This document shows positions 1-54,316 of a stretch of 54,316 bases of DNA, one piece after another (the stretch's first letter is position 1; every line of letters starts with the position of its first letter). The DNA comes from a bacterium. Lineage in GTDB: Bacteria; CG2-30-53-67; CG2-30-70-394. The stretch is taken from the NCBI GenBank assembly GCA_024278555.1, contig JAJRSX010000203.1, forward strand, positions 1 to 54,316, in the 5' to 3' direction. Below the pieces are notes generated by a model. That model did no database searches and was not told the DNA's origin. It saw only the letters and a program-made list of their open reading frames with translations. The position numbers were made by a program, and so were the translations under genes.

Positions 1-695
1 AAGTAGATGAGGCAGTTACGGCAGAAGACGACGTCGAAGGGGGCGTCGAAGCGGGGCAGGGGCCGCAGGAGGTTGATGCGCTGAAAGCGGACCATGCGCG
101 CGACCTCCGGGCGGACCCGGTAGCGGCTCATGTTTTTGCCCGTACCGCGCTGGAAGTGGCGATGGAGCAGCTCCCTGGGCACCCCCTTTACCTCCTCGGC
201 GGTATAGATGGCGCGCTTGGCGACCCCGAGGACCTCGGTGTTGATATCCGAGGCGAGGATCTGAGCCGACCACCCGGCGTGGTCGGCGAGGACGTCACGG
301 ACGACCACCGCGAGGGTGTACGGCTCGGCCCCCGTGGAACAGGCCGCGGACCAGATGCGCACCGCCCGGTCGTGACGCGCATCACCGAGGATCTGCGGGA
401 GATAGGTGGTCCGCAGCTCCTCGAAGTGGTGAATCTCCCGGAAGAAGCTGGTGAGGTTGGTGGTCACCAGGTTGAGGCAGACGGAGAGCTCCTCGTCATT
501 GCTGCCGCCGGTGAGATGGTCGGCGTACTGCTCGAAGGTGTCCAGACCGAGATCCCGCAACCTCTTGGCCAGGCGGGAGCGAAAGAGGGTCCGCTTGTTG
601 TCGCCGAAGCTCAGCCCCACCTCGTTCTCGATGTGGCGGCGAATCCGCTCGAAGGCGGCCGAGCTCAGCTCGGTGAGGTCTCCCACCTGGCTCAT
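1..695 (-). CDS. cheR: Chemotaxis methyltransferase CheR (start present, 3' end runs off the window)
   Basis: Hand translation of the minus strand from the ATG at 693-695 gives MSQVGDLTELSSAAFERIRRHIENEVGLSFGDNKRTLFRSRLAKRL...VRIWSAACSTGAEPYTLAVVV...FDVVFCRNCLIYF. This is a CheR N-terminal helical domain plus a SAM-binding core. ATGA overlap with the cheA stop. Absent from the ORF track because it is open at the window edge. Confidence 0.85.
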   Translation of the reverse strand, partial: MSQVGDLTELSSAAFERIRRHIENEVGLSFGDNKRTLFRSRLAKRLRDLGLDTFEQYADHLTGGSNDEELSVCLNLVTTNLTSFFREIHHFEELRTTYLPQILGDARHDRAVRIWSAACSTGAEPYTLAVVVRDVLADHAGWSAQILASDINTEVLGVAKRAIYTAEEVKGVPRELLHRHFQRGTGKNMSRYRVRPEVARMVRFQRINLLRPLPRFDAPFDVVFCRNCLIY

Positions 696-3520
696 GCGAC
701 AACTCCCGCCGAGGCAGCCTGGCGCTGATCGTAGAGGCCGAGGAGGTCGAGGATGAGGGCGACGTTGCCCTCGGCGAGGATGGTGGCGCCGGAGATCCCC
801 GGGAGCTTGGTGAAGTTGTCCTCCAGGTTCTTGATCACCACCTGCTGCTGGCCGAGGAGGTCGTCGGCGAGCAGCGCCCGCCTGCCGGCGGAGTCCTCGA
901 CCACCAGGATGATCCCCTCCTCCGGGTCGGTGACCTGCGGCTCGTGGCCGAGCCACTCGTAGAGGCGGTAGAGGGGCAGGTACTCGTCGCGGAAGAAGAG
1001 GACCTCGCCCTGGCCGGAGACGTGCTGGATGTCGGCGTTGCGCGGCCGGATCGACTCGACGATGGCCAGCACCGGGACGATGTACGCCTGACCCGAGACC
1101 GCCACCACCATCCCCTCGATGATCGCCAGGGTGAGCGGCAGGCGGATGCGCAGCACCGACCCCTTGCCCTCCTGAGACTCCACGTCCACCGAACCACGCA
1201 GCTCATCGACGTTTCGCTTCACCACGTCCATGCCGACCCCGCGACCGGAGAGCGACGAGACCTGCTCGGCGGTAGAGAAGCCGGGCTGGAAGATGAGGCG
1301 GTAGACCTGCTCGTCGGTGAGCTCCTGGTCCCCGGTGACCAGTCCCTTGGCGATGGCCTTGGCGAGCACCTTGTCGCGCGGGATCCCGCGACCGTCGTCG
1401 ACCACCTCGATCACCACGCTGCCCCCTTCGTGGGCGGCCCTGAGCTCCAGAGTGCCCTTCGGCGACTTGCCCGCGGCCTGGCGCTCCTCCGGCGTCTCCA
1501 GGCCGTGGTCGAGGGAGTTGCGGATCAGGTGCTTGAGGGGGTCGCCGATCTTCTCGACCACCGTCTTGTCGAGCTCGGTCTCCTCGCCGGTAATGACGAA
1601 GTTGACCTCCTTGCCGAGCTCACGTGACGAGTCGCGGACGAAGCGGGCGAACTGTTTGAAGGTGGGACCGATGGGCATCATCCGTACCCCCATCACCTCG
1701 TCCTGGAGGTTGCGGGAGAGACGCTCCACCTCATAAAGCGCGGTCTGCAGCCGCTCCGCCTCCTCACCCTCCATCTCGGTGGCGAGCTTCAGGGCGTGCG
1801 ACTGGGCGATGACGATCTCTCCCACCGAGTTCATCATCGCGTCGAGCCGCTCGGTGTCGACACGGATGGCGGAGATCGCCCGGTTGACGGTCGGCTGGGT
1901 GCGCTGCGCCTTCTGCTCGGCGAGGGCCTCGCCCACCTTGGCCGGCGCCACCTTGCCCTTGTCGACGAGGATGGTGCCGATGGGCTTGTCGCTGCCGGCG
2001 AGCTGCTCGGACACCGCCTCGCCAACATCGGCGGGCGCCGCCGCCCCCTTCTCCACCAGGATCTTGCCGATCGGCTTGGCGGGCTCCACCGGCGGCGGTA
2101 CCGCCTCCGCCGAGGCGGTCGGTCGTGCACCGGCGAGGAAGCGGCGGATCGCCGCCACGTGGTCGCCCACCGGCAGCTTGTTGAGGGTGCTTGCGTCCGG
2201 CATCGCGTGCTTCTCAAGGAAAGCGGCGATGTTGTCGTTGAGGCCGCGGGCCAGGTCGATGGAGGTGAGGAGCAGACCGATCGAGTCGGTGTCGAGGAGG
2301 AGCTCGCCGTTGCGCGCCCGGTCGAGCAGGTTCTCGGTCTCGTGGGCGAGCTTGCCGAGGACCTCCAGCTCCAGAAACCCCGCCGACCCCTTCATCGAGT
2401 GGAAGGTGCGGAAGAGGGCATGGATGGTCTCCATGTCCGTGGGATCCTCCTCGAGGGCGAGGATCTTCTCCTCGATCTCGGCGAGCGCCTCGGTGGACTC
2501 CTCGTGAAACTCGTGGAGGATCTCGATGTCGTCCTCGGCCAACTCCGCCACCGCCTCCAGACCGGTGGCCTCGGCCCCCTCGGCGAGGGCGCCGGTGAGC
2601 GGCGGCGCGGTGGGCGTATCCGCCGCCGCCACCGGCGCCGCCTCCGACGGCGCGGGCGCGACAGAGGCGGGTTCCTCCTGAACCCGCTCTGTCGCCGACC
2701 GCACCGGATCCGCTTGGCCGTCCTTGGCTGCGGGGGCTCCGGTGTCGGACGAAGGGGCACCCGCCGCCGGGTCAGGGACCTCTTCGACACGAATGTCGCC
2801 GTCGTTGCGACAAAAGAGAAAGACCTCCTCCACGTCCTCTTTCGACGCGGTGGTGGTGAGGGTGACGTCCCACGCGAGGTAGAACTTCAGCGGGTCGATC
2901 TCGCCGATCTCGGGAACCCGACCCGTATCGCAGCAGACCTCCTCCAGGTCGCCGAGGGTGGCGAGCTCGTCGAGGAGCAACATCGGGTTGGTCCCCTGGA
3001 AGAAGATGTCGTCGTTGAGGGCGAGGTGGATGCGGTAGGTGCTCACCTCCGGAGTCGCCGCCTCCGGGGCCTCGCTGGTCGCCGGCGCGGCGACCGACTC
3101 GGCGGACTCAACGGGCTCGGTGGCCGTTGTCGTGGCCCCCGCGGCCACCTGCTGAAGACGGTCACACAGGGGGGTGAGATGTTCGGAGTGGTCGCTGTCG
3201 CTCCCCTCGGTCGCCTCGTCCACCATCCGGCGCAGACAGTCGAGGGAATCGAGCAGGGTGTTCACCACCCGGGCGTCGATCGCCAGGAGACCGTCACGGA
3301 CCCGATCGAGGACCGACTCCATGGCGTGGGTGAGGGAGGCGATCTGCGGGAAGCCGAACATCGCCGCCGAGGACTTCATCGTGTGGGCGGCACGGAAGAT
3401 GCGATTGATCAGCTCCGTATCGTGGGCCTGCTCCTCAAGGTCTACGAGATCGACCTCCAGAGAGGCCGTGAGATCCTGGGCCTCGGCAATAAAGACGTCC
3501 CGATACTCGTCGCCGGCCAT
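692..3520 (-). CDS. cheA: Chemotaxis histidine kinase CheA, atypical: two HPt domains
   Basis: 942-aa ORF. HPt 1 is around H46 (FRAAHTMKSSAAMFGF). HPt 2 is around H374 (FRTFHSMKGSAGFLE). Kinase core motifs DPLKHLIRNSLDHG, VVDDGRGI and GFSTAE..SGRGVGMDVV are present. C-terminal CheW-like P5 domain (VLFFRDEYLPLYRL...ILVVED). Confidence 0.9.
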   Translation of the reverse strand: MAGDEYRDVFIAEAQDLTASLEVDLVDLEEQAHDTELINRIFRAAHTMKSSAAMFGFPQIASLTHAMESVLDRVRDGLLAIDARVVNTLLDSLDCLRRMVDEATEGSDSDHSEHLTPLCDRLQQVAAGATTTATEPVESAESVAAPATSEAPEAATPEVSTYRIHLALNDDIFFQGTNPMLLLDELATLGDLEEVCCDTGRVPEIGEIDPLKFYLAWDVTLTTTASKEDVEEVFLFCRNDGDIRVEEVPDPAAGAPSSDTGAPAAKDGQADPVRSATERVQEEPASVAPAPSEAAPVAAADTPTAPPLTGALAEGAEATGLEAVAELAEDDIEILHEFHEESTEALAEIEEKILALEEDPTDMETIHALFRTFHSMKGSAGFLELEVLGKLAHETENLLDRARNGELLLDTDSIGLLLTSIDLARGLNDNIAAFLEKHAMPDASTLNKLPVGDHVAAIRRFLAGARPTASAEAVPPPVEPAKPIGKILVEKGAAAPADVGEAVSEQLAGSDKPIGTILVDKGKVAPAKVGEALAEQKAQRTQPTVNRAISAIRVDTERLDAMMNSVGEIVIAQSHALKLATEMEGEEAERLQTALYEVERLSRNLQDEVMGVRMMPIGPTFKQFARFVRDSSRELGKEVNFVITGEETELDKTVVEKIGDPLKHLIRNSLDHGLETPEERQAAGKSPKGTLELRAAHEGGSVVIEVVDDGRGIPRDKVLAKAIAKGLVTGDQELTDEQVYRLIFQPGFSTAEQVSSLSGRGVGMDVVKRNVDELRGSVDVESQEGKGSVLRIRLPLTLAIIEGMVVAVSGQAYIVPVLAIVESIRPRNADIQHVSGQGEVLFFRDEYLPLYRLYEWLGHEPQVTDPEEGIILVVEDSAGRRALLADDLLGQQQVVIKNLEDNFTKLPGISGATILAEGNVALILDLLGLYDQRQAASAGVVA

Positions 3521-3807
3521 TAGCTGTTCTCCTCCAAGAGATCCCCCAGGCCGCTGAGGGCGAGGGCGTCACGCAACACGGTGCTCGGACGGCGGATGGC
3601 AAAGGGGCGCTCCGCCGCCCGCGCCATCGCCCGGGTGGAGACCAGGAGCTGGAGACCGGCGGCATCCGCCGACTCGACCCGATCCCCGAAAAAGATCAGG
3701 TCGCCGCCATCCCCGGTCACCGCCTGGAGGTCACGGCAGAACCCCTCCGCACGCTCCACCGTCAGATCACGCGGTAGGTTGAGGGTGCCCTGTTTGGTCC
3801 GCTTCAT
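3520..3807 (-). CDS. STAS-domain protein (anti-sigma-antagonist-like) inside the che operon
   Basis: 95-aa ORF with 1-nt overlap onto the cheA start. The pattern ...LNLPRDLTVERAEGFCRDL...FFGDRVESADAAGLQLLVS...LRDALALSGL is typical of SpoIIAA/STAS folds. Confidence 0.6.
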   Translation of the reverse strand: MKRTKQGTLNLPRDLTVERAEGFCRDLQAVTGDGGDLIFFGDRVESADAAGLQLLVSTRAMARAAERPFAIRRPSTVLRDALALSGLGDLLEENS

Positions 3808-3835
3808 CGAATCCCTCCTGGTAGCCGCGGCGCCC

Positions 3836-4201
3836 CTATCGACCGAGGACCTTTTGGATCACCGACAGGAGCTGGCGCGGCTCGAACGGCTTGACGATCC
3901 AGCCGGTGGCGCCGGCCGCTCGCCCCTGCTGTTTCTGCCCCTCCGCCGACTCGGTGGTCACCGTGAGGATCGGCGTGAACCGGTAGCTGGAGAGCTGACG
4001 CAACGCCCTGATCAGCTCGAAGCCGTCCATCTCGGGCATGTTGATGTCGGTGAGAACGACGTTGAACTTTCCCTGCCGCGCCTTGGCCAGGCCGTCCTTG
4101 CCGTCGACCGCGGTGGTCACCTCGAAGCCCGCGTCCACGAGGGTACGCTCGAGCATCAGGCGGATGGAGGGGGAATCATCGACTGCCAGGATCGACGCCA
4201 T
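3836..4201 (-). CDS. cheY: CheY-like single-domain response regulator
   Basis: 121-aa ORF. Acidic pocket ILAVDDS, phospho-acceptor region VVLTDINMPEMDG, conserved T (TVTT) and K (IVKPF). Confidence 0.9.
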   Translation of the reverse strand: MASILAVDDSPSIRLMLERTLVDAGFEVTTAVDGKDGLAKARQGKFNVVLTDINMPEMDGFELIRALRQLSSYRFTPILTVTTESAEGQKQQGRAAGATGWIVKPFEPRQLLSVIQKVLGR

Positions 4202-4482
4202 GATTGAATCGCCTCACAAATAGAGAGTGGGTCCGAGCAACGGACCAGCCGCCACTGGCCGACCCGGGGAATGGTGCATTGTTTATCGACCCACTTCGGC
4301 GATCCTTGAGGCGCTCCCGCGACGCGCGGTGCCACCCGTTTATGCCCCCGGACATGGGGTCCTGGCGCCTGTCGGACGGACACCCGCCGACAGCGGCCCG
4401 GATAGGGGGGCTTTCACACCTTCGGGACCGGGTGAGGAGGGCGCCTCCCCTCGCCATCCAACGGTGGCGGGAAGTCGTGCGC

Positions 4483-4827
4483 TCAGCCGGCTGGGGCCAC
4501 TTCGCGCACCGGGAAGGCGTACCCTTCGCGGAGGTGGCGCACGAGCCCCTGGTACGGATCGATCTCCACCGGATCCCCGTCACCGAAGTAGGGGCGCAGA
4601 TCGACCTCGGTGGCGAAACACGGCGGGCCGGTGGCAAGCCGCGGCGGCGCGTCCGGGGCGACCCATGCCACCACCCCGGCGCCTACCACCTCGTCCCGAC
4701 CCGGAAACTCGGCTGCGAAGACGACGGTGTCGCGTTCGCCCTCGCGCCCCCCCTGACCGATCCGCGCTCGCCCGACGATCCGCGCCTCCATCGGCCAAGG
4801 ATGGTGGCCCGCCGCCATGGAGGTCAA
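4483..4827 (-). CDS. Hypothetical protein (start uncertain: TTG 4827, ATG 4818 or ATG 4791)
   Basis: 114-aa ORF with strong G/C third-position bias like neighbouring genes. No family recognised. The competing plus-strand frames here are Arg/Pro-rich shadow ORFs. Confidence 0.45.
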   Translation of the reverse strand: MTSMAAGHHPWPMEARIVGRARIGQGGREGERDTVVFAAEFPGRDEVVGAGVVAWVAPDAPPRLATGPPCFATEVDLRPYFGDGDPVEIDPYQGLVRHLREGYAFPVREVAPAG

Positions 4828-4898
4828 CCGCCGGTCAAGCAGCGGCCGGGAGACGCCGAAACCGTATGCACCCCTCCCGACCTAAGGACGCCCATCCC

Positions 4899-5777
4899 AT
4901 GGACGCAGCCCTGGACCAGCTCCCCCTCGCCCTGCGCGCGGAGATCGACGAGATCCCCACCCTGCCGGCGGTGGTCTCCGCCTGCCTCGACGAGCTTCAT
5001 GACCCAAACTCGAACGCCCAGCGGGTCGCCGACCTGATGCTCGCCGATGTGGGGCTCACCGCGCGCGCCCTGCGGCTGGTGAACTCCTCCATCTTCGCGC
5101 TCTCACGCGAGGTCACCTCCCTGTCGCACGCCATCGCCCTGCTCGGCTCGGCGCGGCTGGAGGAGATCATCCTCTCGGTCACCCTGCCGCAGCTCTTCGG
5201 CAAGGGGCCGTCCGGCCCCCTGGTCAAGCGGATCTGGGAGCACAGCTTCGCCACCGCCTTCATGGCCCGGGAGATCGCCGTCCGTGCCGGATGGCCGCGC
5301 CCCGCCGATGCCTACGTCGCCGGCCTCATGCATGACATGGGTCTGATGGTGGCGGCCCGCTGCCTCCCGGCACCGATCCACGACTTCCTCAAGAACGCCG
5401 GCCACGACCCGGCGTGGAACCTGGCGGCCGAGCACGACGCGCTCGGCGCCGACCACACCGAGATCGGACTCGCCCTCGCCGACCACTGGGGTTTCCCCGA
5501 GGTCGTCCGCGAGTCGATCCACCACCACCACGCCCCCGCCGACCACGGTAACGCAGTGGCGATCATCCACGTCGCCGACCGGTGCGCCGAGAGCGGCGGT
5601 CTCGCAATCCGCAAGATCGATCCGGAGGTTGTGGAGGAGCTCGACCTGACCACCTGTTGCCACGAGGTCTTCCCCTCGTCGCTCTCCATCCCCGACGACC
5701 TCGACCTCCTCGCCGGCTCCGCCGACTGGGCGAGCCAGGTCCGCGCCCTCGTACGGGAGCTCGTCCCCAACGGTTGA
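4899..5777 (+). CDS. HDOD-domain signalling protein
   Basis: In-frame ATG at 4899 of track ORF 4227..5777, preceded by AAGGA. The sequence ...IPTLPAVVSACLDELHDPNSNAQRVADLMLADVGLTARALRLVNSSIFAL...AIALLG...HDMG...HTEIG matches the HDOD pattern. The upstream 224 codons are Arg/Pro-rich and look non-coding. Confidence 0.8.
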   Translation: MDAALDQLPLALRAEIDEIPTLPAVVSACLDELHDPNSNAQRVADLMLADVGLTARALRLVNSSIFALSREVTSLSHAIALLGSARLEEIILSVTLPQLFGKGPSGPLVKRIWEHSFATAFMAREIAVRAGWPRPADAYVAGLMHDMGLMVAARCLPAPIHDFLKNAGHDPAWNLAAEHDALGADHTEIGLALADHWGFPEVVRESIHHHHAPADHGNAVAIIHVADRCAESGGLAIRKIDPEVVEELDLTTCCHEVFPSSLSIPDDLDLLAGSADWASQVRALVRELVPNG

Positions 5778-5819
5778 GCCCCCCGATCTCCAACCCTTCA
5801 CCCCACGAAAGGAAACGCC

Positions 5820-6194
5820 ATGTCCATCAACGTCCTCATCGTCGACGACTCCTCCACCATGCGGAAGATCGTCCAGCGCAACCTCAAGCAGACCGGCCTC
5901 GACCTCGGCGAGATCTTCCAGGCCGGCGACGGTCAGGAGGGGCTCGCGGTCCTCAACGAGCAGACCGTGAACCTCGTCCTCTCCGACTGGAACATGCCGA
6001 ACATGGACGGCCTCGGCATGGTCCAGGCGATCCGCGCCAACGAGGCGTGGAACCACATCCAGATCATCATGATCACCACCGAGGGGGGAGAGGCGAAGGT
6101 CCAGGAGGCGGTCGCCGCCGGCGCCAACGGCTATGTAAAGAAGCCGTTCACCGCCGACGACCTGGAAGCGGAGCTCGCCTCGGCCGCGGCCTGA
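5820..6194 (+). CDS. cheY: CheY-like single-domain response regulator
   Basis: 124-aa ORF. Motifs VLIVDDSSTMRK, LVLSDWNMPNMDG, MITTEG and YVKKPF. Confidence 0.9.
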   Translation: MSINVLIVDDSSTMRKIVQRNLKQTGLDLGEIFQAGDGQEGLAVLNEQTVNLVLSDWNMPNMDGLGMVQAIRANEAWNHIQIIMITTEGGEAKVQEAVAAGANGYVKKPFTADDLEAELASAAA

Positions 6195-6197
6195 ACC

Positions 6198-6710
6198 ATG
6201 ACCACCGATCACCCACGCGCCCGAGGAGGCCCTATGCCCACCGTCACGTCGCACGATATCTACGAAGCCGTGCAGGGAATCTTCCAGTCGATGCTCGGCG
6301 TCAACCCGCAGCTGGTGTCGCTGGAACAGGAGGATGAAGCGCTCCACAACCAGGGGATCGCCGCGATCGTCGGCTACGCCGGGGAGAGCGACGGATCGGT
6401 GATCTTCACCTGCTCCCTGGAGCTGGGCACAATCCTGGCAGGGCTGATGCTGATGGAAGAGGAGGTCGACCCCGAGAGCGAGGACGTCGACGACGCGGTG
6501 GGCGAGATCGGCAACATGATCGCCGGCCAGCTCAAGAACCTCGTCTGCGAGGGCGGCGACGAGGTCCAGCTCTCCATCCCGGTGATCGTTCGCGACGGCA
6601 ACTATCGCCTCTCGGTCCCCAGCTCCTACGACCGGTGGCGACTCACCTGTTTCCACATCGACGGCGCCCCCTTCTACGTGGAGATGGTCTCCAGTGAGCC
6701 CCTCGAATGA
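6198..6710 (+). CDS. cheX: CheX-like CheY-P phosphatase
   Basis: 170-aa ORF 4 nt after the cheY stop. The single motif DDAVGEIGNMIAGQLK is the CheC/CheX/FliY-type E-x2-N signature in a CheX-sized protein. Confidence 0.7.
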   Translation: MTTDHPRARGGPMPTVTSHDIYEAVQGIFQSMLGVNPQLVSLEQEDEALHNQGIAAIVGYAGESDGSVIFTCSLELGTILAGLMLMEEEVDPESEDVDDAVGEIGNMIAGQLKNLVCEGGDEVQLSIPVIVRDGNYRLSVPSSYDRWRLTCFHIDGAPFYVEMVSSEPLE

Positions 6711-6754
6711 GACGGCCGCCTCGATGATGGGGCGGCACGGCCCGACCTGCGGCG

Positions 6755-8095
6755 ATGAGTAAGGCGCTACACACCTTCACGGAGAACCTCCTGACCCAGG
6801 TGGGGAGCGCCCTCTCGGAGCTCCTTGGCCACCCCATCGCCTTCAAGCGGGGGCAGATCTCCGCCTTTGAAGAGTCCTCCTTTACCCCCTTCGGCGAGGA
6901 GTTTATCGCCTGCCTCACCGCCGCCGTCACCGAGCCGCACGAGGGGACCATCTACGTCGGCTTCGACCTCCCGCGGGTGGTCATCCTCGGGGCGCTGCTG
7001 GAGATGGTGCCGCCCGACGGCATCGCAGATCGCCTCGCCGAGCCGGAGTTCAACGAGGACAACGCCGACGCCTTCGAAGAGGTGGGCAACATCCTCGTGG
7101 GCAAGCTCGACGAGGCGATCCGCAATGACCTCGGCGCCGCCAAGATTCACACCAAGAAGGGCGAGACCATCAGCGGCCCCCCGGCCGAGGTCTACGGCCG
7201 GATCCACACCCAAGGCGATTACTACTGTCTCGACGCCACCATCGAGATCGAGGGACAGGAGAGCGGTCCGCTCTGCTTCCTCTTCCACCCGTCACTGGTG
7301 GAAGACGGGTTCAAGGCCGACCCGGAGATCACCAAGTGGCGCATCGCCACCCAATTCGCAAGCGGTGAGGAGGCGGCAACGAGCGACGGGGTAGAGCGGG
7401 CCGTCGCCGGCGAGGGCGATGATCCCGAGAGCGGCGGCGATATCGCCACGGCGGTTGACGGCGACAAAGAGAGCACCACGAACGGCAAGATCGCCACCGC
7501 GGTCGGCACCGCAGACGACACGGGTGAGGGTGGCCACATCGCCACCGCCGCAGACCGGGGCGACGGCGAGTCCGCGGCCGCGGGGGGCCACACCGGCGAC
7601 GGCTCCGGAGCCGGAATCGGCAACGACGCCTCCGGCCCGCCGGCCGGCCACACCGGACCGGCCGCCGCACGGCGGCCCCGCGCCGCCACCCTCGGCGGCG
7701 GCGCTCCCCCCTCTGGCGATGACCGGCCGGTCCTCCTGGTCGTGGACGACGACATCACCACCCGCTCCATCCTCCGTACCTGGCTCGACGGCGGCGACTT
7801 TCTCGTCTATGAGGCGGTGAGCTGGCGCGAGGCGTCACTCTTCCTGCGCCGCTACCGGATCGACGCGGTCATCCTCGACCTCTACCTCCACGACCTCAAC
7901 GGCATCGAGGCGTGCCGTCGGCTGCACCTCCACCCGGCGACACGCGACGTGCCGGTGATCCTCTGCGCCAGCCACCCGAGCCGCGAGGCGGTGGTCCAGG
8001 GGCTCAAGGCGGGGGCGACGGACTTCCTCATCAAGCCGTTCGACCGCCAGCGGCTGATGGAAAAGCTCGACGCGGTGGCCCTGGCGCCCGCCTAG
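6755..8095 (+). CDS. CheC/CheX-like domain fused through a repetitive acidic/Gly linker to a receiver (REC) domain
   Basis: 446-aa ORF. The N-terminal roughly 190 aa carry NADAFEEVGNILVGKLDE (CXY-family motif). Residues about 200-324 are low complexity with three G-x-IATA(V/A) repeats. The C-terminal REC has VLLVVDDD, VILDLYLHDLNG and FLIKPF. Confidence 0.7.
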   Translation: MSKALHTFTENLLTQVGSALSELLGHPIAFKRGQISAFEESSFTPFGEEFIACLTAAVTEPHEGTIYVGFDLPRVVILGALLEMVPPDGIADRLAEPEFNEDNADAFEEVGNILVGKLDEAIRNDLGAAKIHTKKGETISGPPAEVYGRIHTQGDYYCLDATIEIEGQESGPLCFLFHPSLVEDGFKADPEITKWRIATQFASGEEAATSDGVERAVAGEGDDPESGGDIATAVDGDKESTTNGKIATAVGTADDTGEGGHIATAADRGDGESAAAGGHTGDGSGAGIGNDASGPPAGHTGPAAARRPRAATLGGGAPPSGDDRPVLLVVDDDITTRSILRTWLDGGDFLVYEAVSWREASLFLRRYRIDAVILDLYLHDLNGIEACRRLHLHPATRDVPVILCASHPSREAVVQGLKAGATDFLIKPFDRQRLMEKLDAVALAPA

Positions 8096-8320
8096 CCTCA
8101 CGCGCCCCTTCGGGTGCCCGCAGGGGCCTCACGGAGCACCCGTGGGGCCACCCGGATCCCCCCGTAATCACGGGGAAAAAGCCTCCTCGGCCCCCTTTTC
8201 GAGAGCAGGACGAGGGGCGCCTTCGGCATCCCGGAGTCAGGTTTTTCCACAGGTCTATCCACAGGCCATAAGAATCGCAACCCATTGTTTTTATTGCATT
8301 GTTTGTTATTTTGTCCACGC

Positions 8321-8350
8321 TTGACCGGGCGACAAAGGAGGGGCTATAAG
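8321..8350 (+). promoter_or_regulatory. Candidate sigma70-type promoter for nrdJ
   Basis: TTGACC (8321-8326), 18-nt spacer, TATAAG (8345-8350). It sits just downstream of an AT-rich island (about 8270-8320) in otherwise GC-rich DNA. It would give a leader of about 130 nt to the ATG at 8487. Confidence 0.35.
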
Positions 8351-8486
8351 GGTCACTCCTCGTCGCGTTTTCCCCTCCCCTGCGGCCTTCACCGCACCCC
8401 ACGCTACCCTTGGAAGAGAAGCGGGACTGGCACTCGATACTTGATAGTCATAGTCATCTTTCAATCCACCCGTCGGAGCACCGCCC

Positions 8487-11400
8487 ATGGCCACCCAATC
8501 CACCTCCCCCGCCCCCCGCACCACCCGCAATGGTCTGACGATCCCACGCCGCTTCACCAAGGCGGGGGAGGATGTCTTCGCGAGTGTCGAGTGGGTGCGG
8601 CGGGACTCGAAGATCACCAGCACCGACGGCTCGGTGGTCTTCGAGATGAGCGGCTGTGAGGTCCCCGCCTCGTGGTCGCAGATGGCCACGGACATCGTCG
8701 TCTCCAAGTACTTCCGCAAGGCGGGGGTGCCGCAACACGACGACGACGGCAGGCCGATCCTCGACGACGACGGCCAGCCGGTAACCGGCCCGGAGCGCTC
8801 GGTGCGCCAGGTGGTCCGGCGGCTGGTGGGGTGCTGGCGCCACTGGGGGCAGGGCCACGGCTACTTCGCCTCCGAGGAGGACGGCGAGACCTTCGAGGCG
8901 GAGCTCGCCTACATGCTCCTCCACCAGATGGCCTCCCCCAACTCGCCCCAGTGGTTCAACACCGGCCTCAACTGGGCCTATGGCCTCACCGGCCCGGCCC
9001 AGGGCCACTACTACGTCAACCCGGAGACGGGCGAGGTGGAGGAGGGGAAGGACGCCTACACCCACCCGCAGCCCCACGCCTGCTTCATCCAGTCGGTGAA
9101 TGACGACCTCGTCAACGAGGGCGGGATCATGGACCTGTGGCAGCGGGAGGCGCGGCTGTTCAAGTTCGGCTCGGGCACCGGCACCAACTTCTCCAACCTG
9201 CGCGGCGAGGGGGAGCCCCTCTCCGGCGGTGGCAAGTCGTCGGGGCTCATGTCCTTCTTGAAGATCGGCGACCGCGCCGCCGGCGCCATCAAGTCGGGTG
9301 GCACCACCCGGCGGGCGGCGAAGATGGTCTGCCTCGACCTCGACCACCCGGACATCGAGACGTTCATCGACTGGAAGGTGGAAGAGGAGCGGAAGGTGGC
9401 GGCGCTCATCGCCGCCGGTTACGACGCCGACTTCAACGGCGACGCCTACGCCACCGTCTCCGGGCAGAACGCCAACAACTCGGTGCGCGTCCCCAACGCC
9501 TTCATGGAGGCGGTGGAGAGAGACGCCACCTGGGACCTCCACTGGCGCACCGACGGACGCACCTGCAAGACGGTGAAGGCGCGCGAGCTATGGGAGCGGA
9601 TCGCCAAGGCGGCGTGGGGGTGTGCCGACCCCGGCATCCAGTTCGACACCATCATCAACGACTGGCACACCTGCCCCGCCGCCGGCCCGATCCGCGCCTC
9701 GAACCCGTGCTCCGAGTACATGTTCATCGACAACACGGCGTGCAACCTGGCGAGCCTCAACCTGGTGAAGTTCGAGGACGGCAAGGGCAACTTCGACATC
9801 GACGGCTACCGCCACGCGATCCGGTTGTGGACGGTGGTCCTGGAGATCTCGGTCCTCATGGCGCAGTTCCCGAGCGCCGAGATCGCCCGCCTCTCCTACC
9901 TCTACCGCACCCTCGGGCTCGGCTACGCCAACCTCGGCTCGCTCCTCATGCGCCGTGGTCTGCCGTACGACTCCGCCGAGGGCCGCGCGGTGGCGGCGGC
10001 GATGACCGCCATCATGACCGGCGAGGCGTACGCCACCTCCGCGGAGATGGCCGAGGTCCTCGGACCCTTCCCGGGTTACGAGGCGAACCGCGAGGCCATG
10101 GCGCGGGTGATTCGCAACCACCGTGCAGCCGCCTACGACGACCGTGACGCCTACGAGGGGCTCTCCACCCTCCCCCAGGGGCTCGACCAGCGCCGCTGCC
10201 CCGACGACCTCCTCGCCGCCACCCACGCCGCGTGGGACCGTGCGGTGGCCCTCGGCGAAGCCCACGGCTTCCGCAACGCCCAGGTCTCGGCCATCGCCCC
10301 CACCGGCACCATCGGCCTGTTGATGGATTGCGACACCACCGGCATCGAACCCGACTACGCCCTGGTGAAGTTCAAGAAGCTCGCCGGCGGCGGCTACCTG
10401 AAGATCGCCAACCAGTCGATCCCCGCGGCGCTTCAGACCCTCGGCTACCAGAACGAGGAGATTCACAACATCCTCACCTACGCCCTCGGCACCAACCACC
10501 TCTCCGGCGCCCCGCACATCAACTGCGAGGCGCTCATCCGCCGCGGCCTCGATGAGGTGGATTGCAGGCACATCGAGCAGGCGCTGCCGTCGTCCTTCGA
10601 CCTCTCCGGCGCGGTCAACGGGCGGATCCTCGGCGAGGAGGCCTTTGTCCGCCTCGGCCTCGACCCCGCCCTTGCCGACGACCCGGAGTTCAACCTCCTT
10701 GCCGCCCTCGGCTTCACCCCGGAGCAGGTACAGGAGGCGAGCGACATCATCTGCGGCCATCACACCCTGGAGGGGGCACCGCACCTGAAGGCGGACCACC
10801 TGCCGGTCTTCGATTGCGCCTCCCGCTGTGGTCGAGAGGGGACCCGCTCCATCACCCCCACGGGACATATCCGCATGCTCGGCGCGGCCCAGCCCTTCGT
10901 CTCCGGCGCCATCAGCAAGACCATCAACATGCCCCACGAGACCTCCGTGGAGGAGATCGAGCAGGCGTACCACCTGGCATGGACCCTGGGGCTGAAGGCG
11001 GTCGCCATCTACCGTGACGGCTGCAAGCTCTCCCAACCCCTGAGCAGCGCCGGCGCCGCCGGCCACGAAACGGAGACGTCGGCCGAGGCCGAGATCCCCC
11101 ACGTGCGCAGCCCGCGCGAGGCGCGCACCCTGTCGCGCGAGGGCAAGGCCGGCTTCACCACCCCCACCCGCTGGAAGCTGCCGGCAAAGCGCAAGGGGTG
11201 GACCCAGGAGGCGAGCGTCGGCGACAACAAGATCTACGTACGCACCGGTGAATACGACGACGGCACCCTCGGAGAGATCTTCATCGACCTCGCCAAGGAC
11301 GGCGCCGCCTTCCGCTCCCTGATGAACTGCTTCGCCATCGCCATCTCCAAGGGGCTCCAGTACGGCGTCCCCCTGGAGGAGTTCGTCGACACCTTCACCT

Positions 11401-11819
11401 TCACCCGCTTCAACCCGAGCGGCATGGTGGAGGGCCACCCGAACATCAAGATGGCCACCTCGATGATCGACTATGTCTTCCGCGTCCTCGGGCTCGAATA
11501 TCTCGGGCGCACCGACTTCGTCCAGGTACCGCCGGAGAAGGTGGAACAGACCACCGATGCCGGCGCCGATCGCCTCTCCCCGAACGACGAGAGCACACCG
11601 CGGACCGCCAAAACGACATCGGCGAAGCTCACCGTACGCAACGTTCCCAGCCCCAAGGCGGTCACCGCGGGCAGCGCCCAGGCCTCCGCCGATCCGCAGA
11701 TGCAGCAGCTCGCCACCCTCGGCGACGCCCCCTTCTGCGAAAACTGCGGCCACATCACGGTGCGCAACGGCGCCTGCTACAAGTGCCTCAACTGCGGCAC
11801 CTCCATGGGGTGCAGCTGA
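8487..11819 (+). CDS. nrdJ: Adenosylcobalamin-dependent (class II) ribonucleotide reductase
   Basis: 1110-aa ORF. Motifs SPQWFNTGLNW, active-site region SNPCSEYMFIDNTACNLASLNL, ISKTINMP, and a C-terminal zinc ribbon CENCGH...CYKCLNCG. Confidence 0.92.
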   Translation: MATQSTSPAPRTTRNGLTIPRRFTKAGEDVFASVEWVRRDSKITSTDGSVVFEMSGCEVPASWSQMATDIVVSKYFRKAGVPQHDDDGRPILDDDGQPVTGPERSVRQVVRRLVGCWRHWGQGHGYFASEEDGETFEAELAYMLLHQMASPNSPQWFNTGLNWAYGLTGPAQGHYYVNPETGEVEEGKDAYTHPQPHACFIQSVNDDLVNEGGIMDLWQREARLFKFGSGTGTNFSNLRGEGEPLSGGGKSSGLMSFLKIGDRAAGAIKSGGTTRRAAKMVCLDLDHPDIETFIDWKVEEERKVAALIAAGYDADFNGDAYATVSGQNANNSVRVPNAFMEAVERDATWDLHWRTDGRTCKTVKARELWERIAKAAWGCADPGIQFDTIINDWHTCPAAGPIRASNPCSEYMFIDNTACNLASLNLVKFEDGKGNFDIDGYRHAIRLWTVVLEISVLMAQFPSAEIARLSYLYRTLGLGYANLGSLLMRRGLPYDSAEGRAVAAAMTAIMTGEAYATSAEMAEVLGPFPGYEANREAMARVIRNHRAAAYDDRDAYEGLSTLPQGLDQRRCPDDLLAATHAAWDRAVALGEAHGFRNAQVSAIAPTGTIGLLMDCDTTGIEPDYALVKFKKLAGGGYLKIANQSIPAALQTLGYQNEEIHNILTYALGTNHLSGAPHINCEALIRRGLDEVDCRHIEQALPSSFDLSGAVNGRILGEEAFVRLGLDPALADDPEFNLLAALGFTPEQVQEASDIICGHHTLEGAPHLKADHLPVFDCASRCGREGTRSITPTGHIRMLGAAQPFVSGAISKTINMPHETSVEEIEQAYHLAWTLGLKAVAIYRDGCKLSQPLSSAGAAGHETETSAEAEIPHVRSPREARTLSREGKAGFTTPTRWKLPAKRKGWTQEASVGDNKIYVRTGEYDDGTLGEIFIDLAKDGAAFRSLMNCFAIAISKGLQYGVPLEEFVDTFTFTRFNPSGMVEGHPNIKMATSMIDYVFRVLGLEYLGRTDFVQVPPEKVEQTTDAGADRLSPNDESTPRTAKTTSAKLTVRNVPSPKAVTAGSAQASADPQMQQLATLGDAPFCENCGHITVRNGACYKCLNCGTSMGCS

Positions 11820-12023
11820 GGGGGCGCGGTGCGTGCACGGGAGCAGGGGACCTGCCTGTTTCCCTGACCATGCCCATCGTCGCCCCAACCGACGGTAACC
11901 GGGCACGAGCCGGCACCCGCCGCCGCAACAGGCCCGCGGGGCCTGTTGCGGCCACAGGCCGCGGATCGCGAGCAGGGGCTCGCTCCCGCCTCCCCACCCC
12001 GCAGCCATGTGCCCCCTCACCGG

Positions 12024-12755
12024 CTACAAGACATCCAAAAACGCCACACTCTTCAGCCGCCGCCGGCTCTGCCCCTCGACTCGGCCAGTCAACCAGCGGA
12101 TCGCCCGCCCCTCCTGTTCCCCGGTAAGGACCACCCGCCCGTCCACCCCCTCCGCGGCGATCCGCGTCAGGGCCAGGAGCAGCCCCACGGGAAAGGGGCT
12201 GCCACGCTCCCCGGCGCAGCGGCCGCACCAGAGGGCGTGGCCCTCGCCCGCCAGCTCGCGGATCTCCTCTGTCCACGGCCGGCCACAGTGCTCGCACCGC
12301 CCCCCGCCGCCCCACAGGCCGGTCGCCGCCAGCGCAGCGACGAGGTACGCCACCAGGCCACGCCGCGCCGCGCCCCCTTCGAGGGCGACAAGGCCGCCAC
12401 ACAGGGCGTCGAAGAGGGCCGGCTCGGGCGACCCCTCGTGGGCCAGGTGGTCGGCCACCTCCGCCATCACCTCCAGGGAGGCGAAGGCGTCGAGATCGCC
12501 CTGGAGCCCCTGGTGGTCCGTCACCAGGCTCACCTCGCGCAGGGTGCCGAGGGAGGCATTGGGGCCGCGGTGGTAGGTCACCTCCAGCCGGTTGCCCACC
12601 ATCAGCCTTGGCGCCAAGGCGCCGCGCGGCGACCGGGCGCCGCGGGCAAGGAGGCCGAGACGCCCGCGCTCCCGCGACAGGGTGTGGACCACCCGATCAC
12701 GGTCCCGGTACGGGTAGAGCCGTAGCACCACCACCTGATCCCGAAACAACGCCAC
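12024..12755 (-). CDS. recO: DNA repair protein RecO
   Basis: 243-aa ORF. The N-terminal OB-fold pattern VVVLRLYPYRDRDRVVHTLSRERGRLGLLARGAR and the Cys cluster CEHCGRPW...CGRC are typical of RecO. Confidence 0.85.
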   Translation of the reverse strand: MALFRDQVVVLRLYPYRDRDRVVHTLSRERGRLGLLARGARSPRGALAPRLMVGNRLEVTYHRGPNASLGTLREVSLVTDHQGLQGDLDAFASLEVMAEVADHLAHEGSPEPALFDALCGGLVALEGGAARRGLVAYLVAALAATGLWGGGGRCEHCGRPWTEEIRELAGEGHALWCGRCAGERGSPFPVGLLLALTRIAAEGVDGRVVLTGEQEGRAIRWLTGRVEGQSRRRLKSVAFLDVL

Positions 12756-12869
12756 ACCCGCCTCCTTTCCCCCAGGGTGACGAAGCCGGCGAGAGACCGA
12801 AAGGTGGCGGCACGTTCAAGCACGACCTCTCACCCATCTTCGACCGAAAAATGGGCAACCCCTCCAAGG

Positions 12870-13130
12870 AGAGATGCACTACAGAGACGCAAAGGGCACG
12901 GAGAACCGCAAGGATCGTCAAACAGGGACGACAACCGCAGACGCTGCAAACACCATGCTGTTTTCTGATGTAGTCCGCTGTGCCCTCTGTGTCGCTGTGG
13001 TGGAATCGCCTTCACGGCCGGCACCGTGACCACCCAGTGATTCCTTCGATCCTGAGGGGAGGATCCCCTTCCCCCTCAGTCCGTGCCCTCTTCAAACCGC
13101 CCCTCTCCACTCATCAGCCAAGGGGATGGG
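12870..13130 (+). repeat. Diverged copy (A) of the dispersed MITE-like repeat family
   Basis: Carries the family core ...ttttctgatgtagtccgctgtgccctctgtgtcgctgtggtggaatcgccttcac...ccccttccccctcag...catcagccaagggg. By eye it aligns at about 70% to copy B (14395-14777) in the same orientation. Confidence 0.6.
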
Positions 13131-13271
13131 CGTATATCCATAAGGGCGATAAGTTGTATTTTAGTCATTAGATATGTTTGCCTTTCCCCCTGCAGAGCCG
13201 CCACCGAGGGGACGGAGCAGCCGAATAGCCGCAGACGCCGCCGCCCACAACCCATCCCAGGGAGGAGGACC

Positions 13272-13958
13272 ATGACCGGACGCATCACCCTCTGGGCGTC
13301 GCTCCTCCTCCTCCCCGCCCTGGGCCGGGCGGACACCTGCACCACCTGCCACGCCCTCATCCCGCAGACGGCGGTGTGGGAGCACTCCTTCACCGACTGG
13401 CAGGAGTCCCTCCACGCCCAGGTCGACGTGGACTGCGTCTCCTGCCACGGCGGCGACGGCGACGCCGCCGTGGCAGGAGACGCCCACCACGGGATGACCC
13501 CGGTGGGCGGCGGCAAGAGCGCCGAGAGCCGCCTCCTTGCCGCCAAGGTCTGCGGTAGCTGCCACACCGACAAATACCGCGCCTTCGCCCGCTCCGCCCA
13601 CTTCCGCCGCCTGGTGGAGGGAGAGACGGCCGCCTACTGCCACACCTGCCACACCTCGGTCGGCTCCCGGGTCCTCACCCAGGAAACCGTCGCCGCCACT
13701 TGCCGCGGCTGCCACCCGACAAGAGGCGAGAGGTCGGTGGCGGCCCGCGCCGAGCGGGTCCTCAACAGCCTCACCCGCATGCGCCTCGCGGTCACCTTCC
13801 GCTCCCCCTCCGCCCCCCTGAACAGCGCCCAGTGGGAGACCCTCCACCACAGCGCCACCGAGGCGATGGCCCAGTGGCACGCCTTCGACCTGGACGCCGT
13901 CGAGAGGGCCCTCGCCCAAGGCCGCCCCCTCCTCAGCGCCGCCGACGGCGACCGGTGA
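13272..13958 (+). CDS. Secreted pentahaem c-type cytochrome
   Basis: ATG at 13272 inside track ORF 13083..13958, directly preceded by GGAGGAGGA. Signal peptide MTGRITLWASLLLLPALGRA. Five CXXCH sites: CTTCH, CVSCH, CGSCH, CHTCH, CRGCH. Confidence 0.85.
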   Translation: MTGRITLWASLLLLPALGRADTCTTCHALIPQTAVWEHSFTDWQESLHAQVDVDCVSCHGGDGDAAVAGDAHHGMTPVGGGKSAESRLLAAKVCGSCHTDKYRAFARSAHFRRLVEGETAAYCHTCHTSVGSRVLTQETVAATCRGCHPTRGERSVAARAERVLNSLTRMRLAVTFRSPSAPLNSAQWETLHHSATEAMAQWHAFDLDAVERALAQGRPLLSAADGDR

Positions 13959-14394
13959 CCCGAGCGCCCGCGCCCAATGCCCTCTTCCGTCGCGGAACCA
14001 GGGTCGATCTCACCGGCAGATGGTTCCGCCTCCGACGGTGATGGTCTTCACCCGCAGCGTGAAGGTCGAGGACACCGGCGTCGTGGGGGCGTGGCTCCAG
14101 GGCGACTCACCTGGAAGGGGACAAGACCACGAAGGGCACCAAAGGTCACGAAGGGGGAGAGCCCCGGAGGTCGGTGTCGCCGGTGGTGGGCCGGGCGATT
14201 GTGCCGAGTGGGGCTTTCAACGCAAAGACGCCAGGGCGCAAAGGGGGGGGATCTATGGGGGGGGAGGGGTCGACCGTGGTGGGCCGGGGGGCTCGTGAGG
14301 AGTGGGATTCTTCACGCAGAGGCGCGGAGAGGCGGGAGACGCAGAGGGGAGATCTGGCCAAGGGTCAGGCGTCACCGGTGGTAAGCCGGGGCAC

Positions 14395-14777
14395 CGAAGG
14401 CCGGAGCCCACCACAGAGACCCAGAGGGCACAGAGAACTCCATCAGAAAACAACACGATTTTGCGCCGTCCTCTTGCACGGCAACCCCGTGGCGCTCCGT
14501 TGCGAGGCCCAGGAGGAGGAACGCACCTCTCCTTTGCAGTTCTCCGTGCCCTCTGTGTCTCTGTGGTGAAATCGCCTTCCAGGCTCGCGCCGTGATCACC
14601 TGGTGAGTCCCTCGACCCTGTTGGCGGTCTCCCCTCCCCCTGAAATCTTGCCCTCTTTCCAATTGCCCATCGCCAGTCATGAGCTAGGGGCAATCGGCAT
14701 TTCTTGAGATGACGGCGTCGGTCGGCTGAAGCCGACCCTACGGTCTGGCAACCCCATCTTGTTTCCGCTGATCCTCT
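14395..14777 (-). repeat. Uninterrupted copy (B) of the MITE-like repeat; reference for the empty prophage target site
   Basis: The reverse complement reads agaggatcagcggaaacaagatggggttgccagaccgtagggtcggcttcagccgacc...cacagagacacagagggcacggagaa...gggcctcgcaacggagcgccacggggttgccgtg...ttttctgatggagttctctgtgccctctgggtctctgtggtg. It is collinear at about 90% identity with 26454-26732 followed by 50111-50210. One terminal repeat (tttccgctgatcctct, 14762-14777) is present. The other end diverges. Confidence 0.8.
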
Positions 14778-14895
14778 TCGTGGTCTTATCCGGGGGAGGG
14801 GGTTTTGTCCGGAGGGCAGCAGATGGAGCCGACGATGATGGCCACCCGCCCCGGTTTCCCGCCATCCCCCTTCCCCCTATACTCCGCCCCCGCCG

Positions 14896-14973
<78 letters not shown>

Positions 14974-15009
14974 CCACCGCGGACTCTCCACGGTCGCGGG
15001 AACGCCGCA

Positions 15010-15086
<77 letters not shown>

Positions 15087-15130
15087 CCGGTGGGCTGATC
15101 CTGTCGTTCCGCCCCCGCTACACTCCCCCC

Positions 15131-16456
15131 ATGGCGGAGATCACGGTCATCGGCGGCGGCCTGGCCGGGTGCGAGGCCGCGTATCAGGCGGCACGGCTCG
15201 GATGCACGGTACGCCTCTTCGAGCAGCGGCCGGTACGCTCTACCGCGGCCCACCGCACCGGCGACCTCGCCGAGTTGGTGTGCTCGAACTCGCTCCGCTC
15301 CGACCGGCCGGAGAGTCCGGTGGGGGCGCTGAAGGCGGAGCTGCGCATCGGCGCCTCGCTGATTCTCGCCGCCGCGGACGCGGCGCGGGTCCCCGCCGGG
15401 CAGGCCCTGGCGGTCGATCGGGCGCGGATGTCGGCGGAGGTGGAGGCGCGGCTCCGGGCGACCGGCACCGTCGAGGTGGTCCGCCGGGAGGTCACCACGC
15501 TGCCCGCGACGGGGATCGTGGTGGTCGCCACCGGGCCGCTCACCTCGACGCCGCTGGCCGGGGCGATCCAGGCCCTTACCGGCGCCGAACGCCTCTACTT
15601 CTACGATGCCATCGCCCCGATCATCGCCGCCGACTCGATCGACCCGCGCCGCTGCTTCACCGCCGATCGGTACGGCAAGGGCGGCGGCGACTACCTCAAC
15701 TGCGGCCTGGAGGCGGCGGAGTACCGTCGCTTCTACGAGGCGTTGATGGCGGCGGAGCGGGTCCCCCTCGCCCCCTTCGAGACCCCCCACTACTTCGAGG
15801 GGTGTCTGCCGATCGAGGTCCTCGCCGAGCGCGGCGTCGACACCCTCCGTTTCGGGCCGATGAAGCCGGTGGGGCTGGTCGACCCGCACACCGGCCACCA
15901 GCCGTACGCGGCGGTCCAGCTCCGCGCCGAGAACCGGGCGCGCTCCGCCTACAACCTCGTGGGGTTCCAGACGAAGCTCACCTACCCGGCCCAGGAGGCG
16001 GTCTTCCGCCTGATCCCCGGGCTGGCGGAGGCGGAGTTCCTGCGCCTCGGCTCGATCCACCGCAACACCTACCTCGACTCACCCCGCTGCCTCACCCCGG
16101 AGCAGGAGGCGCAAAGCCGTCCCGGCCTCTTCTTCGCCGGCCAGATGACCGGCGTCGAGGGGTACGTGGAGTCGACCTGCTCCGGCTGGCTCGCGGGCCT
16201 CGCCGCCGGCCGCCGCGCCCTCGGCCTGGGGTCGCTCCGGCCGCCGCGCGAGTCGTCCATGGGGGCGATGCTCGCCCACACCACCGGGCCGGCGCGCGCC
16301 GACTTCCAGCCGTCGAACATCCACCGCGGCCTCTACCCGCCGCTGGCGGATCCGCCGCGCAAACGGCGCGAGCGGCGCACCGCCTACTGCACCCGCGCCA
16401 TCGACGCCTTCCGCGCCTGGCACGACGAGCTCCTTGCCACGCCTGCCCATGGATGA
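15131..16456 (+). CDS. trmFO: Methylenetetrahydrofolate-tRNA-(uracil54-C5)-methyltransferase TrmFO
   Basis: 441-aa ORF. FAD-binding start ITVIGGGLAGCEAAYQAA, then ELVCSNSLRSD, YFYDAIAPI and FFAGQMTGVEGYVES, typical of the TrmFO/Gid family. Confidence 0.88.
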   Translation: MAEITVIGGGLAGCEAAYQAARLGCTVRLFEQRPVRSTAAHRTGDLAELVCSNSLRSDRPESPVGALKAELRIGASLILAAADAARVPAGQALAVDRARMSAEVEARLRATGTVEVVRREVTTLPATGIVVVATGPLTSTPLAGAIQALTGAERLYFYDAIAPIIAADSIDPRRCFTADRYGKGGGDYLNCGLEAAEYRRFYEALMAAERVPLAPFETPHYFEGCLPIEVLAERGVDTLRFGPMKPVGLVDPHTGHQPYAAVQLRAENRARSAYNLVGFQTKLTYPAQEAVFRLIPGLAEAEFLRLGSIHRNTYLDSPRCLTPEQEAQSRPGLFFAGQMTGVEGYVESTCSGWLAGLAAGRRALGLGSLRPPRESSMGAMLAHTTGPARADFQPSNIHRGLYPPLADPPRKRRERRTAYCTRAIDAFRAWHDELLATPAHG

Positions 16457-16634
16457 GCTACCCGCGGTCCGCTGCCCCTACTGCGGCGAAGAGGTCGAGG
16501 TCGCCGTCGACCCCTCCACCGGCTCGCACGACACCATCGAGGACTGCGCCGTCTGCTGCCGCCCCATGGAGCTCTCGGTCGTGGTCGACCGAGACGGCGC
16601 GGTCACCATGAAGGCCCACCGCGATGACGACTGA
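16434..16634 (+). CDS. CPXCG-motif cysteine-rich small protein (likely start ATG 16449)
   Basis: RCPYCGEEVEVAVDPS...IEDCAVCCRPMEL is the CPXCG / CxxCC pattern of this small zinc-binding family. It overlaps the trmFO 3' end. Confidence 0.65.
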   Translation: MPRLPMDELPAVRCPYCGEEVEVAVDPSTGSHDTIEDCAVCCRPMELSVVVDRDGAVTMKAHRDDD

Positions 16635-16890
16635 CCCTCCCCCCGACTACCGCCCGATCTCCTGTGGCCTCTACTCGCGGCTGGAGGTGGCGATCCTCCA
16701 CCGCACCCCGATCGAGTGCGCGTGGCGCGACGCCGGCGGCCGCCGTCACCGGGGCCGTCTCCTGCCGCTGGATCTTCGCACCCGCGAGCACGCCGAGTAC
16801 CTCATCGCCGAGACCCCCGAGGGAGAGGTGGAGATCCGCCTCGATCGGCTACGGCTCCACGGCCTGCCGTTCAACGGGTGCACGGGCTAA
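16624..16890 (+). CDS. Rof/YaeO-like (Rho-binding antiterminator family) protein
   Basis: 88-aa ORF. YRPISCGLYSRLEVAILHRTPIE...EYLIAETPEGEVEIRLDRL resembles the Y-x-PI-x-C-x2-YD-x-LE start and beta-barrel pattern of Rof, from memory. Confidence 0.5.
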   Translation: MTTDPPPDYRPISCGLYSRLEVAILHRTPIECAWRDAGGRRHRGRLLPLDLRTREHAEYLIAETPEGEVEIRLDRLRLHGLPFNGCTG

Positions 16891-16899
16891 TCTGCGCCA

Positions 16900-17256
16900 A
16901 TGTCCACCGAGATCGTCGTCGTCCGCCAACCCATCGAGCCACTTGAGCTACGCCGCCACCTCGGCTGCCCCTTCCCCGACATGGTCAAATACGTGGTGGA
17001 TGTAACACAGGGCATCCTGGCGCTTGGAGGTGAGATGCACGCAGATGCGGAGAAACTCCTCCTCGACCATGGTTCCCACAAGGAGGCCCTCTGGGGCGGT
17101 AATGTCTACCCTGACGAGGAACCTGACCGCCGCATCGAGCACACCTCGCTGATCAACATCCGACCTGCCGACGGCAACCGCGCGATTGAGATCACCGACC
17201 TCGACCTCCGGGCGCAGATCGAAGCCGTCGTCCGCCGCCTCCTCCCCATCGTCTGA
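16900..17256 (+). CDS. DUF5674-family conserved protein
   Basis: 118-aa ORF. ...FPDMVKYVVDVTQGILALGGEMHADAEKLLLDHGSHKEALWGGNVYPDE...SLINIRPADGNRAIEI matches my recollection of the DUF5674 consensus. Confidence 0.55.
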   Translation: MSTEIVVVRQPIEPLELRRHLGCPFPDMVKYVVDVTQGILALGGEMHADAEKLLLDHGSHKEALWGGNVYPDEEPDRRIEHTSLINIRPADGNRAIEITDLDLRAQIEAVVRRLLPIV

Positions 17257-17263
17257 GGACCCC

Positions 17264-17602
17264 ATGGCCGTCTTCCACCCCGACCTCACCCAAGAGAAAT
17301 GGAACGAGGCCGATCGCGCCTACCAGGTCCTGTCGATCTTCGCCGAGCTCAACCGCTGCCGCGGTCGCTTCGAGCGGGATGATCTCGTCAACGCCCGCCA
17401 CAGCCTCGACCGGGTCCTCGAGCTCATCGACCTCACCGTGGAGGACCCGCGGTGGACCGGCGGCCACCGCCACGAGCTCCTCCGCTTCCGCGAGGCAGTC
17501 GGCGCCCTCTACGTGGGCTCGGATGAGATCCGCACCACCCCGGCGGAGCTGATGCGCGTCCTGCGCACCTTTCACCCGGCCAGCTCCACCGTCCCGGTCT
17601 AG
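17264..17602 (+). CDS. Hypothetical protein
   Basis: ATG at 17264 inside track ORF 17186..17602. 113 aa with ordinary composition and G/C third-position bias. No family recognised. Confidence 0.5.
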   Translation: MAVFHPDLTQEKWNEADRAYQVLSIFAELNRCRGRFERDDLVNARHSLDRVLELIDLTVEDPRWTGGHRHELLRFREAVGALYVGSDEIRTTPAELMRVLRTFHPASSTVPV

Positions 17603-17661
17603 GAGCCGGTCAGGCCTTGGCCCGCCTCTCCCCGCGATGATCGTCAACGTCTGACCCTGGG

Positions 17662-18633
17662 TCACTCCGCCGCCACCGCCTCGACCCCCACCTCCCCCTC
17701 CGATTGCCACACGGTATCGCTGCGGCTCCACACGGCGGCGACCAGGGAGCCGATGAGGCAGTGGGTGAGGGACGAAATTGCCGACGGGATGGCCACCAGC
17801 GGGGAGGCGAAGTTCTGCCGGGCGAGGACCACCCCGAGCCCCGAGTTCTGCATCCCCACCTCGATGGAGATGGTGCGTGCCCCGACCGGGTCACTGCCCG
17901 ACAGGCGGGTGACCAGGTAGCCAAGGCCGAAGCCGCCGGCGTGGAGGCAGAAGACGGCGCCGAAGAGGGGCGCGGCGGCCGACAGGATCGTCTCTCTGCC
18001 GGCGCCGATGATCGAGGCGACGATGAGGGTGATCATGACCACCGCCGCCAGGGGGGCCACCGGCAGGAGCCGCCCGGTGAGGCGCGGCACGAAGCGGTTG
18101 AGCAGCACCCCGGCGACCACCGGCAGAATCACCACCTGGACCGTGGAGAGGAAGAGGCCGAGGGCGTTCACCTCGACCCGGTTGCCCACCAACCAGGTGG
18201 TCAGCGCCGGAGTCATGAGCGCCGCCATGAGGGTGGAGCAGGTGGTCATGGTGACCGACAGGGCGACGTTCGCCCGTGCCAGAAAGGTGATCACGTTCGA
18301 GGCGGTGCCGCCGGGGCAGCAGGAGACCAGGACCAGCCCCACGGCGAAGGGGGTGGGGAGGTGGAAGAGGTAGCCGAGCGACCACCCCAAAGCCGGCATC
18401 ATCGTGTACTGGAGGAGGACCCCAAGGACCACCTGGCGCGGGTAGCGGGCAACGCCGCGGAAGTCCTCGACCCGCAGGGTGAGCCCCATCCCGAGCATGA
18501 TCACCCCCAGCCCAACCGTGATCAGCCCGCCGCGGAACCAGGTAAAGAGCGGCGGGTAGGCGAGGGCCAGGAGGGAGGCGACAAGGACCCACGCGGGGAA
18601 GGCGGCGGTCAGACGGGCGAGGAGCAGGCGCAT
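17662..18633 (-). CDS. Bile acid:Na+ symporter (BASS/SBF) family transporter
   Basis: Internal ATG at 18633 (MRLLLARLTAAFPAWVLV...) of track ORF 17662..19416. About 323 aa and polytopic. Motifs LGMGLTL, CCPGGTASNV and EVGMQNSGLG are typical of the family. The upstream 261 codons are antisense to the 18718 gene and look non-coding. Confidence 0.85.
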   Translation of the reverse strand: MRLLLARLTAAFPAWVLVASLLALAYPPLFTWFRGGLITVGLGVIMLGMGLTLRVEDFRGVARYPRQVVLGVLLQYTMMPALGWSLGYLFHLPTPFAVGLVLVSCCPGGTASNVITFLARANVALSVTMTTCSTLMAALMTPALTTWLVGNRVEVNALGLFLSTVQVVILPVVAGVLLNRFVPRLTGRLLPVAPLAAVVMITLIVASIIGAGRETILSAAAPLFGAVFCLHAGGFGLGYLVTRLSGSDPVGARTISIEVGMQNSGLGVVLARQNFASPLVAIPSAISSLTHCLIGSLVAAVWSRSDTVWQSEGEVGVEAVAAE

Positions 18634-18717
18634 GGCCGCGCATGATCGACCCCCCGGCGAGACGCGACAACCGGGTCTGCCGTTGCCACCGCCGCCGCCG
18701 CGCGGCCATAAAGGGCG

Positions 18718-19371
18718 ATGGCCATCCGCATCCTCGCCGTCGGCCCCGCCCCCTTCGACGGGGTGGAGCGGGTGACACCCGCGGAGCTGGCGCGCCTGTC
18801 GGCGACCGACATCGCCGAATTCACCCACCTCCTGGTGGCCGGCGGCGACGGCGCCGTACGCCGCGCCTGCCAGGCGCTCTACCGCGCCGGGGTGATCCTG
18901 CCGGTAATCCTCTACCCGACCGGGACGTCGAACATCCTCCATACCCTCCTGCGCCTGGGCGACGCCGGAGAGATTGTTGCCCGCCTGCGCGCCGGCGCCC
19001 CCGTGGCGCAGGTGGCCCAGCCAAGCCATACCCTCGGCGGTGAGCTCTTCCTCTTCTCCGCCGGCGACCTGCTGGATCGGTGGTACATGGCCCTCGCCGA
19101 GGGGCTGCGGATCGGGTGGCTGGACGGCAGCCGGTGGCGTTACGCCCTCCCGGCACCGCTGCTGATTCCGGCCCTCGCCACCCTCCCCCTCTACGCGCTG
19201 CCGGGCCACTTCCTCTACTACCGCGTCGGCCCGATCAACGTAGCCATCGGCTGCGGCGGGGAGGTGCGCTGCCGCCGCATCCAACTCGACGGCGACCTGG
19301 TAGAGCCGGCAGCGACACGGGCGCGAATCGAACCGGCAGCCACCGTTCCCATCCTGCGGCTCACCCGGTAG
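18718..19371 (+). CDS. Short diacylglycerol/lipid-kinase-like (DAGK_cat / NAD-kinase fold) protein
   Basis: 217-aa ORF. HLLVAGGDGAVRRACQAL...YPTGTSN resembles the GGDGT nucleotide-binding motif region of the DAGK catalytic domain. Confidence 0.5.
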   Translation: MAIRILAVGPAPFDGVERVTPAELARLSATDIAEFTHLLVAGGDGAVRRACQALYRAGVILPVILYPTGTSNILHTLLRLGDAGEIVARLRAGAPVAQVAQPSHTLGGELFLFSAGDLLDRWYMALAEGLRIGWLDGSRWRYALPAPLLIPALATLPLYALPGHFLYYRVGPINVAIGCGGEVRCRRIQLDGDLVEPAATRARIEPAATVPILRLTR

Positions 19372-19578
19372 GAGGGGGCCATGCCCCCGACCCCGGCCCG
19401 CACGGCCGGCCGCCACCGCAGGCGCCGGATCGCGGGTACAACCCGCTCCTACCCGCCCCCGCCCCGCCGCACCGCCGAACCGGCGGTGGACCGGTAGGAG
19501 GGGGCCATGCCCCCGATCCGCGCCGCAGGCGCGGCGGGCCGCTCGCGGCCCGGGTCGCGGGCATGGCCCGCTCCTACC
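19367..19578. repeat. Two tandem REP/BIME-like inverted-repeat pairs in a convergent intergenic spacer
   Basis: GGTAGGAGGGGGCCATGCCCCCGA occurs at 19367-19390 and 19492-19515. Each is paired with an inverted partner TCGCGGG(tacaa/catgg)CCCGCTCCTACC at 19431-19453 and 19555-19578. Confidence 0.8.
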
Positions 19579-21427
19579 TCAAAAACCGGCTGAACCCACG
19601 GGTAACCGCCACCAACTCCTTGGCGCGCGGGGCGAGGACCGCACGCCGGTCTTTCACCGGCTTGTAGTCCAGGCCGAGGACCTCGGCGCGGGCGCTCCCG
19701 TAGCTCTCCATGGAGAAGACCAGGGTCGCCTCGTCGTCGATCACCGCACACTCGGCCCAGCCGCAGCTCACCACATAATCGGGGCGATCGCCGGCGAAGA
19801 TCGGTGCGCCGTTGCTGTAGTCCCCCGGCGGGTTGGCGTAGCCGAGGGTCTGCATCACCGTGGGCACGAAGTCGAGGTGGCTGGTGAGGTGGTCCACCTC
19901 CCGATGGCCCACCCCAGGCAGGTGGAGAATGAAGGGGACGTGGACCTGCTCCGGGGTGAAGGCGGAGGTGTGGCCGAAGTAGCCGTGCTCGCGGAACTCC
20001 TCGCCGTGGTCGCCGGTGAAGACGACGATCGTGTCCTTGAGCCAGCCGCCCGCACGCAGCCCCTCGATCAGCTCACCGGCGAGGGCGTCGTTGAAGGCCA
20101 GCGCGTTCATGTAGTCGCGCTTCGCCGCCGCCACCTCCTGCTCGCCGGCCATCAGGTAGTTGGTCTCCTCCCCCTCGCCGAAGCGGGCGAACTCGGGCGG
20201 GTAGACGCGGCCGTGGGGGGCGTCGAGAAACATGAAGCCGAAGAAGGGGCGCTTTGGGTCATCGCGCTCCGCGAGCCAGGCGAGCATCCGCCTGACCTGC
20301 TCCGGGTCGCGGGTGACGCCGGTGGTGCCGGGGAGCTCGTCTTCGATCGCGTCGGCGAGGTGGACGAAGGCGGACTTGCGAAACTCCGGGTAGGTGAGGC
20401 GGGTGGAGGAGAGGATCTTGAAGTCGTAGCCGAGGCCCTGGAGCTCATCGAGGAGCACCGGGCTGCGGCGCTCGCCGAGGAAGGCGTGCCAGTCGTAGCT
20501 GTACAGGCCGTACAGGAGCGAGAAGACCCCGAAGCGGGTGGCGTTGCCGCCGCTGTAGTGGTTTTTCAGGACCACCGACTCGCGGGCAAAGAGGCTCAGG
20601 TTCGGCGTCACCCGCTGGTTCAGCATGTCGGACCGCCAGCAGTCCAATAGCACAATGAGGAGGTTCGGCGTCGCGCTCCCCTCCCTGCGCACCAGGGGGT
20701 GGAGCGGGTAGCGGAGGGTGGCGGCGCGGGCGACCCGGGTGAGCCCCTCCTCGCGGTTCACCCGAAAGCCGAAGGTGCGCTGGACGAACCGCTTCACGGT
20801 GAGCGGCTGGTAGAGGGGGTAGAGCTTCGCGAAGCGGGTGATGTCGGCGCGGTTGAAGAGGTCGGCGTAGGCAAAGACCCCCTTGTCCGCGACCACGCAG
20901 ACAGCGATCGCGAGGACGATCCAGGCGGGCCGCACCCCGAGGAGGCGGCCCGCCGAGGCGGCCCGGGCCAGACAGCGGCGGGCGAGCCACACCTCCGCCG
21001 CCATGAGGGCGACCGCGACCAGGGCGAAGGTCGCCACCGTCCACCCCCCGAGGTCCACCGAGTCCCACGCCCCCGGGGTGGTGAGGACATTGAGGACCAT
21101 GCCGTTGAAGTGGTAGCGAAAGATCCGGTAGAGCCCCGCGTCCACCACCGTGGCGGCGTGGAAGAGGAGAAGCAGCAGCGCGGCGATGCCCAGCAGGAGC
21201 CGGCGTCCCGGGACCACGACCACCAGAATCGCGAGCAGCAGCCAGATGACGGCGTAGAGCATCGCCGTGTTGGAGACCAGGGCGGCGGCGGCGAAGGTCC
21301 AGCCGAGGGGGCCGCTGATCCCCGGCGTCGTTGCCGGATAGAGGCAGCCGAACAACAGGCTCAGAAGCAGGTTCACCGCCAGGAAGGCGGTGACCGCGCG
21401 GAGGGCGGTGCGGCGGGTCGAGTGCAC
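19574..21427 (-). CDS. YejM/PbgA-like inner-membrane protein (DUF3413 N-terminal TM domain plus sulfatase/alkaline-phosphatase domain)
   Basis: 617-aa ORF. Five or so N-terminal TM helices, then a sulfatase core (NLLIVLLDCWRSD, HYSGGNATRFG, VFTGDHGEEF). Confidence 0.75.
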   Translation of the reverse strand: MHSTRRTALRAVTAFLAVNLLLSLLFGCLYPATTPGISGPLGWTFAAAALVSNTAMLYAVIWLLLAILVVVVPGRRLLLGIAALLLLLFHAATVVDAGLYRIFRYHFNGMVLNVLTTPGAWDSVDLGGWTVATFALVAVALMAAEVWLARRCLARAASAGRLLGVRPAWIVLAIAVCVVADKGVFAYADLFNRADITRFAKLYPLYQPLTVKRFVQRTFGFRVNREEGLTRVARAATLRYPLHPLVRREGSATPNLLIVLLDCWRSDMLNQRVTPNLSLFARESVVLKNHYSGGNATRFGVFSLLYGLYSYDWHAFLGERRSPVLLDELQGLGYDFKILSSTRLTYPEFRKSAFVHLADAIEDELPGTTGVTRDPEQVRRMLAWLAERDDPKRPFFGFMFLDAPHGRVYPPEFARFGEGEETNYLMAGEQEVAAAKRDYMNALAFNDALAGELIEGLRAGGWLKDTIVVFTGDHGEEFREHGYFGHTSAFTPEQVHVPFILHLPGVGHREVDHLTSHLDFVPTVMQTLGYANPPGDYSNGAPIFAGDRPDYVVSCGWAECAVIDDEATLVFSMESYGSARAEVLGLDYKPVKDRRAVLAPRAKELVAVTRGFSRFLR

Positions 21428-21475
21428 CCCCCACCTTCCCTCCCCAACCTCCGCCCCATCAAGGGGAGCGGCTCG

Positions 21476-23641
21476 TCACCCCGCCGCCGACACCCGTCGC
21501 AACACGGCGATCAGCTCGTCGCGGCGGATCGGCTTGGCGAGGTGACCGTCCATGCCGGCGACGAGAGAGGCCTGACGGTCCTGCTCCATGGCGTTGGCGG
21601 TGAGGGCGACGATGGGGAGGCGGCCGCCCCGCTCGACCTCGGCGACGCGGATCGCGCGGCTGGCGTCGAGGCCGTCCATCTCCGGCATCTGCACATCCAT
21701 GAGACAGAGGTCGAAGCCTCCCTGGGCGGCCGCGGCCACCGCCTCCACGCCGTTTTCCACGAGCTGAACGGTGCAACCGAGCCGCTCCAGGAGCCGTTGA
21801 ACCACCCGCTGGTTCACCCGGTTGTCCTCCGCCACCAGGATGTGGAGACCGGCGGGAATCGACTCGCCCGCGTCGTCTCCAACCACCGGCGCCTCCACCT
21901 CCCCGTGCGCCGGCGCCAGGACCACGGTCACCCAGAAGGTCGACCCCTCCCCCACGACGCTCTCCACCCCGATCCGCCCACCCATCCGCTCCGCGAGCCG
22001 CCAGCAGATGGTGAGGCCCAGCCCGGTGCCACCGAAGCGGCGGGTGGTGGAGGCGTCCGCCTGGGTGAAGGGGTCGAAGATCATCGCCTGGCGCGACGGC
22101 TCGATGCCGCAGCCGGTGTCGCGCACCGCCAGGCGGACCACCTGGCGGCCGTCCCGCCACTCCAGGGGGTGGACGGCGAGGGTGACCGCGCCGGCGTCGG
22201 TGAACTTGAGGGCGTTGGAGGTGAAGTTGGTGAGGATCTGGCGCAACCGGGTGGGATCGCCGCGCAGGGGCGGGAGGTTGGGGTCGACCTCGACCCGCAA
22301 GGCCACCCCGCGCTCCTTTGCGGTACGGGCGAAGAGGGCGGCCACCTCCTCCACCACCGCCGCCAGGGAGAGGTCGATCTCCTCCAACTCCAGCTTGCCC
22401 GCCTCGATCTTGGAGAAGTCGAGGATGTCGTTGAGGAGGGTGAGCAGCGACTCGCCGCTGTGTACCAACAGCGTCGCGTACTCGCGCTGCTCCGCGTCGA
22501 GGTCGGTGGTGAGCAGGAGCTGCCCCATGCCGAGGACACCGTTCATCGGGGTGCGGATCTCATGGCTCATCGCCGCGAGGAAGCCGGACTTGGCGCGGCT
22601 CGCCTCCTCGGCGGCGAGGCGCTCGCTGCGCGCCGCCTCCAAAGCCCGGGTCCGCGCCTCGAGCTGGCGGGCGTAGTCGGCGAGGCTCTCCTCGCGCCGC
22701 TTCTGCTCGCTGATATCGCGCAGGATCCCGGTGAACAGCTTGCGGTCTCCGAGATCGACCTCGGAGACCGTGATGTAAAAGGGGAAGGTAGTAGAGTCCT
22801 TGCGCCGGCCGGTGAGCTCGACACCGTGGCCCACCACCCGCGACAGCCCGGTGCGCAGGTAGTGCGCCACCTTCCCGGCGTGGCCGTCGCCGCCCTCGCT
22901 GCCGGAGAGGAGGCCGACGTCCTGGCCGAGGAGCTCCGCCTCGGTGTAGCCGAACATCTCGGCCGCCGCCGGGTTTGCCGACTCGATCCTCCCCCTCTCA
23001 TCGAGGGTGATGATCGCGTCCACCGCCGTCTCGACGATCGCCCTGAGGCGCGCCTCGCTCTCCCGCAGCCGCTGCTCCGCCTCCACCCGGTCGGTGACGT
23101 CCCGCGCCACTCCGACAATCCCCACCACCTCACCGCCCCGGACCACCGGCCGCTCGCGGACCTCCAGGGTGACCGAGTGGCCCTGCTTGTGGCGGATCTC
23201 CACCCGGTACGGCTCTCCTGCCTCGCCGGTGGCGAGGGTGCGCTCGGTGCGCGCCACCACCTCCTTGTTGCACGGGTGGTCGGTGAGGTAGGTGGTGTAG
23301 TGGCACTGCCACTCCGCCACGGTGTAGCCGGTGATCCGCTCCACCGCCGGGGAGAGGTAGTCGAAGACCCCCTCACGGTCGTGGCGATAGACAAAGTCGC
23401 CGGTCGCCTCCAGGAGGATCCTGCGCTCCTCCGCCAGGGTGGAGAGCCGCTTGAGAGAGGTCGTGAGGAGGTCCCACGGCCCCGCCTGCGTCCCCGGCGC
23501 GAGCGCTCCGGCGAGCTCGAGGAGCCCCCGCCCCTCGACGGCGAAGTCCGCCTCGATGCCGAGGCGGTCCAGCGGATGGACCCCCTCCCCCTCCAGACTC
23601 CCCGAGCCGGGATCCTCCGGCTGTGGCGACCGCTCTTCCAT
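21476..23641 (-). CDS. Hybrid sensor histidine kinase (PAS repeats, HisKA, HATPase_c, C-terminal REC)
   Basis: ATG at 23641 (MEERSPQ...) in track ORF 21476..23770. H-box FLAAMSHEIRTPMNGVLG, N/G boxes LTNFTSNALKFT, DTGCGI and GGTGLGLTI. REC has ILVAEDNRVNQ, LCLMDVQMPEMDG and LAKPI. Confidence 0.88.
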   Translation of the reverse strand: MEERSPQPEDPGSGSLEGEGVHPLDRLGIEADFAVEGRGLLELAGALAPGTQAGPWDLLTTSLKRLSTLAEERRILLEATGDFVYRHDREGVFDYLSPAVERITGYTVAEWQCHYTTYLTDHPCNKEVVARTERTLATGEAGEPYRVEIRHKQGHSVTLEVRERPVVRGGEVVGIVGVARDVTDRVEAEQRLRESEARLRAIVETAVDAIITLDERGRIESANPAAAEMFGYTEAELLGQDVGLLSGSEGGDGHAGKVAHYLRTGLSRVVGHGVELTGRRKDSTTFPFYITVSEVDLGDRKLFTGILRDISEQKRREESLADYARQLEARTRALEAARSERLAAEEASRAKSGFLAAMSHEIRTPMNGVLGMGQLLLTTDLDAEQREYATLLVHSGESLLTLLNDILDFSKIEAGKLELEEIDLSLAAVVEEVAALFARTAKERGVALRVEVDPNLPPLRGDPTRLRQILTNFTSNALKFTDAGAVTLAVHPLEWRDGRQVVRLAVRDTGCGIEPSRQAMIFDPFTQADASTTRRFGGTGLGLTICWRLAERMGGRIGVESVVGEGSTFWVTVVLAPAHGEVEAPVVGDDAGESIPAGLHILVAEDNRVNQRVVQRLLERLGCTVQLVENGVEAVAAAAQGGFDLCLMDVQMPEMDGLDASRAIRVAEVERGGRLPIVALTANAMEQDRQASLVAGMDGHLAKPIRRDELIAVLRRVSAAG

Positions 23642-24008
23642 GCCCCTTAGCGATCGGCACAATCGCCCCCGTGGGTGAGTCGCGCCGAAGGCGGTAGCGG
23701 GAGCCCGTCGACGAGACGATCCCGGTGACCCGGTGGGGGGTGCAGCCACACCCACTGCCAGGACATGCACGGCGTTGGCGCCCTACCCCGCCCCCTCCTC
23801 CTTCCCCGCACGCCCTTCGACAGCGACACGTAAATGGTCCATCACCATCCATCGCCACCTGCCTAAAACCACCGAGAACCATCACCATGCGCCACCGCGA
23901 AACCGCACAGAGACCGCGTCCCGGCCGCGATCCACGGTACGCCGCGACAGATCAAGAAAGCCCCACCCGAAGCCGACAAGAGGGTGACCAAGCGCTCCGT
24001 CCGATCCC

Positions 24009-24968
24009 ATGGCCGTCCTTCCTCAAACCAACACCGAGCCGACCTCCGACACCGGGGCTCCGGTCGACGAGCTGCGTGGCGCCGACCTCTCCTTCCGAGA
24101 CATGAGCAACAGCACCCTCGCTGCGCGTGACCTCACCGGCGCCAACCTCTTCAACACCAAGCTCGTCGGCGCCGATCTCCGCAACGCCCGCCTCGACGAC
24201 GCCGATCTCACTGGCGCCGACCTCACCGGAGCCGACCTCACCGGCGCCTCTCTCACCCGCGCGGGGCTCGGCAAGGCGTGCCTCGCGGATGCCCACCTCT
24301 TCGAGGCGTCGATGACCGAGGCGACCCTCACCCTCGCCGACCTCTCCTCCGCCGATCTGCGCTGCGCCCAGCTCGGCGGCGCGCGCATGCGCGACGCCAA
24401 CCTCACCGGCGCCGATCTCACCTACGCCGATCTCCACGGCGCCGAGCTCAGCCTCTGCAAGGTGGCCGGCGCCCACTTCGACAACGCCGACCTGCGCCAT
24501 GCGCGCCTGCGCAGCCTCGCCGACTTCGACAAGGCGAGCTGGTTCGGCTGCGACATCCGCGACATCAACTTCGCCGGCGGCTACCTCCTGCGCCGCTTCA
24601 TCATCGACCAGAACTACCTCAAAGAGTTCCAGCACCAGAGCCGCTATCACGGCTGGGTCTACGCGCTCTGGTCGCTCACCAGCGACTGCGGCCGCTCCGC
24701 CACCCGCTGGTTGGTCTGCGTCCTGCTCCAGGTGCTCCTGTTCGCCTGCCTCTATCAGTGGGTGGCGCTGGACCTCGGCGACCACCCGACCCGGCTGTCC
24801 ACCCTCTACTTCAGCGTCGTCACCCTCACCACCCTCGGCTTCGGCGACGTCGTCCCCGCCTCCACCACCGCCCAGATCATCACCATGACGGAGGTCATCA
24901 CCGGTTACATGATGCTCGGCGGCCTCCTCTCCATCTTCAGCACCAAGATGTCCCGCCGCGGAGAGTAA
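24009..24968 (+). CDS. Pentapeptide-repeat domain fused to a two-TM K+-channel pore
   Basis: 319-aa ORF. About 30 A(D/N)LxG-type pentapeptide repeats (GADLTGADLTGADLTGASL...). Then TM1, pore helix and selectivity filter TLTTLGFGDV, then TM2. Confidence 0.8.
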   Translation: MAVLPQTNTEPTSDTGAPVDELRGADLSFRDMSNSTLAARDLTGANLFNTKLVGADLRNARLDDADLTGADLTGADLTGASLTRAGLGKACLADAHLFEASMTEATLTLADLSSADLRCAQLGGARMRDANLTGADLTYADLHGAELSLCKVAGAHFDNADLRHARLRSLADFDKASWFGCDIRDINFAGGYLLRRFIIDQNYLKEFQHQSRYHGWVYALWSLTSDCGRSATRWLVCVLLQVLLFACLYQWVALDLGDHPTRLSTLYFSVVTLTTLGFGDVVPASTTAQIITMTEVITGYMMLGGLLSIFSTKMSRRGE

Positions 24969-24973
24969 ACGCC

Positions 24974-25807
24974 ATGTTGAGCATTTTTCGAAAGAAGCAC
25001 GACCGGAAGAAGGAGCTCGAAACCCTCTTCTCCGCCTACGAGCTCCCCACCTTTCCAGCACCGCTGATGAAGGCCCTCCGCCTCCTCCGCGACCCGGCCA
25101 CGCCGCTCAACCAGATCAGCAAAGCCATCTCCGTGGACCCCGGTCTGCACGTCAAGATTCTCACCACGGTAAACTCCGCCGCCTTTGCCCTGCATGCCGA
25201 GGTGCGCACCCTGGAGCACGCAGTGAGCCTCCTCGGACGAGCACGGATCGAGGCGGTCCTCCTCAGCGTCGCCACCCGACAGACGCTGCCCAACTCCCCG
25301 CTGATCAACGAGGCGGACTTCTGGGCCACCGCCGCCCGCCGTGGGGCGGTCGCCCGCCATCTCGCCCAGCGCCTCCACCCGGCGACCGCGGAAGAGGCAT
25401 TTACCGCCGGCCTCCTGCAGGACCTTGCCGTGCCGGTCCTCGCCGCGGCGAGGGCGGACAAGTACGGCGCGGTCATCAGCGCCATGCACACAGACAAGCG
25501 ATCGCTGCCGGAGGTGGAACGGGAGCACTTCAACTTCTCCCACACGGAGGTGGGCGCCTACGTGGCCGAGCGATGGGACCTACCGCCCTACCTGGTGGAG
25601 GCGATCGCCAACCACCACGGCGAGAGCGCCATCGGCGAGGCGGTCACCCTGGTGGCGCCGATCACCGGCAACAACCGGGACGAAGACGCCGCCTACCTCC
25701 TGGGCGTCTACCAGGGCCGCCTCGGGATCTCCACCGAGGAGGCGGAAGGCCTGTTGGCCACCGCCCTCGCCGACGCCGACGCCCTCGCAGCCTCATTCAC
25801 AAATTAG
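24974..25807 (+). CDS. HDOD-domain signalling protein (second copy in window)
   Basis: ATG at 24974 in track ORF 24278..25807. ...LPTFPAPLMKALRLLRDPATPLNQISKAISVDPGLHVKILTTVNSAAFAL...AVSLLG...HTEVGAYVAERW. Confidence 0.8.
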   Translation: MLSIFRKKHDRKKELETLFSAYELPTFPAPLMKALRLLRDPATPLNQISKAISVDPGLHVKILTTVNSAAFALHAEVRTLEHAVSLLGRARIEAVLLSVATRQTLPNSPLINEADFWATAARRGAVARHLAQRLHPATAEEAFTAGLLQDLAVPVLAAARADKYGAVISAMHTDKRSLPEVEREHFNFSHTEVGAYVAERWDLPPYLVEAIANHHGESAIGEAVTLVAPITGNNRDEDAAYLLGVYQGRLGISTEEAEGLLATALADADALAASFTN

Positions 25808-26402
25808 GGCGCTGCCGCCGGACCGCCTCGCGCACCCGCACCGCCTCCTCGCGCTCGCCCTCCTCCAGGGCGTCGGCCAGTACCCGCAGCTCCGTCGCCA
25901 CCTCCGGCAGGAGGACCTCCTCCAGGGCGCGGGCGCGGCGGGCGGTCCGCTCATACACCGCCTTGAGACGGGTGAGGTTGCCGGCGGCGCCGCCGAGGGC
26001 GACGAGCAGCGGCAACAGCGCCGCCCACGCCTCACCGCAGGCGCGCAGCTCCCGGGTGGCCTCAGGCACGGGGGGTGGCGGCGCCGCGGCCCAGCGGGCC
26101 TCCTGAAGGGCGACCCCGAGGCGCGACCGCGCCGCGACGGTCACCTCCCCCGGTGTCTCCCCCACCGGCCGGAGGAGCGGCGCCTCGATTCCGTGGCGCG
26201 CCACCGCCGCCCGCTGGGTGGCCACCGCCCGCGCCCACACCGCCTCGAACCGCTCCCGCAGGGCGTCGTGGGCGGCGAGCTCCCGCACCCCCTCGGCGGC
26301 GAGTGCCAGGCGCATCTCGTCGAGGAAGCGATACCCCTCCCGGAGGGCGCTCTCCTCCGCCCTCAGGTCGAGGTAGGCGGTGCGGGTGCGGGGACGGGAC
26401 AT
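25797..26402 (-). CDS. atpD: V/A-type ATP synthase subunit D
   Basis: 201-aa ORF. N-terminal coiled coil TRTAYLDLRAEESALREGYRFLDE and C-terminal ...YERTARRARALEEVLLPEVATELRVLADALEEGEREEAVRVR match the V_ATPase_D pattern (RRVNALE...IP...L-E-ERE). Confidence 0.8.
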   Translation of the reverse strand: MSRPRTRTAYLDLRAEESALREGYRFLDEMRLALAAEGVRELAAHDALRERFEAVWARAVATQRAAVARHGIEAPLLRPVGETPGEVTVAARSRLGVALQEARWAAAPPPPVPEATRELRACGEAWAALLPLLVALGGAAGNLTRLKAVYERTARRARALEEVLLPEVATELRVLADALEEGEREEAVRVREAVRRQRPNL

Positions 26403-26453
26403 GGGGGGGGCTCGCTTCGCTCGCGCGGGGGTAGCGAACAGCTTTCAACTCTC

Positions 26454-26732
26454 AGAGGATCAGCGGAAACAAGATGGGGTTACCAGACCGTAGGGTCGGC
26501 TTCAGCCGACCGACGCCGTCATCTCAAGAAATGCCGATTGCTCCTAGCTCATGACCGACGATGGGCAATCGGAAAGAGGGCAAGATTCCGGGGGGAGGGG
26601 ATACCACCAACAGGGTCGAGGGAGTCACGAGGTGATCACGGTGCGAGCCTGGAGGGCGATTTCACCACAGAGACACAGAGGGCACGGAGAACTGCAAAGG
26701 AGAGGTGCGTTCCTCCTCTTGGGCCTCGCGAC
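26454..26732 (+). repeat. Left part of the MITE-like repeat copy (C) split by the prophage
   Basis: Starts with terminal repeat AGAGGATCAGCGGAAA (26454-26469). About 90% identical to the reverse complement of 14497-14777. Ends at ...gggcctcGCGAC, directly abutting the phage TG terminus. Confidence 0.85.
26728..26732. repeat. 5-bp target-site duplication, left copy (GCGAC)
   Basis: GCGAC immediately precedes phage terminus TGTAAGCGG... The same pentamer follows the other terminus at 50106-50110. The uninterrupted paralogue has gcaac once at this position. Confidence 0.8.
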
Positions 26733-26789
26733 TGTAAGCGGCCAAGAAGTTTGCGAAGTTTGGACGGAAAGTTTGCGACAGGGTGGGGA

Positions 26790-27782
26790 TCAGGGTCGGG
26801 CATCGGCGGCGAGGGTGGTGGTGTAGCCAGAGGAGGTGATTTTGTGGGTGGCGGTGCGGGTCGTCCAGGGGCCGTCGAGACCGTCGCGGAACCCTGTGAG
26901 ATTGAGCGGGGTCTCGGCGAGGATCGTGGGGTCGCCCGGCAAAGTCAGTTCCAGCTCGCCGGCGCCGCGGGTGAGCTGGTCCAGTTTGGACCGTGCGGCC
27001 GCGAGGGCCTGGGCTGCGTCAGGATAGAGGTGGGTGAGCCGGTAAATGGGCTCGCCTTTACCGGCGGTTTTAGAGCGAGTCAACGCCGCTTGAAGATCCC
27101 GCCACTGGGCGATGACCTGCCGGAACTTGCCGCGCTTGGTGAGGGTGCCACGCCATGAGGTGACGTCCGCGGGCCGCAGCGTCACCGGCGCGATGGTCTG
27201 CCCCGAGACACTCCCCGACCGCCCCCTAGGGGTGAAGATGAGGTGCCCACCCGCTGGTTTGGCGACTGCCCCATATTGGGTCCCGAGGCGGGTGAGCAGG
27301 TTCATGTCGGACTCGTCGACCTGGTCGAGATGGGGAATCGGCACGCCGTCGTAGTCGATCGCCACGGATGGCTGATATCCATGTTCGGCGGCGATGCTGC
27401 GCACCAGGTCGCCAAGGGTGGTTTGGTGCCAGGCGCGGGTCTTTTGGGTCTGGAGGGTGGTGAAGTGGAGCGAGGGGTCAAAGGCGGCGGCGCGGGCACG
27501 GATCGTGAGGGCGGCGGGCGGCCCCTCGATCTCCAGCTCGTCGACGACATAGATGCCCATCTGTTGGAGCTTACCCGCATATCCGATCGAGACCTCCAGC
27601 TCGGCCCCGGTACGGGGGAGCGCAATGCCGCCCCCGGTCTCGCGCCGGCGGTCGTCGATGCGGATGGTGAGCCGATCGTTTTGCCGCCCCGCCTCGTCCA
27701 CCACCGTCAGGGACAGCAGATGCGTGCGGATCACCTCGGTGATGACCTGGGCGTCGGCGACGATGCGGAAGGCGGGGGGCAT
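26790..27782 (-). CDS. Phage late control/tail protein D (P2 gpD-like)
   Basis: ATG at 27782 (MPPAFRIVADAQVITEVIRTHLLSLTVVDEAG...) in track ORF 26790..27965. The P2 gpD pattern is present and it is last in the tail operon, as in P2. Confidence 0.8.
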   Translation of the reverse strand: MPPAFRIVADAQVITEVIRTHLLSLTVVDEAGRQNDRLTIRIDDRRRETGGGIALPRTGAELEVSIGYAGKLQQMGIYVVDELEIEGPPAALTIRARAAAFDPSLHFTTLQTQKTRAWHQTTLGDLVRSIAAEHGYQPSVAIDYDGVPIPHLDQVDESDMNLLTRLGTQYGAVAKPAGGHLIFTPRGRSGSVSGQTIAPVTLRPADVTSWRGTLTKRGKFRQVIAQWRDLQAALTRSKTAGKGEPIYRLTHLYPDAAQALAAARSKLDQLTRGAGELELTLPGDPTILAETPLNLTGFRDGLDGPWTTRTATHKITSSGYTTTLAADARP

Positions 27783-27786
27783 GGCG

Positions 27787-27996
27787 TCAGTCCCACAGGT
27801 GTACCACGCAGGTGGTGTCCGCCGTGTCCGGTAGATCCGGCAGCTCGATGAGTAACCCCGCGGGTAGCTCCGGACCGAGCTCCGCGAGGTGGGGGTTGGA
27901 GTCGAGGACATCCACGATGGCCGACTCGTGTCCGTAGTGGCGCCAGCAGATGCGGTCGAGCACATCCCCCGCGAGGGTGCGGTAGTGGACGCTCAC
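27787..27996 (-). CDS. Phage tail protein X (P2 gpX-like)
   Basis: GTG at 27996 overlaps the gpU stop (GTGA). VSVHYRTLAGDVLDRICWRHYGHESAIVDVLDSNPHLAELGPELPAGLLIELPDL matches the gpX family. Confidence 0.75.
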   Translation of the reverse strand: MSVHYRTLAGDVLDRICWRHYGHESAIVDVLDSNPHLAELGPELPAGLLIELPDLPDTADTTCVVHLWD

Positions 27997-28400
27997 GCCC
28001 CGTCCTCCCCGTAGTAGGCGAGGGCGAGACGGAAGGCGACCTTGCGTGGCGCCCCACCGGGCAGGTGCGCGGATTGGGTCTCCTCGATGCGCTCGATGAC
28101 CCACCGGCCGAGCACCGTGCCCTTTCGCGCGTCGGCTGAGGCGACCAGCATCAGGGGGGCACCCTTCCCCGCCTCGGTGCGCATGGTATCGAGCTGACCG
28201 AGGCCACCTCGATAGTGGGGGTAAATGATGCCATCTAGCTCGACAGTCTGGTTACCAGGGCCAACGTATTGGCGGGCCGGCTCCCGTCCGATCCGGTCTT
28301 GGGCCGGCCACCGGTACTCGTTTACCCGGCGCAGCGTCTGGTAGGCGGCGGTGTCGACAGAGAAGCGGTAACCACCGAGGGCGAGCATCACCTCAGCCAT
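27993..28400 (-). CDS. Phage tail protein U (P2 gpU-like)
   Basis: 135-aa ORF. MLALGGYRFSVDTAAYQTLRRVNEYRWPAQDRIGREPARQYVGPGNQTVELDGIIYP is the typical gpU N-terminus. Confidence 0.8.
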   Translation of the reverse strand: MAEVMLALGGYRFSVDTAAYQTLRRVNEYRWPAQDRIGREPARQYVGPGNQTVELDGIIYPHYRGGLGQLDTMRTEAGKGAPLMLVASADARKGTVLGRWVIERIEETQSAHLPGGAPRKVAFRLALAYYGEDGA

Positions 28401-30762
28401 CGCCGAGCCCCTCGTGTTGGCGGGCCATCAGGCGGGCGACTTCCTCCGCCAAGGCGTGCACGTCCTGCCCGGGGCGTGCGGTGATGTGGAAGGTGTTGGT
28501 CTGGTGGTAGGTGATGGTGTGTCCCGCGGGGGCGGGCTCCGGAGGGCGGGGCGGCGCGGCAGAGGGCGACGCTCCGGCCGCGAGATCGGAGGGGACTTGC
28601 GCCACCGGCGTCGCCGGCCGTACCACGGGAGGGGGCACCGCCACCGGCGCCGCCGGCCGTACCCGTGGGGTGGCCGGCGGCGGCGGGACCGGCGCGGCCG
28701 GTGGGAGTGCAGCCTGACCGGGGAGTGGGGCCGTGGCGATGACGGCGCCGAGGGTGGCGGCGGCCGCGGTTTGCTGGAAACGGTGGGTCACGGTTTTGCC
28801 ACCACCGCCACCGAACCACTTCGCCACCGCCGCAAACGGCGCGGAGATCTTCTCCCACATGCCCCCGACCCAGCCGGCAAACTTCGCCCATACCGCCTTG
28901 ATCGGCTCCCAGATGCGCAACAGGAATCCCTTCACCTTGGACCAGTTGGCGATGATCAGCCCGGCCCCGAGGGCGATCACGGCGATCGCCGCGCCGATCG
29001 GGTTGGCGGCGATCGCCACTCCCAGCATACGCAGGCCGGCGACCACAGCCGGGATGGCGCCGCGCGCCAGCCCCAGCAAGGTCCCGCCGAAGGACTTGAG
29101 CCCGCCGCCGATGGCCAGGGCGCGGGTCCGCACCGCGGTGATCAAGGCCACCGCATTGAAGCCGCTCATCCGTTCGGTCGTCCAAGTAATCATCCGCCCT
29201 ACACCTGCCGCGGTGTTCCCGGCCATGGTCCACGCATCGGAGAACAGCGTCCCGACGTACTTGCTCACCATGGCGGCGGCGGTGAATCCGGCAAACCCCA
29301 GGGTCGCGCCTCCCAGCACCATGCCGAGGGCGGGGACCTTTGCCACGGCGATTCCCACCCACCGGGCGACCGCAGCGATGGGGGTGAGGACGGCGTTCAG
29401 GGCTGGCACCAAGGTGCCGGCGAGGAGGTTACCGACGATCTTCAGATTTTGGCCGAGCGTTCGGAGCCGGCCTCCGGTGGAGGCCAGAAAGTCCTGATAG
29501 GCGGTGTCCACCACGCCACGGGAGCCGTCGGCCACCGCCCGATAGCCCTCCGTCAACCCCGCCATATTGCCCAGCAGCAGGGCCACGGCGCTGCCCTCGT
29601 CGCCGAACGCCTTTTGCAGGGCGGCGGCACGAGCATCCACGTCGGTGCCATAGGCGGCGTCGAGGGCCTCTTTCAGATGGCCGAGGGTGCCCACCAGGTC
29701 CATCTCCCCGGCGGCGTTGCGCTCGATGGTGAAGCCGAACTGCTGCGACGCCCGACCCAACTGGCGCAGGACGGCGTTGAAGGCGGTGCCGGCGCGGCCG
29801 CCCATCAGACCGGCGGTGTTGAAGCTGCCCAAGGTGGCGGCGGTCTGTTCGAGCGAGACCTTGTACTTGATCGCCGCCGCCGCCCCCTCCTTGAACGACT
29901 CGCCGAGCTGGCCAAAGTCGCGAATCTGGAACTTGAATTGGGTCTTGGTGAGGACGTCGCCGATACGCGCCAGCTTGTCGGTGGCGGTGCCGGCGATCGC
30001 CGCCCCCAGGTTATTGAAGACCACCCCCACCACTTCGCCTACCTGGGCGGCCGAGCCCTGGGTGACGGTGGCCACCTTGTGGACAATCTCGGTGCCGAGG
30101 CGTGCGGTGGCTGCATCCAGGCCGGCGGAGTCCAGGGCGTACTCAATATTGAGCACCTCGACCTCCGAGGCGAGCGAATCGCGGGCGAAGTCGAGGGCGT
30201 GGCGGCGGGAGGCTTTTAGCGCCGCGGCGGTATCCTTGGCATTGATCACCGTGCGGAGACGCACCTGCGCATCCTGCACCTCGATGGCGCCGCCGAAGAT
30301 GCGGCTCGCCGCGTAGGCCGCCCCGAGGGTGCCGATCGCCTTGGCGTGCAGCTCGCTACGGACCTGGGCGTTGCGCTCGCGGGTCGCCACCCGCGCCAGC
30401 GATGCCTCGGCGCGGGTGGCGGAGCGCTCCAGCCGGCGATGCTGGCGCACCACGTCGCCAATGGAGACCCCGTAGGCCCGGGCCGCCTGCTTGGCGTCCC
30501 GGTAGCGACGCTCCACCTCCGCAATCCCCGCGTTCAGGCGGGAGGACGAGCGGCCGAGGGTGGCCTGTTTCGCCTTGAGCCCCTCCAGGGTTGACCTATA
30601 CTTGATGACGTCGGCGGCCAGGGTGGCGCCGAGGCGGTGGCGCTTGGCCGTCTCCCCGATCTTGACGATCCGCTGTTCGGTGGAGCGGAACGCCTTCCCC
30701 AGGGTCTCGGAGACCGCGCCGCCGATGACGATCGAGAGTGCGAGGGACTTACCGAAGGGCAT
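28393..30762 (-). CDS. Tail tape measure protein
   Basis: 789-aa ORF between the E/E' chaperone and gpU. Ala/Gly-rich helical protein with hydrophobic segments. The N-terminus KSLALSIVIGGAVSETLGKAF is typical of P2-type tape measures. Confidence 0.85.
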   Translation of the reverse strand: MPFGKSLALSIVIGGAVSETLGKAFRSTEQRIVKIGETAKRHRLGATLAADVIKYRSTLEGLKAKQATLGRSSSRLNAGIAEVERRYRDAKQAARAYGVSIGDVVRQHRRLERSATRAEASLARVATRERNAQVRSELHAKAIGTLGAAYAASRIFGGAIEVQDAQVRLRTVINAKDTAAALKASRRHALDFARDSLASEVEVLNIEYALDSAGLDAATARLGTEIVHKVATVTQGSAAQVGEVVGVVFNNLGAAIAGTATDKLARIGDVLTKTQFKFQIRDFGQLGESFKEGAAAAIKYKVSLEQTAATLGSFNTAGLMGGRAGTAFNAVLRQLGRASQQFGFTIERNAAGEMDLVGTLGHLKEALDAAYGTDVDARAAALQKAFGDEGSAVALLLGNMAGLTEGYRAVADGSRGVVDTAYQDFLASTGGRLRTLGQNLKIVGNLLAGTLVPALNAVLTPIAAVARWVGIAVAKVPALGMVLGGATLGFAGFTAAAMVSKYVGTLFSDAWTMAGNTAAGVGRMITWTTERMSGFNAVALITAVRTRALAIGGGLKSFGGTLLGLARGAIPAVVAGLRMLGVAIAANPIGAAIAVIALGAGLIIANWSKVKGFLLRIWEPIKAVWAKFAGWVGGMWEKISAPFAAVAKWFGGGGGKTVTHRFQQTAAAATLGAVIATAPLPGQAALPPAAPVPPPPATPRVRPAAPVAVPPPVVRPATPVAQVPSDLAAGASPSAAPPRPPEPAPAGHTITYHQTNTFHITARPGQDVHALAEEVARLMARQHEGLGDG

Positions 30763-30905
30763 GATGGCTCAGACGGCGATCGCGGTGGTGCTCGGCTCGT
30801 TGGCGGCCGTGTGGGTGGTGTTGCTCGACCCCGCCGTGGCCGACGGTCTCTCCCAGGTCCAAACATGTCTCGCCGGCCTGTTCCTCGGCGCGCTGTGTAC
30901 CCTCA

Positions 30906-31312
30906 TCATGCGACCGGTCGCCGGCCTTCTGGTTGCGCTCGGGGCAGGGCTGAGATCCATTGCATCAGCTCCTCGCCGGTGAGCTCCAGCAGCTCGGTCA
31001 GCCCCCACCCGGTGTGCTGAGCGAGGAGGATGCAGGCGCGTCGGGCGTCCTCGGCCCGGAGGACAAAAAAGAGGCGTACACCTTCTGGAGGCGCAGGTAG
31101 TCCACCAGGTCGAGGGCCTCGATCACCGCCGGCGCCACCTCCGCCAGGTTGGCGAACAGGGTGACCTCTTGCGCGGCCGACGATGCGGAACCCTTTTCGG
31201 CGGCGAGCATGTCCCGCACCTTGGGGCGACGCAGGGTGATGTGGTCGGTCGCCACCCCCTCCACCGTCACCGGGTAGGTCAGCTTCACGGTCGTGTCATC
31301 GATATTCCTCAC
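30906..31312 (-). CDS. Predicted -1 frameshift product E+E' (about 135 aa)
   Basis: Slippery T TTT TTG lies at 31064-31070 (gene strand), in codons S81-F82-L83. The -1 frame stays open for 52 further codons (VLRAEDARRACILLAQHTGWGLTELLELTGEELMQWISALPRAQPEGRRPVA) to the TGA at 30906-30908. P2 uses the same heptamer and position for E/E'. Confidence 0.65.
30998..31312 (-). CDS. Tail assembly chaperone (P2 gpE-like), zero-frame product
   Basis: 104-aa ORF directly upstream of the tape measure. ...TVKLTYPVTVEGVATDHITLRRPKVRDMLAAEK...LFANLAEVAPAVIEALDLVDYLRLQKVYASF is gpE-like. It contains the slippery heptamer T TTT TTG. Confidence 0.75.
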   Translation of the reverse strand: MRNIDDTTVKLTYPVTVEGVATDHITLRRPKVRDMLAAEKGSASSAAQEVTLFANLAEVAPAVIEALDLVDYLRLQKVYASFLSSGPRTPDAPASSSLSTPGGG

Positions 31313-31530
31313 GCGGTCGCCCCCTTCTTGGCCGGCGCCGCGCCCTTGGCCGGGGTGGTGGCGGGCTTCGCCGCCGTTACCGGCTCGATGAAGCCGCCGG
31401 CGCGGAGGTAGCGTGCCTGCCGGTCGGTCATCTCCACCACCTCCCCCGCCGCGAACGAGCGGTGGTCATGAATCAGGGGCGTGCAGACGGTGTATCGCCG
31501 GGTCGCCGGCGCTTTCTTGGGGGTGGCCAT
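31309..31530 (-). CDS. Small hypothetical phage protein with Ala/Pro/Lys-rich tail
   Basis: 73-aa ORF between the tube and gpE genes with 4-nt overlap onto the gpE start. No family recognised. Confidence 0.5.
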   Translation of the reverse strand: MATPKKAPATRRYTVCTPLIHDHRSFAAGEVVEMTDRQARYLRAGGFIEPVTAAKPATTPAKGAAPAKKGATA

Positions 31531-31581
31531 GGACTTGATCTCCAGAGGGGGGGGTGGGAGGTCGATGGGGTGAGCGGGGGC

Positions 31582-32085
31582 TCAGATGCCCAACGCGGCG
31601 CGGGTAGAGGCGAGGCGGTCGACGCCGTCGATCATGCGGACCATGTTCTCCACGTCGATCTCGTGGACCACGCGGCCGCCGTGGGTCAGCTTGTAGTAGC
31701 GCACCGCCACCGTCCCCTTCAGCTTCGCCAGGTCGCCCGCCTTCCACGTGCCGGGGTCCAGCTCGGTGAGGCTCCCGGAGAGGTTCACCACCACCGGGGT
31801 GACGGTGCCGTCCTCGCTCTCCACCGCGCCGCGGAAGGTGAGAGGCACGAGGTTCCCCGGCGCCAGGCCGAAGCGGGCGAGCACCTCGGCATCGAAGGCG
31901 GTGAGGGTGAAGGTCGCCTCCATTTCCTCCATCCCCATGTCGATCTTCACCGGGGCATCCATGCCGCCGGCGCGGTAGTCCTCGGTCTTCACCGTCAGCT
32001 TCGGGGGGGTCAGATCCTCCACCCGGCCGGCGTAGCCGTAGCCATCGACGGACAGGGTGAGGTTCTTCAACAGGTCGGTAATCAT
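31582..32085 (-). CDS. Major tail tube protein (P2 FII-like)
   Basis: 167-aa ORF. NLTLSVDGYGYAGRVEDLTPPKLTVKTEDYRAGGMDAPVKIDMGMEEMEATF closely mirrors the P2 FII N-terminus. Confidence 0.88.
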   Translation of the reverse strand: MITDLLKNLTLSVDGYGYAGRVEDLTPPKLTVKTEDYRAGGMDAPVKIDMGMEEMEATFTLTAFDAEVLARFGLAPGNLVPLTFRGAVESEDGTVTPVVVNLSGSLTELDPGTWKAGDLAKLKGTVAVRYYKLTHGGRVVHEIDVENMVRMIDGVDRLASTRAALGI

Positions 32086-32143
32086 GGTTACGGTCTCCTT
32101 GATGGCGGGTGGTCCCCGCCGGTACGGCTGGCGGTCACTCCCC

Positions 32144-33325
32144 TTACGCCGGGAGGATCTCCTCGATGTAGTCGTTCACCAGGTGCGACTGGAAGGTGAT
32201 GTGCTCGGCCGGGTACGGCGGGGTGAAATCGAAGTCGAAGTAGACCTGACCCGCCTGGATGGCGGCGGCGGTGTTCAGATCCGGGTCGGCGTAGGCGGTT
32301 CCCCCGAGGATGGCGCCCTGGGCCACCAGGTGGCGGAGGTAGCCGTTGACCCCCTCCAGCACGTCGGCGATGTAGGTCTTGGTGATGTTGCGATCCACAG
32401 CCCACAGATGCGCCCGCAGGAGCGACTCGTTGATCATGTCGGCGGTGCGCCGCACCGACAGGTACATCCACTTGGGATCGACGGCCGACGTGCCGCGGTT
32501 GCCCCAGAGGCGGAAGCCGTCCTTCTGGATGATCGTGGCAACGTCGTTCTCGTTGAGGACGTTGGCCCGCGCGGTGGCATCGCCGAGTGTGAAGTCGACC
32601 GGCCGGGTAGTGCCGGTGATACCGTAGATCGGGCGGTTCGAGGGGCTCCACCAGAAGCCACGCTCCGCGTCCGACTTGGCGATCACCCCGGCCACCCGCG
32701 CCGATGGCGGCTCGGTGACCTCGCTGCTGGTGGCGGTGTCCCACACCCGCACCCACGGATCCACCAGATAGACGCGGGGGTTGGCGATGACGGCCTTGTA
32801 GCCGATGCCCGCTATATCGTTGATGTTGAGCCCGTCGGCGATGATCACCGCCCGCAGCCGATCGGCGATCGACTGCATCTCGCCGACCACGGGCGCCGCG
32901 TTGGTGAAGCCCGGAGCGATGAGGATCTTGGGGGCGACCCCGAGCACGCTCTCGGCCGCCGCCAGGGCATGAACGCCGGTATAGGCGCCGATGGCGGCAT
33001 CAACCCCGCCGATCACGTTGGTCTGGGTGGCGGCGGCGTCCACCCCCTCGGCCACGCGGACCACCACCACCAGGGCGCCGGCCTGATCGAAGATACCGTC
33101 CAGGGCCGCCGGCAGGGTGCCGAGGCCGGTGCCCACGGTGTCGAGCTTTGCCGCCTCGACCCGCGAGCCGGCCACCAGGACCGGGGTATCCAGTGGAAAG
33201 GCGGTGGCATCGGCGTCCGGCGCGGTACCGACGATGCCGATGACCGATGAGCGGACGGTCTGGATCGGCCGGGGGCCGGCGTCGATCTCGAGGACTTCTA
33301 CGCCGTGGAGGAAAGAGGCGGGCAT
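32144..33325 (-). CDS. Contractile tail sheath protein (P2 FI-like)
   Basis: 393-aa ORF upstream of the tube gene. N-terminus SFLHGVEVLEIDAGPRPIQTVRSSVIGIVGTAP and C-terminal PPYPAEHITF are typical of sheath proteins. Confidence 0.88.
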   Translation of the reverse strand: MPASFLHGVEVLEIDAGPRPIQTVRSSVIGIVGTAPDADATAFPLDTPVLVAGSRVEAAKLDTVGTGLGTLPAALDGIFDQAGALVVVVRVAEGVDAAATQTNVIGGVDAAIGAYTGVHALAAAESVLGVAPKILIAPGFTNAAPVVGEMQSIADRLRAVIIADGLNINDIAGIGYKAVIANPRVYLVDPWVRVWDTATSSEVTEPPSARVAGVIAKSDAERGFWWSPSNRPIYGITGTTRPVDFTLGDATARANVLNENDVATIIQKDGFRLWGNRGTSAVDPKWMYLSVRRTADMINESLLRAHLWAVDRNITKTYIADVLEGVNGYLRHLVAQGAILGGTAYADPDLNTAAAIQAGQVYFDFDFTPPYPAEHITFQSHLVNDYIEEILPA

Positions 33326-33349
33326 GGGGTGGTCTCCTGAAGGTGCGGG

Positions 33350-34777
33350 TTAGAGCCAATAGGTCCGGAGAAACAGGCTATGGGGAGCGATGAGATCCTC
33401 CAGTGCCCCGGCGAGGTTATAGAGGCGCAGCCGGACGCTCCGATCGGAAAGGGTCTCCGTCGTGACGATGAGCGGCTGGGTACCCTTGGGAACGGCGATG
33501 ACCTCCCGGTCTGCATGGTGGGCGGAGAAGCTCACATCGAACACGCCGACCGGCTCGCCTGCCGCGCGGGCGATCGTCGTGATCCCGTTGGACGGGGATT
33601 GCAGGATGCCGGCGTAGGTCATGCTCCCCCATTCCACGGCCGCGGCATGGTCGAGTTGATCCCCGGTGACGCTTGCGTCCGCCAAATGGTCGGCACGAAC
33701 AACGACATTGCCTTGCCGCTCATAGTAGGCGCGGACATCCGTGATGGGGGTACCGTCCAGCACCGAGGCGTCCAGGAACACACCGTAATCGCTCCCCGCC
33801 GATACAATGGCCACCGGCGTCGCCGTGGCCACTCCCCCGCTACCCTGGATGAACTCGATCGCCCGTGCCGCGCCGATGGATGCCTCGATCACCCGCTTGG
33901 CGATCGCGCCTATGGTGAAGTAGTTCGGGGCGACATAGGTCGCCGGCCCATACGACACCGGTGACAACACCGGCACCATCCCGTCTACCTGCACCCGAGA
34001 CAGCTCCACCTTGGCGATCGTGGAGCCGTCCAGCACATCGGCATCCAGATACACCTGCGTCTCCCCACCCGAGAAGAGCGTGGCGGACACCTCGGCGGTC
34101 CGGACCCCGGACGCCTGGGTAATCCGCACCATCCGACGCAGCTGGATCTGGCCGGTCACATCCCCGGCGATCAATAGGCGGCTGGGCAGATCGGAGATGG
34201 CGGAGAGACCGCTCTCCATCCACTGCGGGTCCATGGCCCCCAGGGCGCCATCCACATACGACCGCGAGGCCAACACGATCGCCGGATCGATCTGGAGGGT
34301 GACGGTGGAGGCGTTGCTCACCTGGAGGATGACCCGCAGGTAGAGGTCGGAGGCGGCGCCCTCGGCGAGCTGCGGTTTATAGGTCCCGGGCACCGAGCCG
34401 ATGGCGATCAGGTTGCCGCCGGTGTCGAAGACCCCCACCTCGCGGGCCGTCCAGCCGCCCACCGCCTGGGGGATGATCGCCTCGATGACGATCCAGTTGG
34501 GGTTGGCTGGATCGGTGGTGATCTGGTTGATCGGCGCCCGATAAACCTCGTGGACCAGGGCCGTGGCCGACTCGGCCGGGTTGACCGGCACGCCGCCGCC
34601 ATCCCCCACCGCCACCTCGGTCAGGTCGACGGTGGTGCCCAGGGCCTGGGCGTTGGCCAGGGCGGCGGCGCCGGTGGTGGTGAGGAGGGTGTAGTAGGAC
34701 ACGGTGATGGGGTCGGGAGGAAAGCGCGGTCTTGCTTGTTCTGTTCTACGCCCGCGCTCCGGAGCCGTGAGACTCAA
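33350..34777 (-). CDS. Tail fibre protein (start TTG 34777 or GTG 34702)
   Basis: The conserved N-terminal fibre/baseplate-attachment domain (SYYTLLTTTGAAALANAQALGTTVDLTEVAVGDGGG...HEVYRAPIN...WIVIEAIIP...REVGVFD) is P2 gpH/Mu-S-like. The C-terminal part is unrelated and internally duplicated. Confidence 0.8.
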   Translation of the reverse strand: MSLTAPERGRRTEQARPRFPPDPITVSYYTLLTTTGAAALANAQALGTTVDLTEVAVGDGGGVPVNPAESATALVHEVYRAPINQITTDPANPNWIVIEAIIPQAVGGWTAREVGVFDTGGNLIAIGSVPGTYKPQLAEGAASDLYLRVILQVSNASTVTLQIDPAIVLASRSYVDGALGAMDPQWMESGLSAISDLPSRLLIAGDVTGQIQLRRMVRITQASGVRTAEVSATLFSGGETQVYLDADVLDGSTIAKVELSRVQVDGMVPVLSPVSYGPATYVAPNYFTIGAIAKRVIEASIGAARAIEFIQGSGGVATATPVAIVSAGSDYGVFLDASVLDGTPITDVRAYYERQGNVVVRADHLADASVTGDQLDHAAAVEWGSMTYAGILQSPSNGITTIARAAGEPVGVFDVSFSAHHADREVIAVPKGTQPLIVTTETLSDRSVRLRLYNLAGALEDLIAPHSLFLRTYWL

Positions 34778-34792
34778 GGGGTTGGGTTTTCG

Positions 34793-35404
34793 CTACAGCG
34801 GCCACACCGTCACCTCCTGGACGCCGTAGGCGCCGAACGCATAGACCGGGGTGGCGCCGCTGACCTCGATGTCGGCCGGCGACGGCGGGTAGACGGTGAG
34901 CTCCCAGCCGGTCGACGCCGTGGCGGCGATCTGCGGGGTGTCGCCGTAGGCGGCGAGGACCACGTTGATCTGGAAATGGGAGCGGACGTTCTTGGTGGCC
35001 TCCACCATCCGCGTCAGCGAATCGAAGAGCGCCGTGTCGATGCCGCGCGCGCTCACATCAAGCTCGACGTCGAAGGTGTACGGCGCGCCGCCGGTATCGA
35101 ACCACTCGGCCACGCGGGCATCGAGACCGAGGGCGGCGAAGACCCCGATCAGCCCGCCCACCGTCCCCTTCCGGCGGTGGACGGCGAGCGACGCCGCCAC
35201 CACCGATCGCTGCTCGGTCTCGGACCACGCCGGGTCCCACTCATCGACGGAAAGCGCCCAGGCCAGCCAGGGCAGGACGGCGGCCGGGCACGCCGCCGGA
35301 TCCCACAGATCCCCCACCGGCACCGCCACCTCCCCCAGCCGGGCGGTGGCGTCTTCGAGCGCCCGTTCGGAGGCGGCGGCAGAGGGGGGCAGCAGCGACG
35401 CCAT
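34793..35404 (-). CDS. Baseplate/tail protein I (P2 gpI-like)
   Basis: 203-aa ORF. LLPPSAAASERALEDATARLGEVAVPVGDLWDPAACPAAVLPWLAWALSVDEWD is the canonical gpI N-terminus. Confidence 0.8.
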   Translation of the reverse strand: MASLLPPSAAASERALEDATARLGEVAVPVGDLWDPAACPAAVLPWLAWALSVDEWDPAWSETEQRSVVAASLAVHRRKGTVGGLIGVFAALGLDARVAEWFDTGGAPYTFDVELDVSARGIDTALFDSLTRMVEATKNVRSHFQINVVLAAYGDTPQIAATASTGWELTVYPPSPADIEVSGATPVYAFGAYGVQEVTVWPL

Positions 35405-35407
35405 CGG

Positions 35408-36292
35408 CTACTCCGCCACCACGCCGGTGGTGAGGGTGATGGCGGTGGCGTAGGCCACCTCGGTGGGCTGGACCGTGAGATCGGCGACCGGTGAGGTCAG
35501 GGTCACCTTCTGCACGCCAGGCTGGTGGAGGGCCGCGTAGAGGCCGGAGAGGGGGATGTCGAACCCCATCTTGTGGTGGTCGTCGGCGTAGCGCTGCACG
35601 GCGGCCTGCGCCGCCGTGGCCACCACCGCCGGGTCGGGGCCTGGGTAGGTGTCGAGGGTGGCGGTGACGGTGTAGGGCAGGATGGTGGGCGCCTGCACGA
35701 TCACCTGATCGGTGAGCGGCCGCACATCCTCGGCGGTCAGGGCCGCGGCTACCGTGTCCAGGAGCGCTTGATCGGGGGTCCCGTCGCCGATCGTGGAGAG
35801 CACCGTCACCACCACCTCACCGGGGCTGGGCGAGGTGAGGGCGATGTCGGCCACGGTGGCGTCGGCGGAGAGGGCGTGAAAGAGATAGGCGCCGCCCGCG
35901 CCGGCGGTGGTCACCGCCTCCGGGGCGAGCTGGATGCGGGCCCGCAGCCGGGCGTCGGTCTCGTAGGTGGGCTCGACCGGCGGCACCGCGGTGGGGTCGC
36001 CGGGCTCGACCACCAGCCGCGCCACCCCGAAGAGCGCCCCGAGCTGATCCAGGTCGGCCCCTTGGGCGGAGGCGAGCATCACGGCGCGCGCCCCGTCGTT
36101 GACCCGCTGGCGGATCAGCACCTCGCGGTACGCCGCCACCTCCAAGATCGTGTAGGCGGGGTCGGACTCCACCAGGGCGGTGAACACCGGATTACGGGCC
36201 TGCAAATCGGCCAGCATGGCGGCGAAGATCGTCTCGAAATCGAGCGGTTCCACCACCGTCGGGGCGGGGAGCTGGGAGAGGTCGATGGCCAT
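35408..36292 (-). CDS. Baseplate J-like protein (P2 gpJ / Mu gp47)
   Basis: 294-aa ORF in the V-W-J-I order. IDLSQLPAPTVVEPLDFETIFAAMLADLQARNP is a typical gpJ start. Confidence 0.8.
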   Translation of the reverse strand: MAIDLSQLPAPTVVEPLDFETIFAAMLADLQARNPVFTALVESDPAYTILEVAAYREVLIRQRVNDGARAVMLASAQGADLDQLGALFGVARLVVEPGDPTAVPPVEPTYETDARLRARIQLAPEAVTTAGAGGAYLFHALSADATVADIALTSPSPGEVVVTVLSTIGDGTPDQALLDTVAAALTAEDVRPLTDQVIVQAPTILPYTVTATLDTYPGPDPAVVATAAQAAVQRYADDHHKMGFDIPLSGLYAALHQPGVQKVTLTSPVADLTVQPTEVAYATAITLTTGVVAE

Positions 36293-36331
36293 GGGGGGGT
36301 TATCTCGGCAGGCAGGGGCGATCCATCGGAG

Positions 36332-36667
36332 TCATACGACGATGCCGTCCAGGCGTACCGGCCGGCCGTCGGGGAGGTAGTTGCCCTCGATGGCCAGGGT
36401 GACGTGGCCCCCGTCGATGGCATCGGCGGCCACGGCGGTGAGCCGCAGGCGCGGCTCCCAGGTGGCCAGCGCCTCGGCGGTGGCGGCGGCCAGATCGAGC
36501 AGGGTGTTCTGGTTCAGGGGCGCGTCCACCAGGTCGAACAGCCGGCTGCCGTAGGCGCGGCGCATCACCCGCGAGCCCAGCGGCGTGGTCAGAATATCGC
36601 GCACCGACTGGCGCAGGTGATCGATGCCGGAGATCGGCTTGCCGGTGGCGGCGTTGGTGCCGATCAC
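36332..36667 (-). CDS. Baseplate protein W (GPW/gp25 family)
   Basis: 111-aa ORF. DHLRQSVRDILTTPLGSRVMRRAYGSRLFDLVDAP matches the GPW_gp25 signature. Confidence 0.8.
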   Translation of the reverse strand: MIGTNAATGKPISGIDHLRQSVRDILTTPLGSRVMRRAYGSRLFDLVDAPLNQNTLLDLAAATAEALATWEPRLRLTAVAADAIDGGHVTLAIEGNYLPDGRPVRLDGIVV

Positions 36668-36876
36668 AGGACCACCCCCGTGTGCTCACCGTCGGGGGCG
36701 CCGCTGGTCGTCTGCACCTGGGCGCTGCTGGTGATATGGGCCACCACCGCCGCGGCGATCGCCTCGGCATACCGGGTGATCCAGTCCGTCCCGTCCCGCT
36801 TCGGGTTCGGGGTGATCCCGCGGGCGGCCAGCTCAGCGAGGATCAGCCCCTTGAGGGTCGCACCGGAGAGGGCCAT
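36664..36876 (-). CDS. Small hypothetical baseplate-module protein
   Basis: ATG at 36876 (MALSGATLKGLILAELAARGI...) shares one base with the gpV stop (TGATG). 70 aa with 4-nt overlap onto gpW. No family recognised. Confidence 0.5.
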   Translation of the reverse strand: MALSGATLKGLILAELAARGITPNPKRDGTDWITRYAEAIAAAVVAHITSSAQVQTTSGAPDGEHTGVVL

Positions 36877-37550
36877 CAGTAGCTCTCCTTCACGGTCGCC
36901 GAGTAGTCCGGGTGGGGCGCCCCGGTGAAGGCGCAGATGCACTGGCCGGTCACCGTGCCGGTGAGCGAGCCGCTGCCCCCGTCGATCTCCACCTGGTGGG
37001 CGGTGAGGGTCGCCTTGCCGCCGGCGGTGACGTCGCAGGTGGTCCCCACGTCCACCGTCGCGGCCTGGCCCACGGTGACGTCGGCGCTCCCGTCCACCGC
37101 CACCGTCGCCGCCCCGGTGGTGTGGACATGGGCCTCGCCGTCGATCTCCACCGCCACCTGCGCGCTCGGCCCGGCCACGGTGACGGTGAGGTGGTGGGCG
37201 GCCCGGTCGTACTCCACGGTGGTGCCGTCAGCGAAGGTGGTGCGGCGCACCGTCTCCACATCCGCCGGCGCCGGGGTGGCGCTCTGGTAGAGGGCCGGCA
37301 TCACCACCGCCTGGGCCAGCTCGCCCGAGGGGGCGAGGAGGACCACCTGCTCGCCGACCTCCGGCGCCCACCAGTCCACGTCGCCTCCGGCGCGGCGGGT
37401 GAGCCACGGGAGCCAGTCGGTGGTGAGGTCGCCCAGGTCGACGCGCAAGAGCGCGGGGGCATAGTCCGCCTCGGCCACCGTGCCGACGCGCACCACATTC
37501 GCCAGGCGCCGGGCCAGATTGGCCAGATCGATGGGGCTCACCACGCTCAT
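36876..37550 (-). CDS. Baseplate assembly/spike protein V (P2 gpV / Mu gp45-like)
   Basis: ATG at 37550 (MSVVSPIDLANLARRLANVVRVGTVAEADY...) in track ORF 36876..37691. OB-fold N-terminus, beta-helical TV-rich repeats, C-terminal apex motif GQCICAFTGAPHP. Confidence 0.8.
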   Translation of the reverse strand: MSVVSPIDLANLARRLANVVRVGTVAEADYAPALLRVDLGDLTTDWLPWLTRRAGGDVDWWAPEVGEQVVLLAPSGELAQAVVMPALYQSATPAPADVETVRRTTFADGTTVEYDRAAHHLTVTVAGPSAQVAVEIDGEAHVHTTGAATVAVDGSADVTVGQAATVDVGTTCDVTAGGKATLTAHQVEIDGGSGSLTGTVTGQCICAFTGAPHPDYSATVKESY

Positions 37551-38095
37551 CCGGTTACCGCCGTATAGTCCGGCTCGTGGCCGGTGCCGATGTCCGGTGC
37601 CACCCCGGACCACACGGTGGAGGGGATCACCCCGGAGGCGTCCCACACCGAGGTGCCGAAGCGCACCTCCTGCGTCCAGGTGATCGCCCACAGGGCGAGC
37701 CCCGCCCCGTCGACCGGGCCGGAGTAGAGGTTCTCCAGCCGCTCCAGCCGCGCCGGCCCCACGCCGGCGAGCCCCCAGCGGGCCGAGGCGCCCAAGGTGA
37801 GGAGCACCGTCTCGGCGATCCCCACCGCATCCAGGGTGCGAGCGCTCCGGCCGCGGCCGTTGCGGGTGGCGATATAGACCCCGAGGCGGAGGGAGAGCGC
37901 CACCTCCTCGCTCCCCGGATCGTCACCGGGGGTCGCGCCGAGGAGCACCACGAAGCAGGCCGGCGCCACGAAGCTCGGTCGCGATGTCTCGGCGGCGTCG
38001 AACTGGCCGGCGTAGAGCTCGCAGGCGACCGGGGGCGGCAGGGCCGCCCCGAGGGCCGCCTCCACCGCGACCAGCAGCTCCGACGGCGTCGCCAT
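37547..38095 (-). CDS. Mu gp37-like protein (DUF1834)
   Basis: 182-aa ORF following the gp36-like gene as in Mu. ...LYAGQFDAAE....PACFVVLLG...LRLGVYIATRN is my recollection of the DUF1834 pattern. Confidence 0.6.
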   Translation of the reverse strand: MATPSELLVAVEAALGAALPPPVACELYAGQFDAAETSRPSFVAPACFVVLLGATPGDDPGSEEVALSLRLGVYIATRNGRGRSARTLDAVGIAETVLLTLGASARWGLAGVGPARLERLENLYSGPVDGAGLALWAITWTQEVRFGTSVWDASGVIPSTVWSGVAPDIGTGHEPDYTAVTG

Positions 38096-38595
38096 TAGTA
38101 CGACCCTCCGAAGTCGTGGCGGTCGACGGAAAAGGCGGGCAGATCGTCACCCGCGGTCCCATCCCCCGTCTCCCCCAGCCCGACCCGGCCGGCAGCCACC
38201 CCCTTGAGGAAGGCCACCGCGTCTTCGTAGCGGGCGCGCACCGCCTCCGAGGCACCGTCGTCATAGAGGTGGTAGCGCGCCAGATCGCAGGCGATCCGCA
38301 GGAGCACCGCGGGTACCGGGTCCAGGGGCAGGGCGAGGCGGGTGACGAGGTAGCCGTCGATCTCCGCCGCCGCATCCGCGAGCGCCTGGCCGAGCACCGC
38401 GGCGGCCGCATCCGCCGCGGCGACCTCCTCGGGCGAATACGCCGAGCGGTCGCCGCCGGCGACGGTGAGCGACAGGAGCAGCCCGTCCACCCGCGCCGTC
38501 TCCGACCGGTTGGCCACCTGCGCCATCTCGGTGGCGGAGAAACGGTCCAGCAGATCCTGAGGGGCGGCGTAGAGGCTCACTGGGCCTCCTCCCAC
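38095..38595 (-). CDS. Mu gp36-like head-tail connector protein (DUF1320)
   Basis: 166-aa ORF. LYAAPQDLLDRFSATEMAQVAN...AEIDGYLVTRLALPLDPVPAVLLRIACDLARYHLY is the DUF1320 consensus. Confidence 0.75.
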   Translation of the reverse strand: MGGGPVSLYAAPQDLLDRFSATEMAQVANRSETARVDGLLLSLTVAGGDRSAYSPEEVAAADAAAAVLGQALADAAAEIDGYLVTRLALPLDPVPAVLLRIACDLARYHLYDDGASEAVRARYEDAVAFLKGVAAGRVGLGETGDGTAGDDLPAFSVDRHDFGGSY

Positions 38596-39068
38596 AGGGC
38601 GTTCAGCAGCCGTTGCGGGCTCACTGCGGCGGCGTTGCCCACCGGCAGGGTGACCCCCGCCTGGTGCAGTAGATAGACCGCCAGCTCGGAACAGAACCAG
38701 CGGCGGCGCGCCTGAACCGGGTTGCGGCGCAGGCGAATCCCGACGAACCCCAGCAGGCCGATGATCAGCAGGGCCGGGTAGGCGAGCCAGTCGTAGCCGG
38801 CGCCTTCCACACGACAGGCCGCATCCTCCAGCGCGTCAAGATCGACATGGTCGATGGGGATAAAGATCACCCCCGGCAGCCCCTCCGGCACAAAGACCCC
38901 CCGGACCCCATGGAACGCCACCGCCTCCACCGCGAACCACCCCCCAGAGATGTCCTGGTTGCCTACCGCCACATGGACCACGTTGGGCGCCCCGTTTCGC
39001 CGGTGGGTTACGACGTCGATCGCCCGGCCGAGGAGGTGGCGCGGGCGGAAGAAGAGGAGACCGGTCAC
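38577..39068 (-). CDS. Permuted papain-fold (YiiX/YaeF, peptidase C92-like) amidase
   Basis: 163-aa ORF. The family order is conserved: GLLFFRP...VVHVAVG (His), FAVEAV (acid), GAGYDW, then the catalytic Cys in WFCSELAVYLL. One hydrophobic segment, AYPALLIIGLLGFVGI. Confidence 0.6.
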   Translation of the reverse strand: MTGLLFFRPRHLLGRAIDVVTHRRNGAPNVVHVAVGNQDISGGWFAVEAVAFHGVRGVFVPEGLPGVIFIPIDHVDLDALEDAACRVEGAGYDWLAYPALLIIGLLGFVGIRLRRNPVQARRRWFCSELAVYLLHQAGVTLPVGNAAAVSPQRLLNALWEEAQ

Positions 39069-39078
39069 GGCGACCCTC

Positions 39079-39621
39079 TCAGATCGCGTCGAGCTGGGTA
39101 ACGGCGTCGTCCGCCTCCGCGGCCACCGTCACCGCGTCGACATCCACGGCGATCGCCGCCTTCGCCCCCTGACGGAGCTGCTCGATGGCGGCGGCCAACG
39201 CGATCCACTGGGCGGCGGTCGCCAGAATGGTGTCGGCCGCCTGGGTCGGGGTGACGCCGGTGGCCGCTGACTCGGCGGCGATCAGCGGGTAGCCCGTCGT
39301 ATCGGCCGGGTACCCGGCCGCCTGGTAGGCGGCCGCCTGCTCCCGCTTCAGGGCGTAGACCGCCTCCTGGCCCGGGGTGGTGGTGATGTAGCGGGCGCGG
39401 GCCGCGCCGGCGGCACGATCCACCCGCGCCACCGCGTCTGCCTTCAGCGCGGGCAAGGGGTCGAAGGCGGCGATGGCGTCGAGGACCTCCTGCCGGCTCA
39501 CCCCGTCGGGGACGGTGACGTGGAGCACGCCTGCCTCCTGATCCAGCACGTAGCCGAGGGAGACAAGGTGCGCCTTGGTGGGGGCGGGGAGGTCGGGGAG
39601 GTCGAGGGGGTGGCGGTCCAT
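39079..39621 (-). CDS. Hypothetical phage protein (Ala-rich helical)
   Basis: 180-aa ORF whose start overlaps the upstream stop (TAATG). No family recognised. Confidence 0.55.
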   Translation of the reverse strand: MDRHPLDLPDLPAPTKAHLVSLGYVLDQEAGVLHVTVPDGVSRQEVLDAIAAFDPLPALKADAVARVDRAAGAARARYITTTPGQEAVYALKREQAAAYQAAGYPADTTGYPLIAAESAATGVTPTQAADTILATAAQWIALAAAIEQLRQGAKAAIAVDVDAVTVAAEADDAVTQLDAI

Positions 39622-40181
39622 TAGGCGAGGTCCACGGCAAGCGAGAAGGAGGCGTAGCTCGCAGTGAGTGCTGCGAGGGGCGAGGTGGGTGTGTTGTAGG
39701 ACCCGTTGAAAAAGCTCGCCCCCACCACAGTCGGGGCACTCGCGGTGCCGACCACCCCGGGCAACGGTCCGGGGGAGTTACACCTCTGGAGGTTCTGGCC
39801 GGCCGTCACCTGGAGCCCCACATAGGCCTCGCACCCGACCGGGATCGACAGCCCCCCCACGACCACGGCGCCGTTGTAGCCTGCGGTGATCACCCCGACC
39901 CCGGCGCCGAGCAGGGCGCGGCTATCGGCATCCCACACCGCCACCCCCACGTTGGCCGCCGCGGAGGCCCCATTGTTCTGGGTGACGAAGCGCACCGCCG
40001 TGATCGTGCCGGGGTCGGCAAAGAGGAAGGGCTCGGCCCACCAGCCGACGGAGGGGATCGCGTCCACCGCCGCCAGGTCCGGCTCGCCGCAGGCGATCGA
40101 CCAGAAGGTGCCGGTGGCCGATCCCGGCCACACGGCCCGCGCCCCGCCGCCCCCTTGCTCGCTTCGCCACAGCCCGCTCAC
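39621..40181 (-). CDS. Hypothetical phage protein (beta-rich); likely GTG start at 40181
   Basis: Track ORF 39621..40196. The GTG at 40179-40181 is preceded by GGAGGTGG and overlaps the upstream stop (GTGA). No family recognised. Confidence 0.5.
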   Translation of the reverse strand: MSGLWRSEQGGGGARAVWPGSATGTFWSIACGEPDLAAVDAIPSVGWWAEPFLFADPGTITAVRFVTQNNGASAAANVGVAVWDADSRALLGAGVGVITAGYNGAVVVGGLSIPVGCEAYVGLQVTAGQNLQRCNSPGPLPGVVGTASAPTVVGASFFNGSYNTPTSPLAALTASYASFSLAVDLA

Positions 40182-40498
40182 GCCACCACCTCCCATGTGA
40201 CCGCGCCGCCGGTGGCGGTAAGCCGCACGGCGGTGGCCGGGCCGACCAGGGCGTCAAGGGTGGCGGTGGTGACGTTGCCGGCGGGCCACGGCAGCCACCG
40301 GCCGGCGCCCGCCTCGACCTCGCTGCGCGGCGACAGGGAGAGCTCCACCAGACCGGTCGCCCCGGCCGCCGGGAAGACCCCGACGGAGACGCCCACCGGG
40401 CGCGCCCCTTGAGGGATGATGAGGGGGCCATTGGTGGTCCCGTCCGGGACGGTCGCCTGGAACTCCCAGGCGCTGCCGTTGAAGATCATGGAGGGCAT
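40178..40498 (-). CDS. Hypothetical small phage protein (beta-sandwich-like)
   Basis: 106-aa ORF with coding-like third-position bias. No family recognised and no clear SD. Confidence 0.45.
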   Translation of the reverse strand: MPSMIFNGSAWEFQATVPDGTTNGPLIIPQGARPVGVSVGVFPAAGATGLVELSLSPRSEVEAGAGRWLPWPAGNVTTATLDALVGPATAVRLTATGGAVTWEVVA

Positions 40499-40520
40499 GG
40501 GGGGCGCGCTATCGCTCGCG

Positions 40521-40548
40521 TAGAAAGTAGAAAGTAGAAACTAGAAAG
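40521..40548. repeat. 7-bp tandem repeat, TAGAAAG x4 (third unit TAGAAAC)
   Basis: Read directly: tagaaag tagaaag tagaaac tagaaag. It lies in the 57-bp spacer between two phage ORFs and is AT-rich against a GC-rich background. Confidence 0.9.
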
Positions 40549-40555
40549 GGGGTGG

Positions 40556-40807
40556 CTACGCGCCGTCGGTATCGGCGCCGGCCAGCTCCACCTCCTCGAC
40601 CACCAACATGGGCTCGCGCTTCAGGGCCGCGACCTGCTGCTCGTCGAGATCGGCCACGGCCACCTCGCAGGGTGTAGCCGGCCACGGGCGGCCGGCGCGC
40701 CGGAAGCCGTCGCGCTTCGCGGTGATGCGCAGGCCGGGCTGGGTCTTCTTCTTGGGGGGCATGGTGTCAGCTCCAATGAATCGAGGGGGCGATGGGATCG
40801 GGGGCAT
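40556..40807 (-). CDS. HI1506/Mu-like-prophage gp35-type small protein (likely start ATG 40762)
   Basis: MPPKKKTQPGLRITAKRDGFRRAGRPWPATPCEVAVADLDEQQVAALKREPMLVVEEV fits my recollection of the FluMu HI1506 N-terminal family, which follows the capsid gene in Mu-like phages. Confidence 0.6.
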   Translation of the reverse strand: MPPIPSPPRFIGADTMPPKKKTQPGLRITAKRDGFRRAGRPWPATPCEVAVADLDEQQVAALKREPMLVVEEVELAGADTDGA

Positions 40808-40821
40808 GGCCCCCTCCTACC
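40798..40821 (-). repeat. Host-type REP unit inside the prophage
   Basis: tcgggggcatggccccctcctacc is the exact reverse complement of GGTAGGAGGGGGCCATGCCCCCGA found at 19367 and 19492. It lies 4 nt downstream of the capsid stop codon. Confidence 0.85.
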
Positions 40822-40824
40822 GGG

Positions 40825-41703
40825 TTACGGCAGCCAGGGGACGACCAGGACCTCGACCGCGTCGCGGTTGATGTTGGTGGCGCCGTTGGCGTTGCGCTCG
40901 GCCTTCACCACCTCCAAGGCGGCGGCGCGGTTGGACGGCCCGACCACCAACAGGTCCGGGTTGACCCCGAGGGGCCTCCCCTCGTCGGACGAAAAGGCCA
41001 TCATCGCGGCGAGCGCGGAGGCGAAGTTGCCCCCGTCCAGGGCCGCCTGCGAGCCATACGCCTGCTGCCAGAAGCCGAAGCCGGTGTTGACCCGCGCGTC
41101 CACCCCGTAGCGGTACTCGTCGCGCATGAACACCGCCTCGTCATCCACCTTGGTCATCGCCTTCAGGGCGTAGTCGCGGCGGCGCTGGAGGATCAGGGGC
41201 TTCAGCGGCCGGCGGGTGTCGAGCAGGTACCACGGGTTGCCCCCGCCCGCCTGCATGTTGCTCACCGAGGCGCCGCCCACCGGGTGGTCGGTGTCGAAGA
41301 AGTACTGGCCGTCGTAGCACGGGGTGGCGAAGCCGGCGGCCAGCAGCCCGAAGACCAGCTCGTCCGGGTGGGTGGCGGCGGAGTAGCCCATCTCCCCGAA
41401 CAGCGGCGTGTAGACCCCGTAGGTGTCGTCCTCGATGTCGTCGCGCGGCACCGCCACGGTGGACTCGAACTTCTTGTTCTTGATGGCGTAATCGTGGCTC
41501 GCCATCGACTTGATCTGCCGATCCCCGAGCCACTCGCGCATGCGCGGGAACTGGCCGAGCCAGGCGTACTTCTCTTGCTTGGTCGTCGACGGCACCAGGG
41601 TGGCGATCCGCTGCCAGTTGGGGGTCACCCCCTGAAAGGCGCCGGCGAACGCCGCCTTGAAGCCGGTGAAGAGATCGGTGAGCGATGCCTGGTTGATGAT
41701 CAT
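40825..41703 (-). CDS. Major head subunit (Mu gpT-like)
   Basis: 292-aa ORF. MIINQASLTDLFTGFKAAFAGAFQGVTPNWQRIATLVPSTTKQEKYAWLGQFPRMREWLGDRQ is the characteristic Mu-like gpT N-terminus. Confidence 0.88.
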   Translation of the reverse strand: MIINQASLTDLFTGFKAAFAGAFQGVTPNWQRIATLVPSTTKQEKYAWLGQFPRMREWLGDRQIKSMASHDYAIKNKKFESTVAVPRDDIEDDTYGVYTPLFGEMGYSAATHPDELVFGLLAAGFATPCYDGQYFFDTDHPVGGASVSNMQAGGGNPWYLLDTRRPLKPLILQRRRDYALKAMTKVDDEAVFMRDEYRYGVDARVNTGFGFWQQAYGSQAALDGGNFASALAAMMAFSSDEGRPLGVNPDLLVVGPSNRAAALEVVKAERNANGATNINRDAVEVLVVPWLP

Positions 41704-41718
41704 GGCTGGGGTCCGTCC

Positions 41719-41937
41719 TTACGAGGCGAAGTCGAAGGTGACACCGCCGCCGGCGGCGGCGAGCACCTGCTTCAGGGTGTCGGGGGTGAGCTTGTGGGCG
41801 TGGCGGACGGTGAGACCCCCACCCCCGGTGCACGCGGCGGCGATCTTCACCAGCCCGTCCGGCGCCAGGGTGGCGGCATCCACCACCACCGCGCCGCCGT
41901 CGGCGACGATCGCCGCGAGGGTTTCCGGAGTCGGGAT
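41719..41937 (-). CDS. Small hypothetical head-module protein (GTG start)
   Basis: Hand-defined. The GTG at 41935-41937 is preceded by AAGGA. 72 aa: VIPTPETLAAIVADGGAVVVDAATLAPDGLVKIAAACTGGGGLTVRHAHKLTPDTLKQVLAAAGGGVTFDFAS. It is embedded in a longer junk ORF (41719..43185). Confidence 0.45.
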   Translation of the reverse strand: MPTPETLAAIVADGGAVVVDAATLAPDGLVKIAAACTGGGGLTVRHAHKLTPDTLKQVLAAAGGGVTFDFAS

Positions 41938-41948
41938 CACGGCGGTCC

Positions 41949-42344
41949 TTAGCCGATGCGGACCCAGACGCCTTCCGCGTCCACGTCGACGATGGTGCCG
42001 ACCGCCGAGGAGCCGGCGGAGGCCTCGGTGACCGACTGGTCGTCGACGATGTAGGCGGGGTCGCCGATGTTGGCGCGGGTGATGGCGCCGCCGTTGGCTA
42101 AGGGGAAGACCCCCTTGCGCACCGCCACGGAGATGTCCCCGTCGGCGCCGCCGCTGTTGTCGGCCGCCTCCTGGGCGACCCCGCGGCTGATCAGCCCGGC
42201 GGCGGCGGTGGCCGGGGCGGCGTTGCCGGCGGCATCGAGCACCACCAGGGCGCCGGCGTGGAAGACGGCCCCGGCGGCAACGGGATCGACGAAGTCGTCC
42301 CCGATACGCTCGGGGGTTGCACGGTCTTCGGTAAGAGCGGCCAT
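41949..42344 (-). CDS. DUF2190-type head decoration/cement-like protein
   Basis: 131-aa ORF between the protease/scaffold and capsid genes. Beta-rich, with ...GALVVLDAAGNAAPA...GVAQEAADNSGGADGDISVAVRKGVF, as in the DUF2190 family. Confidence 0.55.
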   Translation of the reverse strand: MAALTEDRATPERIGDDFVDPVAAGAVFHAGALVVLDAAGNAAPATAAAGLISRGVAQEAADNSGGADGDISVAVRKGVFPLANGGAITRANIGDPAYIVDDQSVTEASAGSSAVGTIVDVDAEGVWVRIG

Positions 42345-42383
42345 CAGAAATCCTCTTTTTGGGTGGGGGTGGGAGGGCGGGGG

Positions 42384-43421
42384 TTAAGCGGCGGCGAGGC
42401 CCGCCTTGTAGGTCTTGGAATCGAGCCCCATGGCGCGGCAGATGGCGGTCTGCTGGGCGTTCAGGCCATCGGCCCCCTCCCCCGTATCGGGGTCGGCGCC
42501 GCCGCTCTGGGAGCTCCGGAGCGCCGCGATGGGCTGGGCGGATTCGACGTAGCTGGTGAGCGCGGCGAGGTTGGTGGTGCCCAGCTCCCGTGCCCACCCC
42601 TCTTGGGCCGGCAGCAGGCGGCCGTCGGCCAACGCCGCGGCGACCAGGGTGTCGACCTCGCGGCCGGTGGACTCGGCGCGCAGGGCGGCGATCTCGGTGC
42701 GCAGCTCCTCCACGACCGTCACCGGCGCGTACTTCGCCGGGTCCGGGGTGGCGGTGGCCGCCTTGGCGGCGGCGACCGCGGCCTGGGCCGTGTCGATCTG
42801 GGTCCGCAGGGCGGCGATGGCCGCCACCGCGTCGTCGATGCCGGCGCCCTCGGTCAGGTCGAGGGCTTCCTTCAGTGCCTTGTCCACATCGTTCTCCAAA
42901 GGGGGTTGGGGGTCGTGCAGGGTTCGGCGGGCGGCGGCGCGCGCCACCACCTCGCTCATGCCGTCGATCGCCGGGGCGTTGGTGAGGCCGGCGTTGAGCA
43001 CGTCGAGGACCTCGCCGGACTCGGGCAGGTAGGAGAAGACCGCCGAGATGTAGCGGTACTCGGCCGCGTCGATGGCTGCGGTGGCCTTCGGCGTCCACTG
43101 CACGCCGGTGGCGAACAGCCCCTCGCCGTCGCGCCACTGAAGGCCGCTGAACCATCCGGCCGCCGGCGCCGGCTGGCCGTTCCATTCGGTGTTCAGGGTC
43201 TGGTGCTCATAGTCGATCACCCGCCGGTTGACCCGGCGAGCGCCGCGTTTGATCACCAAGGCGGCGATCTCGGCATCGAGCCGCCACGCCGCCGCGTCCC
43301 GCGGCCGGCCGTCCTCGGCCCGGAACTCCCCCGCGGGCAAGAGCTGCACCTCCGTCACCGGAGTGGCCCCCACCTCGAATGCACATGCCACCATGCCGAT
43401 GGCTTGCGACCGCGTTGTCAT
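42384..43421 (-). CDS. Head maturation protease/scaffold (Mu gpI-like)
   Basis: 345-aa ORF. VQLLPAGEFRAEDGRP...WRLDAEIAALVI....RRVIDYEHQT...AAGWF..LQWR.GEGLFA..VQWT..A...I...EYRYISAVF matches the Mu-like_Pro pattern, followed by an Ala-rich scaffold-like C-terminus. Confidence 0.8.
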   Translation of the reverse strand: MTTRSQAIGMVACAFEVGATPVTEVQLLPAGEFRAEDGRPRDAAAWRLDAEIAALVIKRGARRVNRRVIDYEHQTLNTEWNGQPAPAAGWFSGLQWRDGEGLFATGVQWTPKATAAIDAAEYRYISAVFSYLPESGEVLDVLNAGLTNAPAIDGMSEVVARAAARRTLHDPQPPLENDVDKALKEALDLTEGAGIDDAVAAIAALRTQIDTAQAAVAAAKAATATPDPAKYAPVTVVEELRTEIAALRAESTGREVDTLVAAALADGRLLPAQEGWARELGTTNLAALTSYVESAQPIAALRSSQSGGADPDTGEGADGLNAQQTAICRAMGLDSKTYKAGLAAA

Positions 43422-43758
43422 GCCGCCACCGTAGGGAGGTGGAGGCAGGCGGTGGGATTCAAGAAGTTGGGTTTATCGAGGGGGCAAGGGCGTTCTTTTT
43501 CCAGCCCGATCATGGGGGCGGACCGCATCGCCATACCTCTGTTAGTGCCCCCACACGCCCCCTCACCCACCTCGCGGACCCCAACCGCCCCCAATCCGTC
43601 CGACCCCCAGCACGGAACATGCCCTCAGACTTGGTTGAATCCTTTAACCCGGACCGGAACACCCCTCCCTATACCCAACCCTACCCTCGCCCCCTCCGGT
43701 CGATTCTAGGGCCTTACAGTGCGTCGGCCCTCTCCCCCCGTCGCGGGGAGGAGGGGGA

Positions 43759-44289
43759 TCACTTTTCCAGGGCGCGGGCGAGGTGGTCGGCGAGGATGGC
43801 GAGGATCTCCTCGCGGTCGGGCGCCGACGCCCCGAGGAAGGGGCGGGCCGGGACCGTCGAACCGGGGTGGCGGACCGAGGCCACCGGGTGGCGCCCGCCG
43901 GGCCAGGCCAGCGCCTTGGCCCGCTTCGGGCGGATGGTGTGGGCGGCCGTCAGGCCGCCGAGCTGGTGGATGGCGCCGTACAGCACGTTGGTGCCCACCT
44001 CCACCGCGCCGGCGGTGGCGAGCCAGGTGATGGAGTCGCGCAGGCGGCCGGACTCGGTGAGGGTCTTGGGGTTCTTCTTCACCGCCTTGCGCGCCGCGCT
44101 CACCGGCTTCCACTTCTGCTCATCGGGGCCGCGCTGGTCGCGGAAGCGCCCCTCGGTGGACCGCCGCAGGTGCTCGCCGATGTCCTGGTAGGCGGGGGTG
44201 AGGTCGTGGGCGGCGAGGGAGAGGCGCTTGAGGGCGTCGCGGATCGCCCGTTCTTGGTGGGCGTCGAGGCTGATGGTGAGGGTGGCCAT
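43759..44289 (-). CDS. Virion morphogenesis protein (Mu gpG-like)
   Basis: 176-aa ORF. ...AYQDIGEHLRRSTEGRFRDQRGPDEQKWKPVSAARKAVKKNPKTLTESGRLRDSITW...VEVGTNVLYGAIHQLGG is the gpG family pattern. Confidence 0.8.
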   Translation of the reverse strand: MATLTISLDAHQERAIRDALKRLSLAAHDLTPAYQDIGEHLRRSTEGRFRDQRGPDEQKWKPVSAARKAVKKNPKTLTESGRLRDSITWLATAGAVEVGTNVLYGAIHQLGGLTAAHTIRPKRAKALAWPGGRHPVASVRHPGSTVPARPFLGASAPDREEILAILADHLARALEK

Positions 44290-44384
44290 TTGCTAGAGTC
44301 CGTTCACGGTGTCGAGGTGAGGGCCGTGCCCCACCGACCCTCGGCATTTGCCCACCCTTGCCGCGGGGGGTGAGGCCCCATTTC

Positions 44385-45629
44385 CTACTCTCTTCCATAG
44401 AGGAGTAGTCCGCGCCGGGCATTTTGGGCGGTATTGAGCTTGGAGGTGGGGATCCACGTCCACGCCTCCAGGAGTCCACGGGTGGCCTGGGCGACGAGCA
44501 GCATCCCTCGGGTCTTGTCGAGATCAAGCAACTTGATGAAGCGCTGGCGGAGCACCACCTTGCCGGTGCCCTTGTGGCGCTCGAAGGTCTGCCACACCTC
44601 GTAGGGGTCGGTGAGGGTCTCTTCCAGGAAGGGGAGGTAGGGGGTGCGGTCCAGCGGCAGGTGGGCGGCGAGGGTCTCGGCGTTGACCAGGGTGGTGTAA
44701 CTCCACCCCTTCGCCTCAAGGGTGAAGGTTCGCTCCTCGCCGCCGAGCTGCTCGCGCAGGCGGGCCGCCGTCTCCGTCTGGGTGGCGGCGGGCCGGATCG
44801 CCTTGGCCTTGGGCTTGTCCAGGGGGATGCGCTCGGGCCGGTGGTGGCTCTGCCGGCTCCCGGGGGTGAGCGGCTCCCAGGCGGCGGCGCCCTGGTGCTG
44901 CCACGCACCCATGGCACGCTCGGAGAGCGGCCGCCCCCAGGCCGCCTCGCCGACGTTGTAGGCCCAGCCGGGGTCGATGCCGTTGGGGATGGTGTGGGTC
45001 CGGCCGGTCTGCCGGTCCTTCCAGCGATAGGTGCCGTCGTCCGGGGCGGTGTCGGGTCCCTGCTTGCCGCTGTTCTTGAGCTGGCGCTCGGAGCGGGCGA
45101 AGGTTCGGCATCGGCACCCCCAGCCGTTCGGGGTCCCGTGGGTCTTCCACCACGGGTCGTCCGCCTTCAGCACCAGGCCGTCCCAGGCGAGGTGCAGCGG
45201 CCGGGGGCGGACCGAGTCGCCGTGGCGGTATTCCCAGTAGGGGTTGCGCTCCAAAAAGGCCGGGTCGGTCATCTGCCGGTAGCGGCCGGCCGCATACGCG
45301 GTGCGCAGGTTGGTCTCGTAGATGGTGCGGGTGCGCCAGGCGCGACCCTTCTTGGAACCCTCCCCGGTCCAGCCGGTCCAGCCCCGGCGGGCGACGGTGG
45401 CCTCGAAGTCGTCGCGGAACTGTTCCAGGGTGGTGCCGTCCGCGATCGCCCCGTCCACCGCCTGGCGGAGGTCGGCCAGGAGATCCTCCTGCATGGCGCC
45501 GGCGACCACGAAGGCGCGGGCGTGCATCCCCTCCCAGAGGTCGGTCCACCGCTCGGTAGGGAGATCGACCTTCTGGCGGAAGAAGGTGATGGCCTCGGGG
45601 AAGGGGAGAGCGCGGTGGTCTACGGCCAT
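44385..45629 (-). CDS. Head morphogenesis protein (Mu gpF / SPP1 gp7 family)
   Basis: 414-aa ORF. ...FFRQKVDLPTERWTDLWEGMHARAFVVAGA...RTRTIYETNLRTAYAAGRYRQM...YWEYRHGDSVRPRPLHLAWDG...NGWGCRCR. Confidence 0.85.
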   Translation of the reverse strand: MAVDHRALPFPEAITFFRQKVDLPTERWTDLWEGMHARAFVVAGAMQEDLLADLRQAVDGAIADGTTLEQFRDDFEATVARRGWTGWTGEGSKKGRAWRTRTIYETNLRTAYAAGRYRQMTDPAFLERNPYWEYRHGDSVRPRPLHLAWDGLVLKADDPWWKTHGTPNGWGCRCRTFARSERQLKNSGKQGPDTAPDDGTYRWKDRQTGRTHTIPNGIDPGWAYNVGEAAWGRPLSERAMGAWQHQGAAAWEPLTPGSRQSHHRPERIPLDKPKAKAIRPAATQTETAARLREQLGGEERTFTLEAKGWSYTTLVNAETLAAHLPLDRTPYLPFLEETLTDPYEVWQTFERHKGTGKVVLRQRFIKLLDLDKTRGMLLVAQATRGLLEAWTWIPTSKLNTAQNARRGLLLYGRE

Positions 45630-45928
45630 GGGCTCGCCGTGTTGGTGGCAGGGGGCGGATCCGCCCCCTCATCCAGGCCCTCTCCCACGAGGGGAGAGGG
45701 CGCTTCTTCCCGGAGCGCCGCCGCGAGCAGCCCGGCATAGACGGCGGCCTTCTCGGCGTCGCGCGCCGCTGCCGCGCCGCCCTCCTTGTAGTTGAGCCGG
45801 CAGAGGTATTTGAGGTTGTTGCCCAGGAGGAAGCCGCGGTACTGCTCGTCGGTGAGCTTGGCGCGCAGGATGTCGAGGGTCTCGATACCGCCGGCGTCGT
45901 AGTAGGCGGCGTTGGGGTCGTGGCTCAT
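45620..45928 (-). CDS. DUF3310-family small phage protein
   Basis: 102-aa ORF overlapping both the portal stop (ATGA) and the gpF start. YYDAGGIETLDILRAKLTDEQYRGFLLGNNLKYLCRLNYKEG...DAEKAAVY is the DUF3310 signature. Confidence 0.65.
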   Translation of the reverse strand: MSHDPNAAYYDAGGIETLDILRAKLTDEQYRGFLLGNNLKYLCRLNYKEGGAAAARDAEKAAVYAGLLAAALREEAPSPLVGEGLDEGADPPPATNTASPWP

Positions 45929-47538
45929 CGGCCCTCCCCCACCTCGAAACGGCCCGCGAGGTCGGCGGCGGTGAAGGCTTGTTGCAAGGTGGCGGCGAGG
46001 TCGGAGACCCCCATCTCCGGGTAGAGGGCGAGCAGCCCGTCGCGGAGCTCGTCCATCGACCGGGCGGTGGCGACCAGGCGGCGGACCGGGGCGAGGAGCC
46101 CATCCATGGCGCTCGCGGCCGCCTCGTCCAATTGGTCGGCGTAGTGGTCGGCGGTGTCGGGGTCGGGATCCCCGGCCCGGAGGGCGGCGCAGTGGGGGCA
46201 GGCTCCCCGGAGGGCCGGATTCATCCGGCCCACGGCGTCCGGCGGGTGGAAACCCGCCCTACGGAGCGCGGCCTGGCCGAACGGCAGTGCCGGCCGCAGC
46301 ACCTCCTCGTCCTCCTGGGGCCTCGGGATGCGGAGCTTGTCGTGGGCGTAGTCGAGGGGGATCTCCATCCCCACCTCCACCAGCTTGGGAATGGCGTCGG
46401 CGTAGAGCTTGAGGTCCTCGGGCTCGCGGGTGTCGAAGCGGAAACGGGGGCCGCGGCCGGGATCGAGGCCGGGCAGGTTAAGGGTGGCCAGGGGCCACAC
46501 CAGGTCGCGGGTGAGGGTGGAGGCGAGTTGCAGGGCGTCGGCCACCAGGAGGTCGTGGCGCACCTCGTTGTGGACGGTACCCAGGGCGTTGGTGCTGGTC
46601 TTGCCGTCGGCCTGGCTGGTGAGCGTGCCGCCGAGGATGGCCTTCGACTGGGTGCGCTCACACCAGTCGATCATCGCCTGGAAGGGGTCGGAGCGGTCGG
46701 CCGCCGCCTCCTTGAAGTCGACCATCATCCCCTCGGGGATGATGCCGGCGGCGTTGTGGCCGAGGTTGACCACGGCGCGGAGCAGGGTGGCCTTTTCCTT
46801 GTCCGAGCTGCCCGGCGGGTAGGTCCCCAGCCGCAGGGGCAGGCCGTAGATCTCCAGGAACTCGGCCAGGTCGCGGACGCTGTAGTTCTTGAACAGGTAG
46901 GGCCAGGCGAGCACCCGGTGGAGGCCGGCGCGGCCCAGGTAGCCACTTTTCGCCTTGTGGATGTGGGTGATCCAGGAGAACGGCCGCAGCGCCTCGGTCT
47001 CCTGGCCCTTCCTGCGCAGGAGCAGCCGGTCGTGGTTTTCCTTGGCGACGGTGAACCAGCGCGGCGGCCGGTGGGTGATGTCCGACGGCACCCACTCGTT
47101 ACCGTCACGACCCCAGGTGATCTCCAGGCAGGAGAACCCCTTGCCGATGGCGTCGGCCATGTCCAGGAGGGTGTCTTCGAAGTTGGACAGGTCGCGGAGC
47201 ACGTCCCCCACCCACTCGGCCGCCGTCTCCTCGGTGGCGGTGGCGCCCCTGGGGGCCACCACCTCCCAGTCCAGCCCGAGGAGTGCCCGGCGGCGTTTGG
47301 ACAGCTCGGCGTAGATGTGGCCGTCCCTCTCCTCCATGTCGTCGAAGAGGTCGCATTGGGCGGTGAGGTCGCCGCGCTCGGCGTCGGTGAGGATGGAGGC
47401 GAGCTTGGCGGGGGTCAGCCCGCGGGCCGGGTGGTCGGCGAACTCCTTGTGGAGGTGGCCGAGCTTCGCGGTCTGGGCGGCTTGCAGGTCGCCGCTCTTC
47501 ACGGGGTGGCCGCGGTGGTCGAGGATCGTTGCCATCAT
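45925..47538 (-). CDS. Portal protein (Mu gp29 / DUF935)
   Basis: ATGATG at 47533-47538 preceded by AGGAGAA, inside track ORF 45925..48018. MMATILDHRG...DHPARGLTPAKLASILTDAERGDLTAQCDLFDDMEERDGHIYAELSKRR. The 160 upstream codons are Pro/Arg-rich junk. Confidence 0.88.
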   Translation of the reverse strand: MMATILDHRGHPVKSGDLQAAQTAKLGHLHKEFADHPARGLTPAKLASILTDAERGDLTAQCDLFDDMEERDGHIYAELSKRRRALLGLDWEVVAPRGATATEETAAEWVGDVLRDLSNFEDTLLDMADAIGKGFSCLEITWGRDGNEWVPSDITHRPPRWFTVAKENHDRLLLRRKGQETEALRPFSWITHIHKAKSGYLGRAGLHRVLAWPYLFKNYSVRDLAEFLEIYGLPLRLGTYPPGSSDKEKATLLRAVVNLGHNAAGIIPEGMMVDFKEAAADRSDPFQAMIDWCERTQSKAILGGTLTSQADGKTSTNALGTVHNEVRHDLLVADALQLASTLTRDLVWPLATLNLPGLDPGRGPRFRFDTREPEDLKLYADAIPKLVEVGMEIPLDYAHDKLRIPRPQEDEEVLRPALPFGQAALRRAGFHPPDAVGRMNPALRGACPHCAALRAGDPDPDTADHYADQLDEAAASAMDGLLAPVRRLVATARSMDELRDGLLALYPEMGVSDLAATLQQAFTAADLAGRFEVGEGR

Positions 47539-47762
47539 TTCTCCTGGGCGGTGTCCCCGGTGACGACGTGACCCCGGAAGAGGAGCGGCGGGCACCAGTG
47601 GAAACAGGGGTCCACCGGCACAAACGAGCGCAGCTCGCCGGAGGGCGCGAGCCACAGGAAGTGGGGGAACCAGCCGTAGTGGGAGCGCCGCACCACCAGG
47701 TAGCCGCCGAGGCGGAACCAGCGGGAGAGCGCCCAGAGCAGGCAGTTGGAGCGGGTCACCAT
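47535..47762 (-). CDS. Small hypothetical protein coupled to the portal gene
   Basis: 75-aa ORF (MVTRSNCLLWALSRWFRLGGYLVVRRSHYGWFPHFLW...) with 4-nt overlap onto the portal start. It sits where a large terminase gene would normally lie but has no terminase features. Confidence 0.5.
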   Translation of the reverse strand: MVTRSNCLLWALSRWFRLGGYLVVRRSHYGWFPHFLWLAPSGELRSFVPVDPCFHWCPPLLFRGHVVTGDTAQEK

Positions 47763-47899
47763 GCGCCGACCTCCTGGGGCAGGAGATCGTCGACGTCGTC
47801 GTCAACGTCGGCCGAGCGGTCCCAGATGGAACCCTTGTCCGGGGCGGCGGTGTACTCGATGGGGGCGGGCCGCATCTCGGAGACGGCGTACTCGGCCAT
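47756..47899 (-). CDS. Possible 47-aa acidic ORF, first gene of the structural operon
   Basis: ATG at 47897-47899. MAEYAVSEMRPAPIEYTAAPDKGSIWDRSADVDDDVDDLLPQEVGAW. The stop overlaps the next ATG (ATGGTGA). No SD and no family recognised. Confidence 0.3.
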   Translation of the reverse strand: MAEYAVSEMRPAPIEYTAAPDKGSIWDRSADVDDDVDDLLPQEVGAW

Positions 47900-47980
47900 G
47901 GCCAGGGCGACCAACGCCGCGCCGTGCTCGCCCGGCTCACCGAGCGTGGCGCCCGCTTCGCCCCCAAGGACGCCCCGCAG

Positions 47981-48187
47981 ATGGTCGCGAGCGACGAGCG
48001 GTGGCCGATGATGCACAAGGTCGAAGCGCTGCTGGCCGAGGCCCACCGGCCGTGGGCCTACGCCCACGCCGTGGCGAAGCACATGTTCAACCGCCCCCGG
48101 GTCGACCACCTCACCCCGCGCGACCTCCACAAGCTCATCGCCGCCCTCATGGCCGACGCCCGCCGCCACGGCCGGAGGGTGCAATGA
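47981..48187 (+). CDS. GemA/Mu gp16 (DUF1018)-like protein, C-terminal half only (probably truncated)
   Basis: ATG at 47981 (AAGGA upstream) in track ORF 47924..48187. KVEALLAEAHRPWAYAHAVAKHMFNRPRVDHLTPRDLHKLIAALMADARRHG resembles only the last roughly 55 residues of the gp16 family as I recall it. The family N-terminal half is missing. Confidence 0.45.
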   Translation: MVASDERWPMMHKVEALLAEAHRPWAYAHAVAKHMFNRPRVDHLTPRDLHKLIAALMADARRHGRRVQ

Positions 48188-48684
48188 GCGGCCCGACCCA
48201 GGCGCAGGAGGTCCCCATCGAGGCGTCCGTGATCCCGCCCGTCGTGCCGGTGGAGATCACCGGCTGGGACGCCGCCGGCCCGCCCCCCACCACCTGTCCG
48301 CGCTGCCACACCTCCGGCCTCCTGCGCTGGGAGCGCCTCGACGACATCGGCCCCTACGCCCTCGCCGCCCGCTGCCTGTGCGGCCACCTCTCCTACCACC
48401 AAGCGGTCGTTCGGGTCGTCCGCCGATCGCCGGACGAAGAGCGAGCCATCGCCAGAAACCGGCGTCTCATCCCCATCGAGCGCTGCGACCTCTGCGGCAC
48501 CGACCGGGCCCGGATCCACGGCCTCTGTGCCCGCTGCGCCTCCCGCGAGCTCAAGCGCGGCACCAAGGACGCCGCCTACACCCCGTGGTACCAGCTCCCC
48601 GCAGCAGACCGCACCGAGACCGAGCGCGCCGCCCGCCTGATCCTCGGTACTCGAAATCACCGGCACCCCGAACCCCGAGGCTAA
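48184..48684 (+). CDS. Cys-rich zinc-ribbon protein, unknown function
   Basis: ATG at 48184 overlaps the previous stop (ATGA). 166 aa with CPRCH...CLCGH and CDLCG...CARC pairs. Confidence 0.55.
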   Translation: MSGPTQAQEVPIEASVIPPVVPVEITGWDAAGPPPTTCPRCHTSGLLRWERLDDIGPYALAARCLCGHLSYHQAVVRVVRRSPDEERAIARNRRLIPIERCDLCGTDRARIHGLCARCASRELKRGTKDAAYTPWYQLPAADRTETERAARLILGTRNHRHPEPRG

Positions 48685-48689
48685 CCCCC

Positions 48690-49124
48690 ATGGCCGAACA
48701 ACCTGACCTCCCCCTGGGCGCCATGGAATGCGACGTCGACGCCCTGCTCGCCCGCCTCGACGACCTCGACGCGGTGGCGCCGGCCGATGCGTGGCCGCAG
48801 ACCCTGGCGGACCTCTTCGACATCCTCACCGACCACTACACCCGCCGCCGCGATCACCCCGAGGCGGACGCCCGGCGCGAGGCCGAGGAGATCGTCATCC
48901 TCCTCGCCCACTGGCTCGGCGGCCGTCCGGTGTATCTGCCCCGCGACGACTCCCTCCGCCGCGCCCTGCGCGACGCGGACATCTACCGCGACTTCGGCCG
49001 GCGCTCCGCCGCCGAGCTCGCCCAGGCCCACCGCCTCACCCCCATGCAGATCTATCACATCATCCAGCGCCAACGGCGGCTCCATCAGGGACGAGTGCAG
49101 CGGGAGCTGTTTCCTGAGGAGTAG
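48690..49124 (+). CDS. Mor/C-family transcriptional activator (Mu middle/late regulator type)
   Basis: 144-aa ORF. ...ILLAHWLGGRPVYLPRDDSLRRALRDADIYRDFGRRSAAELAQAHRLTPMQIYHIIQRQR is the Mor-family core with a C-terminal HTH. Confidence 0.75.
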   Translation: MAEQPDLPLGAMECDVDALLARLDDLDAVAPADAWPQTLADLFDILTDHYTRRRDHPEADARREAEEIVILLAHWLGGRPVYLPRDDSLRRALRDADIYRDFGRRSAAELAQAHRLTPMQIYHIIQRQRRLHQGRVQRELFPEE

Positions 49125-49132
49125 CCGTAGCC

Positions 49133-49381
49133 ATGGCCCTCAACCTCTGGCTGGATAAGCTCCGCAAACAAATGCAGGCCGCCCACGACCGGGCGGAGGC
49201 GCGATACTACTACTTTCCGGACCTGAAGGATCGCGCCGCCCTCGGCAAGTGGCTGAAGAAGTCCGCGGCCCAGCACGAGCGCGAATCGCAAAGGCATCTC
49301 GATCGACTGTCTGAACTAAGAAGAGACATCTCTGACCTCGATTCCCTGATCTACTGGGAACGGCAGAGTAAGCGTCGGTGA
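49133..49381 (+). CDS. Small charged coiled-coil protein, unknown function
   Basis: 82-aa ORF with lower GC than its surroundings. Last ORF before the phage terminus. Confidence 0.45.
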   Translation: MALNLWLDKLRKQMQAAHDRAEARYYYFPDLKDRAALGKWLKKSAAQHERESQRHLDRLSELRRDISDLDSLIYWERQSKRR

Positions 49382-49688
49382 CGCTCCCTCCCCCGTGCCG
49401 GGGTCGGCGCCGCCGCTTTGGGGCGCTCGAAACCCGCATGGAGTCCCGGCTCCCAGCCGTGTCCATCGACAGCAGAACAGACCTGACATGTTGCAAATCT
49501 CGACGCACGCTACACATACCGAACCATTGCAGTCCTCCCCAAAATAGAAGGCCGCACGTCTACGTTGCGCCATGATTGAGCCGGAGGCGAGGCGGCCCCG
49601 TCGGAGAAGGAGGAGATTTGCTCCCTTGCCGCCACCGGCCATAGTGCTCGTGCCCTGGCTGAGCTGTACGGGTGTCATGCAACTGTAG

Positions 49689-49797
49689 CAGCGTACTTTT
49701 CTCCATTGGGGTTGTCGGCCTTTCGCCGCCGGTGCAGTTGCCGTTAAATCAGTGGGTTAGCGAGAAAAGTACGCTCCACCTAGAAAAGTACGCTGCC
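49689..49797. promoter_or_regulatory. Three copies of a 13-nt box AGAAAAGTACGCT (one inverted, two direct): candidate operator or transposase-binding sites
   Basis: AGCGTACTTTTCT at about 49690-49702. AGAAAAGTACGCT at about 49763-49775 and 49782-49794. They lie 310-415 bp from the phage terminus in a 725-bp ORF-poor, lower-GC segment. Confidence 0.4.
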
Positions 49798-50105
49798 GTA
49801 CCATTCGCCCGCCCAAAATCAGCCCCCTCCGAGTCCCCCCTCAATCCATGTGACAGCTAGTTTTTTTCTGTTTGCATAAGGGTTTGAACGCCGGTCACGG
49901 GCAATCTTGCAATAATATGCAAAGCCCCTCCGAAGCCCCTCCGAAGCCCATACCCCCCCAAATCACCGCTGCGTTCGTTGCGACACTCCCCCACGCCCCC
50001 GTCGAGCTCCCCACCCCCTAACCCCTTGCCCCTCAACACCTTTCCCACCAAATCCCACCATCCCCCACCCCATCCCGCCCTTCGCATCCATCCTGACCCC
50101 CCACA

Positions 50106-50110
50106 GCGAC
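50106..50110. repeat. 5-bp target-site duplication, right copy (GCGAC)
   Basis: Follows phage terminus ...ccccccaCA. Identical to 26728-26732. Confidence 0.8.
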
Positions 50111-50289
50111 GGAGCGCCACGGGGTTGCCGTGCACGAGGACGGCGCAAAATCGTGTTGTTTTCTGATGGAGTTCTCTGTGCCCTCTGTGTCTCTGTGGTG
50201 AAAAATCCCTTCCGGGAGCCCTCCACCTCCCGGCCGAGGCGTGGAGCGACGCCGTACTTGGCCTGCATCGCTATTTCCGCTGATCCTCT
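50111..50289 (+). repeat. Right part of the MITE-like repeat copy (D) split by the prophage
   Basis: ggagcgccacggggttgccgtgcacgaggacggcgcaaaatcgtgttgttttctgatggagttctctgtgccctctgtgtctctgtggtg continues exactly where 26732 stops, relative to copy B. It ends with terminal repeat TTTCCGCTGATCCTCT (50274-50289), inverted relative to 26454-26469. Confidence 0.85.
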
Positions 50290-50339
50290 CAGCGGTGGAG
50301 ACTCGGCCGCGGCGACGCGCCGCGGGGCCGTCAGGTTAC

Positions 50340-50428
50340 GGTAGGAACCGGCTCCCGCCGGCGATCCGCGCCGCGAGGCGCGGCAGGCCCTCTGGGCCTG
50401 GTTCGCGAGCGGGAGCTCGCTCCTACCC
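50340..50428. repeat. REP-like long hairpin
   Basis: GGTAGGAACCGGCTCCCGC...GCGGGAGCTCGCTCCTACC: inverted arms about 19 nt long separated by about 50 nt, related to the GGTAGGAG REP family. Confidence 0.6.
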
Positions 50429-50488
50429 TTTCTGTGGGGCGTGTTGGCTTTCATCGACATGTCATTCGGCCCGAAGGGCCGTCCTTCC

Positions 50489-51898
50489 CTATTTCCCTAC
50501 CTCCCTATCTCCGCCCACGTGGGCCGCAATCTGCTCCCCGCTCAACCGGTGCAGCTCCTCCCGCGGCAGGAGCCGCAGGGCGGCCCAGCCGGCGGTCATC
50601 GACTCGGCGAGGGTGCGCGGCCCCTCCTGGGCGACGACCTCGCGCTCGAAATGGTCGCCGAAGCGGAGGTAGGCGCGGTCGACCTCCGAGACCCCCTCCT
50701 CCCCCACCACCGAGGCGAGGACCCGCGCCTGCACCGCGCGGGCGTAGGAGGCGTAGAGCTGGGTGGCGAGGGCCGGGTGGTCCGGGTGGGTGAAGCTGTC
50801 GCCGGTGCCGTCCTTCATCAGCCGCGAGAGCGACGGCAGCACCTTCACCGGCGGGTAGAGGCCACGGCGGGCGAGGTCGCGATCCAGGACGATCTGCCCC
50901 TCGGTGATGTAGCCGGTGAGGTCGGGGATCGGGTGGCTCATGTCGTCGCCGGGCATGGTGAGGATCGGGAGCTGGGTGATCGAGCCGGCCACCCCGCGGA
51001 TCCGGCCGGCGCGCTCGTAGAGGGAGGCGAGATCAGAGTAGAGGTAGCCCGGGTACCCCTTGCGCGCCGGGATCTCCCCGTGGCCGGCGGAGACCTCGCG
51101 CAGGGCCTCGCAGTAGTTGGTCATGTCGGTGAGGATCACCAGGACGTGGCGGTGCTCGGTGAAGGCGAGGTACTCGGCGGCGGTCAGCGCCACCCGCGGC
51201 GCCAGGAGCCGCTGCGCCGGCGGGTCGGAGGCGAGGTTGAGGAAGAGGGTGGTGCGCGCCGCCCCGCCGCTCGCCTCCATCGCCCGCCGGAACCGCTCGG
51301 CGGTGGCGTGGGGGATGCCGATCCCGGCGAAGCAGACGGCGAACCCCTCCCCCTCCCGGTCGTCCCCCGCCGCCGGCAGGCGGGCGTGGCGAAGGAGGTC
51401 GATGGCGATCCGATCGTGGGGCAGGCCGCCGCCGGAGAAGATCGGCAGCTTCTGGCCGCGCACCAGGGAGTCGAGGAGGTCGATGGCAGTGATCCCGGTC
51501 TCGATGAACTCCGACGGCGCCACCCGCGCCACCGGCTTGATCGCCAGGCCGTCCACCCGCCGCGCCTCGACCGCCGCCACCGGCGGGCCGCCGTCGATCG
51601 GCTTCCCCACCCCGTTGAAGGTGCGGCCGACCATCCCCGGCCCCACCGCCAGCTTCAGGGGCTCGCCCATGAGCCTGACCCGGGTGGTCGCCAGGGCGAG
51701 GTTGGTGGTGGACTCCAGGAGCTCGACCACGATCCGCTCCTCGTCCACCGCCGCCACCCGCCCCAGGCGCGTCCGGCCATCGTCGCCCACCACCTCCACC
51801 GCCTCGTTGTAGCCCGCCGCGGCGGTCCGCCGGAGAAAGAGGAGCGGCCCGTCGATCCGCGCCAGGCCACCGGAGAGGACCACCGGCAGCCGGCTCAC
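50489..51898 (-). CDS. atpB: V/A-type ATP synthase subunit B
   Basis: GTG (VSRLPVVLSGGLARIDGPLLFL...) overlaps the atpA stop, inside track ORF 50489..53107. 469 aa. Motifs GRTFNGVGKPIDGGP, GQKLPIFSGGGLPH and ILTMPGDDMSHPIPDLTGYITEGQI. Confidence 0.9.
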   Translation of the reverse strand: MSRLPVVLSGGLARIDGPLLFLRRTAAAGYNEAVEVVGDDGRTRLGRVAAVDEERIVVELLESTTNLALATTRVRLMGEPLKLAVGPGMVGRTFNGVGKPIDGGPPVAAVEARRVDGLAIKPVARVAPSEFIETGITAIDLLDSLVRGQKLPIFSGGGLPHDRIAIDLLRHARLPAAGDDREGEGFAVCFAGIGIPHATAERFRRAMEASGGAARTTLFLNLASDPPAQRLLAPRVALTAAEYLAFTEHRHVLVILTDMTNYCEALREVSAGHGEIPARKGYPGYLYSDLASLYERAGRIRGVAGSITQLPILTMPGDDMSHPIPDLTGYITEGQIVLDRDLARRGLYPPVKVLPSLSRLMKDGTGDSFTHPDHPALATQLYASYARAVQARVLASVVGEEGVSEVDRAYLRFGDHFEREVVAQEGPRTLAESMTAGWAALRLLPREELHRLSGEQIAAHVGGDREVGK

Positions 51899-53658
51899 CG
51901 TCCCCCCTCCCCGCCGCCGCCGTGGCCCGCCGGACAGCCGAGGCGGGTGAAGTCCTGCTCCACCGCCTCTTCGAGGGTCGCAAAGGCCGCCTCCCCAACC
52001 ACCTCCTCGCCCATGCGCAGGAGACGGCGGTAGCTCTCCAGCGCCGTGATCGTCTCCGGCTCCACCCCGCACTCGAGGGCCTCCTCCGCCAGGTCGAGGA
52101 AGCGCGCCACCACCCGCACCATGGCCGCCTGGCGCGCGGGCGGACAGCGGCCGTCCACCGGCGAGAAGGCGGACTGGCGCAGGAGGGCCTCGTTCACCAG
52201 CCGCGCCTCCACGAGAATCAGCCGCTGGGCCGGCGGCAGCGCCTCGGCGCCGAGGATCCGCGCCATCCGCGCCAGCCGCCGCTCCTCCTCCAGGAGGGTG
52301 AGCATCCGGGTGCGCACCTGCTCCCAGTGGGGCTGGCCGTGGGCCTGCCACCACGGGGCGAGCCGCTCCGCCTCCTCGCTGTACGAGGTGAGCGGGTGGA
52401 TCGCCGGGTAGAAGCGGGCGTGGGCGCGCTCCGTATCCAGGACCCACACGGCACGCACGTAGCGGCGGGTGTGGACCACCACCGGCTCCTCCATGTCGCC
52501 CGACGGCGGGCTCACCGCGCCCAGCAGGGTGACCGACCCCTCGGTGCCGGCCAGGGTCCGCACCCGGGCGGCGCGCTCGTAGAAGTCGGCGAGACGGCTG
52601 GAGAGGTAGGCGGGGTAGCCCGCCTCGCCGGGCAGCTCCCCGAGGCGGCCGGAGACCTCGCGCAGGGCCTCGGCCCAGCGGGAGGTCGAGTCGGCCATCA
52701 CCGCCACGGAGAGCCCCATGTCGCGGAAGTACTCGGCGACGGTGACCCCGGTGTAGATGGAGGCCTCGCGCGCCGCCACCGGCATGTTCGAGGTGTTGGC
52801 GATGATCACCGACCGCTCCATCAGCGGCCTGCCGCTCTGCGGATCCTCCAGCTCCGGCAGCTCCGCCAGCAACCCGGCGAGCTCGTTGCCCCGCTCGCCG
52901 CACCCGACATAGACGATCACGTCCGCGTCGCACCCCTTGGCGAGGGATTCGAGCATCACCGTCTTGCCGGTGCCGAAACCGCCGGGGATCGCCGCCGAGG
53001 CGCCGCGCGCCACCGGCAGGAAGGTGTCGATGATCCGCTGGCCGGTGATCAAAGGCGCGTCCGCGACCAGGCGCGCCGCCACCGGCCGCGGCTCCCGCAC
53101 CGGCCATGGGTGGGCGAGGGAGACCTCGACCTCGTCGCCGGCATCGGCCCGCACGGTGCAGACGGTCGCGTCATCCTGGTACGCCCTGGCCGCCGCCACC
53201 CGCACCACCTCCCCGGCCACCCGCGGCGGCGCCAGGGCGGGCACGGTGCGGCCGCCGACCGCCACCTCCCCGAAGGGGTGGCCGGCGACGAGGCGCTCCC
53301 CCGGCCGCACCGTGGGGGTGAAGGCGAGGGGGGGGGTGGCGCCGGCCGGGGCGCCCGGCCGCACAAAGGGGTCGTCGCCGAGGTGGAGCGGCCGCAGGAG
53401 GCCGTCGAAGGTCCCCCCCAACAGCCCCGGCGACAGGCGCACGGCCAGGGGCGCGCCGCTCCCCTCCACGGTCGCCCCGGGCGCCAGGCCGGTGGTCTCC
53501 TCGTACACCTGCACGACGATCTCCCCCGCCTCCAGACGGACCACCTCGCCGAGGAGGCCGAGATCGCCGACCCGCACCGCCTCGCGCATGGCAAAGGGGG
53601 CCTCGGGCCGCGCCCGCACCACCGGCCCCCCCACCCAGGTGACCCGCGCGGTGCTCAC
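51895..53658 (-). CDS. atpA: V/A-type ATP synthase catalytic subunit A
   Basis: GTG at about 53658 (VSTARVTWVGGPVVRARPE...) in track ORF 51895..53775. Walker A IPGGFGTGKTVM, GCGERGNE and SRWAEALREVSGRLGELPGEAGYPAYL. Confidence 0.9.
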   Translation of the reverse strand: MSTARVTWVGGPVVRARPEAPFAMREAVRVGDLGLLGEVVRLEAGEIVVQVYEETTGLAPGATVEGSGAPLAVRLSPGLLGGTFDGLLRPLHLGDDPFVRPGAPAGATPPLAFTPTVRPGERLVAGHPFGEVAVGGRTVPALAPPRVAGEVVRVAAARAYQDDATVCTVRADAGDEVEVSLAHPWPVREPRPVAARLVADAPLITGQRIIDTFLPVARGASAAIPGGFGTGKTVMLESLAKGCDADVIVYVGCGERGNELAGLLAELPELEDPQSGRPLMERSVIIANTSNMPVAAREASIYTGVTVAEYFRDMGLSVAVMADSTSRWAEALREVSGRLGELPGEAGYPAYLSSRLADFYERAARVRTLAGTEGSVTLLGAVSPPSGDMEEPVVVHTRRYVRAVWVLDTERAHARFYPAIHPLTSYSEEAERLAPWWQAHGQPHWEQVRTRMLTLLEEERRLARMARILGAEALPPAQRLILVEARLVNEALLRQSAFSPVDGRCPPARQAAMVRVVARFLDLAEEALECGVEPETITALESYRRLLRMGEEVVGEAAFATLEEAVEQDFTRLGCPAGHGGGGEGGR

Positions 53659-53872
53659 CCGCCCTCCGCGCCGGTGAGGATCGGCGAAAACAACCACCAC
53701 GGAGAAATCTGATGTCTCGGTGTCATCGGCTGAACAGAGACCCGAAAGCACAACGATCTTGATACGCGAAAACATTCAACATGGGTGCTCTTCCAACAGG
53801 GTGTTCCACGTGGTTTCCCCCCCGTATCCTCGTGCTCCAGCGGGGTGCGGGATGGCGGAACGCTCAAGGCCA

Positions 53873-54316
53873 TTATTCCCGATCCTCGGCAAAGGTGAGG
53901 GCGAGGAGGCGGCCGCCGATCCGATCGCCGTCCGCCAGCAGCGCGGCCGCGGTGGCGTCCACCGTCGCCCCGGCGGCGATGACCCGCACCCCCGCCACGA
54001 TCCGCGCCTCGGCGACAAAGCGCGGCGCCGCCACCACCCGGTGCAGGCCCGCCGCCACCTCGGCCCACTCCGCCGTCTCCCAGCCCACCGGATGGACCAC
54101 CTCCCAGCCACCCGCGGCCAGCCGCGCCGCCGCCGTCTCCGCCGCCCACGCCAGCCACCGGAGGCGGCTCTCCTCCTCCCCCCACCGCGCCGCCAGGGCG
54201 GCGGCCAGGGCCGCCCGGCCGGCCTCCACCACCGCCTGCTGCACCCCCCGTGCCCGCCTCCGCGCCACCGCCGCCACCGCCGCCTCGGCGCACGCCCGCC
54301 GCGCCGCCGCCCGCCT
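53873..54316 (-). CDS. atpE: V/A-type ATP synthase subunit E (5' end outside the window)
   Basis: The reading frame is open to the window edge. It is Ala/Arg-rich helical, then has a C-terminal globular part ...FVAEARIVAGVRVIAAGATVDATAAALLADGDRIGGRLLALTF resembling the E-subunit terminus. Position upstream of atpA. Confidence 0.6.
   Translation of the reverse strand, partial: RRAAARRACAEAAVAAVARRRARGVQQAVVEAGRAALAAALAARWGEEESRLRWLAWAAETAAARLAAGGWEVVHPVGWETAEWAEVAAGLHRVVAAPRFVAEARIVAGVRVIAAGATVDATAAALLADGDRIGGRLLALTFAEDRE

Follow-up and report, generated by a model that had tools for sequence, protein, structure and literature searches.

A Mu-like prophage remnant within a MITE-like repeat between atpB and atpD of a V/A-type ATPase locus in an uncultured bacterium

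The V/A-type ATPase genes of Thermus (atp) and Enterococcus hirae (ntp) are arranged in the order A-B-D, with D as the last core gene. The ntp operon of E. hirae encodes a Na+-ATPase and ends with the K+ transporter gene ntpJ. Coliphage Mu transposes near-randomly with a 5-bp duplication, and its target preference is N-Y-(G/C)-R-N. Among transposable phages, the B3-like Pseudomonas phages ("saltoviruses") have been described with an inverted early operon, and saltovirus insertion hot spots beside REP-like palindromes have been reported (PMC5977238). In phage H71 (MH719190), which belongs to this group, Mor lies next to the left end, followed by a hypothetical gene and then GemA, all oriented toward that end; the late genes have the opposite direction, beginning with terminase and portal and finishing at the right end. 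Grounded prophages are defective and immobilised (PMC6379469). What mini-Mu elements need in cis and in trans has been established (PMC3145075).

The window analysed here is one whole metagenomic contig of 54,316 bp (P0001) from an uncultured high-GC bacterium. In this window atpA, atpB and atpD are all located on the minus strand, and 24,086 bp separate the stop of atpB from the start of atpD. The A-B-D contiguity in a single transcription unit is absent, and the operon is physically split, as the initial annotation had claimed. The ATPase genes and the elements between them were arranged as follows.

25797-26402, minus strand: atpD, V/A-ATPase central-stalk subunit D, intact (PF01813, ATP-synt_D)
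26403-26448: native atpD leader, GCGAGCGAAGCGAGC followed by C8 and ATG, with no Shine-Dalgarno-like motif, kept in the relatives L165, L170 and L171 in a by-eye comparison
26449-26727: left half of the MITE-like repeat (terminal inverted repeat 26455-26469; inner arm 26648-26696)
26728-26732: target-site duplication GCGAC, left copy
26733-50105: prophage of 23,373 bp with TG...CA ends and a 5-bp duplication
50106-50110: target-site duplication GCGAC, right copy
50111-50293: right half of the MITE-like repeat (terminal inverted repeat 50274-50288; inner arm 50167-50215)
50294-50488: atpB-side spacer; in the fold, a short GC hairpin directly follows the atpB stop, and a long REP-like palindrome occupies about 50331-50428
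50489-51898, minus strand: atpB, V/A-type ATPase subunit B (NF003235, 613 bits, cut-off 349)
51895-53658, minus strand: atpA, V/A-type ATPase catalytic subunit A, GTG start at 53658 (NF003220)
53659-53872: non-coding spacer of 214 nt between the E-like gene and atpA, not in relatives, where those two genes overlap
53873-54316, minus strand: 3' part of an E-like stalk subunit gene, running off the window end (third-position GC 0.93)

The product of the 25797-26402 ORF is a subunit D homologue, as first proposed. It matched PF01813 at E 9e-18 (65 bits, Pfam cut-off 25.7) over profile positions 3-191 of 196, and its alignment with the Thermus subunit D structure (PDB chains) spans the whole length. 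It scored below the NCBIfam cut-offs, indicating a divergent member of subunit D, and shared 65-84% amino acid identity with P0002-P0006. The atpA product scored 675 bits with NF003220 (cut-off 470) and contained four Pfam domains, and the gene was 84% identical in nucleotides to that of L169. The GTG start of atpB, whose start codon was checked, overlaps the atpA stop as GTGA. Upstream of atpA, the E-like gene showed 73-77% nucleotide identity to the gene of 202/205 aa that precedes atpA in L171 and L169, but no Pfam or NCBIfam match was found for it. The atpE upstream of atpA is retained in the form of this E-like gene and not as the 53655-54293 ORF, since the third-position GC supports the frame between 53873 and the window end. 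The spacer between this gene and atpA folds as a long imperfect hairpin and at 53676-53690 weakly resembles the MITE terminal repeat. The membrane sector (I, K/c) and the other stalk subunits are encoded upstream in the syntenic relative L169, and here would be beyond the window end. The locus differs from the Thermus and E. hirae operons in the 24 kb that separate D from B, in the additional spacer of 214 nt that parts E from A, and in its divergent D subunit.

We compared the atpB-atpD junction with genomes lacking the insertion, as had been suggested. In the two closest contigs holding both atpB and atpD, the spacer is 94 nt (L169, about 83% nucleotide identity) and 66 nt (L171). Some 30 more distant proteobacterial genomes, whose AtpB identity is 60-71%, were also compared, and in most of them atpD starts about 20-60 nt after atpB. 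Thus in relatives atpD directly follows atpB and is not normally distant or monocistronic. In L170 the palindrome is present upstream of atpD (positions 74-168, 88% identical to the palindrome of the window), with both MITE and phage absent. The same region of L165 contains neither palindrome nor MITE and retains both flanks, and a different palindromic repeat is located upstream of atpD in another lineage.

Removal of the phage and one copy of the duplication left a spacer of 708 bp, close to the 710 bp estimated before. This reconstructed spacer aligned over 369 bp with a second copy of the repeat at 14409-14777, with 95.4% identity and no gap over the junction. The MITE-like element itself is non-coding and 467 bp long (26449-26732 plus 50111-50293; the earlier estimate was about 460 bp), and a 15-nt motif, ...GAGGATCAGCGGAAA, was found at both ends in inverted orientation. 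A partial copy is located at 12877-13092, and fragments occur at the contig ends of L165 and L166. The 23-nt motif of the inner arms was counted 6 times in the window, where none would be expected; together with the second copy, this shows that the recurrence is not due to chance. Neither a target duplication flanking the element nor a parent element in the window was identified, and for this reason "MITE-like" is the safest label. The 13083-13958 ORF between two MITE copies was considered as a transposase and rejected, because it resembles a multi-haem cytochrome instead. As to the REP hairpin reported in the spacer, the long palindrome is certainly there, but it occurs only once in the window, so that repetition here lends no support to the name REP.

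Because deletion of the phage restores the repeat gaplessly, 95% identical to the intact copy, the phage must be placed inside the MITE. The intact copy (14409-14777) has a single GTTGC at the position of the duplication. On the coding strand the junction reads ...GGCGCTCC GTCGC, phage, GTCGC GAGGCCC..., and GTCGC is compatible with the target preference of Mu. The termini of the prophage, TGTAAGCGG... and ...CCCCCCACA, form a 26-bp imperfect terminal inverted repeat with 19 of 26 positions identical. By these features, the phage entered in the manner of Mu, by transposition into the middle of the MITE, in the loop of its inner hairpin. The B3-like phages enter likewise by transposition with a 5-bp stagger, and the insertion in palindromic repeat DNA recalls the saltovirus hot spots. 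The reconstructed spacer thus bears out successive insertions at the same intergenic site, but the initial annotation was revised. At least three nested layers (palindrome, then MITE, then phage) replace the two insertions; the MITE and the prophage, both present, are not side by side; and the prophage, of phage origin indeed, is a transposable phage of the Mu kind, brought in by transposition and since reduced to a remnant.

The regions of the prophage were assigned as follows.

26733-26789: right end, TGTAAGCGGCC..., with repeated GAARTTTGCGA motifs
26790-27965, minus strand: gpD-type tail protein gene (PF05954, phrog_52)
26790-40807, minus strand: connector genes and P2-type contractile tail module (phrog_9992, 43, 6/4226, 48, 327, 23, 55, 166, 28, 76, 52)
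40825-47538, minus strand: Mu-type head module (PF06074, Portal_Mu, E 6e-112; phrog_113, 220, 26, 328, 1731, 371)
47763-47923: interval with the internal deletion junction, placed by gene absences relative to H71
47924-48187, plus strand: gemA remnant, truncated at the 5' side (PF06252, GemA)
48190-48684, plus strand: Cys-rich (zinc-ribbon-like) phage ORF at the position of H71_02, with sub-threshold zinc-ribbon matches only
48691-49125, plus strand: Mor-like transcription activator gene, positioned as Mor of H71, adjoining the left end
49133-49381, plus strand: small phage ORF of 82 aa, no family match
49382-50105: non-coding left end of low GC, with GAAAAGTACGCT three times and the terminus ...CCCCCCACA

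The head module comprises genes for portal, F-like minor head protein, gpG/S-like protein, protease/scaffold, a structural protein and the major head protein, with 29-59% amino acid identity to H71. Portal, F, protease and major head protein are 37-59% identical and collinear with H71. The F-like minor head protein has a PBECR2 nuclease-like C-terminus, and PF04233 was among the head-module matches. The tail genes follow the P2 order (baseplate V/W/J/I, fibre, sheath, tube, chaperone, tape measure, gpU, gpD), and the sheath protein shares 68% identity with its counterpart in Pseudomonas phage PPpW-3. All of the roughly 20 structural ORFs are apparently full-length against their profiles. The remaining early genes keep the order of H71 from the left end through the Mor-like gene and a hypothetical gene to the gemA remnant, reading toward the end, and the late genes run oppositely to the right end. 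We therefore assign the layout, as judged by gene order and homology, to the B3/H71 type, with a Mu-type head and a P2-type contractile tail. The tail of H71 and B3 is instead long and flexible, the B3-like phages have Pseudomonas hosts, and the left end here is longer by the small ORF of 82 aa and some 720 nt of non-coding sequence. The Mor-like product showed 34% identity to residues 53-102 of H71 Mor (E 1e-4), a match of about 50 residues without a Pfam match, and this assignment is weaker than those of the other phage genes. Compared with Mu, the TG...CA termini and the parting of a distal operon gene from its promoter are alike, but the early operon is in the opposite orientation, the insertion is in an intergenic repeat instead of coding sequence, and polarity, a property of Mu insertions, is deduced here from the sequence.

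H71-type genomes are about 38 kb, whereas the element here is 23.4 kb and contains no transposases A and B, repressor, lysis genes or terminase. No homologue of H71 TnpA, TnpB, TerL, endolysin, holin or repressor was detected in the whole window (E <= 1e-3), unlike the genes from portal through head, which are collinear, and no transposase-sized ORF was found in 47300-50105. The gemA remnant matched only profile positions 31-119 of 119 (E 4.8e-6, 27.9 bits, cut-off 27). Of 66 related viral contigs, 64 have an ORF of 400 codons or more directly beside the portal gene; the frame here has 89 codons. Considering these absences, about 14-15 kb has been lost by one internal deletion, from mid-gemA to the gene just upstream of portal, taking with it the 5' portion of gemA, the two transposase genes, the repressor/operator region, the lysis genes and the terminase. 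Read as a deletion loss, the missing transposases A and B indicate a remnant and not a functional Mu-like phage, and the phage is stranded, unable to move, package DNA or lyse the cell, because transposases, repressor, lysis genes and terminase are gone. This resembles the grounded prophages, in which mobility, regulation and lysis are lost by internal deletion and structural genes become fixed in the chromosome. We found no evidence here for a host benefit or domestication of the remnant.

We consider it very probable that the atpB-atpD junction was forced apart by nested mobile-element insertions, and the following history may be proposed. An ancestral contiguous ...E-A-B-D operon, in the A-B-D order of Thermus and E. 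hirae, had a B-D spacer of less than about 100 nt. A REP-like palindrome, common to one relative, entered this spacer; it is the oldest layer because L170 has the palindrome alone. The 467-bp MITE-like repeat then landed between palindrome and atpD, and a Mu-like transposable phage last of all in the loop of its inner hairpin, with 5-bp duplication. The single internal deletion made it a grounded prophage with both ends intact. All ATPase genes and all remaining phage genes are intact, which suggests that the event is evolutionarily recent.

Under this history, efficient co-transcription of atpD with atpAB would no longer be possible. The operon transcript would first face about 2 kb of DNA that is non-coding or antisense to phage genes, where Rho-dependent termination is likely, and then 21 kb of phage late genes. 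Most likely atpD would receive weak transcription only, from tail-gene read-through or from a fortuitous promoter in the 387 nt of phage end, MITE half and native leader. The initial annotation had stressed dependence on phage read-through. The late block is indeed on the same strand, and the gpD stop is 387 nt before the atpD start (about 390 had been given). We found no intrinsic terminator in 25700-27100, and so none from the gpD stop to atpD; with nothing terminator-like there, read-through is possible. Its plausibility is lower than was assumed, because the deletion took out the early promoter region, along with any late activator close to the terminase. The mor-like gene has also lost its upstream operon.

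The strongest alternative, which we regard as possible but clearly the less likely, is that the insertion has no functional effect. In that case atpD would have, or would have gained, its own promoter in the 387 nt upstream, uncoupled from atpAB since the 708-bp spacer formed, and the V-ATPase would assemble normally. The highly structured 708-bp spacer predates the phage, and the operon survived it. The window shares with L165, L170 and L171 a conserved 22-nt leader (GCGAGCGWAGCGAGC plus C-run) directly 5' of atpD, and it is well known that MITEs and IS ends can carry promoters directed outward. But the leader lies within the 66-94-nt spacer of the contiguous operon in L171 and L169, suggesting co-transcription instead of a separate promoter. 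No sigma-70 consensus promoter was detected in 25700-27100 by a scan that covered near-consensus sites; promoters in an organism of 70% GC often deviate from this consensus. The coding sequence of atpD is intact, like atpA and atpB, and shows no excess of non-synonymous change: dN/dS was 0.35-0.44 across all pairs, and in a three-taxon decomposition the window lineage had the shortest dN branch (0.029 versus 0.065 and 0.086). This favours the absence of an effect, but fits continued function and a very recent insertion equally well.

We also considered an assembly artefact or a minority allele, in which the phage would be in another MITE copy or in part of the population and the contig was threaded through the repeat. 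The window is a single metagenomic contig, the MITE family is multicopy, with two more copies in the window and traces in the contigs of relatives, and contigs of close relatives end exactly upstream of atpD. This would however require both junctions to be chimeric. The longest exact matches between the flanking MITE halves and the other copies in the window are 64 and 52 nt, shorter than k=141, a value taken from the "k141_" names of related contigs and not from the assembly of the window itself, and an alternative direct path normally breaks a contig instead of extending it. We judge this explanation very unlikely.

Keeping both ends without A and B, the element is formally mini-Mu-like. Both ends with their repeated motifs and the full-length structural ORFs could therefore point to a helper-dependent element, mobilised by a related helper phage like mini-Mu, with headful packaging of adjacent host DNA, atpD included, or to a particle module kept by the host. 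Terminase, lysis genes and transposase are all absent, though, and a recent deletion explains the intact ORFs equally well. Relatives sharing this deleted layout were not found: IMG/VR gave no close match (best portal identity 59%), nor did metagenome scans yield one, and no helper phage is known. Domestication or helper dependence is thus highly unlikely. A reversible switch by a site-specific prophage (active lysogeny), with precise excision restoring the operon, has only the general resemblance of a prophage interrupting an operon and is practically ruled out by the anatomy: the element contains no integrase or recombinase, has a 5-bp duplication and transposon-type TG...CA ends instead of att core repeats, carries Mu-type head and early genes, and retains no transposase for excision, and Mu-type elements do not normally excise precisely.

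The nested insertions are thus a clear but ordinary case of mobile-element insertion, an instance of the known phenomena of Mu-type insertion and grounded prophage. It might be speculated that the atpB-atpD junction is a recurrent landing pad for palindromic mobile DNA and that a helper could mobilise the phage as a natural mini-Mu packaging atpD and its neighbours, but this is improbable. For the bacterium itself, the chance that the pump is impaired appears even. Since the closest relatives carry trkH-trkA after atpD, TrkH-type K+ transporter genes that recall ntpJ after the ATPase genes of E. hirae, the V/A-ATPase here looks like an accessory ion pump, not the main ATP synthase, and an impairment would then be tolerable.

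The window, apparently one complete metagenomic contig of 54,316 bp with a GC content of about 70% throughout, carries the following ATPase genes:

53873 to window end, minus strand: gene in the E position, 5' of atpA (third-position GC 0.93; aligns with the E-position gene of relatives)
51895-53658, minus strand: atpA (NF003220, 675 bits against a cut-off of 470)
50489-51898, minus strand: atpB (NF003235, 613 bits against a cut-off of 349)
25797-26402, minus strand: atpD (PF01813, E 9e-18, profile positions 3-191 of 196)

The GTG start of atpB overlaps the atpA stop, and the full length of AtpD could be aligned with the structurally solved Thermus subunit D. The initial annotation had described a V-type ATPase operon in which atpD is parted from atpA-atpB, and its coordinates were accurate: the distance from the atpB stop to the atpD start is 24,086 bp. 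The gene upstream of atpA does not correspond to the ORF at 53655-54293; the third-position GC places its frame from 53873 to the window end. Between this E-like gene and atpA lies a 214-nt structured non-coding spacer (53659-53872), in which 53676-53690 weakly matches the terminal repeat of a MITE-like element. Unlike in the window, the two genes overlap in the relatives' contigs L169 and L171, so this second junction of the ATPase operon has also gained extra DNA.

Through an AtpB scan of species-representative genomes, we found about 30 proteobacterial relatives (60-71% identity). The AtpD match starts 20-60 nt past the AtpB match in nearly all of them, the exceptions being two with a gap of about 1.3 kb and one with 139 nt. 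Nearer relatives were found through AtpD homologues. Contig L169 (GCA_002789415.1) shares synteny with the window on either side of the gap, where the nucleotide identity is about 83% (matched window segments 12114-26406 and 50514-54312), and contains a single I-K-x-E-A-B-D block with a B-D spacer of 94 nt; L171 has the order F-E-A-B-D and a spacer of 66 nt. Contiguity in L169, L171 and the roughly 30 relatives excludes the reading that atpD is normally distant from atpB.

The region 3' of atpD (window 23988-25807, plus strand) is variable among relatives. An HDOD-domain gene and a pentapeptide/ion-channel gene follow atpD in the window and in L162, trkH-trkA in L165, L166 and L170, and neither pair in L169. 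Three independent contigs that hold the closest AtpD relatives (84% identity) end 40-105 nt 5' of atpD (L162 1-40, L163 1-99, L164 1-104), and the breaks fall in another palindromic repeat (GGGGGTTGCACCCCCGATCCGG...), which suggests that the B-D junction of that lineage also took up repeat DNA.

The DNA between atpB and atpD was resolved into the following elements:

about 50331-50428: REP-like palindrome, between the MITE-like repeat and atpB
26449-26732 and 50111-50293: MITE-like repeat of 467 bp in two parts, based on folding and motif searches
26733-50105: Mu-like prophage of 23,373 bp, starting TGTAAGCGGCC and ending CCCCCCACA

The sequence GCGAC is found on both flanks of the prophage (26728-26732 and 50106-50110). 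Removal of the prophage and one GCGAC leaves a spacer of 708 bp, of which positions 52-420 can be aligned with 14777-14409 of the window (369 bp, 95.4% identity), the junction being free of gaps. GTCGC is present twice in the split repeat, and the intact copy has GTTGC once. The gap-free restored repeat and the single GTTGC indicate that the repeat was already there when the prophage entered it and duplicated 5 bp of target. The terminal inverted repeats of the MITE-like element contain GAGGATCAGCGGAAA, and the arms of its long inner hairpin bear CACCACAGAGACACAGAGGGCAC, a motif with six occurrences in the window against 0 expected. An inversion between these arms (26648-26696 and 50167-50215) was discarded as an explanation: atpD and atpAB still share a strand, and the arms form the halves of one split-repeat hairpin.

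The palindrome occurs at 88% identity 5' of atpD in L170, which has neither the MITE-like repeat nor the prophage, and in L165 the native flanks on both sides enclose no more than about 130 nt. These two states give the order of events as short spacer, palindrome, MITE-like repeat and prophage. At the gathering threshold, Rfam detected only two tRNAs in the whole window, neither the spacer nor the MITE-like repeat giving a match.

The same repeat family is found elsewhere in the window. Between recO and tRNA-Pro, the window has an extra 2.1 kb (12756-14846) where L169 has a gap of about 79 nt. Copies at 12877-13092 and 14409-14777 bracket a multi-haem cytochrome c-like ORF (13083-13958), and more G-rich repeats lie at about 14100-14400. 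The idea of a REPIN served by a RAYT transposase was rejected by eye, given the five CxxCH motifs of this ORF and its signal-like N-terminus.

Both junctions fall within a repeat that has several copies, on a metagenomic contig. The repeat halves match other in-window copies exactly over at most 64 and 52 nt; given large k-mers, a chimera through these copies is unlikely. An exact-protein look-up of AtpD found nothing on record, and metagenome scans with AtpD peptide patterns and with a 33-nt atpD-leader pattern found none; a same-species "empty site" or "MITE-only" allele was not recovered by exact-protein look-ups and the two metagenome scans.

The head module of the prophage is of Mu type, including Portal_Mu (E 6e-112), Mu F, protease/scaffold and major head protein, and its proteins are 37-59% identical and collinear with those of the Pseudomonas B3-like transposable phage H71 (MH719190). 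The tail module is contractile and of P2 type, in the order baseplate V/W/J/I, fibre, sheath, tube, tape measure, gpU and gpD. Four genes on the opposite strand at the far end all point toward the element end: gemA, which has lost its 5' part and retains only PF06252 positions 31-119, then a Cys-rich ORF, a putative Mor-like gene (34% identical to Mor of H71) and an 82-aa ORF. H71 and B3 share this layout, with a leftward early operon ending in GemA, a hypothetical gene, and Mor beside the left end. The inverted early operon has been described for B3-like phages (PMC5977238), and an inversion to explain the mor/gemA orientation was dropped because the H71 map has the same orientation. The prophage is a transposable phage of B3/H71 layout with a P2-type tail. 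No close relative of it was found in IMG/VR (best portal identity 59%), nor any record in an exact-protein look-up of its major head protein.

The prophage ends are TG...CA with a 26-bp imperfect terminal inverted repeat (19/26 positions matching). Mu prefers targets of the form N-Y-(G/C)-R-N, to which GTCGC conforms. Together with the 5-bp duplication, these sequence features point to entry by transposition rather than site-specific integration. The non-coding region at the left end (49382-50105) has a lower GC of about 61% against 70%, and contains the 12-mer GAAAAGTACGCT, direct at 49764-49775 and 49783-49794 and inverted at 49690-49701, and a tandem CCCCTCCGAAG twice at about 49925-49946; a transposase or a regulator may bind at these repeats. 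At its C-terminus, the Mu F-like minor head protein (44385-45629, minus strand) carries a nuclease-like domain of PBECR2 type (PF18810, E 4e-20), apparently a case of a toxin-type domain joined to a virion protein.

No homologue of the H71 transposase A/B, repressor, holin, endolysin or large terminase was found anywhere in the window. Of 66 related viral contigs, 64 have a long ORF (at least 400 codons, median 552) that stops at the portal start, whereas the open frame here is 89 codons. The missing genes, the short pre-portal frame and the cut gemA are all explained by one deletion of about 14-15 kb, a size judged from the H71 map, with its junction within 47763-47923. The prophage retains both ends but has lost the capacity for transposition, DNA packaging and cell lysis; it is "grounded", immobilised through internal deletion. 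A 75-aa ORF with good coding statistics but no family match (47535-47762, minus strand; MVTRSNCLLWALSRWF...) adjoins the portal start, and BLAST ruled it out as the TerL C-terminus. A short frame is likewise found at the pre-portal position of L136, one of the related viral contigs.

The late genes from portal to gpD are all on the atpD strand, and the gpD stop is 387 nt 5' of atpD. A scan of 25700-27100 detected neither an intrinsic terminator nor a sigma-70 consensus promoter. To reach atpD, transcription starting at the ATPase promoter would need to pass through the palindrome and one half of the MITE-like repeat, then through about 2 kb of non-coding DNA or DNA antisense to phage genes, and finally through 21 kb of late genes, which makes efficient co-transcription of atpD with the ATPase genes unlikely. 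Strong phage late transcription also seems unlikely, because the early promoter region and any late activator near terminase are deleted and the mor-like gene is without its upstream operon. Probably, atpD relies either on weak read-through or on a promoter within the 387 nt that escaped the scan.

Directly before the atpD ATG, a conserved leader, GCGAGCGWAGCGAGC and then a run of about 5-8 C, is found in the window (26403-26448), L165 (1-120), L170 (1-303, C run interrupted) and L171 (4316-4381). None of these leaders has a Shine-Dalgarno-like motif, and the leader may serve to control the translation or the stoichiometry of subunit D.

The atpA, atpB and atpD genes are intact, and so are the remaining phage genes. 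The dN/dS of atpD was 0.35-0.44 in all pairs, including those without the window, and the extreme GC at third positions inflates the absolute values. Of three lineages, that of the window has the shortest non-synonymous branch. The dN/dS values give no signal of decay, and at the present divergence they cannot resolve a recent event. Intact genes and dN/dS fit a recent event or continued expression alike. In the closest relatives trkH-trkA lie 3' of atpD, an order that resembles the Na+-ATPase operon of Enterococcus hirae; the resemblance hints at an accessory ion pump, of which a defect would be tolerable.

Mu-type phages are known to insert into and between genes, and the phenomenon itself is a familiar one. 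The anatomy here is unusually clean: a datable nested series of palindrome, MITE, transposable phage and internal deletion. Current understanding is unchanged, and the value lies in a well-resolved example and in the correct annotation, which is a defective Mu-like prophage and not an integrase-type one. Saltovirus hot spots beside REP-like palindromes have been described in Pseudomonas, where a Mu-like phage likewise lands in palindromic repeat DNA, and the locus adds such a case, here inside an operon. If atpD is silenced, the locus would be a naturally occurring knock-down, in an uncultured bacterium, that affects the rotor stalk of an accessory V/A-type ATPase, suggesting that this habitat does not require the pump; should atpD still be expressed, the stoichiometric stalk subunit would be supplied from a transcript separate from that of A3B3.

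Follow-up and report, generated by a model that had tools for sequence, protein, structure and literature searches.

A defective Mu-like prophage delimited to the base inside the V/A-type ATPase operon of a Nitrospirota-like bacterium

The contig of 54,316 nucleotides that was analysed as a whole (the window) belongs to a Nitrospirota-like bacterium and contains an insert of 23,373 bp (26733–50105), whose boundaries are cleanly defined to the base by an uninterrupted copy of the host repeat that it had entered. This insert is a deletion derivative, i.e. a defective Mu-like prophage of a known kind rather than a phage, and it is defective because genes for transposase, immunity, lysis and terminase have been lost. 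It is probably a remnant of a temperate transposable phage with a Mu-type head, a P2-type tail and a layout of the BcepMu/B3 type, which was inserted and then lost ~15 kb in a single deletion.

Two segments flanking the insert (26454–26732 and 50111–50200), when joined, aligned without gaps to the reverse complement of 14409–14777, with 352 of 369 nucleotides identical (95.4%). The flanks, as proposed in the initial annotation, therefore rejoin into one continuous copy of the repeat, and the junction falls at exactly the base claimed there. The longer segment expected to align (up to 50289) matches the paralogue only as far as ~50200–50208: the final ~80 bp of the split copy, with the second terminal inverted repeat, have no counterpart there. 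The termini 5'-TG...CA-3' and the pentamer GCGAC at both junctions were read directly. GCGAC is the only doubled sequence; when the repeat is rejoined a single copy of it remains, at the place where the paralogue carries GCAAC; identity of two flanking pentamers is expected by chance with a probability of ~2e-3. The target duplication of Mu is likewise 5 bp long, while for BcepMu-type phages its length was not given in the literature searched. As the junction is set independently by the in-window paralogue, the boundary call deserves the confidence originally placed in it.

The element entered neither a tRNA gene nor an att site; its target was the loop in a repeat that lies between two genes of the ATPase operon. 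Flanking ATPase genes confirmed its location in the atpB–atpD spacer, which the insertion has split so that atpD now lies 24 kb downstream of atpB. The product of atpD is 82% and 65% identical to proteins of Nitrospirota MAGs. The search for an unoccupied spacer, suggested at the outset, yielded a more distant relative, in which only 94 bp separate the two genes, with neither repeat nor phage, and this is taken as the ancestral spacer. A contig of a related MAG (L006) ends exactly at atpD. A third, degenerate copy of the repeat was registered at ~12877–13092 of the window. The hairpin of the repeat matched no Rfam family and its sequence is absent from the searchable literature, and the exact 24-mer spanning the insertion site gave zero matches in the metagenome collection.

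Read inward, the tail-side and Mor-side ends of the insert are TGTAAGCGGCCAAGAAGTTTGCGAAG and TGTGGGGGGTCAGGATGGATGCGAAG, respectively. Re-reading of both reproduced the reported identity of 18 out of 26 positions, with TGCGAAG at nt 20–26 of each; at the register fixed independently by the paralogue such similarity has a probability of ~2e-5 to 8e-5 (binomial P = 2.5e-5, empirical P = 7.8e-5). The further boxes noticed at the tail-side end were also found there: a second AAGTTTGCGA lies 22 bp inward of the first, which places the cores at nt 21–25 (GCGAA, 26753–26757) and nt 43–47 (GCGAC, 26775–26779), and a partial GTTTGG stands between them, at 11 bp. These 57 bp are non-coding as far as the gpD stop codon. 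The Mor-side end has one such box and, at nt 128–132 (49974–49978), a second core in the same orientation, ACGAA. Thus, the putative transposase-binding sites are inverted between the ends, two of them 22 bp apart at the tail side and one at the Mor side.

Comparison with the end sites of Mu (NC_000929), the right end of which is an exact match to the attR sequence given in the initial annotation, showed that the RCGA(A/C) cores follow the register of Mu attR (R1, R2) and attL (L1) with the same left/right asymmetry. Mu shares the TG...CA ends, has RCGAA cores at nt 21–25 of both ends and a core at nt 43–47 of the tail-side end only, and its inner left-end core starts at nt 126 of attL versus nt 128 in the insert. 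The chance of this register and asymmetry is ~5e-7, a value calculated for a pattern that was defined post hoc. The TGTGGGG tip of the Mor-side end is common to the left ends of two MuA-encoding relatives (L011 and L015). Termini of the TG...CA type characterise BcepMu-related prophages (PMC2628397).

The space between the ends is largely occupied by late genes (Table 1). Portal_Mu, MuF, gpG, protease I/scaffold and the gpT major head protein follow in this order, and the late operon of ~30 genes from portal to tail appears intact, judging by the coverage of its predicted products: alignments span residues 3–520 of 524 in the portal, 1–296 of 298 in the major head protein and 9–366 of 369 in the protease, while sheath and tube match their profiles over nearly the full length. 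An ORF of 697 aa (45925–48018), considered as a candidate transposase, turned out to be the portal gene with an over-extended reading frame.

Table 1. Features of the insert and of its host surroundings (window positions)
Feature	Position	Strand	Remarks
Uninterrupted paralogue of host repeat (empty-site control)	14395–14777	-	aligned to rejoined flanks
Host atpD, V/A-type ATPase subunit D	25797–26402	-	Pfam ATP-synt_D
Host repeat, left half	26454–26732	+	terminal inverted repeat AGAGGATCAGCGGAAA; hairpin arm 26660–26696
Target-site duplication, copy 1	26728–26732	.	GCGAC; sole repeat once flanks are rejoined against paralogue
Tail-side (attR-like) terminus	26733–26789	+	starts 5'-TGT; two AAGTTTGCGA boxes; Mu R1/R2 register
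P2-order contractile tail module	26790–37691	-	PHROGs; tblastn with BcepMu proteins
Tail gene D	26790–27782	-	called gpD product 330 aa
Tail gene U	27993–28400	-
Tape measure	28393–30762	-
Tail E-like	30998–31312	-
Tail tube	31582–32085	-
Tail sheath	32144–33325	-
Tail fibre	33350–34777	-
Tail gene I	34793–35404	-
Tail gene J	35408–36292	-
Tail gene W-like	36332–36667	-
Tail gene V	36876–37691	-
Mu-type head and connector module	37547–47540	-	portal, MuF, gpG-like, protease, gpT, others
Adaptor	38095–38595	-
Major head gpT	40825–41703	-	59% identity to JBD25 (tblastn)
Structural protein	41949–42344	-
Protease/scaffold	42384–43421	-	43% identity to JBD25 (tblastn)
gpG-like	43759–44289	-
MuF	44385–45629	-	37% identity to JBD25 (tblastn)
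DUF3310	45620–45928	-
Portal	45925–47540	-	ATG 47540, RBS AGGAGA; Portal_Mu
Two orphan ORFs upstream of portal	47535–47899	-	translationally coupled; 75 aa (47535–47762), 47 aa (47759–47899)
Putative deletion scar	47900–47923	.	- strand late-operon ORFs abut + strand truncated gemA
gemA', C-terminal fragment of GemA-family gene	47909–48187	+	reads toward 50105 end
Cys-rich 166-aa ORF	48184–48684	+	between gemA' and mor; codon-phase GC
mor, Mor/C-family late transcription activator	48690–49124	+	144 aa, intact; Pfam Mor, 6.5e-21
82-aa ORF	49133–49381	+
Mor-side (attL-like) terminus	49974–50105	-	TGTGGGGGGTCAGGATGGATGCGAAG inward; core GCGAA 50081–50085 (nt 21–25)
Target-site duplication, copy 2	50106–50110	.	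GCGAC; rejoined flanks versus paralogue
Host repeat, right half	50111–50289	+	hairpin arm 50167–50203; terminal inverted repeat TTTCCGCTGATCCTCT at 50274–50289
Host atpB, V/A-type ATPase subunit B	50489–51890	-	start approximate
Host atpA	51895–53775

At the opposite end of the insert both a Mor/C-family activator, which is 40% identical to Mu C, and GemA are present, the latter only as a C-terminal fragment: its homology begins at ~47909, corresponding to position 25 of 119 in the Pfam profile and position 49 of 186 in PHROG 286. For the Cys-rich ORF the best profile hint was a weak double zinc-ribbon (E = 0.037). Downstream of the 82-aa ORF, ~720 bp (49382–50105) have no coding signal and include three copies of AGAAAAGTACGCT. 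Neither sigma-70 promoters (scan of 47400–50300) nor inverted repeats flanking the gemA'–mor segment were found. On the other side of the junction, the two orphan ORFs have strong codon-phase GC and stand where relatives have TerL. They matched no family in PHROGs or Pfam, and the 75-aa one has no homologue among 5.8e9 proteins.

Scans of all sizeable ORFs with PHROGs and Pfam gave no match to transposase or MuB, the same scans of the insert revealed no integrase or recombinase families, and TnsA/TnsB/TnsC families were found in no ORF scan. Immunity and lysis genes were not detected in the insert. By tblastn, neither TnpA/TnpB of BcepMu and JBD25 nor MuA/MuB of three closer relatives (L011, L012 and L015, up to E 5) had counterparts, and no TerL or TerS was matched upstream of the portal. 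For the 81 BcepMu and JBD25 proteins, tblastn matches were confined to the portal-to-gpD region, Mor and the GemA piece, and at E up to 5 exactly the same was true for four closer relatives, represented by 63 proteins. The interval from tnpA to terL was thus not detectable by tblastn in the insert. On its own such a remnant would be capable of neither transposition nor replication, DNA packaging or cell lysis.

Since gemA is cut in its N-terminal part right beside the portal operon, and early, lysis and terminase genes are absent, one internal deletion of ~15 kb fits the data. The layout is that of the BcepMu/B3 type: gemA' and mor are on the + strand and read toward the 50105 end, mor in the manner of BcepMu gene 1, and the late operon is on the - strand. 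BcepMu (NC_005882, Bcepmuvirus) also carries outward-reading Mor and GemA at its left end, a Mu-type head and a contractile P2-type tail before the right end. In BcepMu and in JBD25 Mor and GemA are followed by tnpB, tnpA, immunity, lysis, TerS, TerL and portal, and the insert fits this order with one interval absent; relative to BcepMu, it lacks a counterpart of ~1–15.8 kb, from most of gemA through TerL. The termini are TG...CA in both, their left and right ends are similarly related (18/27 in BcepMu, 18/26 here), and each BcepMu end also has a box repeated ~22 bp apart, although its sequence differs (GCGCGATATTTC in the insert, AAGTTTGCGAA in BcepMu). Protein identity to BcepMu is low (27–44%), the acyltransferase moron is missing from the insert, and its tail order (V W J I H, sheath, tube, T U D) deviates from that of BcepMu (sheath ... 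D, V W J I H). The closest head module belongs to JBD25 (NC_027992) of the Pseudomonas B3 group, which also has Mor at its left end; besides the identities given in Table 1, its portal is 53% identical over the aligned residues and gp37 52%. As a siphovirus, however, JBD25 has a flexible tail in place of the contractile P2-type one of the insert; it is complete (39.6 kb) and encodes the rve transposase and TerL that the insert is devoid of. With Mu the insert shares the Mu-type portal, F, G, I and T genes. In Mu, however, the early operon with gemA and mor runs inward from attL, in the direction of the late genes, while gemA'–mor of the insert points outward, and MuA, MuB, c and ner, the invertible G segment, gin and mom are all missing. 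A classical Mu layout altered by inversion was rejected, as searches with proteins of the four closer relatives (E up to 5) revealed no decayed remnants of repressor, ner, MuA, MuB, TerS or TerL, and inverted repeats are missing around gemA'–mor.

Relatives above ~50–59% protein identity were not found in the collections searched, nor were a full-length sibling or a second copy. Neither the major head protein nor gpD had an exact copy in public assemblies; the IMG/VR scan returned gpD relatives of only 43–45% identity and no match for Mor, and in a megablast comparison GenBank phages aligned to 3% of the insert at most. The best gpD and Mor matches lie on contigs of the same length (14,642), and a single contig with both genes would have spoken against the proposed layout; this idea was discarded, for they belong to two unrelated contigs. 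The relatives closest by Mor, four in number, show the classical Mu rather than the BcepMu layout, and the single-deletion model therefore rests on the more distant genomes of BcepMu and JBD25 and on the similarity of the head genes to JBD25.

Based on this data one can assume the following course of events. The phage would have entered the chromosome of the Nitrospirota-like bacterium by DDE transposition: its transposase may have bound the subterminal boxes of both ends, cut at the terminal CA-3' and joined the ends to target phosphates with a 5-bp stagger in the loop of the hairpin-forming repeat between atpB and atpD, gap repair then producing the GCGAC duplication. A later single deletion of ~15 kb would have extended from the middle of gemA to the genes that immediately precede the portal. 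Lost with this interval would be all other early genes, transposase and MuB among them, as well as immunity region, lysis cassette, TerS and TerL, while both ends, Mor and the portal-to-tail operon were left. The late-side breakpoint is loosely placed, as the orphan ORFs match nothing. Boundaries, duplication, end architecture, gene content and the truncation of gemA are direct observations; how transposition proceeded, which enzyme was lost and that insertion came before deletion are inferred. Mu-type DDE transposition, as originally suggested, is supported by every signature legible in DNA, namely the duplication, the TG...CA termini, the imperfect inverted repeats and the subterminal boxes, and also by the Mu-type head with Mor and GemA and the lack of integrase. 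The narrower term "MuA-type" holds for the end signatures only, since neither transposase nor MuB is encoded. The label would thus describe the ends, not an enzyme, and, the link between ends and enzyme being indirect, both MuA-type and Tn552/BcepMu rve-type proteins are candidates. The layout is BcepMu/B3-like rather than Mu-like.

Even if the deletion itself is accepted, it might have preceded the insertion. In this case the element would have arrived as a natural non-autonomous "mini-Mu" with functional ends, which a full-length sibling phage in the same cell moved in trans and may also have packaged. Laboratory mini-Mu with ends only does transpose once MuA and MuB are supplied and is immobile uncomplemented. 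Like mini-Mu elements and truncated Mu-like prophages, the insert has kept both ends and lost internal genes including transposase; its origin is natural, however, and instead of a marker gene it retains the virion-structure operon and the late activator. Intact ends with their boxes, the perfect duplication and late genes that look undecayed, suggesting a young element, speak for this scenario, but neither a second copy nor a helper phage was found in the 54-kb contig or the collections searched, and insertion followed by deletion explains a single copy equally well with no helper. We therefore consider earlier deletion unlikely. That the junction at ~47,900 is an artefact, the true prophage being complete and ~15 kb skipped by the assembler, is very unlikely. 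The window is indeed one entire metagenomic contig, and the break of the related MAG contig at atpD shows that this neighbourhood is hard to assemble; yet the junction contains no repeat able to mislead an assembler, it connects well-formed coupled ORFs with an in-frame GemA fragment, and dropping 15 kb of unique sequence is unusual for assemblers.

Retention of ~30 late genes with their activator, against the loss of early, lysis and packaging-enzyme genes, could also be expected if the host had domesticated the cluster for producing particles, similar to gene-transfer agents or tailocins, and selection had maintained it once the selfish functions were gone. This is highly improbable: DNA could not be packaged without terminase nor particles released without lysis genes, the gemA fragment points to accident rather than design, relatives of the same architecture were not found in the collections searched, and the element interrupts a host operon. 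Taken more broadly, a present function of the insert, be it a non-autonomous "mini-Mu" of an uncultured Nitrospirota lineage, moved and expressed in trans by a helper phage, or a source of phage-like particles kept by the host, seems quite unlikely. Insertion by a Tn7-like or Tn552-like transposon with phage genes, or by site-specific integration at a core of 5 bp, is scarcely credible. Tn7 likewise begins with TGT, duplicates 5 bp of its target and carries several 22-bp sites, and the TGTGGGG tip of the Mor side resembles its ends. However, TnsABC-type, integrase or recombinase genes were not found in the insert, which instead carries a Mu-type virion module, coherent and accompanied by Mor and GemA, and the cores of its boxes agree with those of Mu in sequence and in register.

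Insertion by transposition followed by a single deletion thus remains the preferred reading, and there is nothing exotic in it. Truncated transposable prophages have been reported in surveys (e.g. PMC6776037), and the biology of 5-bp duplications, TG/CA ends and internal prophage deletions is already well established, so that no long-standing question is opened. The 23 kb are best annotated as a defective Mu-like prophage without transposase and terminase, with a flag on atpD as split from its operon by the insertion. The insert is also a clean illustration that, given a paralogous empty site, the sequence by itself suffices to fix the ends of a transposable prophage at single-base precision. 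Mu-type transposable phages with Mu-like ends have had no report from a Nitrospirota-like host in the searchable literature, and the insert extends phages with this end architecture to such a host.

It is well known that transposition of Mu leaves 5-bp duplications, and the insert is a product of transposition of this type. Its left and right flanks, joined with one GCGAC kept, align over 369 bp to the reverse complement of 14300-14850 (352/369 identities, 95.4%), in one gap-free block that passes uninterrupted through the proposed junction. As was claimed in the initial annotation, GCGAC is the sole sequence present twice (chance of flanking 5-bp identity ~2e-3), and the 23,373 bp between its copies begin with 5' TG and end with CA 3'. 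The paralogue, an uninterrupted copy of the host repeat bearing GCAAC at this site, does serve as an empty-site control, but its match stops near the equivalent of 50208 rather than 50289; the boundary call itself is as strong as was stated. TG...CA termini are characteristic of BcepMu-related prophages (PMC2628397). No duplication length for BcepMu-type phages was found in the literature searched.

The two termini are TGTAAGCGGCCAAGAAGTTTGCGAAG and TGTGGGGGGTCAGGATGGATGCGAAG. Read inward they share 18 of 26 nucleotides, with TGCGAAG at nt 20-26 in both, exactly as annotated; the probability of such coincidence is 2.5e-5 (binomial, window composition) or 7.8e-5 (random 26-mers of the window), and the register of comparison was set independently, by the paralogue. 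The Mu attR sequence given in the initial annotation coincides with the exact right end of Mu (NC_000929). The ends of the insert resemble those of Mu in structure, and not by simple sequence matching. The likeness is seen when RCGA(A/C) cores are located by their distance from each terminus (see table): both the Mu register and its left/right asymmetry are reproduced in the window. Both terminal cores together with the core at nt 43-47 are expected in ~5e-7 of random pairs at window composition, which is an upper bound on significance because the pattern was defined after looking. The ends of BcepMu (NC_005882) have a different box, GCGCGATATTTC, with spacing similar to that in the insert. 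TGTGGGG, the tip of the Mor-side end, also forms the left-end tip in two relatives that encode MuA, L011 (at its start) and L015 (at nt 57). Nucleotides 1-70 of L015 read ...CTCCCACA-GTTTT(T)-TGTGGGGAGG, as if a right end were followed, after a short spacer, by a left end in head-to-tail fashion; either a circular or tandem junction of a transposable phage or a wrap-around in its assembly may account for this. Three copies of AGAAAAGTACGCT(GC) lie in the non-coding stretch of lower GC close to the Mor-side end of the insert, two of them in direct orientation at a distance of 19 bp and the third inverted; they are candidate operator- or enhancer-like protein-binding sites.

Positions of the features in the window and of RCGA(A/C) cores in the ends of the insert and of Mu
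Feature	Position (strand)	Terminal core	Second core
V/A-type ATPase subunits A + B	53775-50489 (-)		
V/A-type ATPase subunit D (atpD)	26402-25797 (-)		
Insert	26733-50105		
GCGAC duplication	26728-26732; 50106-50110		
Phage gene array	47540 to 26790 (-)		
Non-coding gap	43422-43758		
Two orphan ORFs	47535-47899 (-)		
gemA' (C-terminal GemA fragment)	47909-48187 (+)		
mor	48690-49124 (+)		
AGAAAAGTACGCT(GC) copies	49688-49702; 49763-49775; 49782-49794		
Host repeat, occupied copy	26454-26732 + 50111-50289		
Host repeat, paralogue	14395-14777 (-)		
Host repeat, copy 3 (degenerate)	~12877-13092		
tRNA-Pro and tRNA-Arg	14896-15086		
Hairpin arms of host repeat	26660-26696 / 50167-50203; 14409-14442 / 14535-14583		
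Insert, tail end	26733	GCGAA, nt 21-25	GCGAC, nt 43-47
Insert, Mor end	50105	GCGAA, nt 21-25	same orientation, nt 128
Mu attL		ACGAA, nt 21-25	same orientation, nt 126
Mu attR		GCGAA, nt 21-25	GCGAA, nt 43-47

According to codon-position GC, the minus strand of the insert is occupied by a nearly gap-free gene array. PHROGs and Pfam profiles assign to it the head genes (Mu-type portal, matching Portal_Mu at 5.9e-112, MuF, gpG-like, gpI-type protease, structural protein, gpT-type major head, adaptor) and tail genes in P2 order (V, W, J, I, fibre, sheath, tube, E, tape measure, U, D). The late operon looks intact, since its main proteins match their profiles or homologues over nearly the full length: with JBD25 (NC_027992, B3 group) the alignment covers residues 3-520 of 524 in the portal, 1-296 of 298 in the major head protein, 9-366 of 369 in the protease and 1-367 of 412 in MuF. 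A 697-aa ORF considered as a transposase was rejected, being the portal gene with its true start at ATG 47540 behind an AGGAGA ribosome-binding site. Between the gpG-like and protease genes there is a 337-bp non-coding gap; in Mu a strong gyrase site is annotated at this position, between G and I, and JBD25 has here a gap of 211 bp. On the plus strand, toward the 50105 terminus, a GemA-family fragment, a Cys-rich 166-aa ORF, an intact Mor/C-family activator (144 aa, 40% identical to Mu C) and an 82-aa ORF follow one another, and the last ~720 bp before the terminus are without coding signal.

Transposase, MuB, repressor, Ner, lysis proteins, TerS and TerL were not detectable in the insert. None of their families appeared when all sizeable ORFs close to the 50105 end were scanned, and no match to them was given by tblastn with 81 proteins of BcepMu and JBD25 or, with E values of up to 5 admitted, with 63 proteins of four closer relatives; the matches form an unbroken series from gpD up to the portal, beyond which the next one is Mor. 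Homology to GemA has a sharp start at ~47909, at position 25 of 119 in the Pfam profile and 49 of 186 in PHROG 286, and this start is unchanged when the frame is extended upstream. It directly adjoins two small translationally coupled ORFs (75 and 47 aa), strongly coding-looking and coupled to the portal gene, which occupy the position of TerL in relatives; they matched no family and had no homologue among 5.8 billion proteins.

BcepMu and JBD25 have a common order: the left end, Mor and GemA transcribed endward, further early genes, tnpB, tnpA and immunity, and then, in the opposite direction, lysis, TerS, TerL, portal, other head genes and tail. The reverse strand of the window follows it exactly, minus one interval from mid-gemA to just before the portal gene (~1.0-15.8 kb in BcepMu coordinates, ~1.4-18.2 kb in JBD25), the size of which points to an ancestor of ~38-40 kb. 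Since the classical Mu order, with gemA and mor co-directional with late genes, is found in all four of the nearest Mor relatives (42-47% identity), we also considered a Mu-ordered ancestor that underwent inversion and deletions. That is less economical: no decayed repressor, ner or MuA was seen near the 50105 end, nor any TerL remnant or flanking inverted repeats, and inversion would mean that this end is not a genuine transposon terminus, although it has the duplication and the matching terminal sequence. The most economical reading is the BcepMu/B3 layout with one deletion, and it accords with the closest head genes, which are those of JBD25 (portal and major head 53-59% identical).

The interrupted host repeat is MITE-like and ~440 bp long; its terminal inverted repeats (CTSAGAGGATCAGCGGAAA, AGAGGATCAGCGGAAA) measure 16-19 bp and its stem ~30 bp. 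The 31 kb of host DNA contain at least three copies, of which one adjoins tRNA-Pro and tRNA-Arg genes. Its hairpin arm (~35-40 nt, core CCACAGAGACMCAGAGGGCAC) has more than 120 exact matches in metagenome contigs (listed loci L016-L135). The matches listed derive from diverse environments, span 38-72% GC, are mostly inverted pairs ~48 nt apart with a ~30-bp stem, in one case (L055) form at least five tandem copies with a 57-bp period, and contain the arm alone, without the remainder of the repeat. The arm, conserved this widely, is absent from Rfam, and its sequence was not found in the searchable literature.

The window is a complete contig of 54,316 bp. The search revealed no exact copies, no GenBank phage had more than 3% of DNA in common with the insert, and its best relatives were only 50% (gpD, among 5.8 billion proteins) and 48% (Mor) identical, so that no sibling or second copy is at hand. 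The duplication, termini, virion module and Mor/GemA of a transposable phage product are all present, and the sequence pattern of the ends fits such a product; the transposase with MuB and the terminase of an autonomous member are absent. The insert is a defective remnant, representing a divergent and new member of transposable phages, of which no report in Nitrospirota was found in the searchable literature. A function as a natural mini-Mu, or retention as a cluster of particle genes, seems improbable.

The genes of V/A-type ATPase flank the insert, and AtpD matches its counterparts in two Nitrospirota MAGs at 82% and 65% identity, in which the unoccupied atpB-atpD spacer was sought as had been proposed. 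In the more distant one it has 94 bp, with neither repeat nor phage. The contig of the closer one (L006) begins 5 nt upstream of atpD; assembly thus broke in the spacer of this MAG as well, possibly owing to a repeat or insertion. In the window the spacer minus phage has 708 bp, ~440 bp being the host repeat, and the phage sits in the loop of the repeat stem. Based on this nesting one can assume that a short spacer would have acquired first the repeat, then the phage, which later suffered the internal deletion. The phage late operon is co-oriented with the atp operon, and atpD, its last gene, is now 24 kb from atpB; if expressed, it probably relies on read-through or on a promoter in the residual spacer.

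Follow-up and report, generated by a model that had tools for sequence, protein, structure and literature searches.

A 23.4-kb defective transposable prophage probably formed by one internal deletion between gemA and terL

Ends and insertion site of the element

The window analysed here is a whole stretch of 54,316 bp containing a prophage element that spans exactly 26733–50105, or 23,373 bp (Table 1). The element termini read TGT...ACA and are flanked on both sides by the 5-bp target-site duplication GCGAC. Joined without the element, the two flanks match an intact host repeat of ~200 bp at about 14409–14610 in 194 of 202 positions and without a gap; this intact copy holds the target pentamer once, as GCAAC. 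The ends and the target duplication are proven by this comparison, in which an intact paralogous repeat serves to reconstruct the empty site, and the presence of both prophage ends, proposed in a first-pass annotation of the sequence, is thereby established to the base.

In the terminal inverted repeat, 18 of 26 positions are identical between the ends, with a TGCGAAG box common to both at positions 20–26. A 5′-TGT terminus has been described for Mu-like Pseudomonas phages (PMC4378225). The element thus combines the hallmarks of the Mu type, namely TG...CA ends, imperfect inverted repeats, repeated subterminal sites and a 5-bp duplication. The V-ATPase operon is interrupted by these 23 kb between atpB and atpD. 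Further copies of the MITE-like repeat family, besides the intact one, were found in the host.

Table 1 Features of the prophage element and its flanks in the window.
Feature	Coordinates	Strand	Evidence and remarks
Host MITE-like repeat, left half	26621..26732	.	Insertion target; right half at 50111-50230
Left target-site duplication copy	26728..26732	.	GCGAC; identical pentamer at 50106-50110
Tail-side element end	26733..26782	+	5′-TGT, imperfect terminal inverted repeat, two AAGTTTGCGA repeats (26747, 26769)
Late operon, intact	26790..47538	-	PHROG and Pfam matches
P2-type contractile tail genes	26790-38095	-	PHROG/Pfam
Head-tail connector, then four genes of no assigned function	38577-40498 (the four genes)	-	In late operon, between tail and head modules
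Mu-type head module: capsid; protease/scaffold	40825-41703; 42384-43421	-	PHROG/Pfam
Mu-type head module, continued: G; F; DUF3310 gene	44385-45629 (F)	-	PF04233 (Mu F)
Portal	45925-47538	-	Portal_Mu (PF06074) 2.9e-112
ORF75, 75-aa small phage protein	47535..47762	-	GC3 0.93
terL 3′ remnant, last ~58 codons	47756..47932	-	Includes annotated 47-aa ORF (ORF47), 47756-47899
Deletion junction	47909..47932	.	terL (-) and gemA (+) homologies converge and overlap in this interval
gemA 3′ fragment	47909..48187	+	About 92 of about 139-147 codons left; first ~52 lost
166-aa Cys-pair protein (zinc-ribbon-like)	48184..48684	+	Four Cys pairs; orphan; GC3 0.89
Mor/C-family transcription activator	48690..49124	+	PF08765 1.6e-21; phrog_532 1.7e-32
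82-aa ORF (ORF82), function not assigned	49133..49381	+	GC3 0.73; called gene in source record
Non-coding terminal stretch, 724 bp	49382..50105	.	Ends in Mor-side end (...ACA)
Right target-site duplication copy	50106..50110	.	GCGAC; pairs with left copy; empty-site comparison

Gene content of the late operon and the divergent arm

The late operon comprises about 25 structural genes in about 21 kb, all of which look intact; the surviving genes are full length and have a coding-type GC3 of 0.89–0.95. Portal_Mu, Mu F, a protease/scaffold and a Mu-type capsid, together with the Mor/C activator on the opposite arm, mark the head as Mu-type. From the portal through the capsid, the head genes are colinear with those of the B3-like Pseudomonas phage H71 (MH719190) at 30–59% identity, and the tail sheath is 64–68% identical to that of P2-like phages.

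Upstream of the portal gene, the first-pass annotation had noticed two tiny coupled ORFs of 47 and 75 aa. Their coordinates and overlaps hold, but they differ in nature, the shorter one being a terL stump (see below) and the longer one a member of a real gene family. The stop codon of ORF47 overlaps the start of ORF75 (ATGGTGA) and the ORF75 stop overlaps the portal start (ATGA), so that ORF75 is translationally coupled to both the terL stump and the portal gene. No match to ORF75 was obtained in Pfam, PHROG or NCBIfam; among 1.84 billion representatives, it has 348 relatives (E<=1e-3), which occur on phage contigs in the neighbourhood of lysis or terminase genes and in whose alignment residues N6, C7, H34 and G64 are conserved. 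An AF2 model (pLDDT 84) returned only uncharacterised phage proteins as fold matches. ORF75 belongs to a real, uncharacterised phage gene family, a widespread small Cys/His protein.

On the plus-strand arm, the proposed Mor-family activator is borne out by both profile matches in Table 1; it shares 37% identity with Mu C and 34% with Mu Mor, and its gene is now without its upstream promoter region. The zinc-ribbon protein proposed to precede it does have four Cys pairs, but Pfam support is weak, with double zinc-ribbon (DZR) matches at E 0.04–0.07. A search for its relatives among 5.8 billion proteins returned only the self match. Its gene occupies the position of H71 gene 02, between GemA and Mor. 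ORF82 has no significant match in Pfam, PHROG or other family profiles. The ORF-poor DNA described before the terminus is indeed such: the small ORFs of the 724-bp stretch have no Pfam match, and no Rfam match was found. This terminal stretch carries three perfect 13-bp AGCGTACTTTTCT sites at 49690, 49763 and 49782, where 0.13 would be expected.

An earlier statement that no ORF over 170 aa exists on this arm did not survive, since mechanical ORFs of 312, 248 and 202 aa are present. The two longest extend real genes upstream, with a GC3 of 0.49 and 0.58 in the extensions and no extra domains, and the third runs antisense to the Cys-pair gene.

Stumps of terL and gemA meet at one junction

A TerL profile built from 68 relatives has its sole match in the whole window at 47932–47759 on the minus strand, covering profile positions 476–528 of 528 (E 2e-9). 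In tblastn comparisons with relatives, ORF47 falls at the 3′ end of the gene that immediately precedes the portal gene, and the GC3 of the terL remnant is 0.92. On these two placements, ORF47 is the C-terminal stump of terL and not a separate gene, its ATG encoding an internal methionine.

The plus-strand partner is a piece of gemA. A GemA profile of 147 nodes matches at positions 53–144 (E 1e-26), with homology beginning at 47909, five codons upstream of any start codon; PF06252 matches at positions 31–119 of 119 and phrog_286 at positions 54–148 of 186. Full-length GemA relatives have a median length of 139 aa. Possible restarts are a GTG at 47924 (87 aa) and an ATG at 47981 (68 aa), and the original reading of the 68-aa ORF as the C-terminal part of GemA only is correct. 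Prophages of canonical Mu order provide the closest matches to the fragment (50–60% identity).

The junction, predicted beforehand at about 47.90–47.98 kb, is thereby narrowed to the interval given in Table 1; this position is set by the edges of the two profile alignments, whose 24-nt overlap makes it not base-exact. The 81 bp that separate the start of ORF47 from that of the 68-aa gemA ORF (ATG 47981) are remnant coding sequence of the two stumps and not a control region. A search for sigma-70-like promoters in 47400–50500 found none.

Functions missing from the element

Profiles for TnpA, MuB and TerS, built from relatives and iterated, gave no match below E=3 when run against all six frames of the 54-kb window. 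A tblastn search of the window with all early, lysis and packaging proteins of H71 and Mu likewise yielded no early, lysis or packaging homologue, and nothing in it corresponds to MuA, MuB, c, ner, lys, gp27 or gp28 of Mu. The suspected absence of a DDE transposase and of MuB is hence confirmed. The first-pass annotation had also reported the element to be free of terminase and lysis genes. As to the terminase, the profiles show neither terS nor a full terL, but the remnant of 58 terL codons was overlooked; where Mu-like phages have terS and terL upstream of the portal, only these ~58 codons are found. The HMM check that it had proposed for a transposase, MuB or terminase inside the element detected this remnant and no functional gene. 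As to lysis, no holin, endolysin or spanin gene is recognisable in the element by Pfam or PHROG, but a 163-aa protein (38577–39068) has a faint permuted-papain match (E 0.08), from which a hydrolase is conceivable.

On its own, the element can neither transpose nor package DNA, and it can neither maintain immunity nor lyse the cell.

Comparison with related phages

A full-length TerL lies upstream of the portal in 145 of 145 relatives, the census covering those with enough upstream sequence. A natural relative of this 23-kb gene content, named beforehand as evidence against a deletion, is not among them, none of the 145 being without terL. In 13 of them, a gap of 71–436 bp between terL and the portal leaves room for a small gene like ORF75. 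The nearest portal in the databases searched has 67% identity, and all proteins of the element are singletons at 90%.

Coliphage Mu shares with the element the 5-bp duplication and the Portal_Mu, Mu F, GemA and Mor/C families; its early genes, however, run in the direction of the late genes, whereas the arm in the window diverges. Most relatives with gemA and mor less than 10 kb from the portal have both on the portal strand, which is the canonical Mu order. BcepMu (Bcepmuvirus, NC_005882) is a myovirus in which the early arm is inverted relative to Mu, as in the window. From its left end follow Mor (365–736, minus strand), GemA (733–1173, minus strand) and further genes up to B and A, and on the divergent side repressor, holin, endolysin, Rz/Rz1, TerS, TerL (14320–15822) and portal. 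Taking about 1.0–15.6 kb out of BcepMu yields the gene order of the window, in which those ~14.6 kb are missing. Beyond what BcepMu has, the window contains the Cys-rich gene that separates GemA from Mor, the 82-aa gene with the 724 bp that lead up to the end, and ORF75, which separates terL from the portal gene. Protein identities to BcepMu are low, and it is not among the best portal matches listed.

The B3-like phage H71 provides the top phage portal match (52%). Its left arm has Mor, a hypothetical gene and GemA adjoining the end, and its portal gene is immediately preceded by terS-terL, as in the parental layout proposed below. The H71 tail is of siphovirus type, without similarity to the P2-type tail in the window, and H71 is intact at 38.2 kb where the element is deleted. 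Mor lies 125–365 bp from the left end in BcepMu and H71. The window follows the same scheme, with truncated gemA, the zinc-ribbon-like gene, mor, ORF82 and the end on the plus strand diverging from the late operon on the minus strand. To judge from the sequence, this arm adjoining a genuine end, together with the two reference phages, suggests a BcepMu/B3-type ancestry.

Other kinds of phage-derived elements were considered and rejected. A gene transfer agent does not fit the transposon ends and target duplication, the lack of terminase and the absence of an orthologous locus in the databases searched. A tailocin is at odds with the full head module and the absence of recognisable lysis genes, and a P4/PICI-like phage satellite with about 21 kb of structural genes and no match to an integrase or primase among the called genes.

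Proposed history and alternative explanations

We consider it very probable that the locus is a Mu-type prophage of the BcepMu/B3 type that was reduced by one internal deletion, from within gemA to terL, to its present defective 23.4-kb form. A transposable phage of ~38 kb would have entered the atpB-atpD spacer by Mu-type transposition, with a MITE-like repeat there as its target, and generated the 5-bp duplication. Its early operon would have been transcribed towards the left end, closing with gemA, a small gene and mor, and opposite to it a late operon would have run through lysis genes, terS, terL, portal, head and tail. A later single deletion of about 14.6–15.1 kb would have started near codon 52 of gemA and spared only the last ~58 codons of terL, taking what else there was of the early operon, including both transposases (A and B), along with the repressor/control region, the lysis cassette and terS. 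It would have left both ends, the full head and tail gene set, the terL stump and a promoterless arm of truncated gemA, zinc-ribbon-like gene and mor. Removing one such segment from the parental order gives the layout of the window, and adding it back restores a genome of ~38 kb. Because no close relative was found in the databases searched, the parent is modelled on distant phages and the size of the deletion is estimated. The course envisaged by the first-pass annotation, one deletion that begins inside gemA, crosses the early genes and control region and reaches the lysis and terminase genes, agrees with the meeting of the two stumps and with the BcepMu/H71 order. The absence of transposase and MuB would be due to this deletion, making the element a derivative and not a functional Mu-like member. 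Its fixation may have been favoured because the deletion removes every host-killing function.

An assembly artefact, by which the contig would join two parts of an intact prophage, or two variants, at a short GC-rich sequence and the deletion would be confined to the in silico sequence or to a subpopulation, is very unlikely. The terL and gemA homologies do overlap over 24 GC-rich nt, a place where an assembler could jump, and the window is a single whole NCBI contig whose proteins are singletons, in keeping with a poorly sampled lineage. Yet an in vivo deletion at microhomology would look identical, both reading frames are cleanly joined at the junction, and the contig is colinear into host DNA on both sides with a perfectly reconstructed empty site; nothing else looks chimeric and the GC profile is smooth. 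Least probable of all is a rearrangement in several steps that started from a phage of canonical Mu order. The top matches of the GemA fragment would agree with it, but mosaicism explains such mixed affinities of single genes; this route needs no fewer than one inversion and two deletions, plus a new phage end beside mor, while in the window, as in BcepMu and H71, the mor arm runs up to a genuine transposon end, here with matching repeat and duplication.

A useful 23-kb form is just as improbable as a faulty assembly, be it mini-Mu-like, with an intact related phage mobilising and packaging it, or GTA- or tailocin-like and expressed by V-ATPase read-through. It would be in line with the intact ends, duplication and structural genes, with a late operon co-oriented with the upstream atpA-atpB, and with the cluster of 13-bp sites in the terminal stretch. 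The intact genes, however, are equally expected after a recent deletion, the two stumps at the junction are scars and not designed gene ends, neither terminase nor lysis gene nor mor promoter is left, and the databases searched hold no second copy or conserved counterpart. Slightly less credible still is its active maintenance as a "giant mini-Mu" or domesticated particle locus, with functional ends, complete virion genes and V-ATPase read-through, whether with a co-resident helper or without.

The single-deletion history makes the element a case of ordinary prophage decay and a defective prophage of a known kind. As in the defective prophage pool of E. coli O157 Sakai (PMC2669165), modules are partly kept and genes for autonomous growth are lost. 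It would be a clean example of a single deletion that strips a transposable phage of all host-lethal functions and spares the virion genes. For annotation, the prophage should be labelled defective, the 47-aa "gene" of the source record being a terminase pseudogene fragment and the GemA ORF a remnant. Compared with other deleted prophages, the scar is unusually readable, as both stumps with their junction, both ends with the duplication, and the empty site are all recoverable from one contig.

Boundaries of the element and its insertion site

The window is one entire NCBI contig of 54,316 bp with ~70% G+C and contains genes for CheA, NrdJ, TrmFO, HDOD proteins and a V-ATPase. Minus-strand V-ATPase genes of the host flank the element, atpA and atpB on one side and atpD on the opposite one; the 23.4-kb prophage therefore interrupts the atp operon and separates atpB from atpD. 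Because the late genes of the prophage run in the same direction, read-through and polarity affecting atpD are possible.

The element extends from TGT at 26733 to ACA at 50105 (23,373 bp). The first 26 nt of both ends are identical at 18 of 26 positions, with a TGCGAAG box at equal offset, and GCGAC borders the element on both sides. Such a 5-bp duplication is typical of Mu-type transposition. The flanks belong to a host MITE-like repeat of ~200 bp with inverted termini of 35-50 bp (GATTTCACCACAGAGACACAGAGGGCACGGAGAACT), of which at least three intergenic copies exist: the one split by the prophage (26621-26732 and 50111-50230), 14409-14610 and about 12881-13010. We rebuilt the empty site by joining the two halves of the split copy, with one GCGAC dropped. 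Aligned with the intact copy at ~14409-14610 (194/202 aligned, zero gaps), it served as an internal control, proving the boundaries to the base as well as the 5-bp duplication. The element thus entered a copy of this repeat by Mu-type insertion. Its ends resemble those of the reference phages, the B3-like Pseudomonas phage MH719190 (H71) and Burkholderia phage BcepMu (NC_005882), only loosely, and this likeness was therefore left out of the evidence.

Gene content and missing functions

Codon-position GC analysis and family searches delineated a phage late operon on the minus strand (26.8-47.5 kb). It consists of P2-type contractile tail genes (D, U, tape measure, E/E', tube, sheath, fibre, I, J, W and V), connector proteins and a Mu-type head module (capsid, protease/scaffold, G, F and portal). 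The F-like head protein carries a C-terminal nuclease domain of the Barnase/EndoU/ColicinE5-D/RelE-like type, and the DUF3310 gene has no counterpart at the same place in H71. All features listed by the first-pass annotation between the portal gene and the terminal stretch, namely the 75- and 47-aa ORFs, the GemA fragment, the Cys-pair protein, the Mor-family gene and the 82-aa ORF, were recovered.

Features of the element and the flanking atp genes
Feature	Position	Strand	Match or remark
atpD (V-ATPase subunit D)	25797-26402	-	family search
Mu F-like head protein	44385-45629	-	C-terminal PBECR2 domain, E 3.9e-20
DUF3310 gene, between portal and Mu-F genes	45620-45928	-	PF11753, 5e-13
Portal	45925-47538	-	Portal_Mu, 2.9e-112
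ORF75	47535-47762	-	stop overlaps portal ATG
ORF47	47756-47899	-	stop overlaps ORF75 ATG
GemA fragment, 68 aa	ATG 47981 (alternative GTG 47924, 87 aa)	+	C-terminal GemA homology
Cys-pair protein, 166 aa, four Cys pairs	48184-48684	+	zinc-ribbon matches weak only
Mor-family activator	48690-49124	+	PF08765, 1.6e-21
ORF82, 82 aa	49133-49381	+	
atpB (V-ATPase subunit B)	50489-51898	-	family search
atpA (V-ATPase subunit A)	51895-53775	-	family search

Mu and H71 proteins served as seeds of iterated profiles for transposase A, MuB-like B and TerS; none of these scored better than E=3 in any of the six frames of the whole window. By tblastn, every H71 protein and the Mu early, lysis and packaging proteins matched only head genes and Mor/C. 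Likewise, when all called genes of the element were scanned with PHROGs and Pfam, no terminase, transposase, repressor, holin, endolysin or spanin came up. The absence of transposase and MuB, proposed from the sequence alone, is thereby confirmed. The proposed absence of terminase and lysis genes needs qualification: no TerS, full TerL, holin, endolysin or spanin was recognised, but the last ~58 terL codons remain (see below), and a 163-aa protein with a faint papain match is the sole loose end concerning lysis. The further claim that no ORF on the 2.2-kb arm exceeds 170 aa was mechanically incorrect, as ORFs of 312, 248 and 202 aa are present. Two of them, on the plus strand, are upstream extensions of real genes; the extensions have a non-coding GC3 of 0.49 and 0.58, and no extra domain was found in them. 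The element is unable to transpose, repress, lyse or package. Since mor has lost its upstream promoter region (no sigma-70-like promoter was found), late-gene activation is probably lost as well.

The 163-aa protein (38577-39068, minus strand) is encoded by the last of four genes without assigned function (38577-40498, minus strand) that separate the head genes from the head-tail adaptor and constitute an insertion relative to H71. It matches phrog_1128 and shows a His...Cys pattern, a hydrophobic segment and a faint match to the YaeF permuted papain (E 0.08), by which it could be a hydrolase. Beyond this match, Pfam, NCBIfam and PDB gave no support for a lysis cassette in these four genes.

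The deletion junction

A TerL profile built from the gene directly upstream of the portal gene in 68 related prophages has exactly one match in the window, at 47932-47759 (minus strand; profile positions 476-528/528, E 2e-9). It spans ORF47, the 47-aa ORF upstream of ORF75, and 11 codons 5' of its ATG. Independently of this profile, tblastn aligned ORF47 with the 3' end of the gene before portal in several relatives. Both results identify ORF47 as the terL stump rather than a gene.

On the opposite strand, the GemA ORF starts 81 bp from ORF47 and matches only the C-terminal part of its family (PF06252 positions 31-119/119, phrog_286 positions 54-148/186), as previously noted. A GemA profile of 147 positions (the median length of full-length relatives is 139 aa) aligns over positions 53-144 from nt 47909 (E 1e-26); homology hence starts five codons ahead of the earliest possible start codon. 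Both stumps have a coding-type GC3 (0.92 for terL, 0.95 for gemA). The two homologies meet at 47909-47932, which narrows the junction within the initial estimate of 47.90-47.98 kb. Their overlap of at most 24 nt may represent microhomology or just soft alignment edges.

Parental layout and origin of the deleted form

In H71, the left end is followed by Mor, a hypothetical gene, GemA, ..., B, A, ... and a ner-like gene, with repressor, holin, endolysin, ..., terS, terL and portal on the divergent side; BcepMu has the same order. The span that starts near gemA codon 52 and stops 58 codons short of the terL end measures ~15.1 kb in H71 and ~14.6 kb in BcepMu, and its removal leaves exactly the arrangement in the window. 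Adding it back would give a genome of ~38 kb, a normal size for Mu-like phages. A full-length TerL is encoded in all 145 related loci in which at least 1.8 kb of sequence precedes portal. The element, a defective BcepMu/B3-type transposable prophage of a kind already known, has lost every gene that lay between gemA codon ~52 and the terL tail.

The two stumps and the parental order support the single internal deletion put forward in the first-pass annotation, which would have occurred by illegitimate recombination after the Mu-type insertion. Such deletions are a well-known route to defective prophages (e.g., PMC2669165). Where relatives show gemA and mor within 10 kb, the orientation is mostly that of canonical Mu, from which a multi-step origin might be envisaged; as the mor arm in the window adjoins a genuine transposon end, only the BcepMu/B3-type order explains it by one event. 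An assembly artefact joining the two stumps, or a helper-dependent or domesticated element maintained in this form, is likewise less parsimonious than one deletion. The remaining genes are intact, suggesting that the deletion is recent. Because it removed every host-killing function, selection favouring the deleted form is plausible.

No closer relative or intact parent was found. Among phages, B3-like Pseudomonas phages match the portal protein best (52% identity). In GTDB genomes, all portal matches were from Proteobacteria, the closest (67% identity) from a Rhodocyclaceae MAG, and the nearest relatives are Beta- and Gammaproteobacteria prophages. IMG/VR yielded at best 59% identity for portal and no match for Mor, and the exact portal sequence had no record. 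The protein collection contained nine of the ten window proteins looked up; at 90% identity, eight of the nine were singletons and NrdJ alone had cluster mates. Singletons and distant relatives together point to a poorly sampled host lineage.

ORF75 and the plus-strand arm

ORF75, the 75-aa ORF preceding portal, has no match in Pfam, PHROGs or NCBIfam and only itself in a 5.8-billion-protein index, while an exhaustive HMMER search found 348 relatives, mostly of 70-110 aa. N6, C7, H34 and G64 are (nearly) invariant among them. The contigs that carry them are of phage size and place them close to lysis genes or ahead of terminase; one relative comes from a Mu-like prophage. ORF75 is a real accessory gene of a widespread, unannotated family of small phage proteins and not a deletion scar. 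A gap of 71-436 bp precedes portal in 13 of the 145 related loci; a small extra gene at this place is thus not unusual. The confident AF2 model (pLDDT 84) matched nothing in the PDB below E=1 and only uncharacterised phage proteins in BFVD. In the model, Cys7 opens a helix and His34 belongs to a strand, a geometry suggesting a minimal papain-like hydrolase, as yet unproven.

In the plus-strand arm, the Cys-pair protein had no relatives but itself in the 5.8-billion-protein index. The single Mor-family activator is nearer to Mu C (37%, 7e-21) than to Mu Mor (34%, 7e-13). The terminal 724 bp yielded no Rfam family, no sigma-70-like promoter and no Pfam domain in small ORFs, and tblastx against the loci gave low-complexity noise only. 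Three perfect copies of AGCGTACTTTTCT lie in this non-coding stretch, at 49690-49702 (plus strand), 49763-49775 and 49782-49794 (both minus strand), two direct and one inverted. With 0.13 copies expected by chance, the trio looks like a putative cluster of protein-binding sites. A 40-nt direct repeat (36/40 identical) occurs just past the ORF82 stop (49383-49422) and within the 3' part of the protease/scaffold gene (42472-42511); read on the minus strand, both copies encode QSGGADP(G/D)TGEGA.
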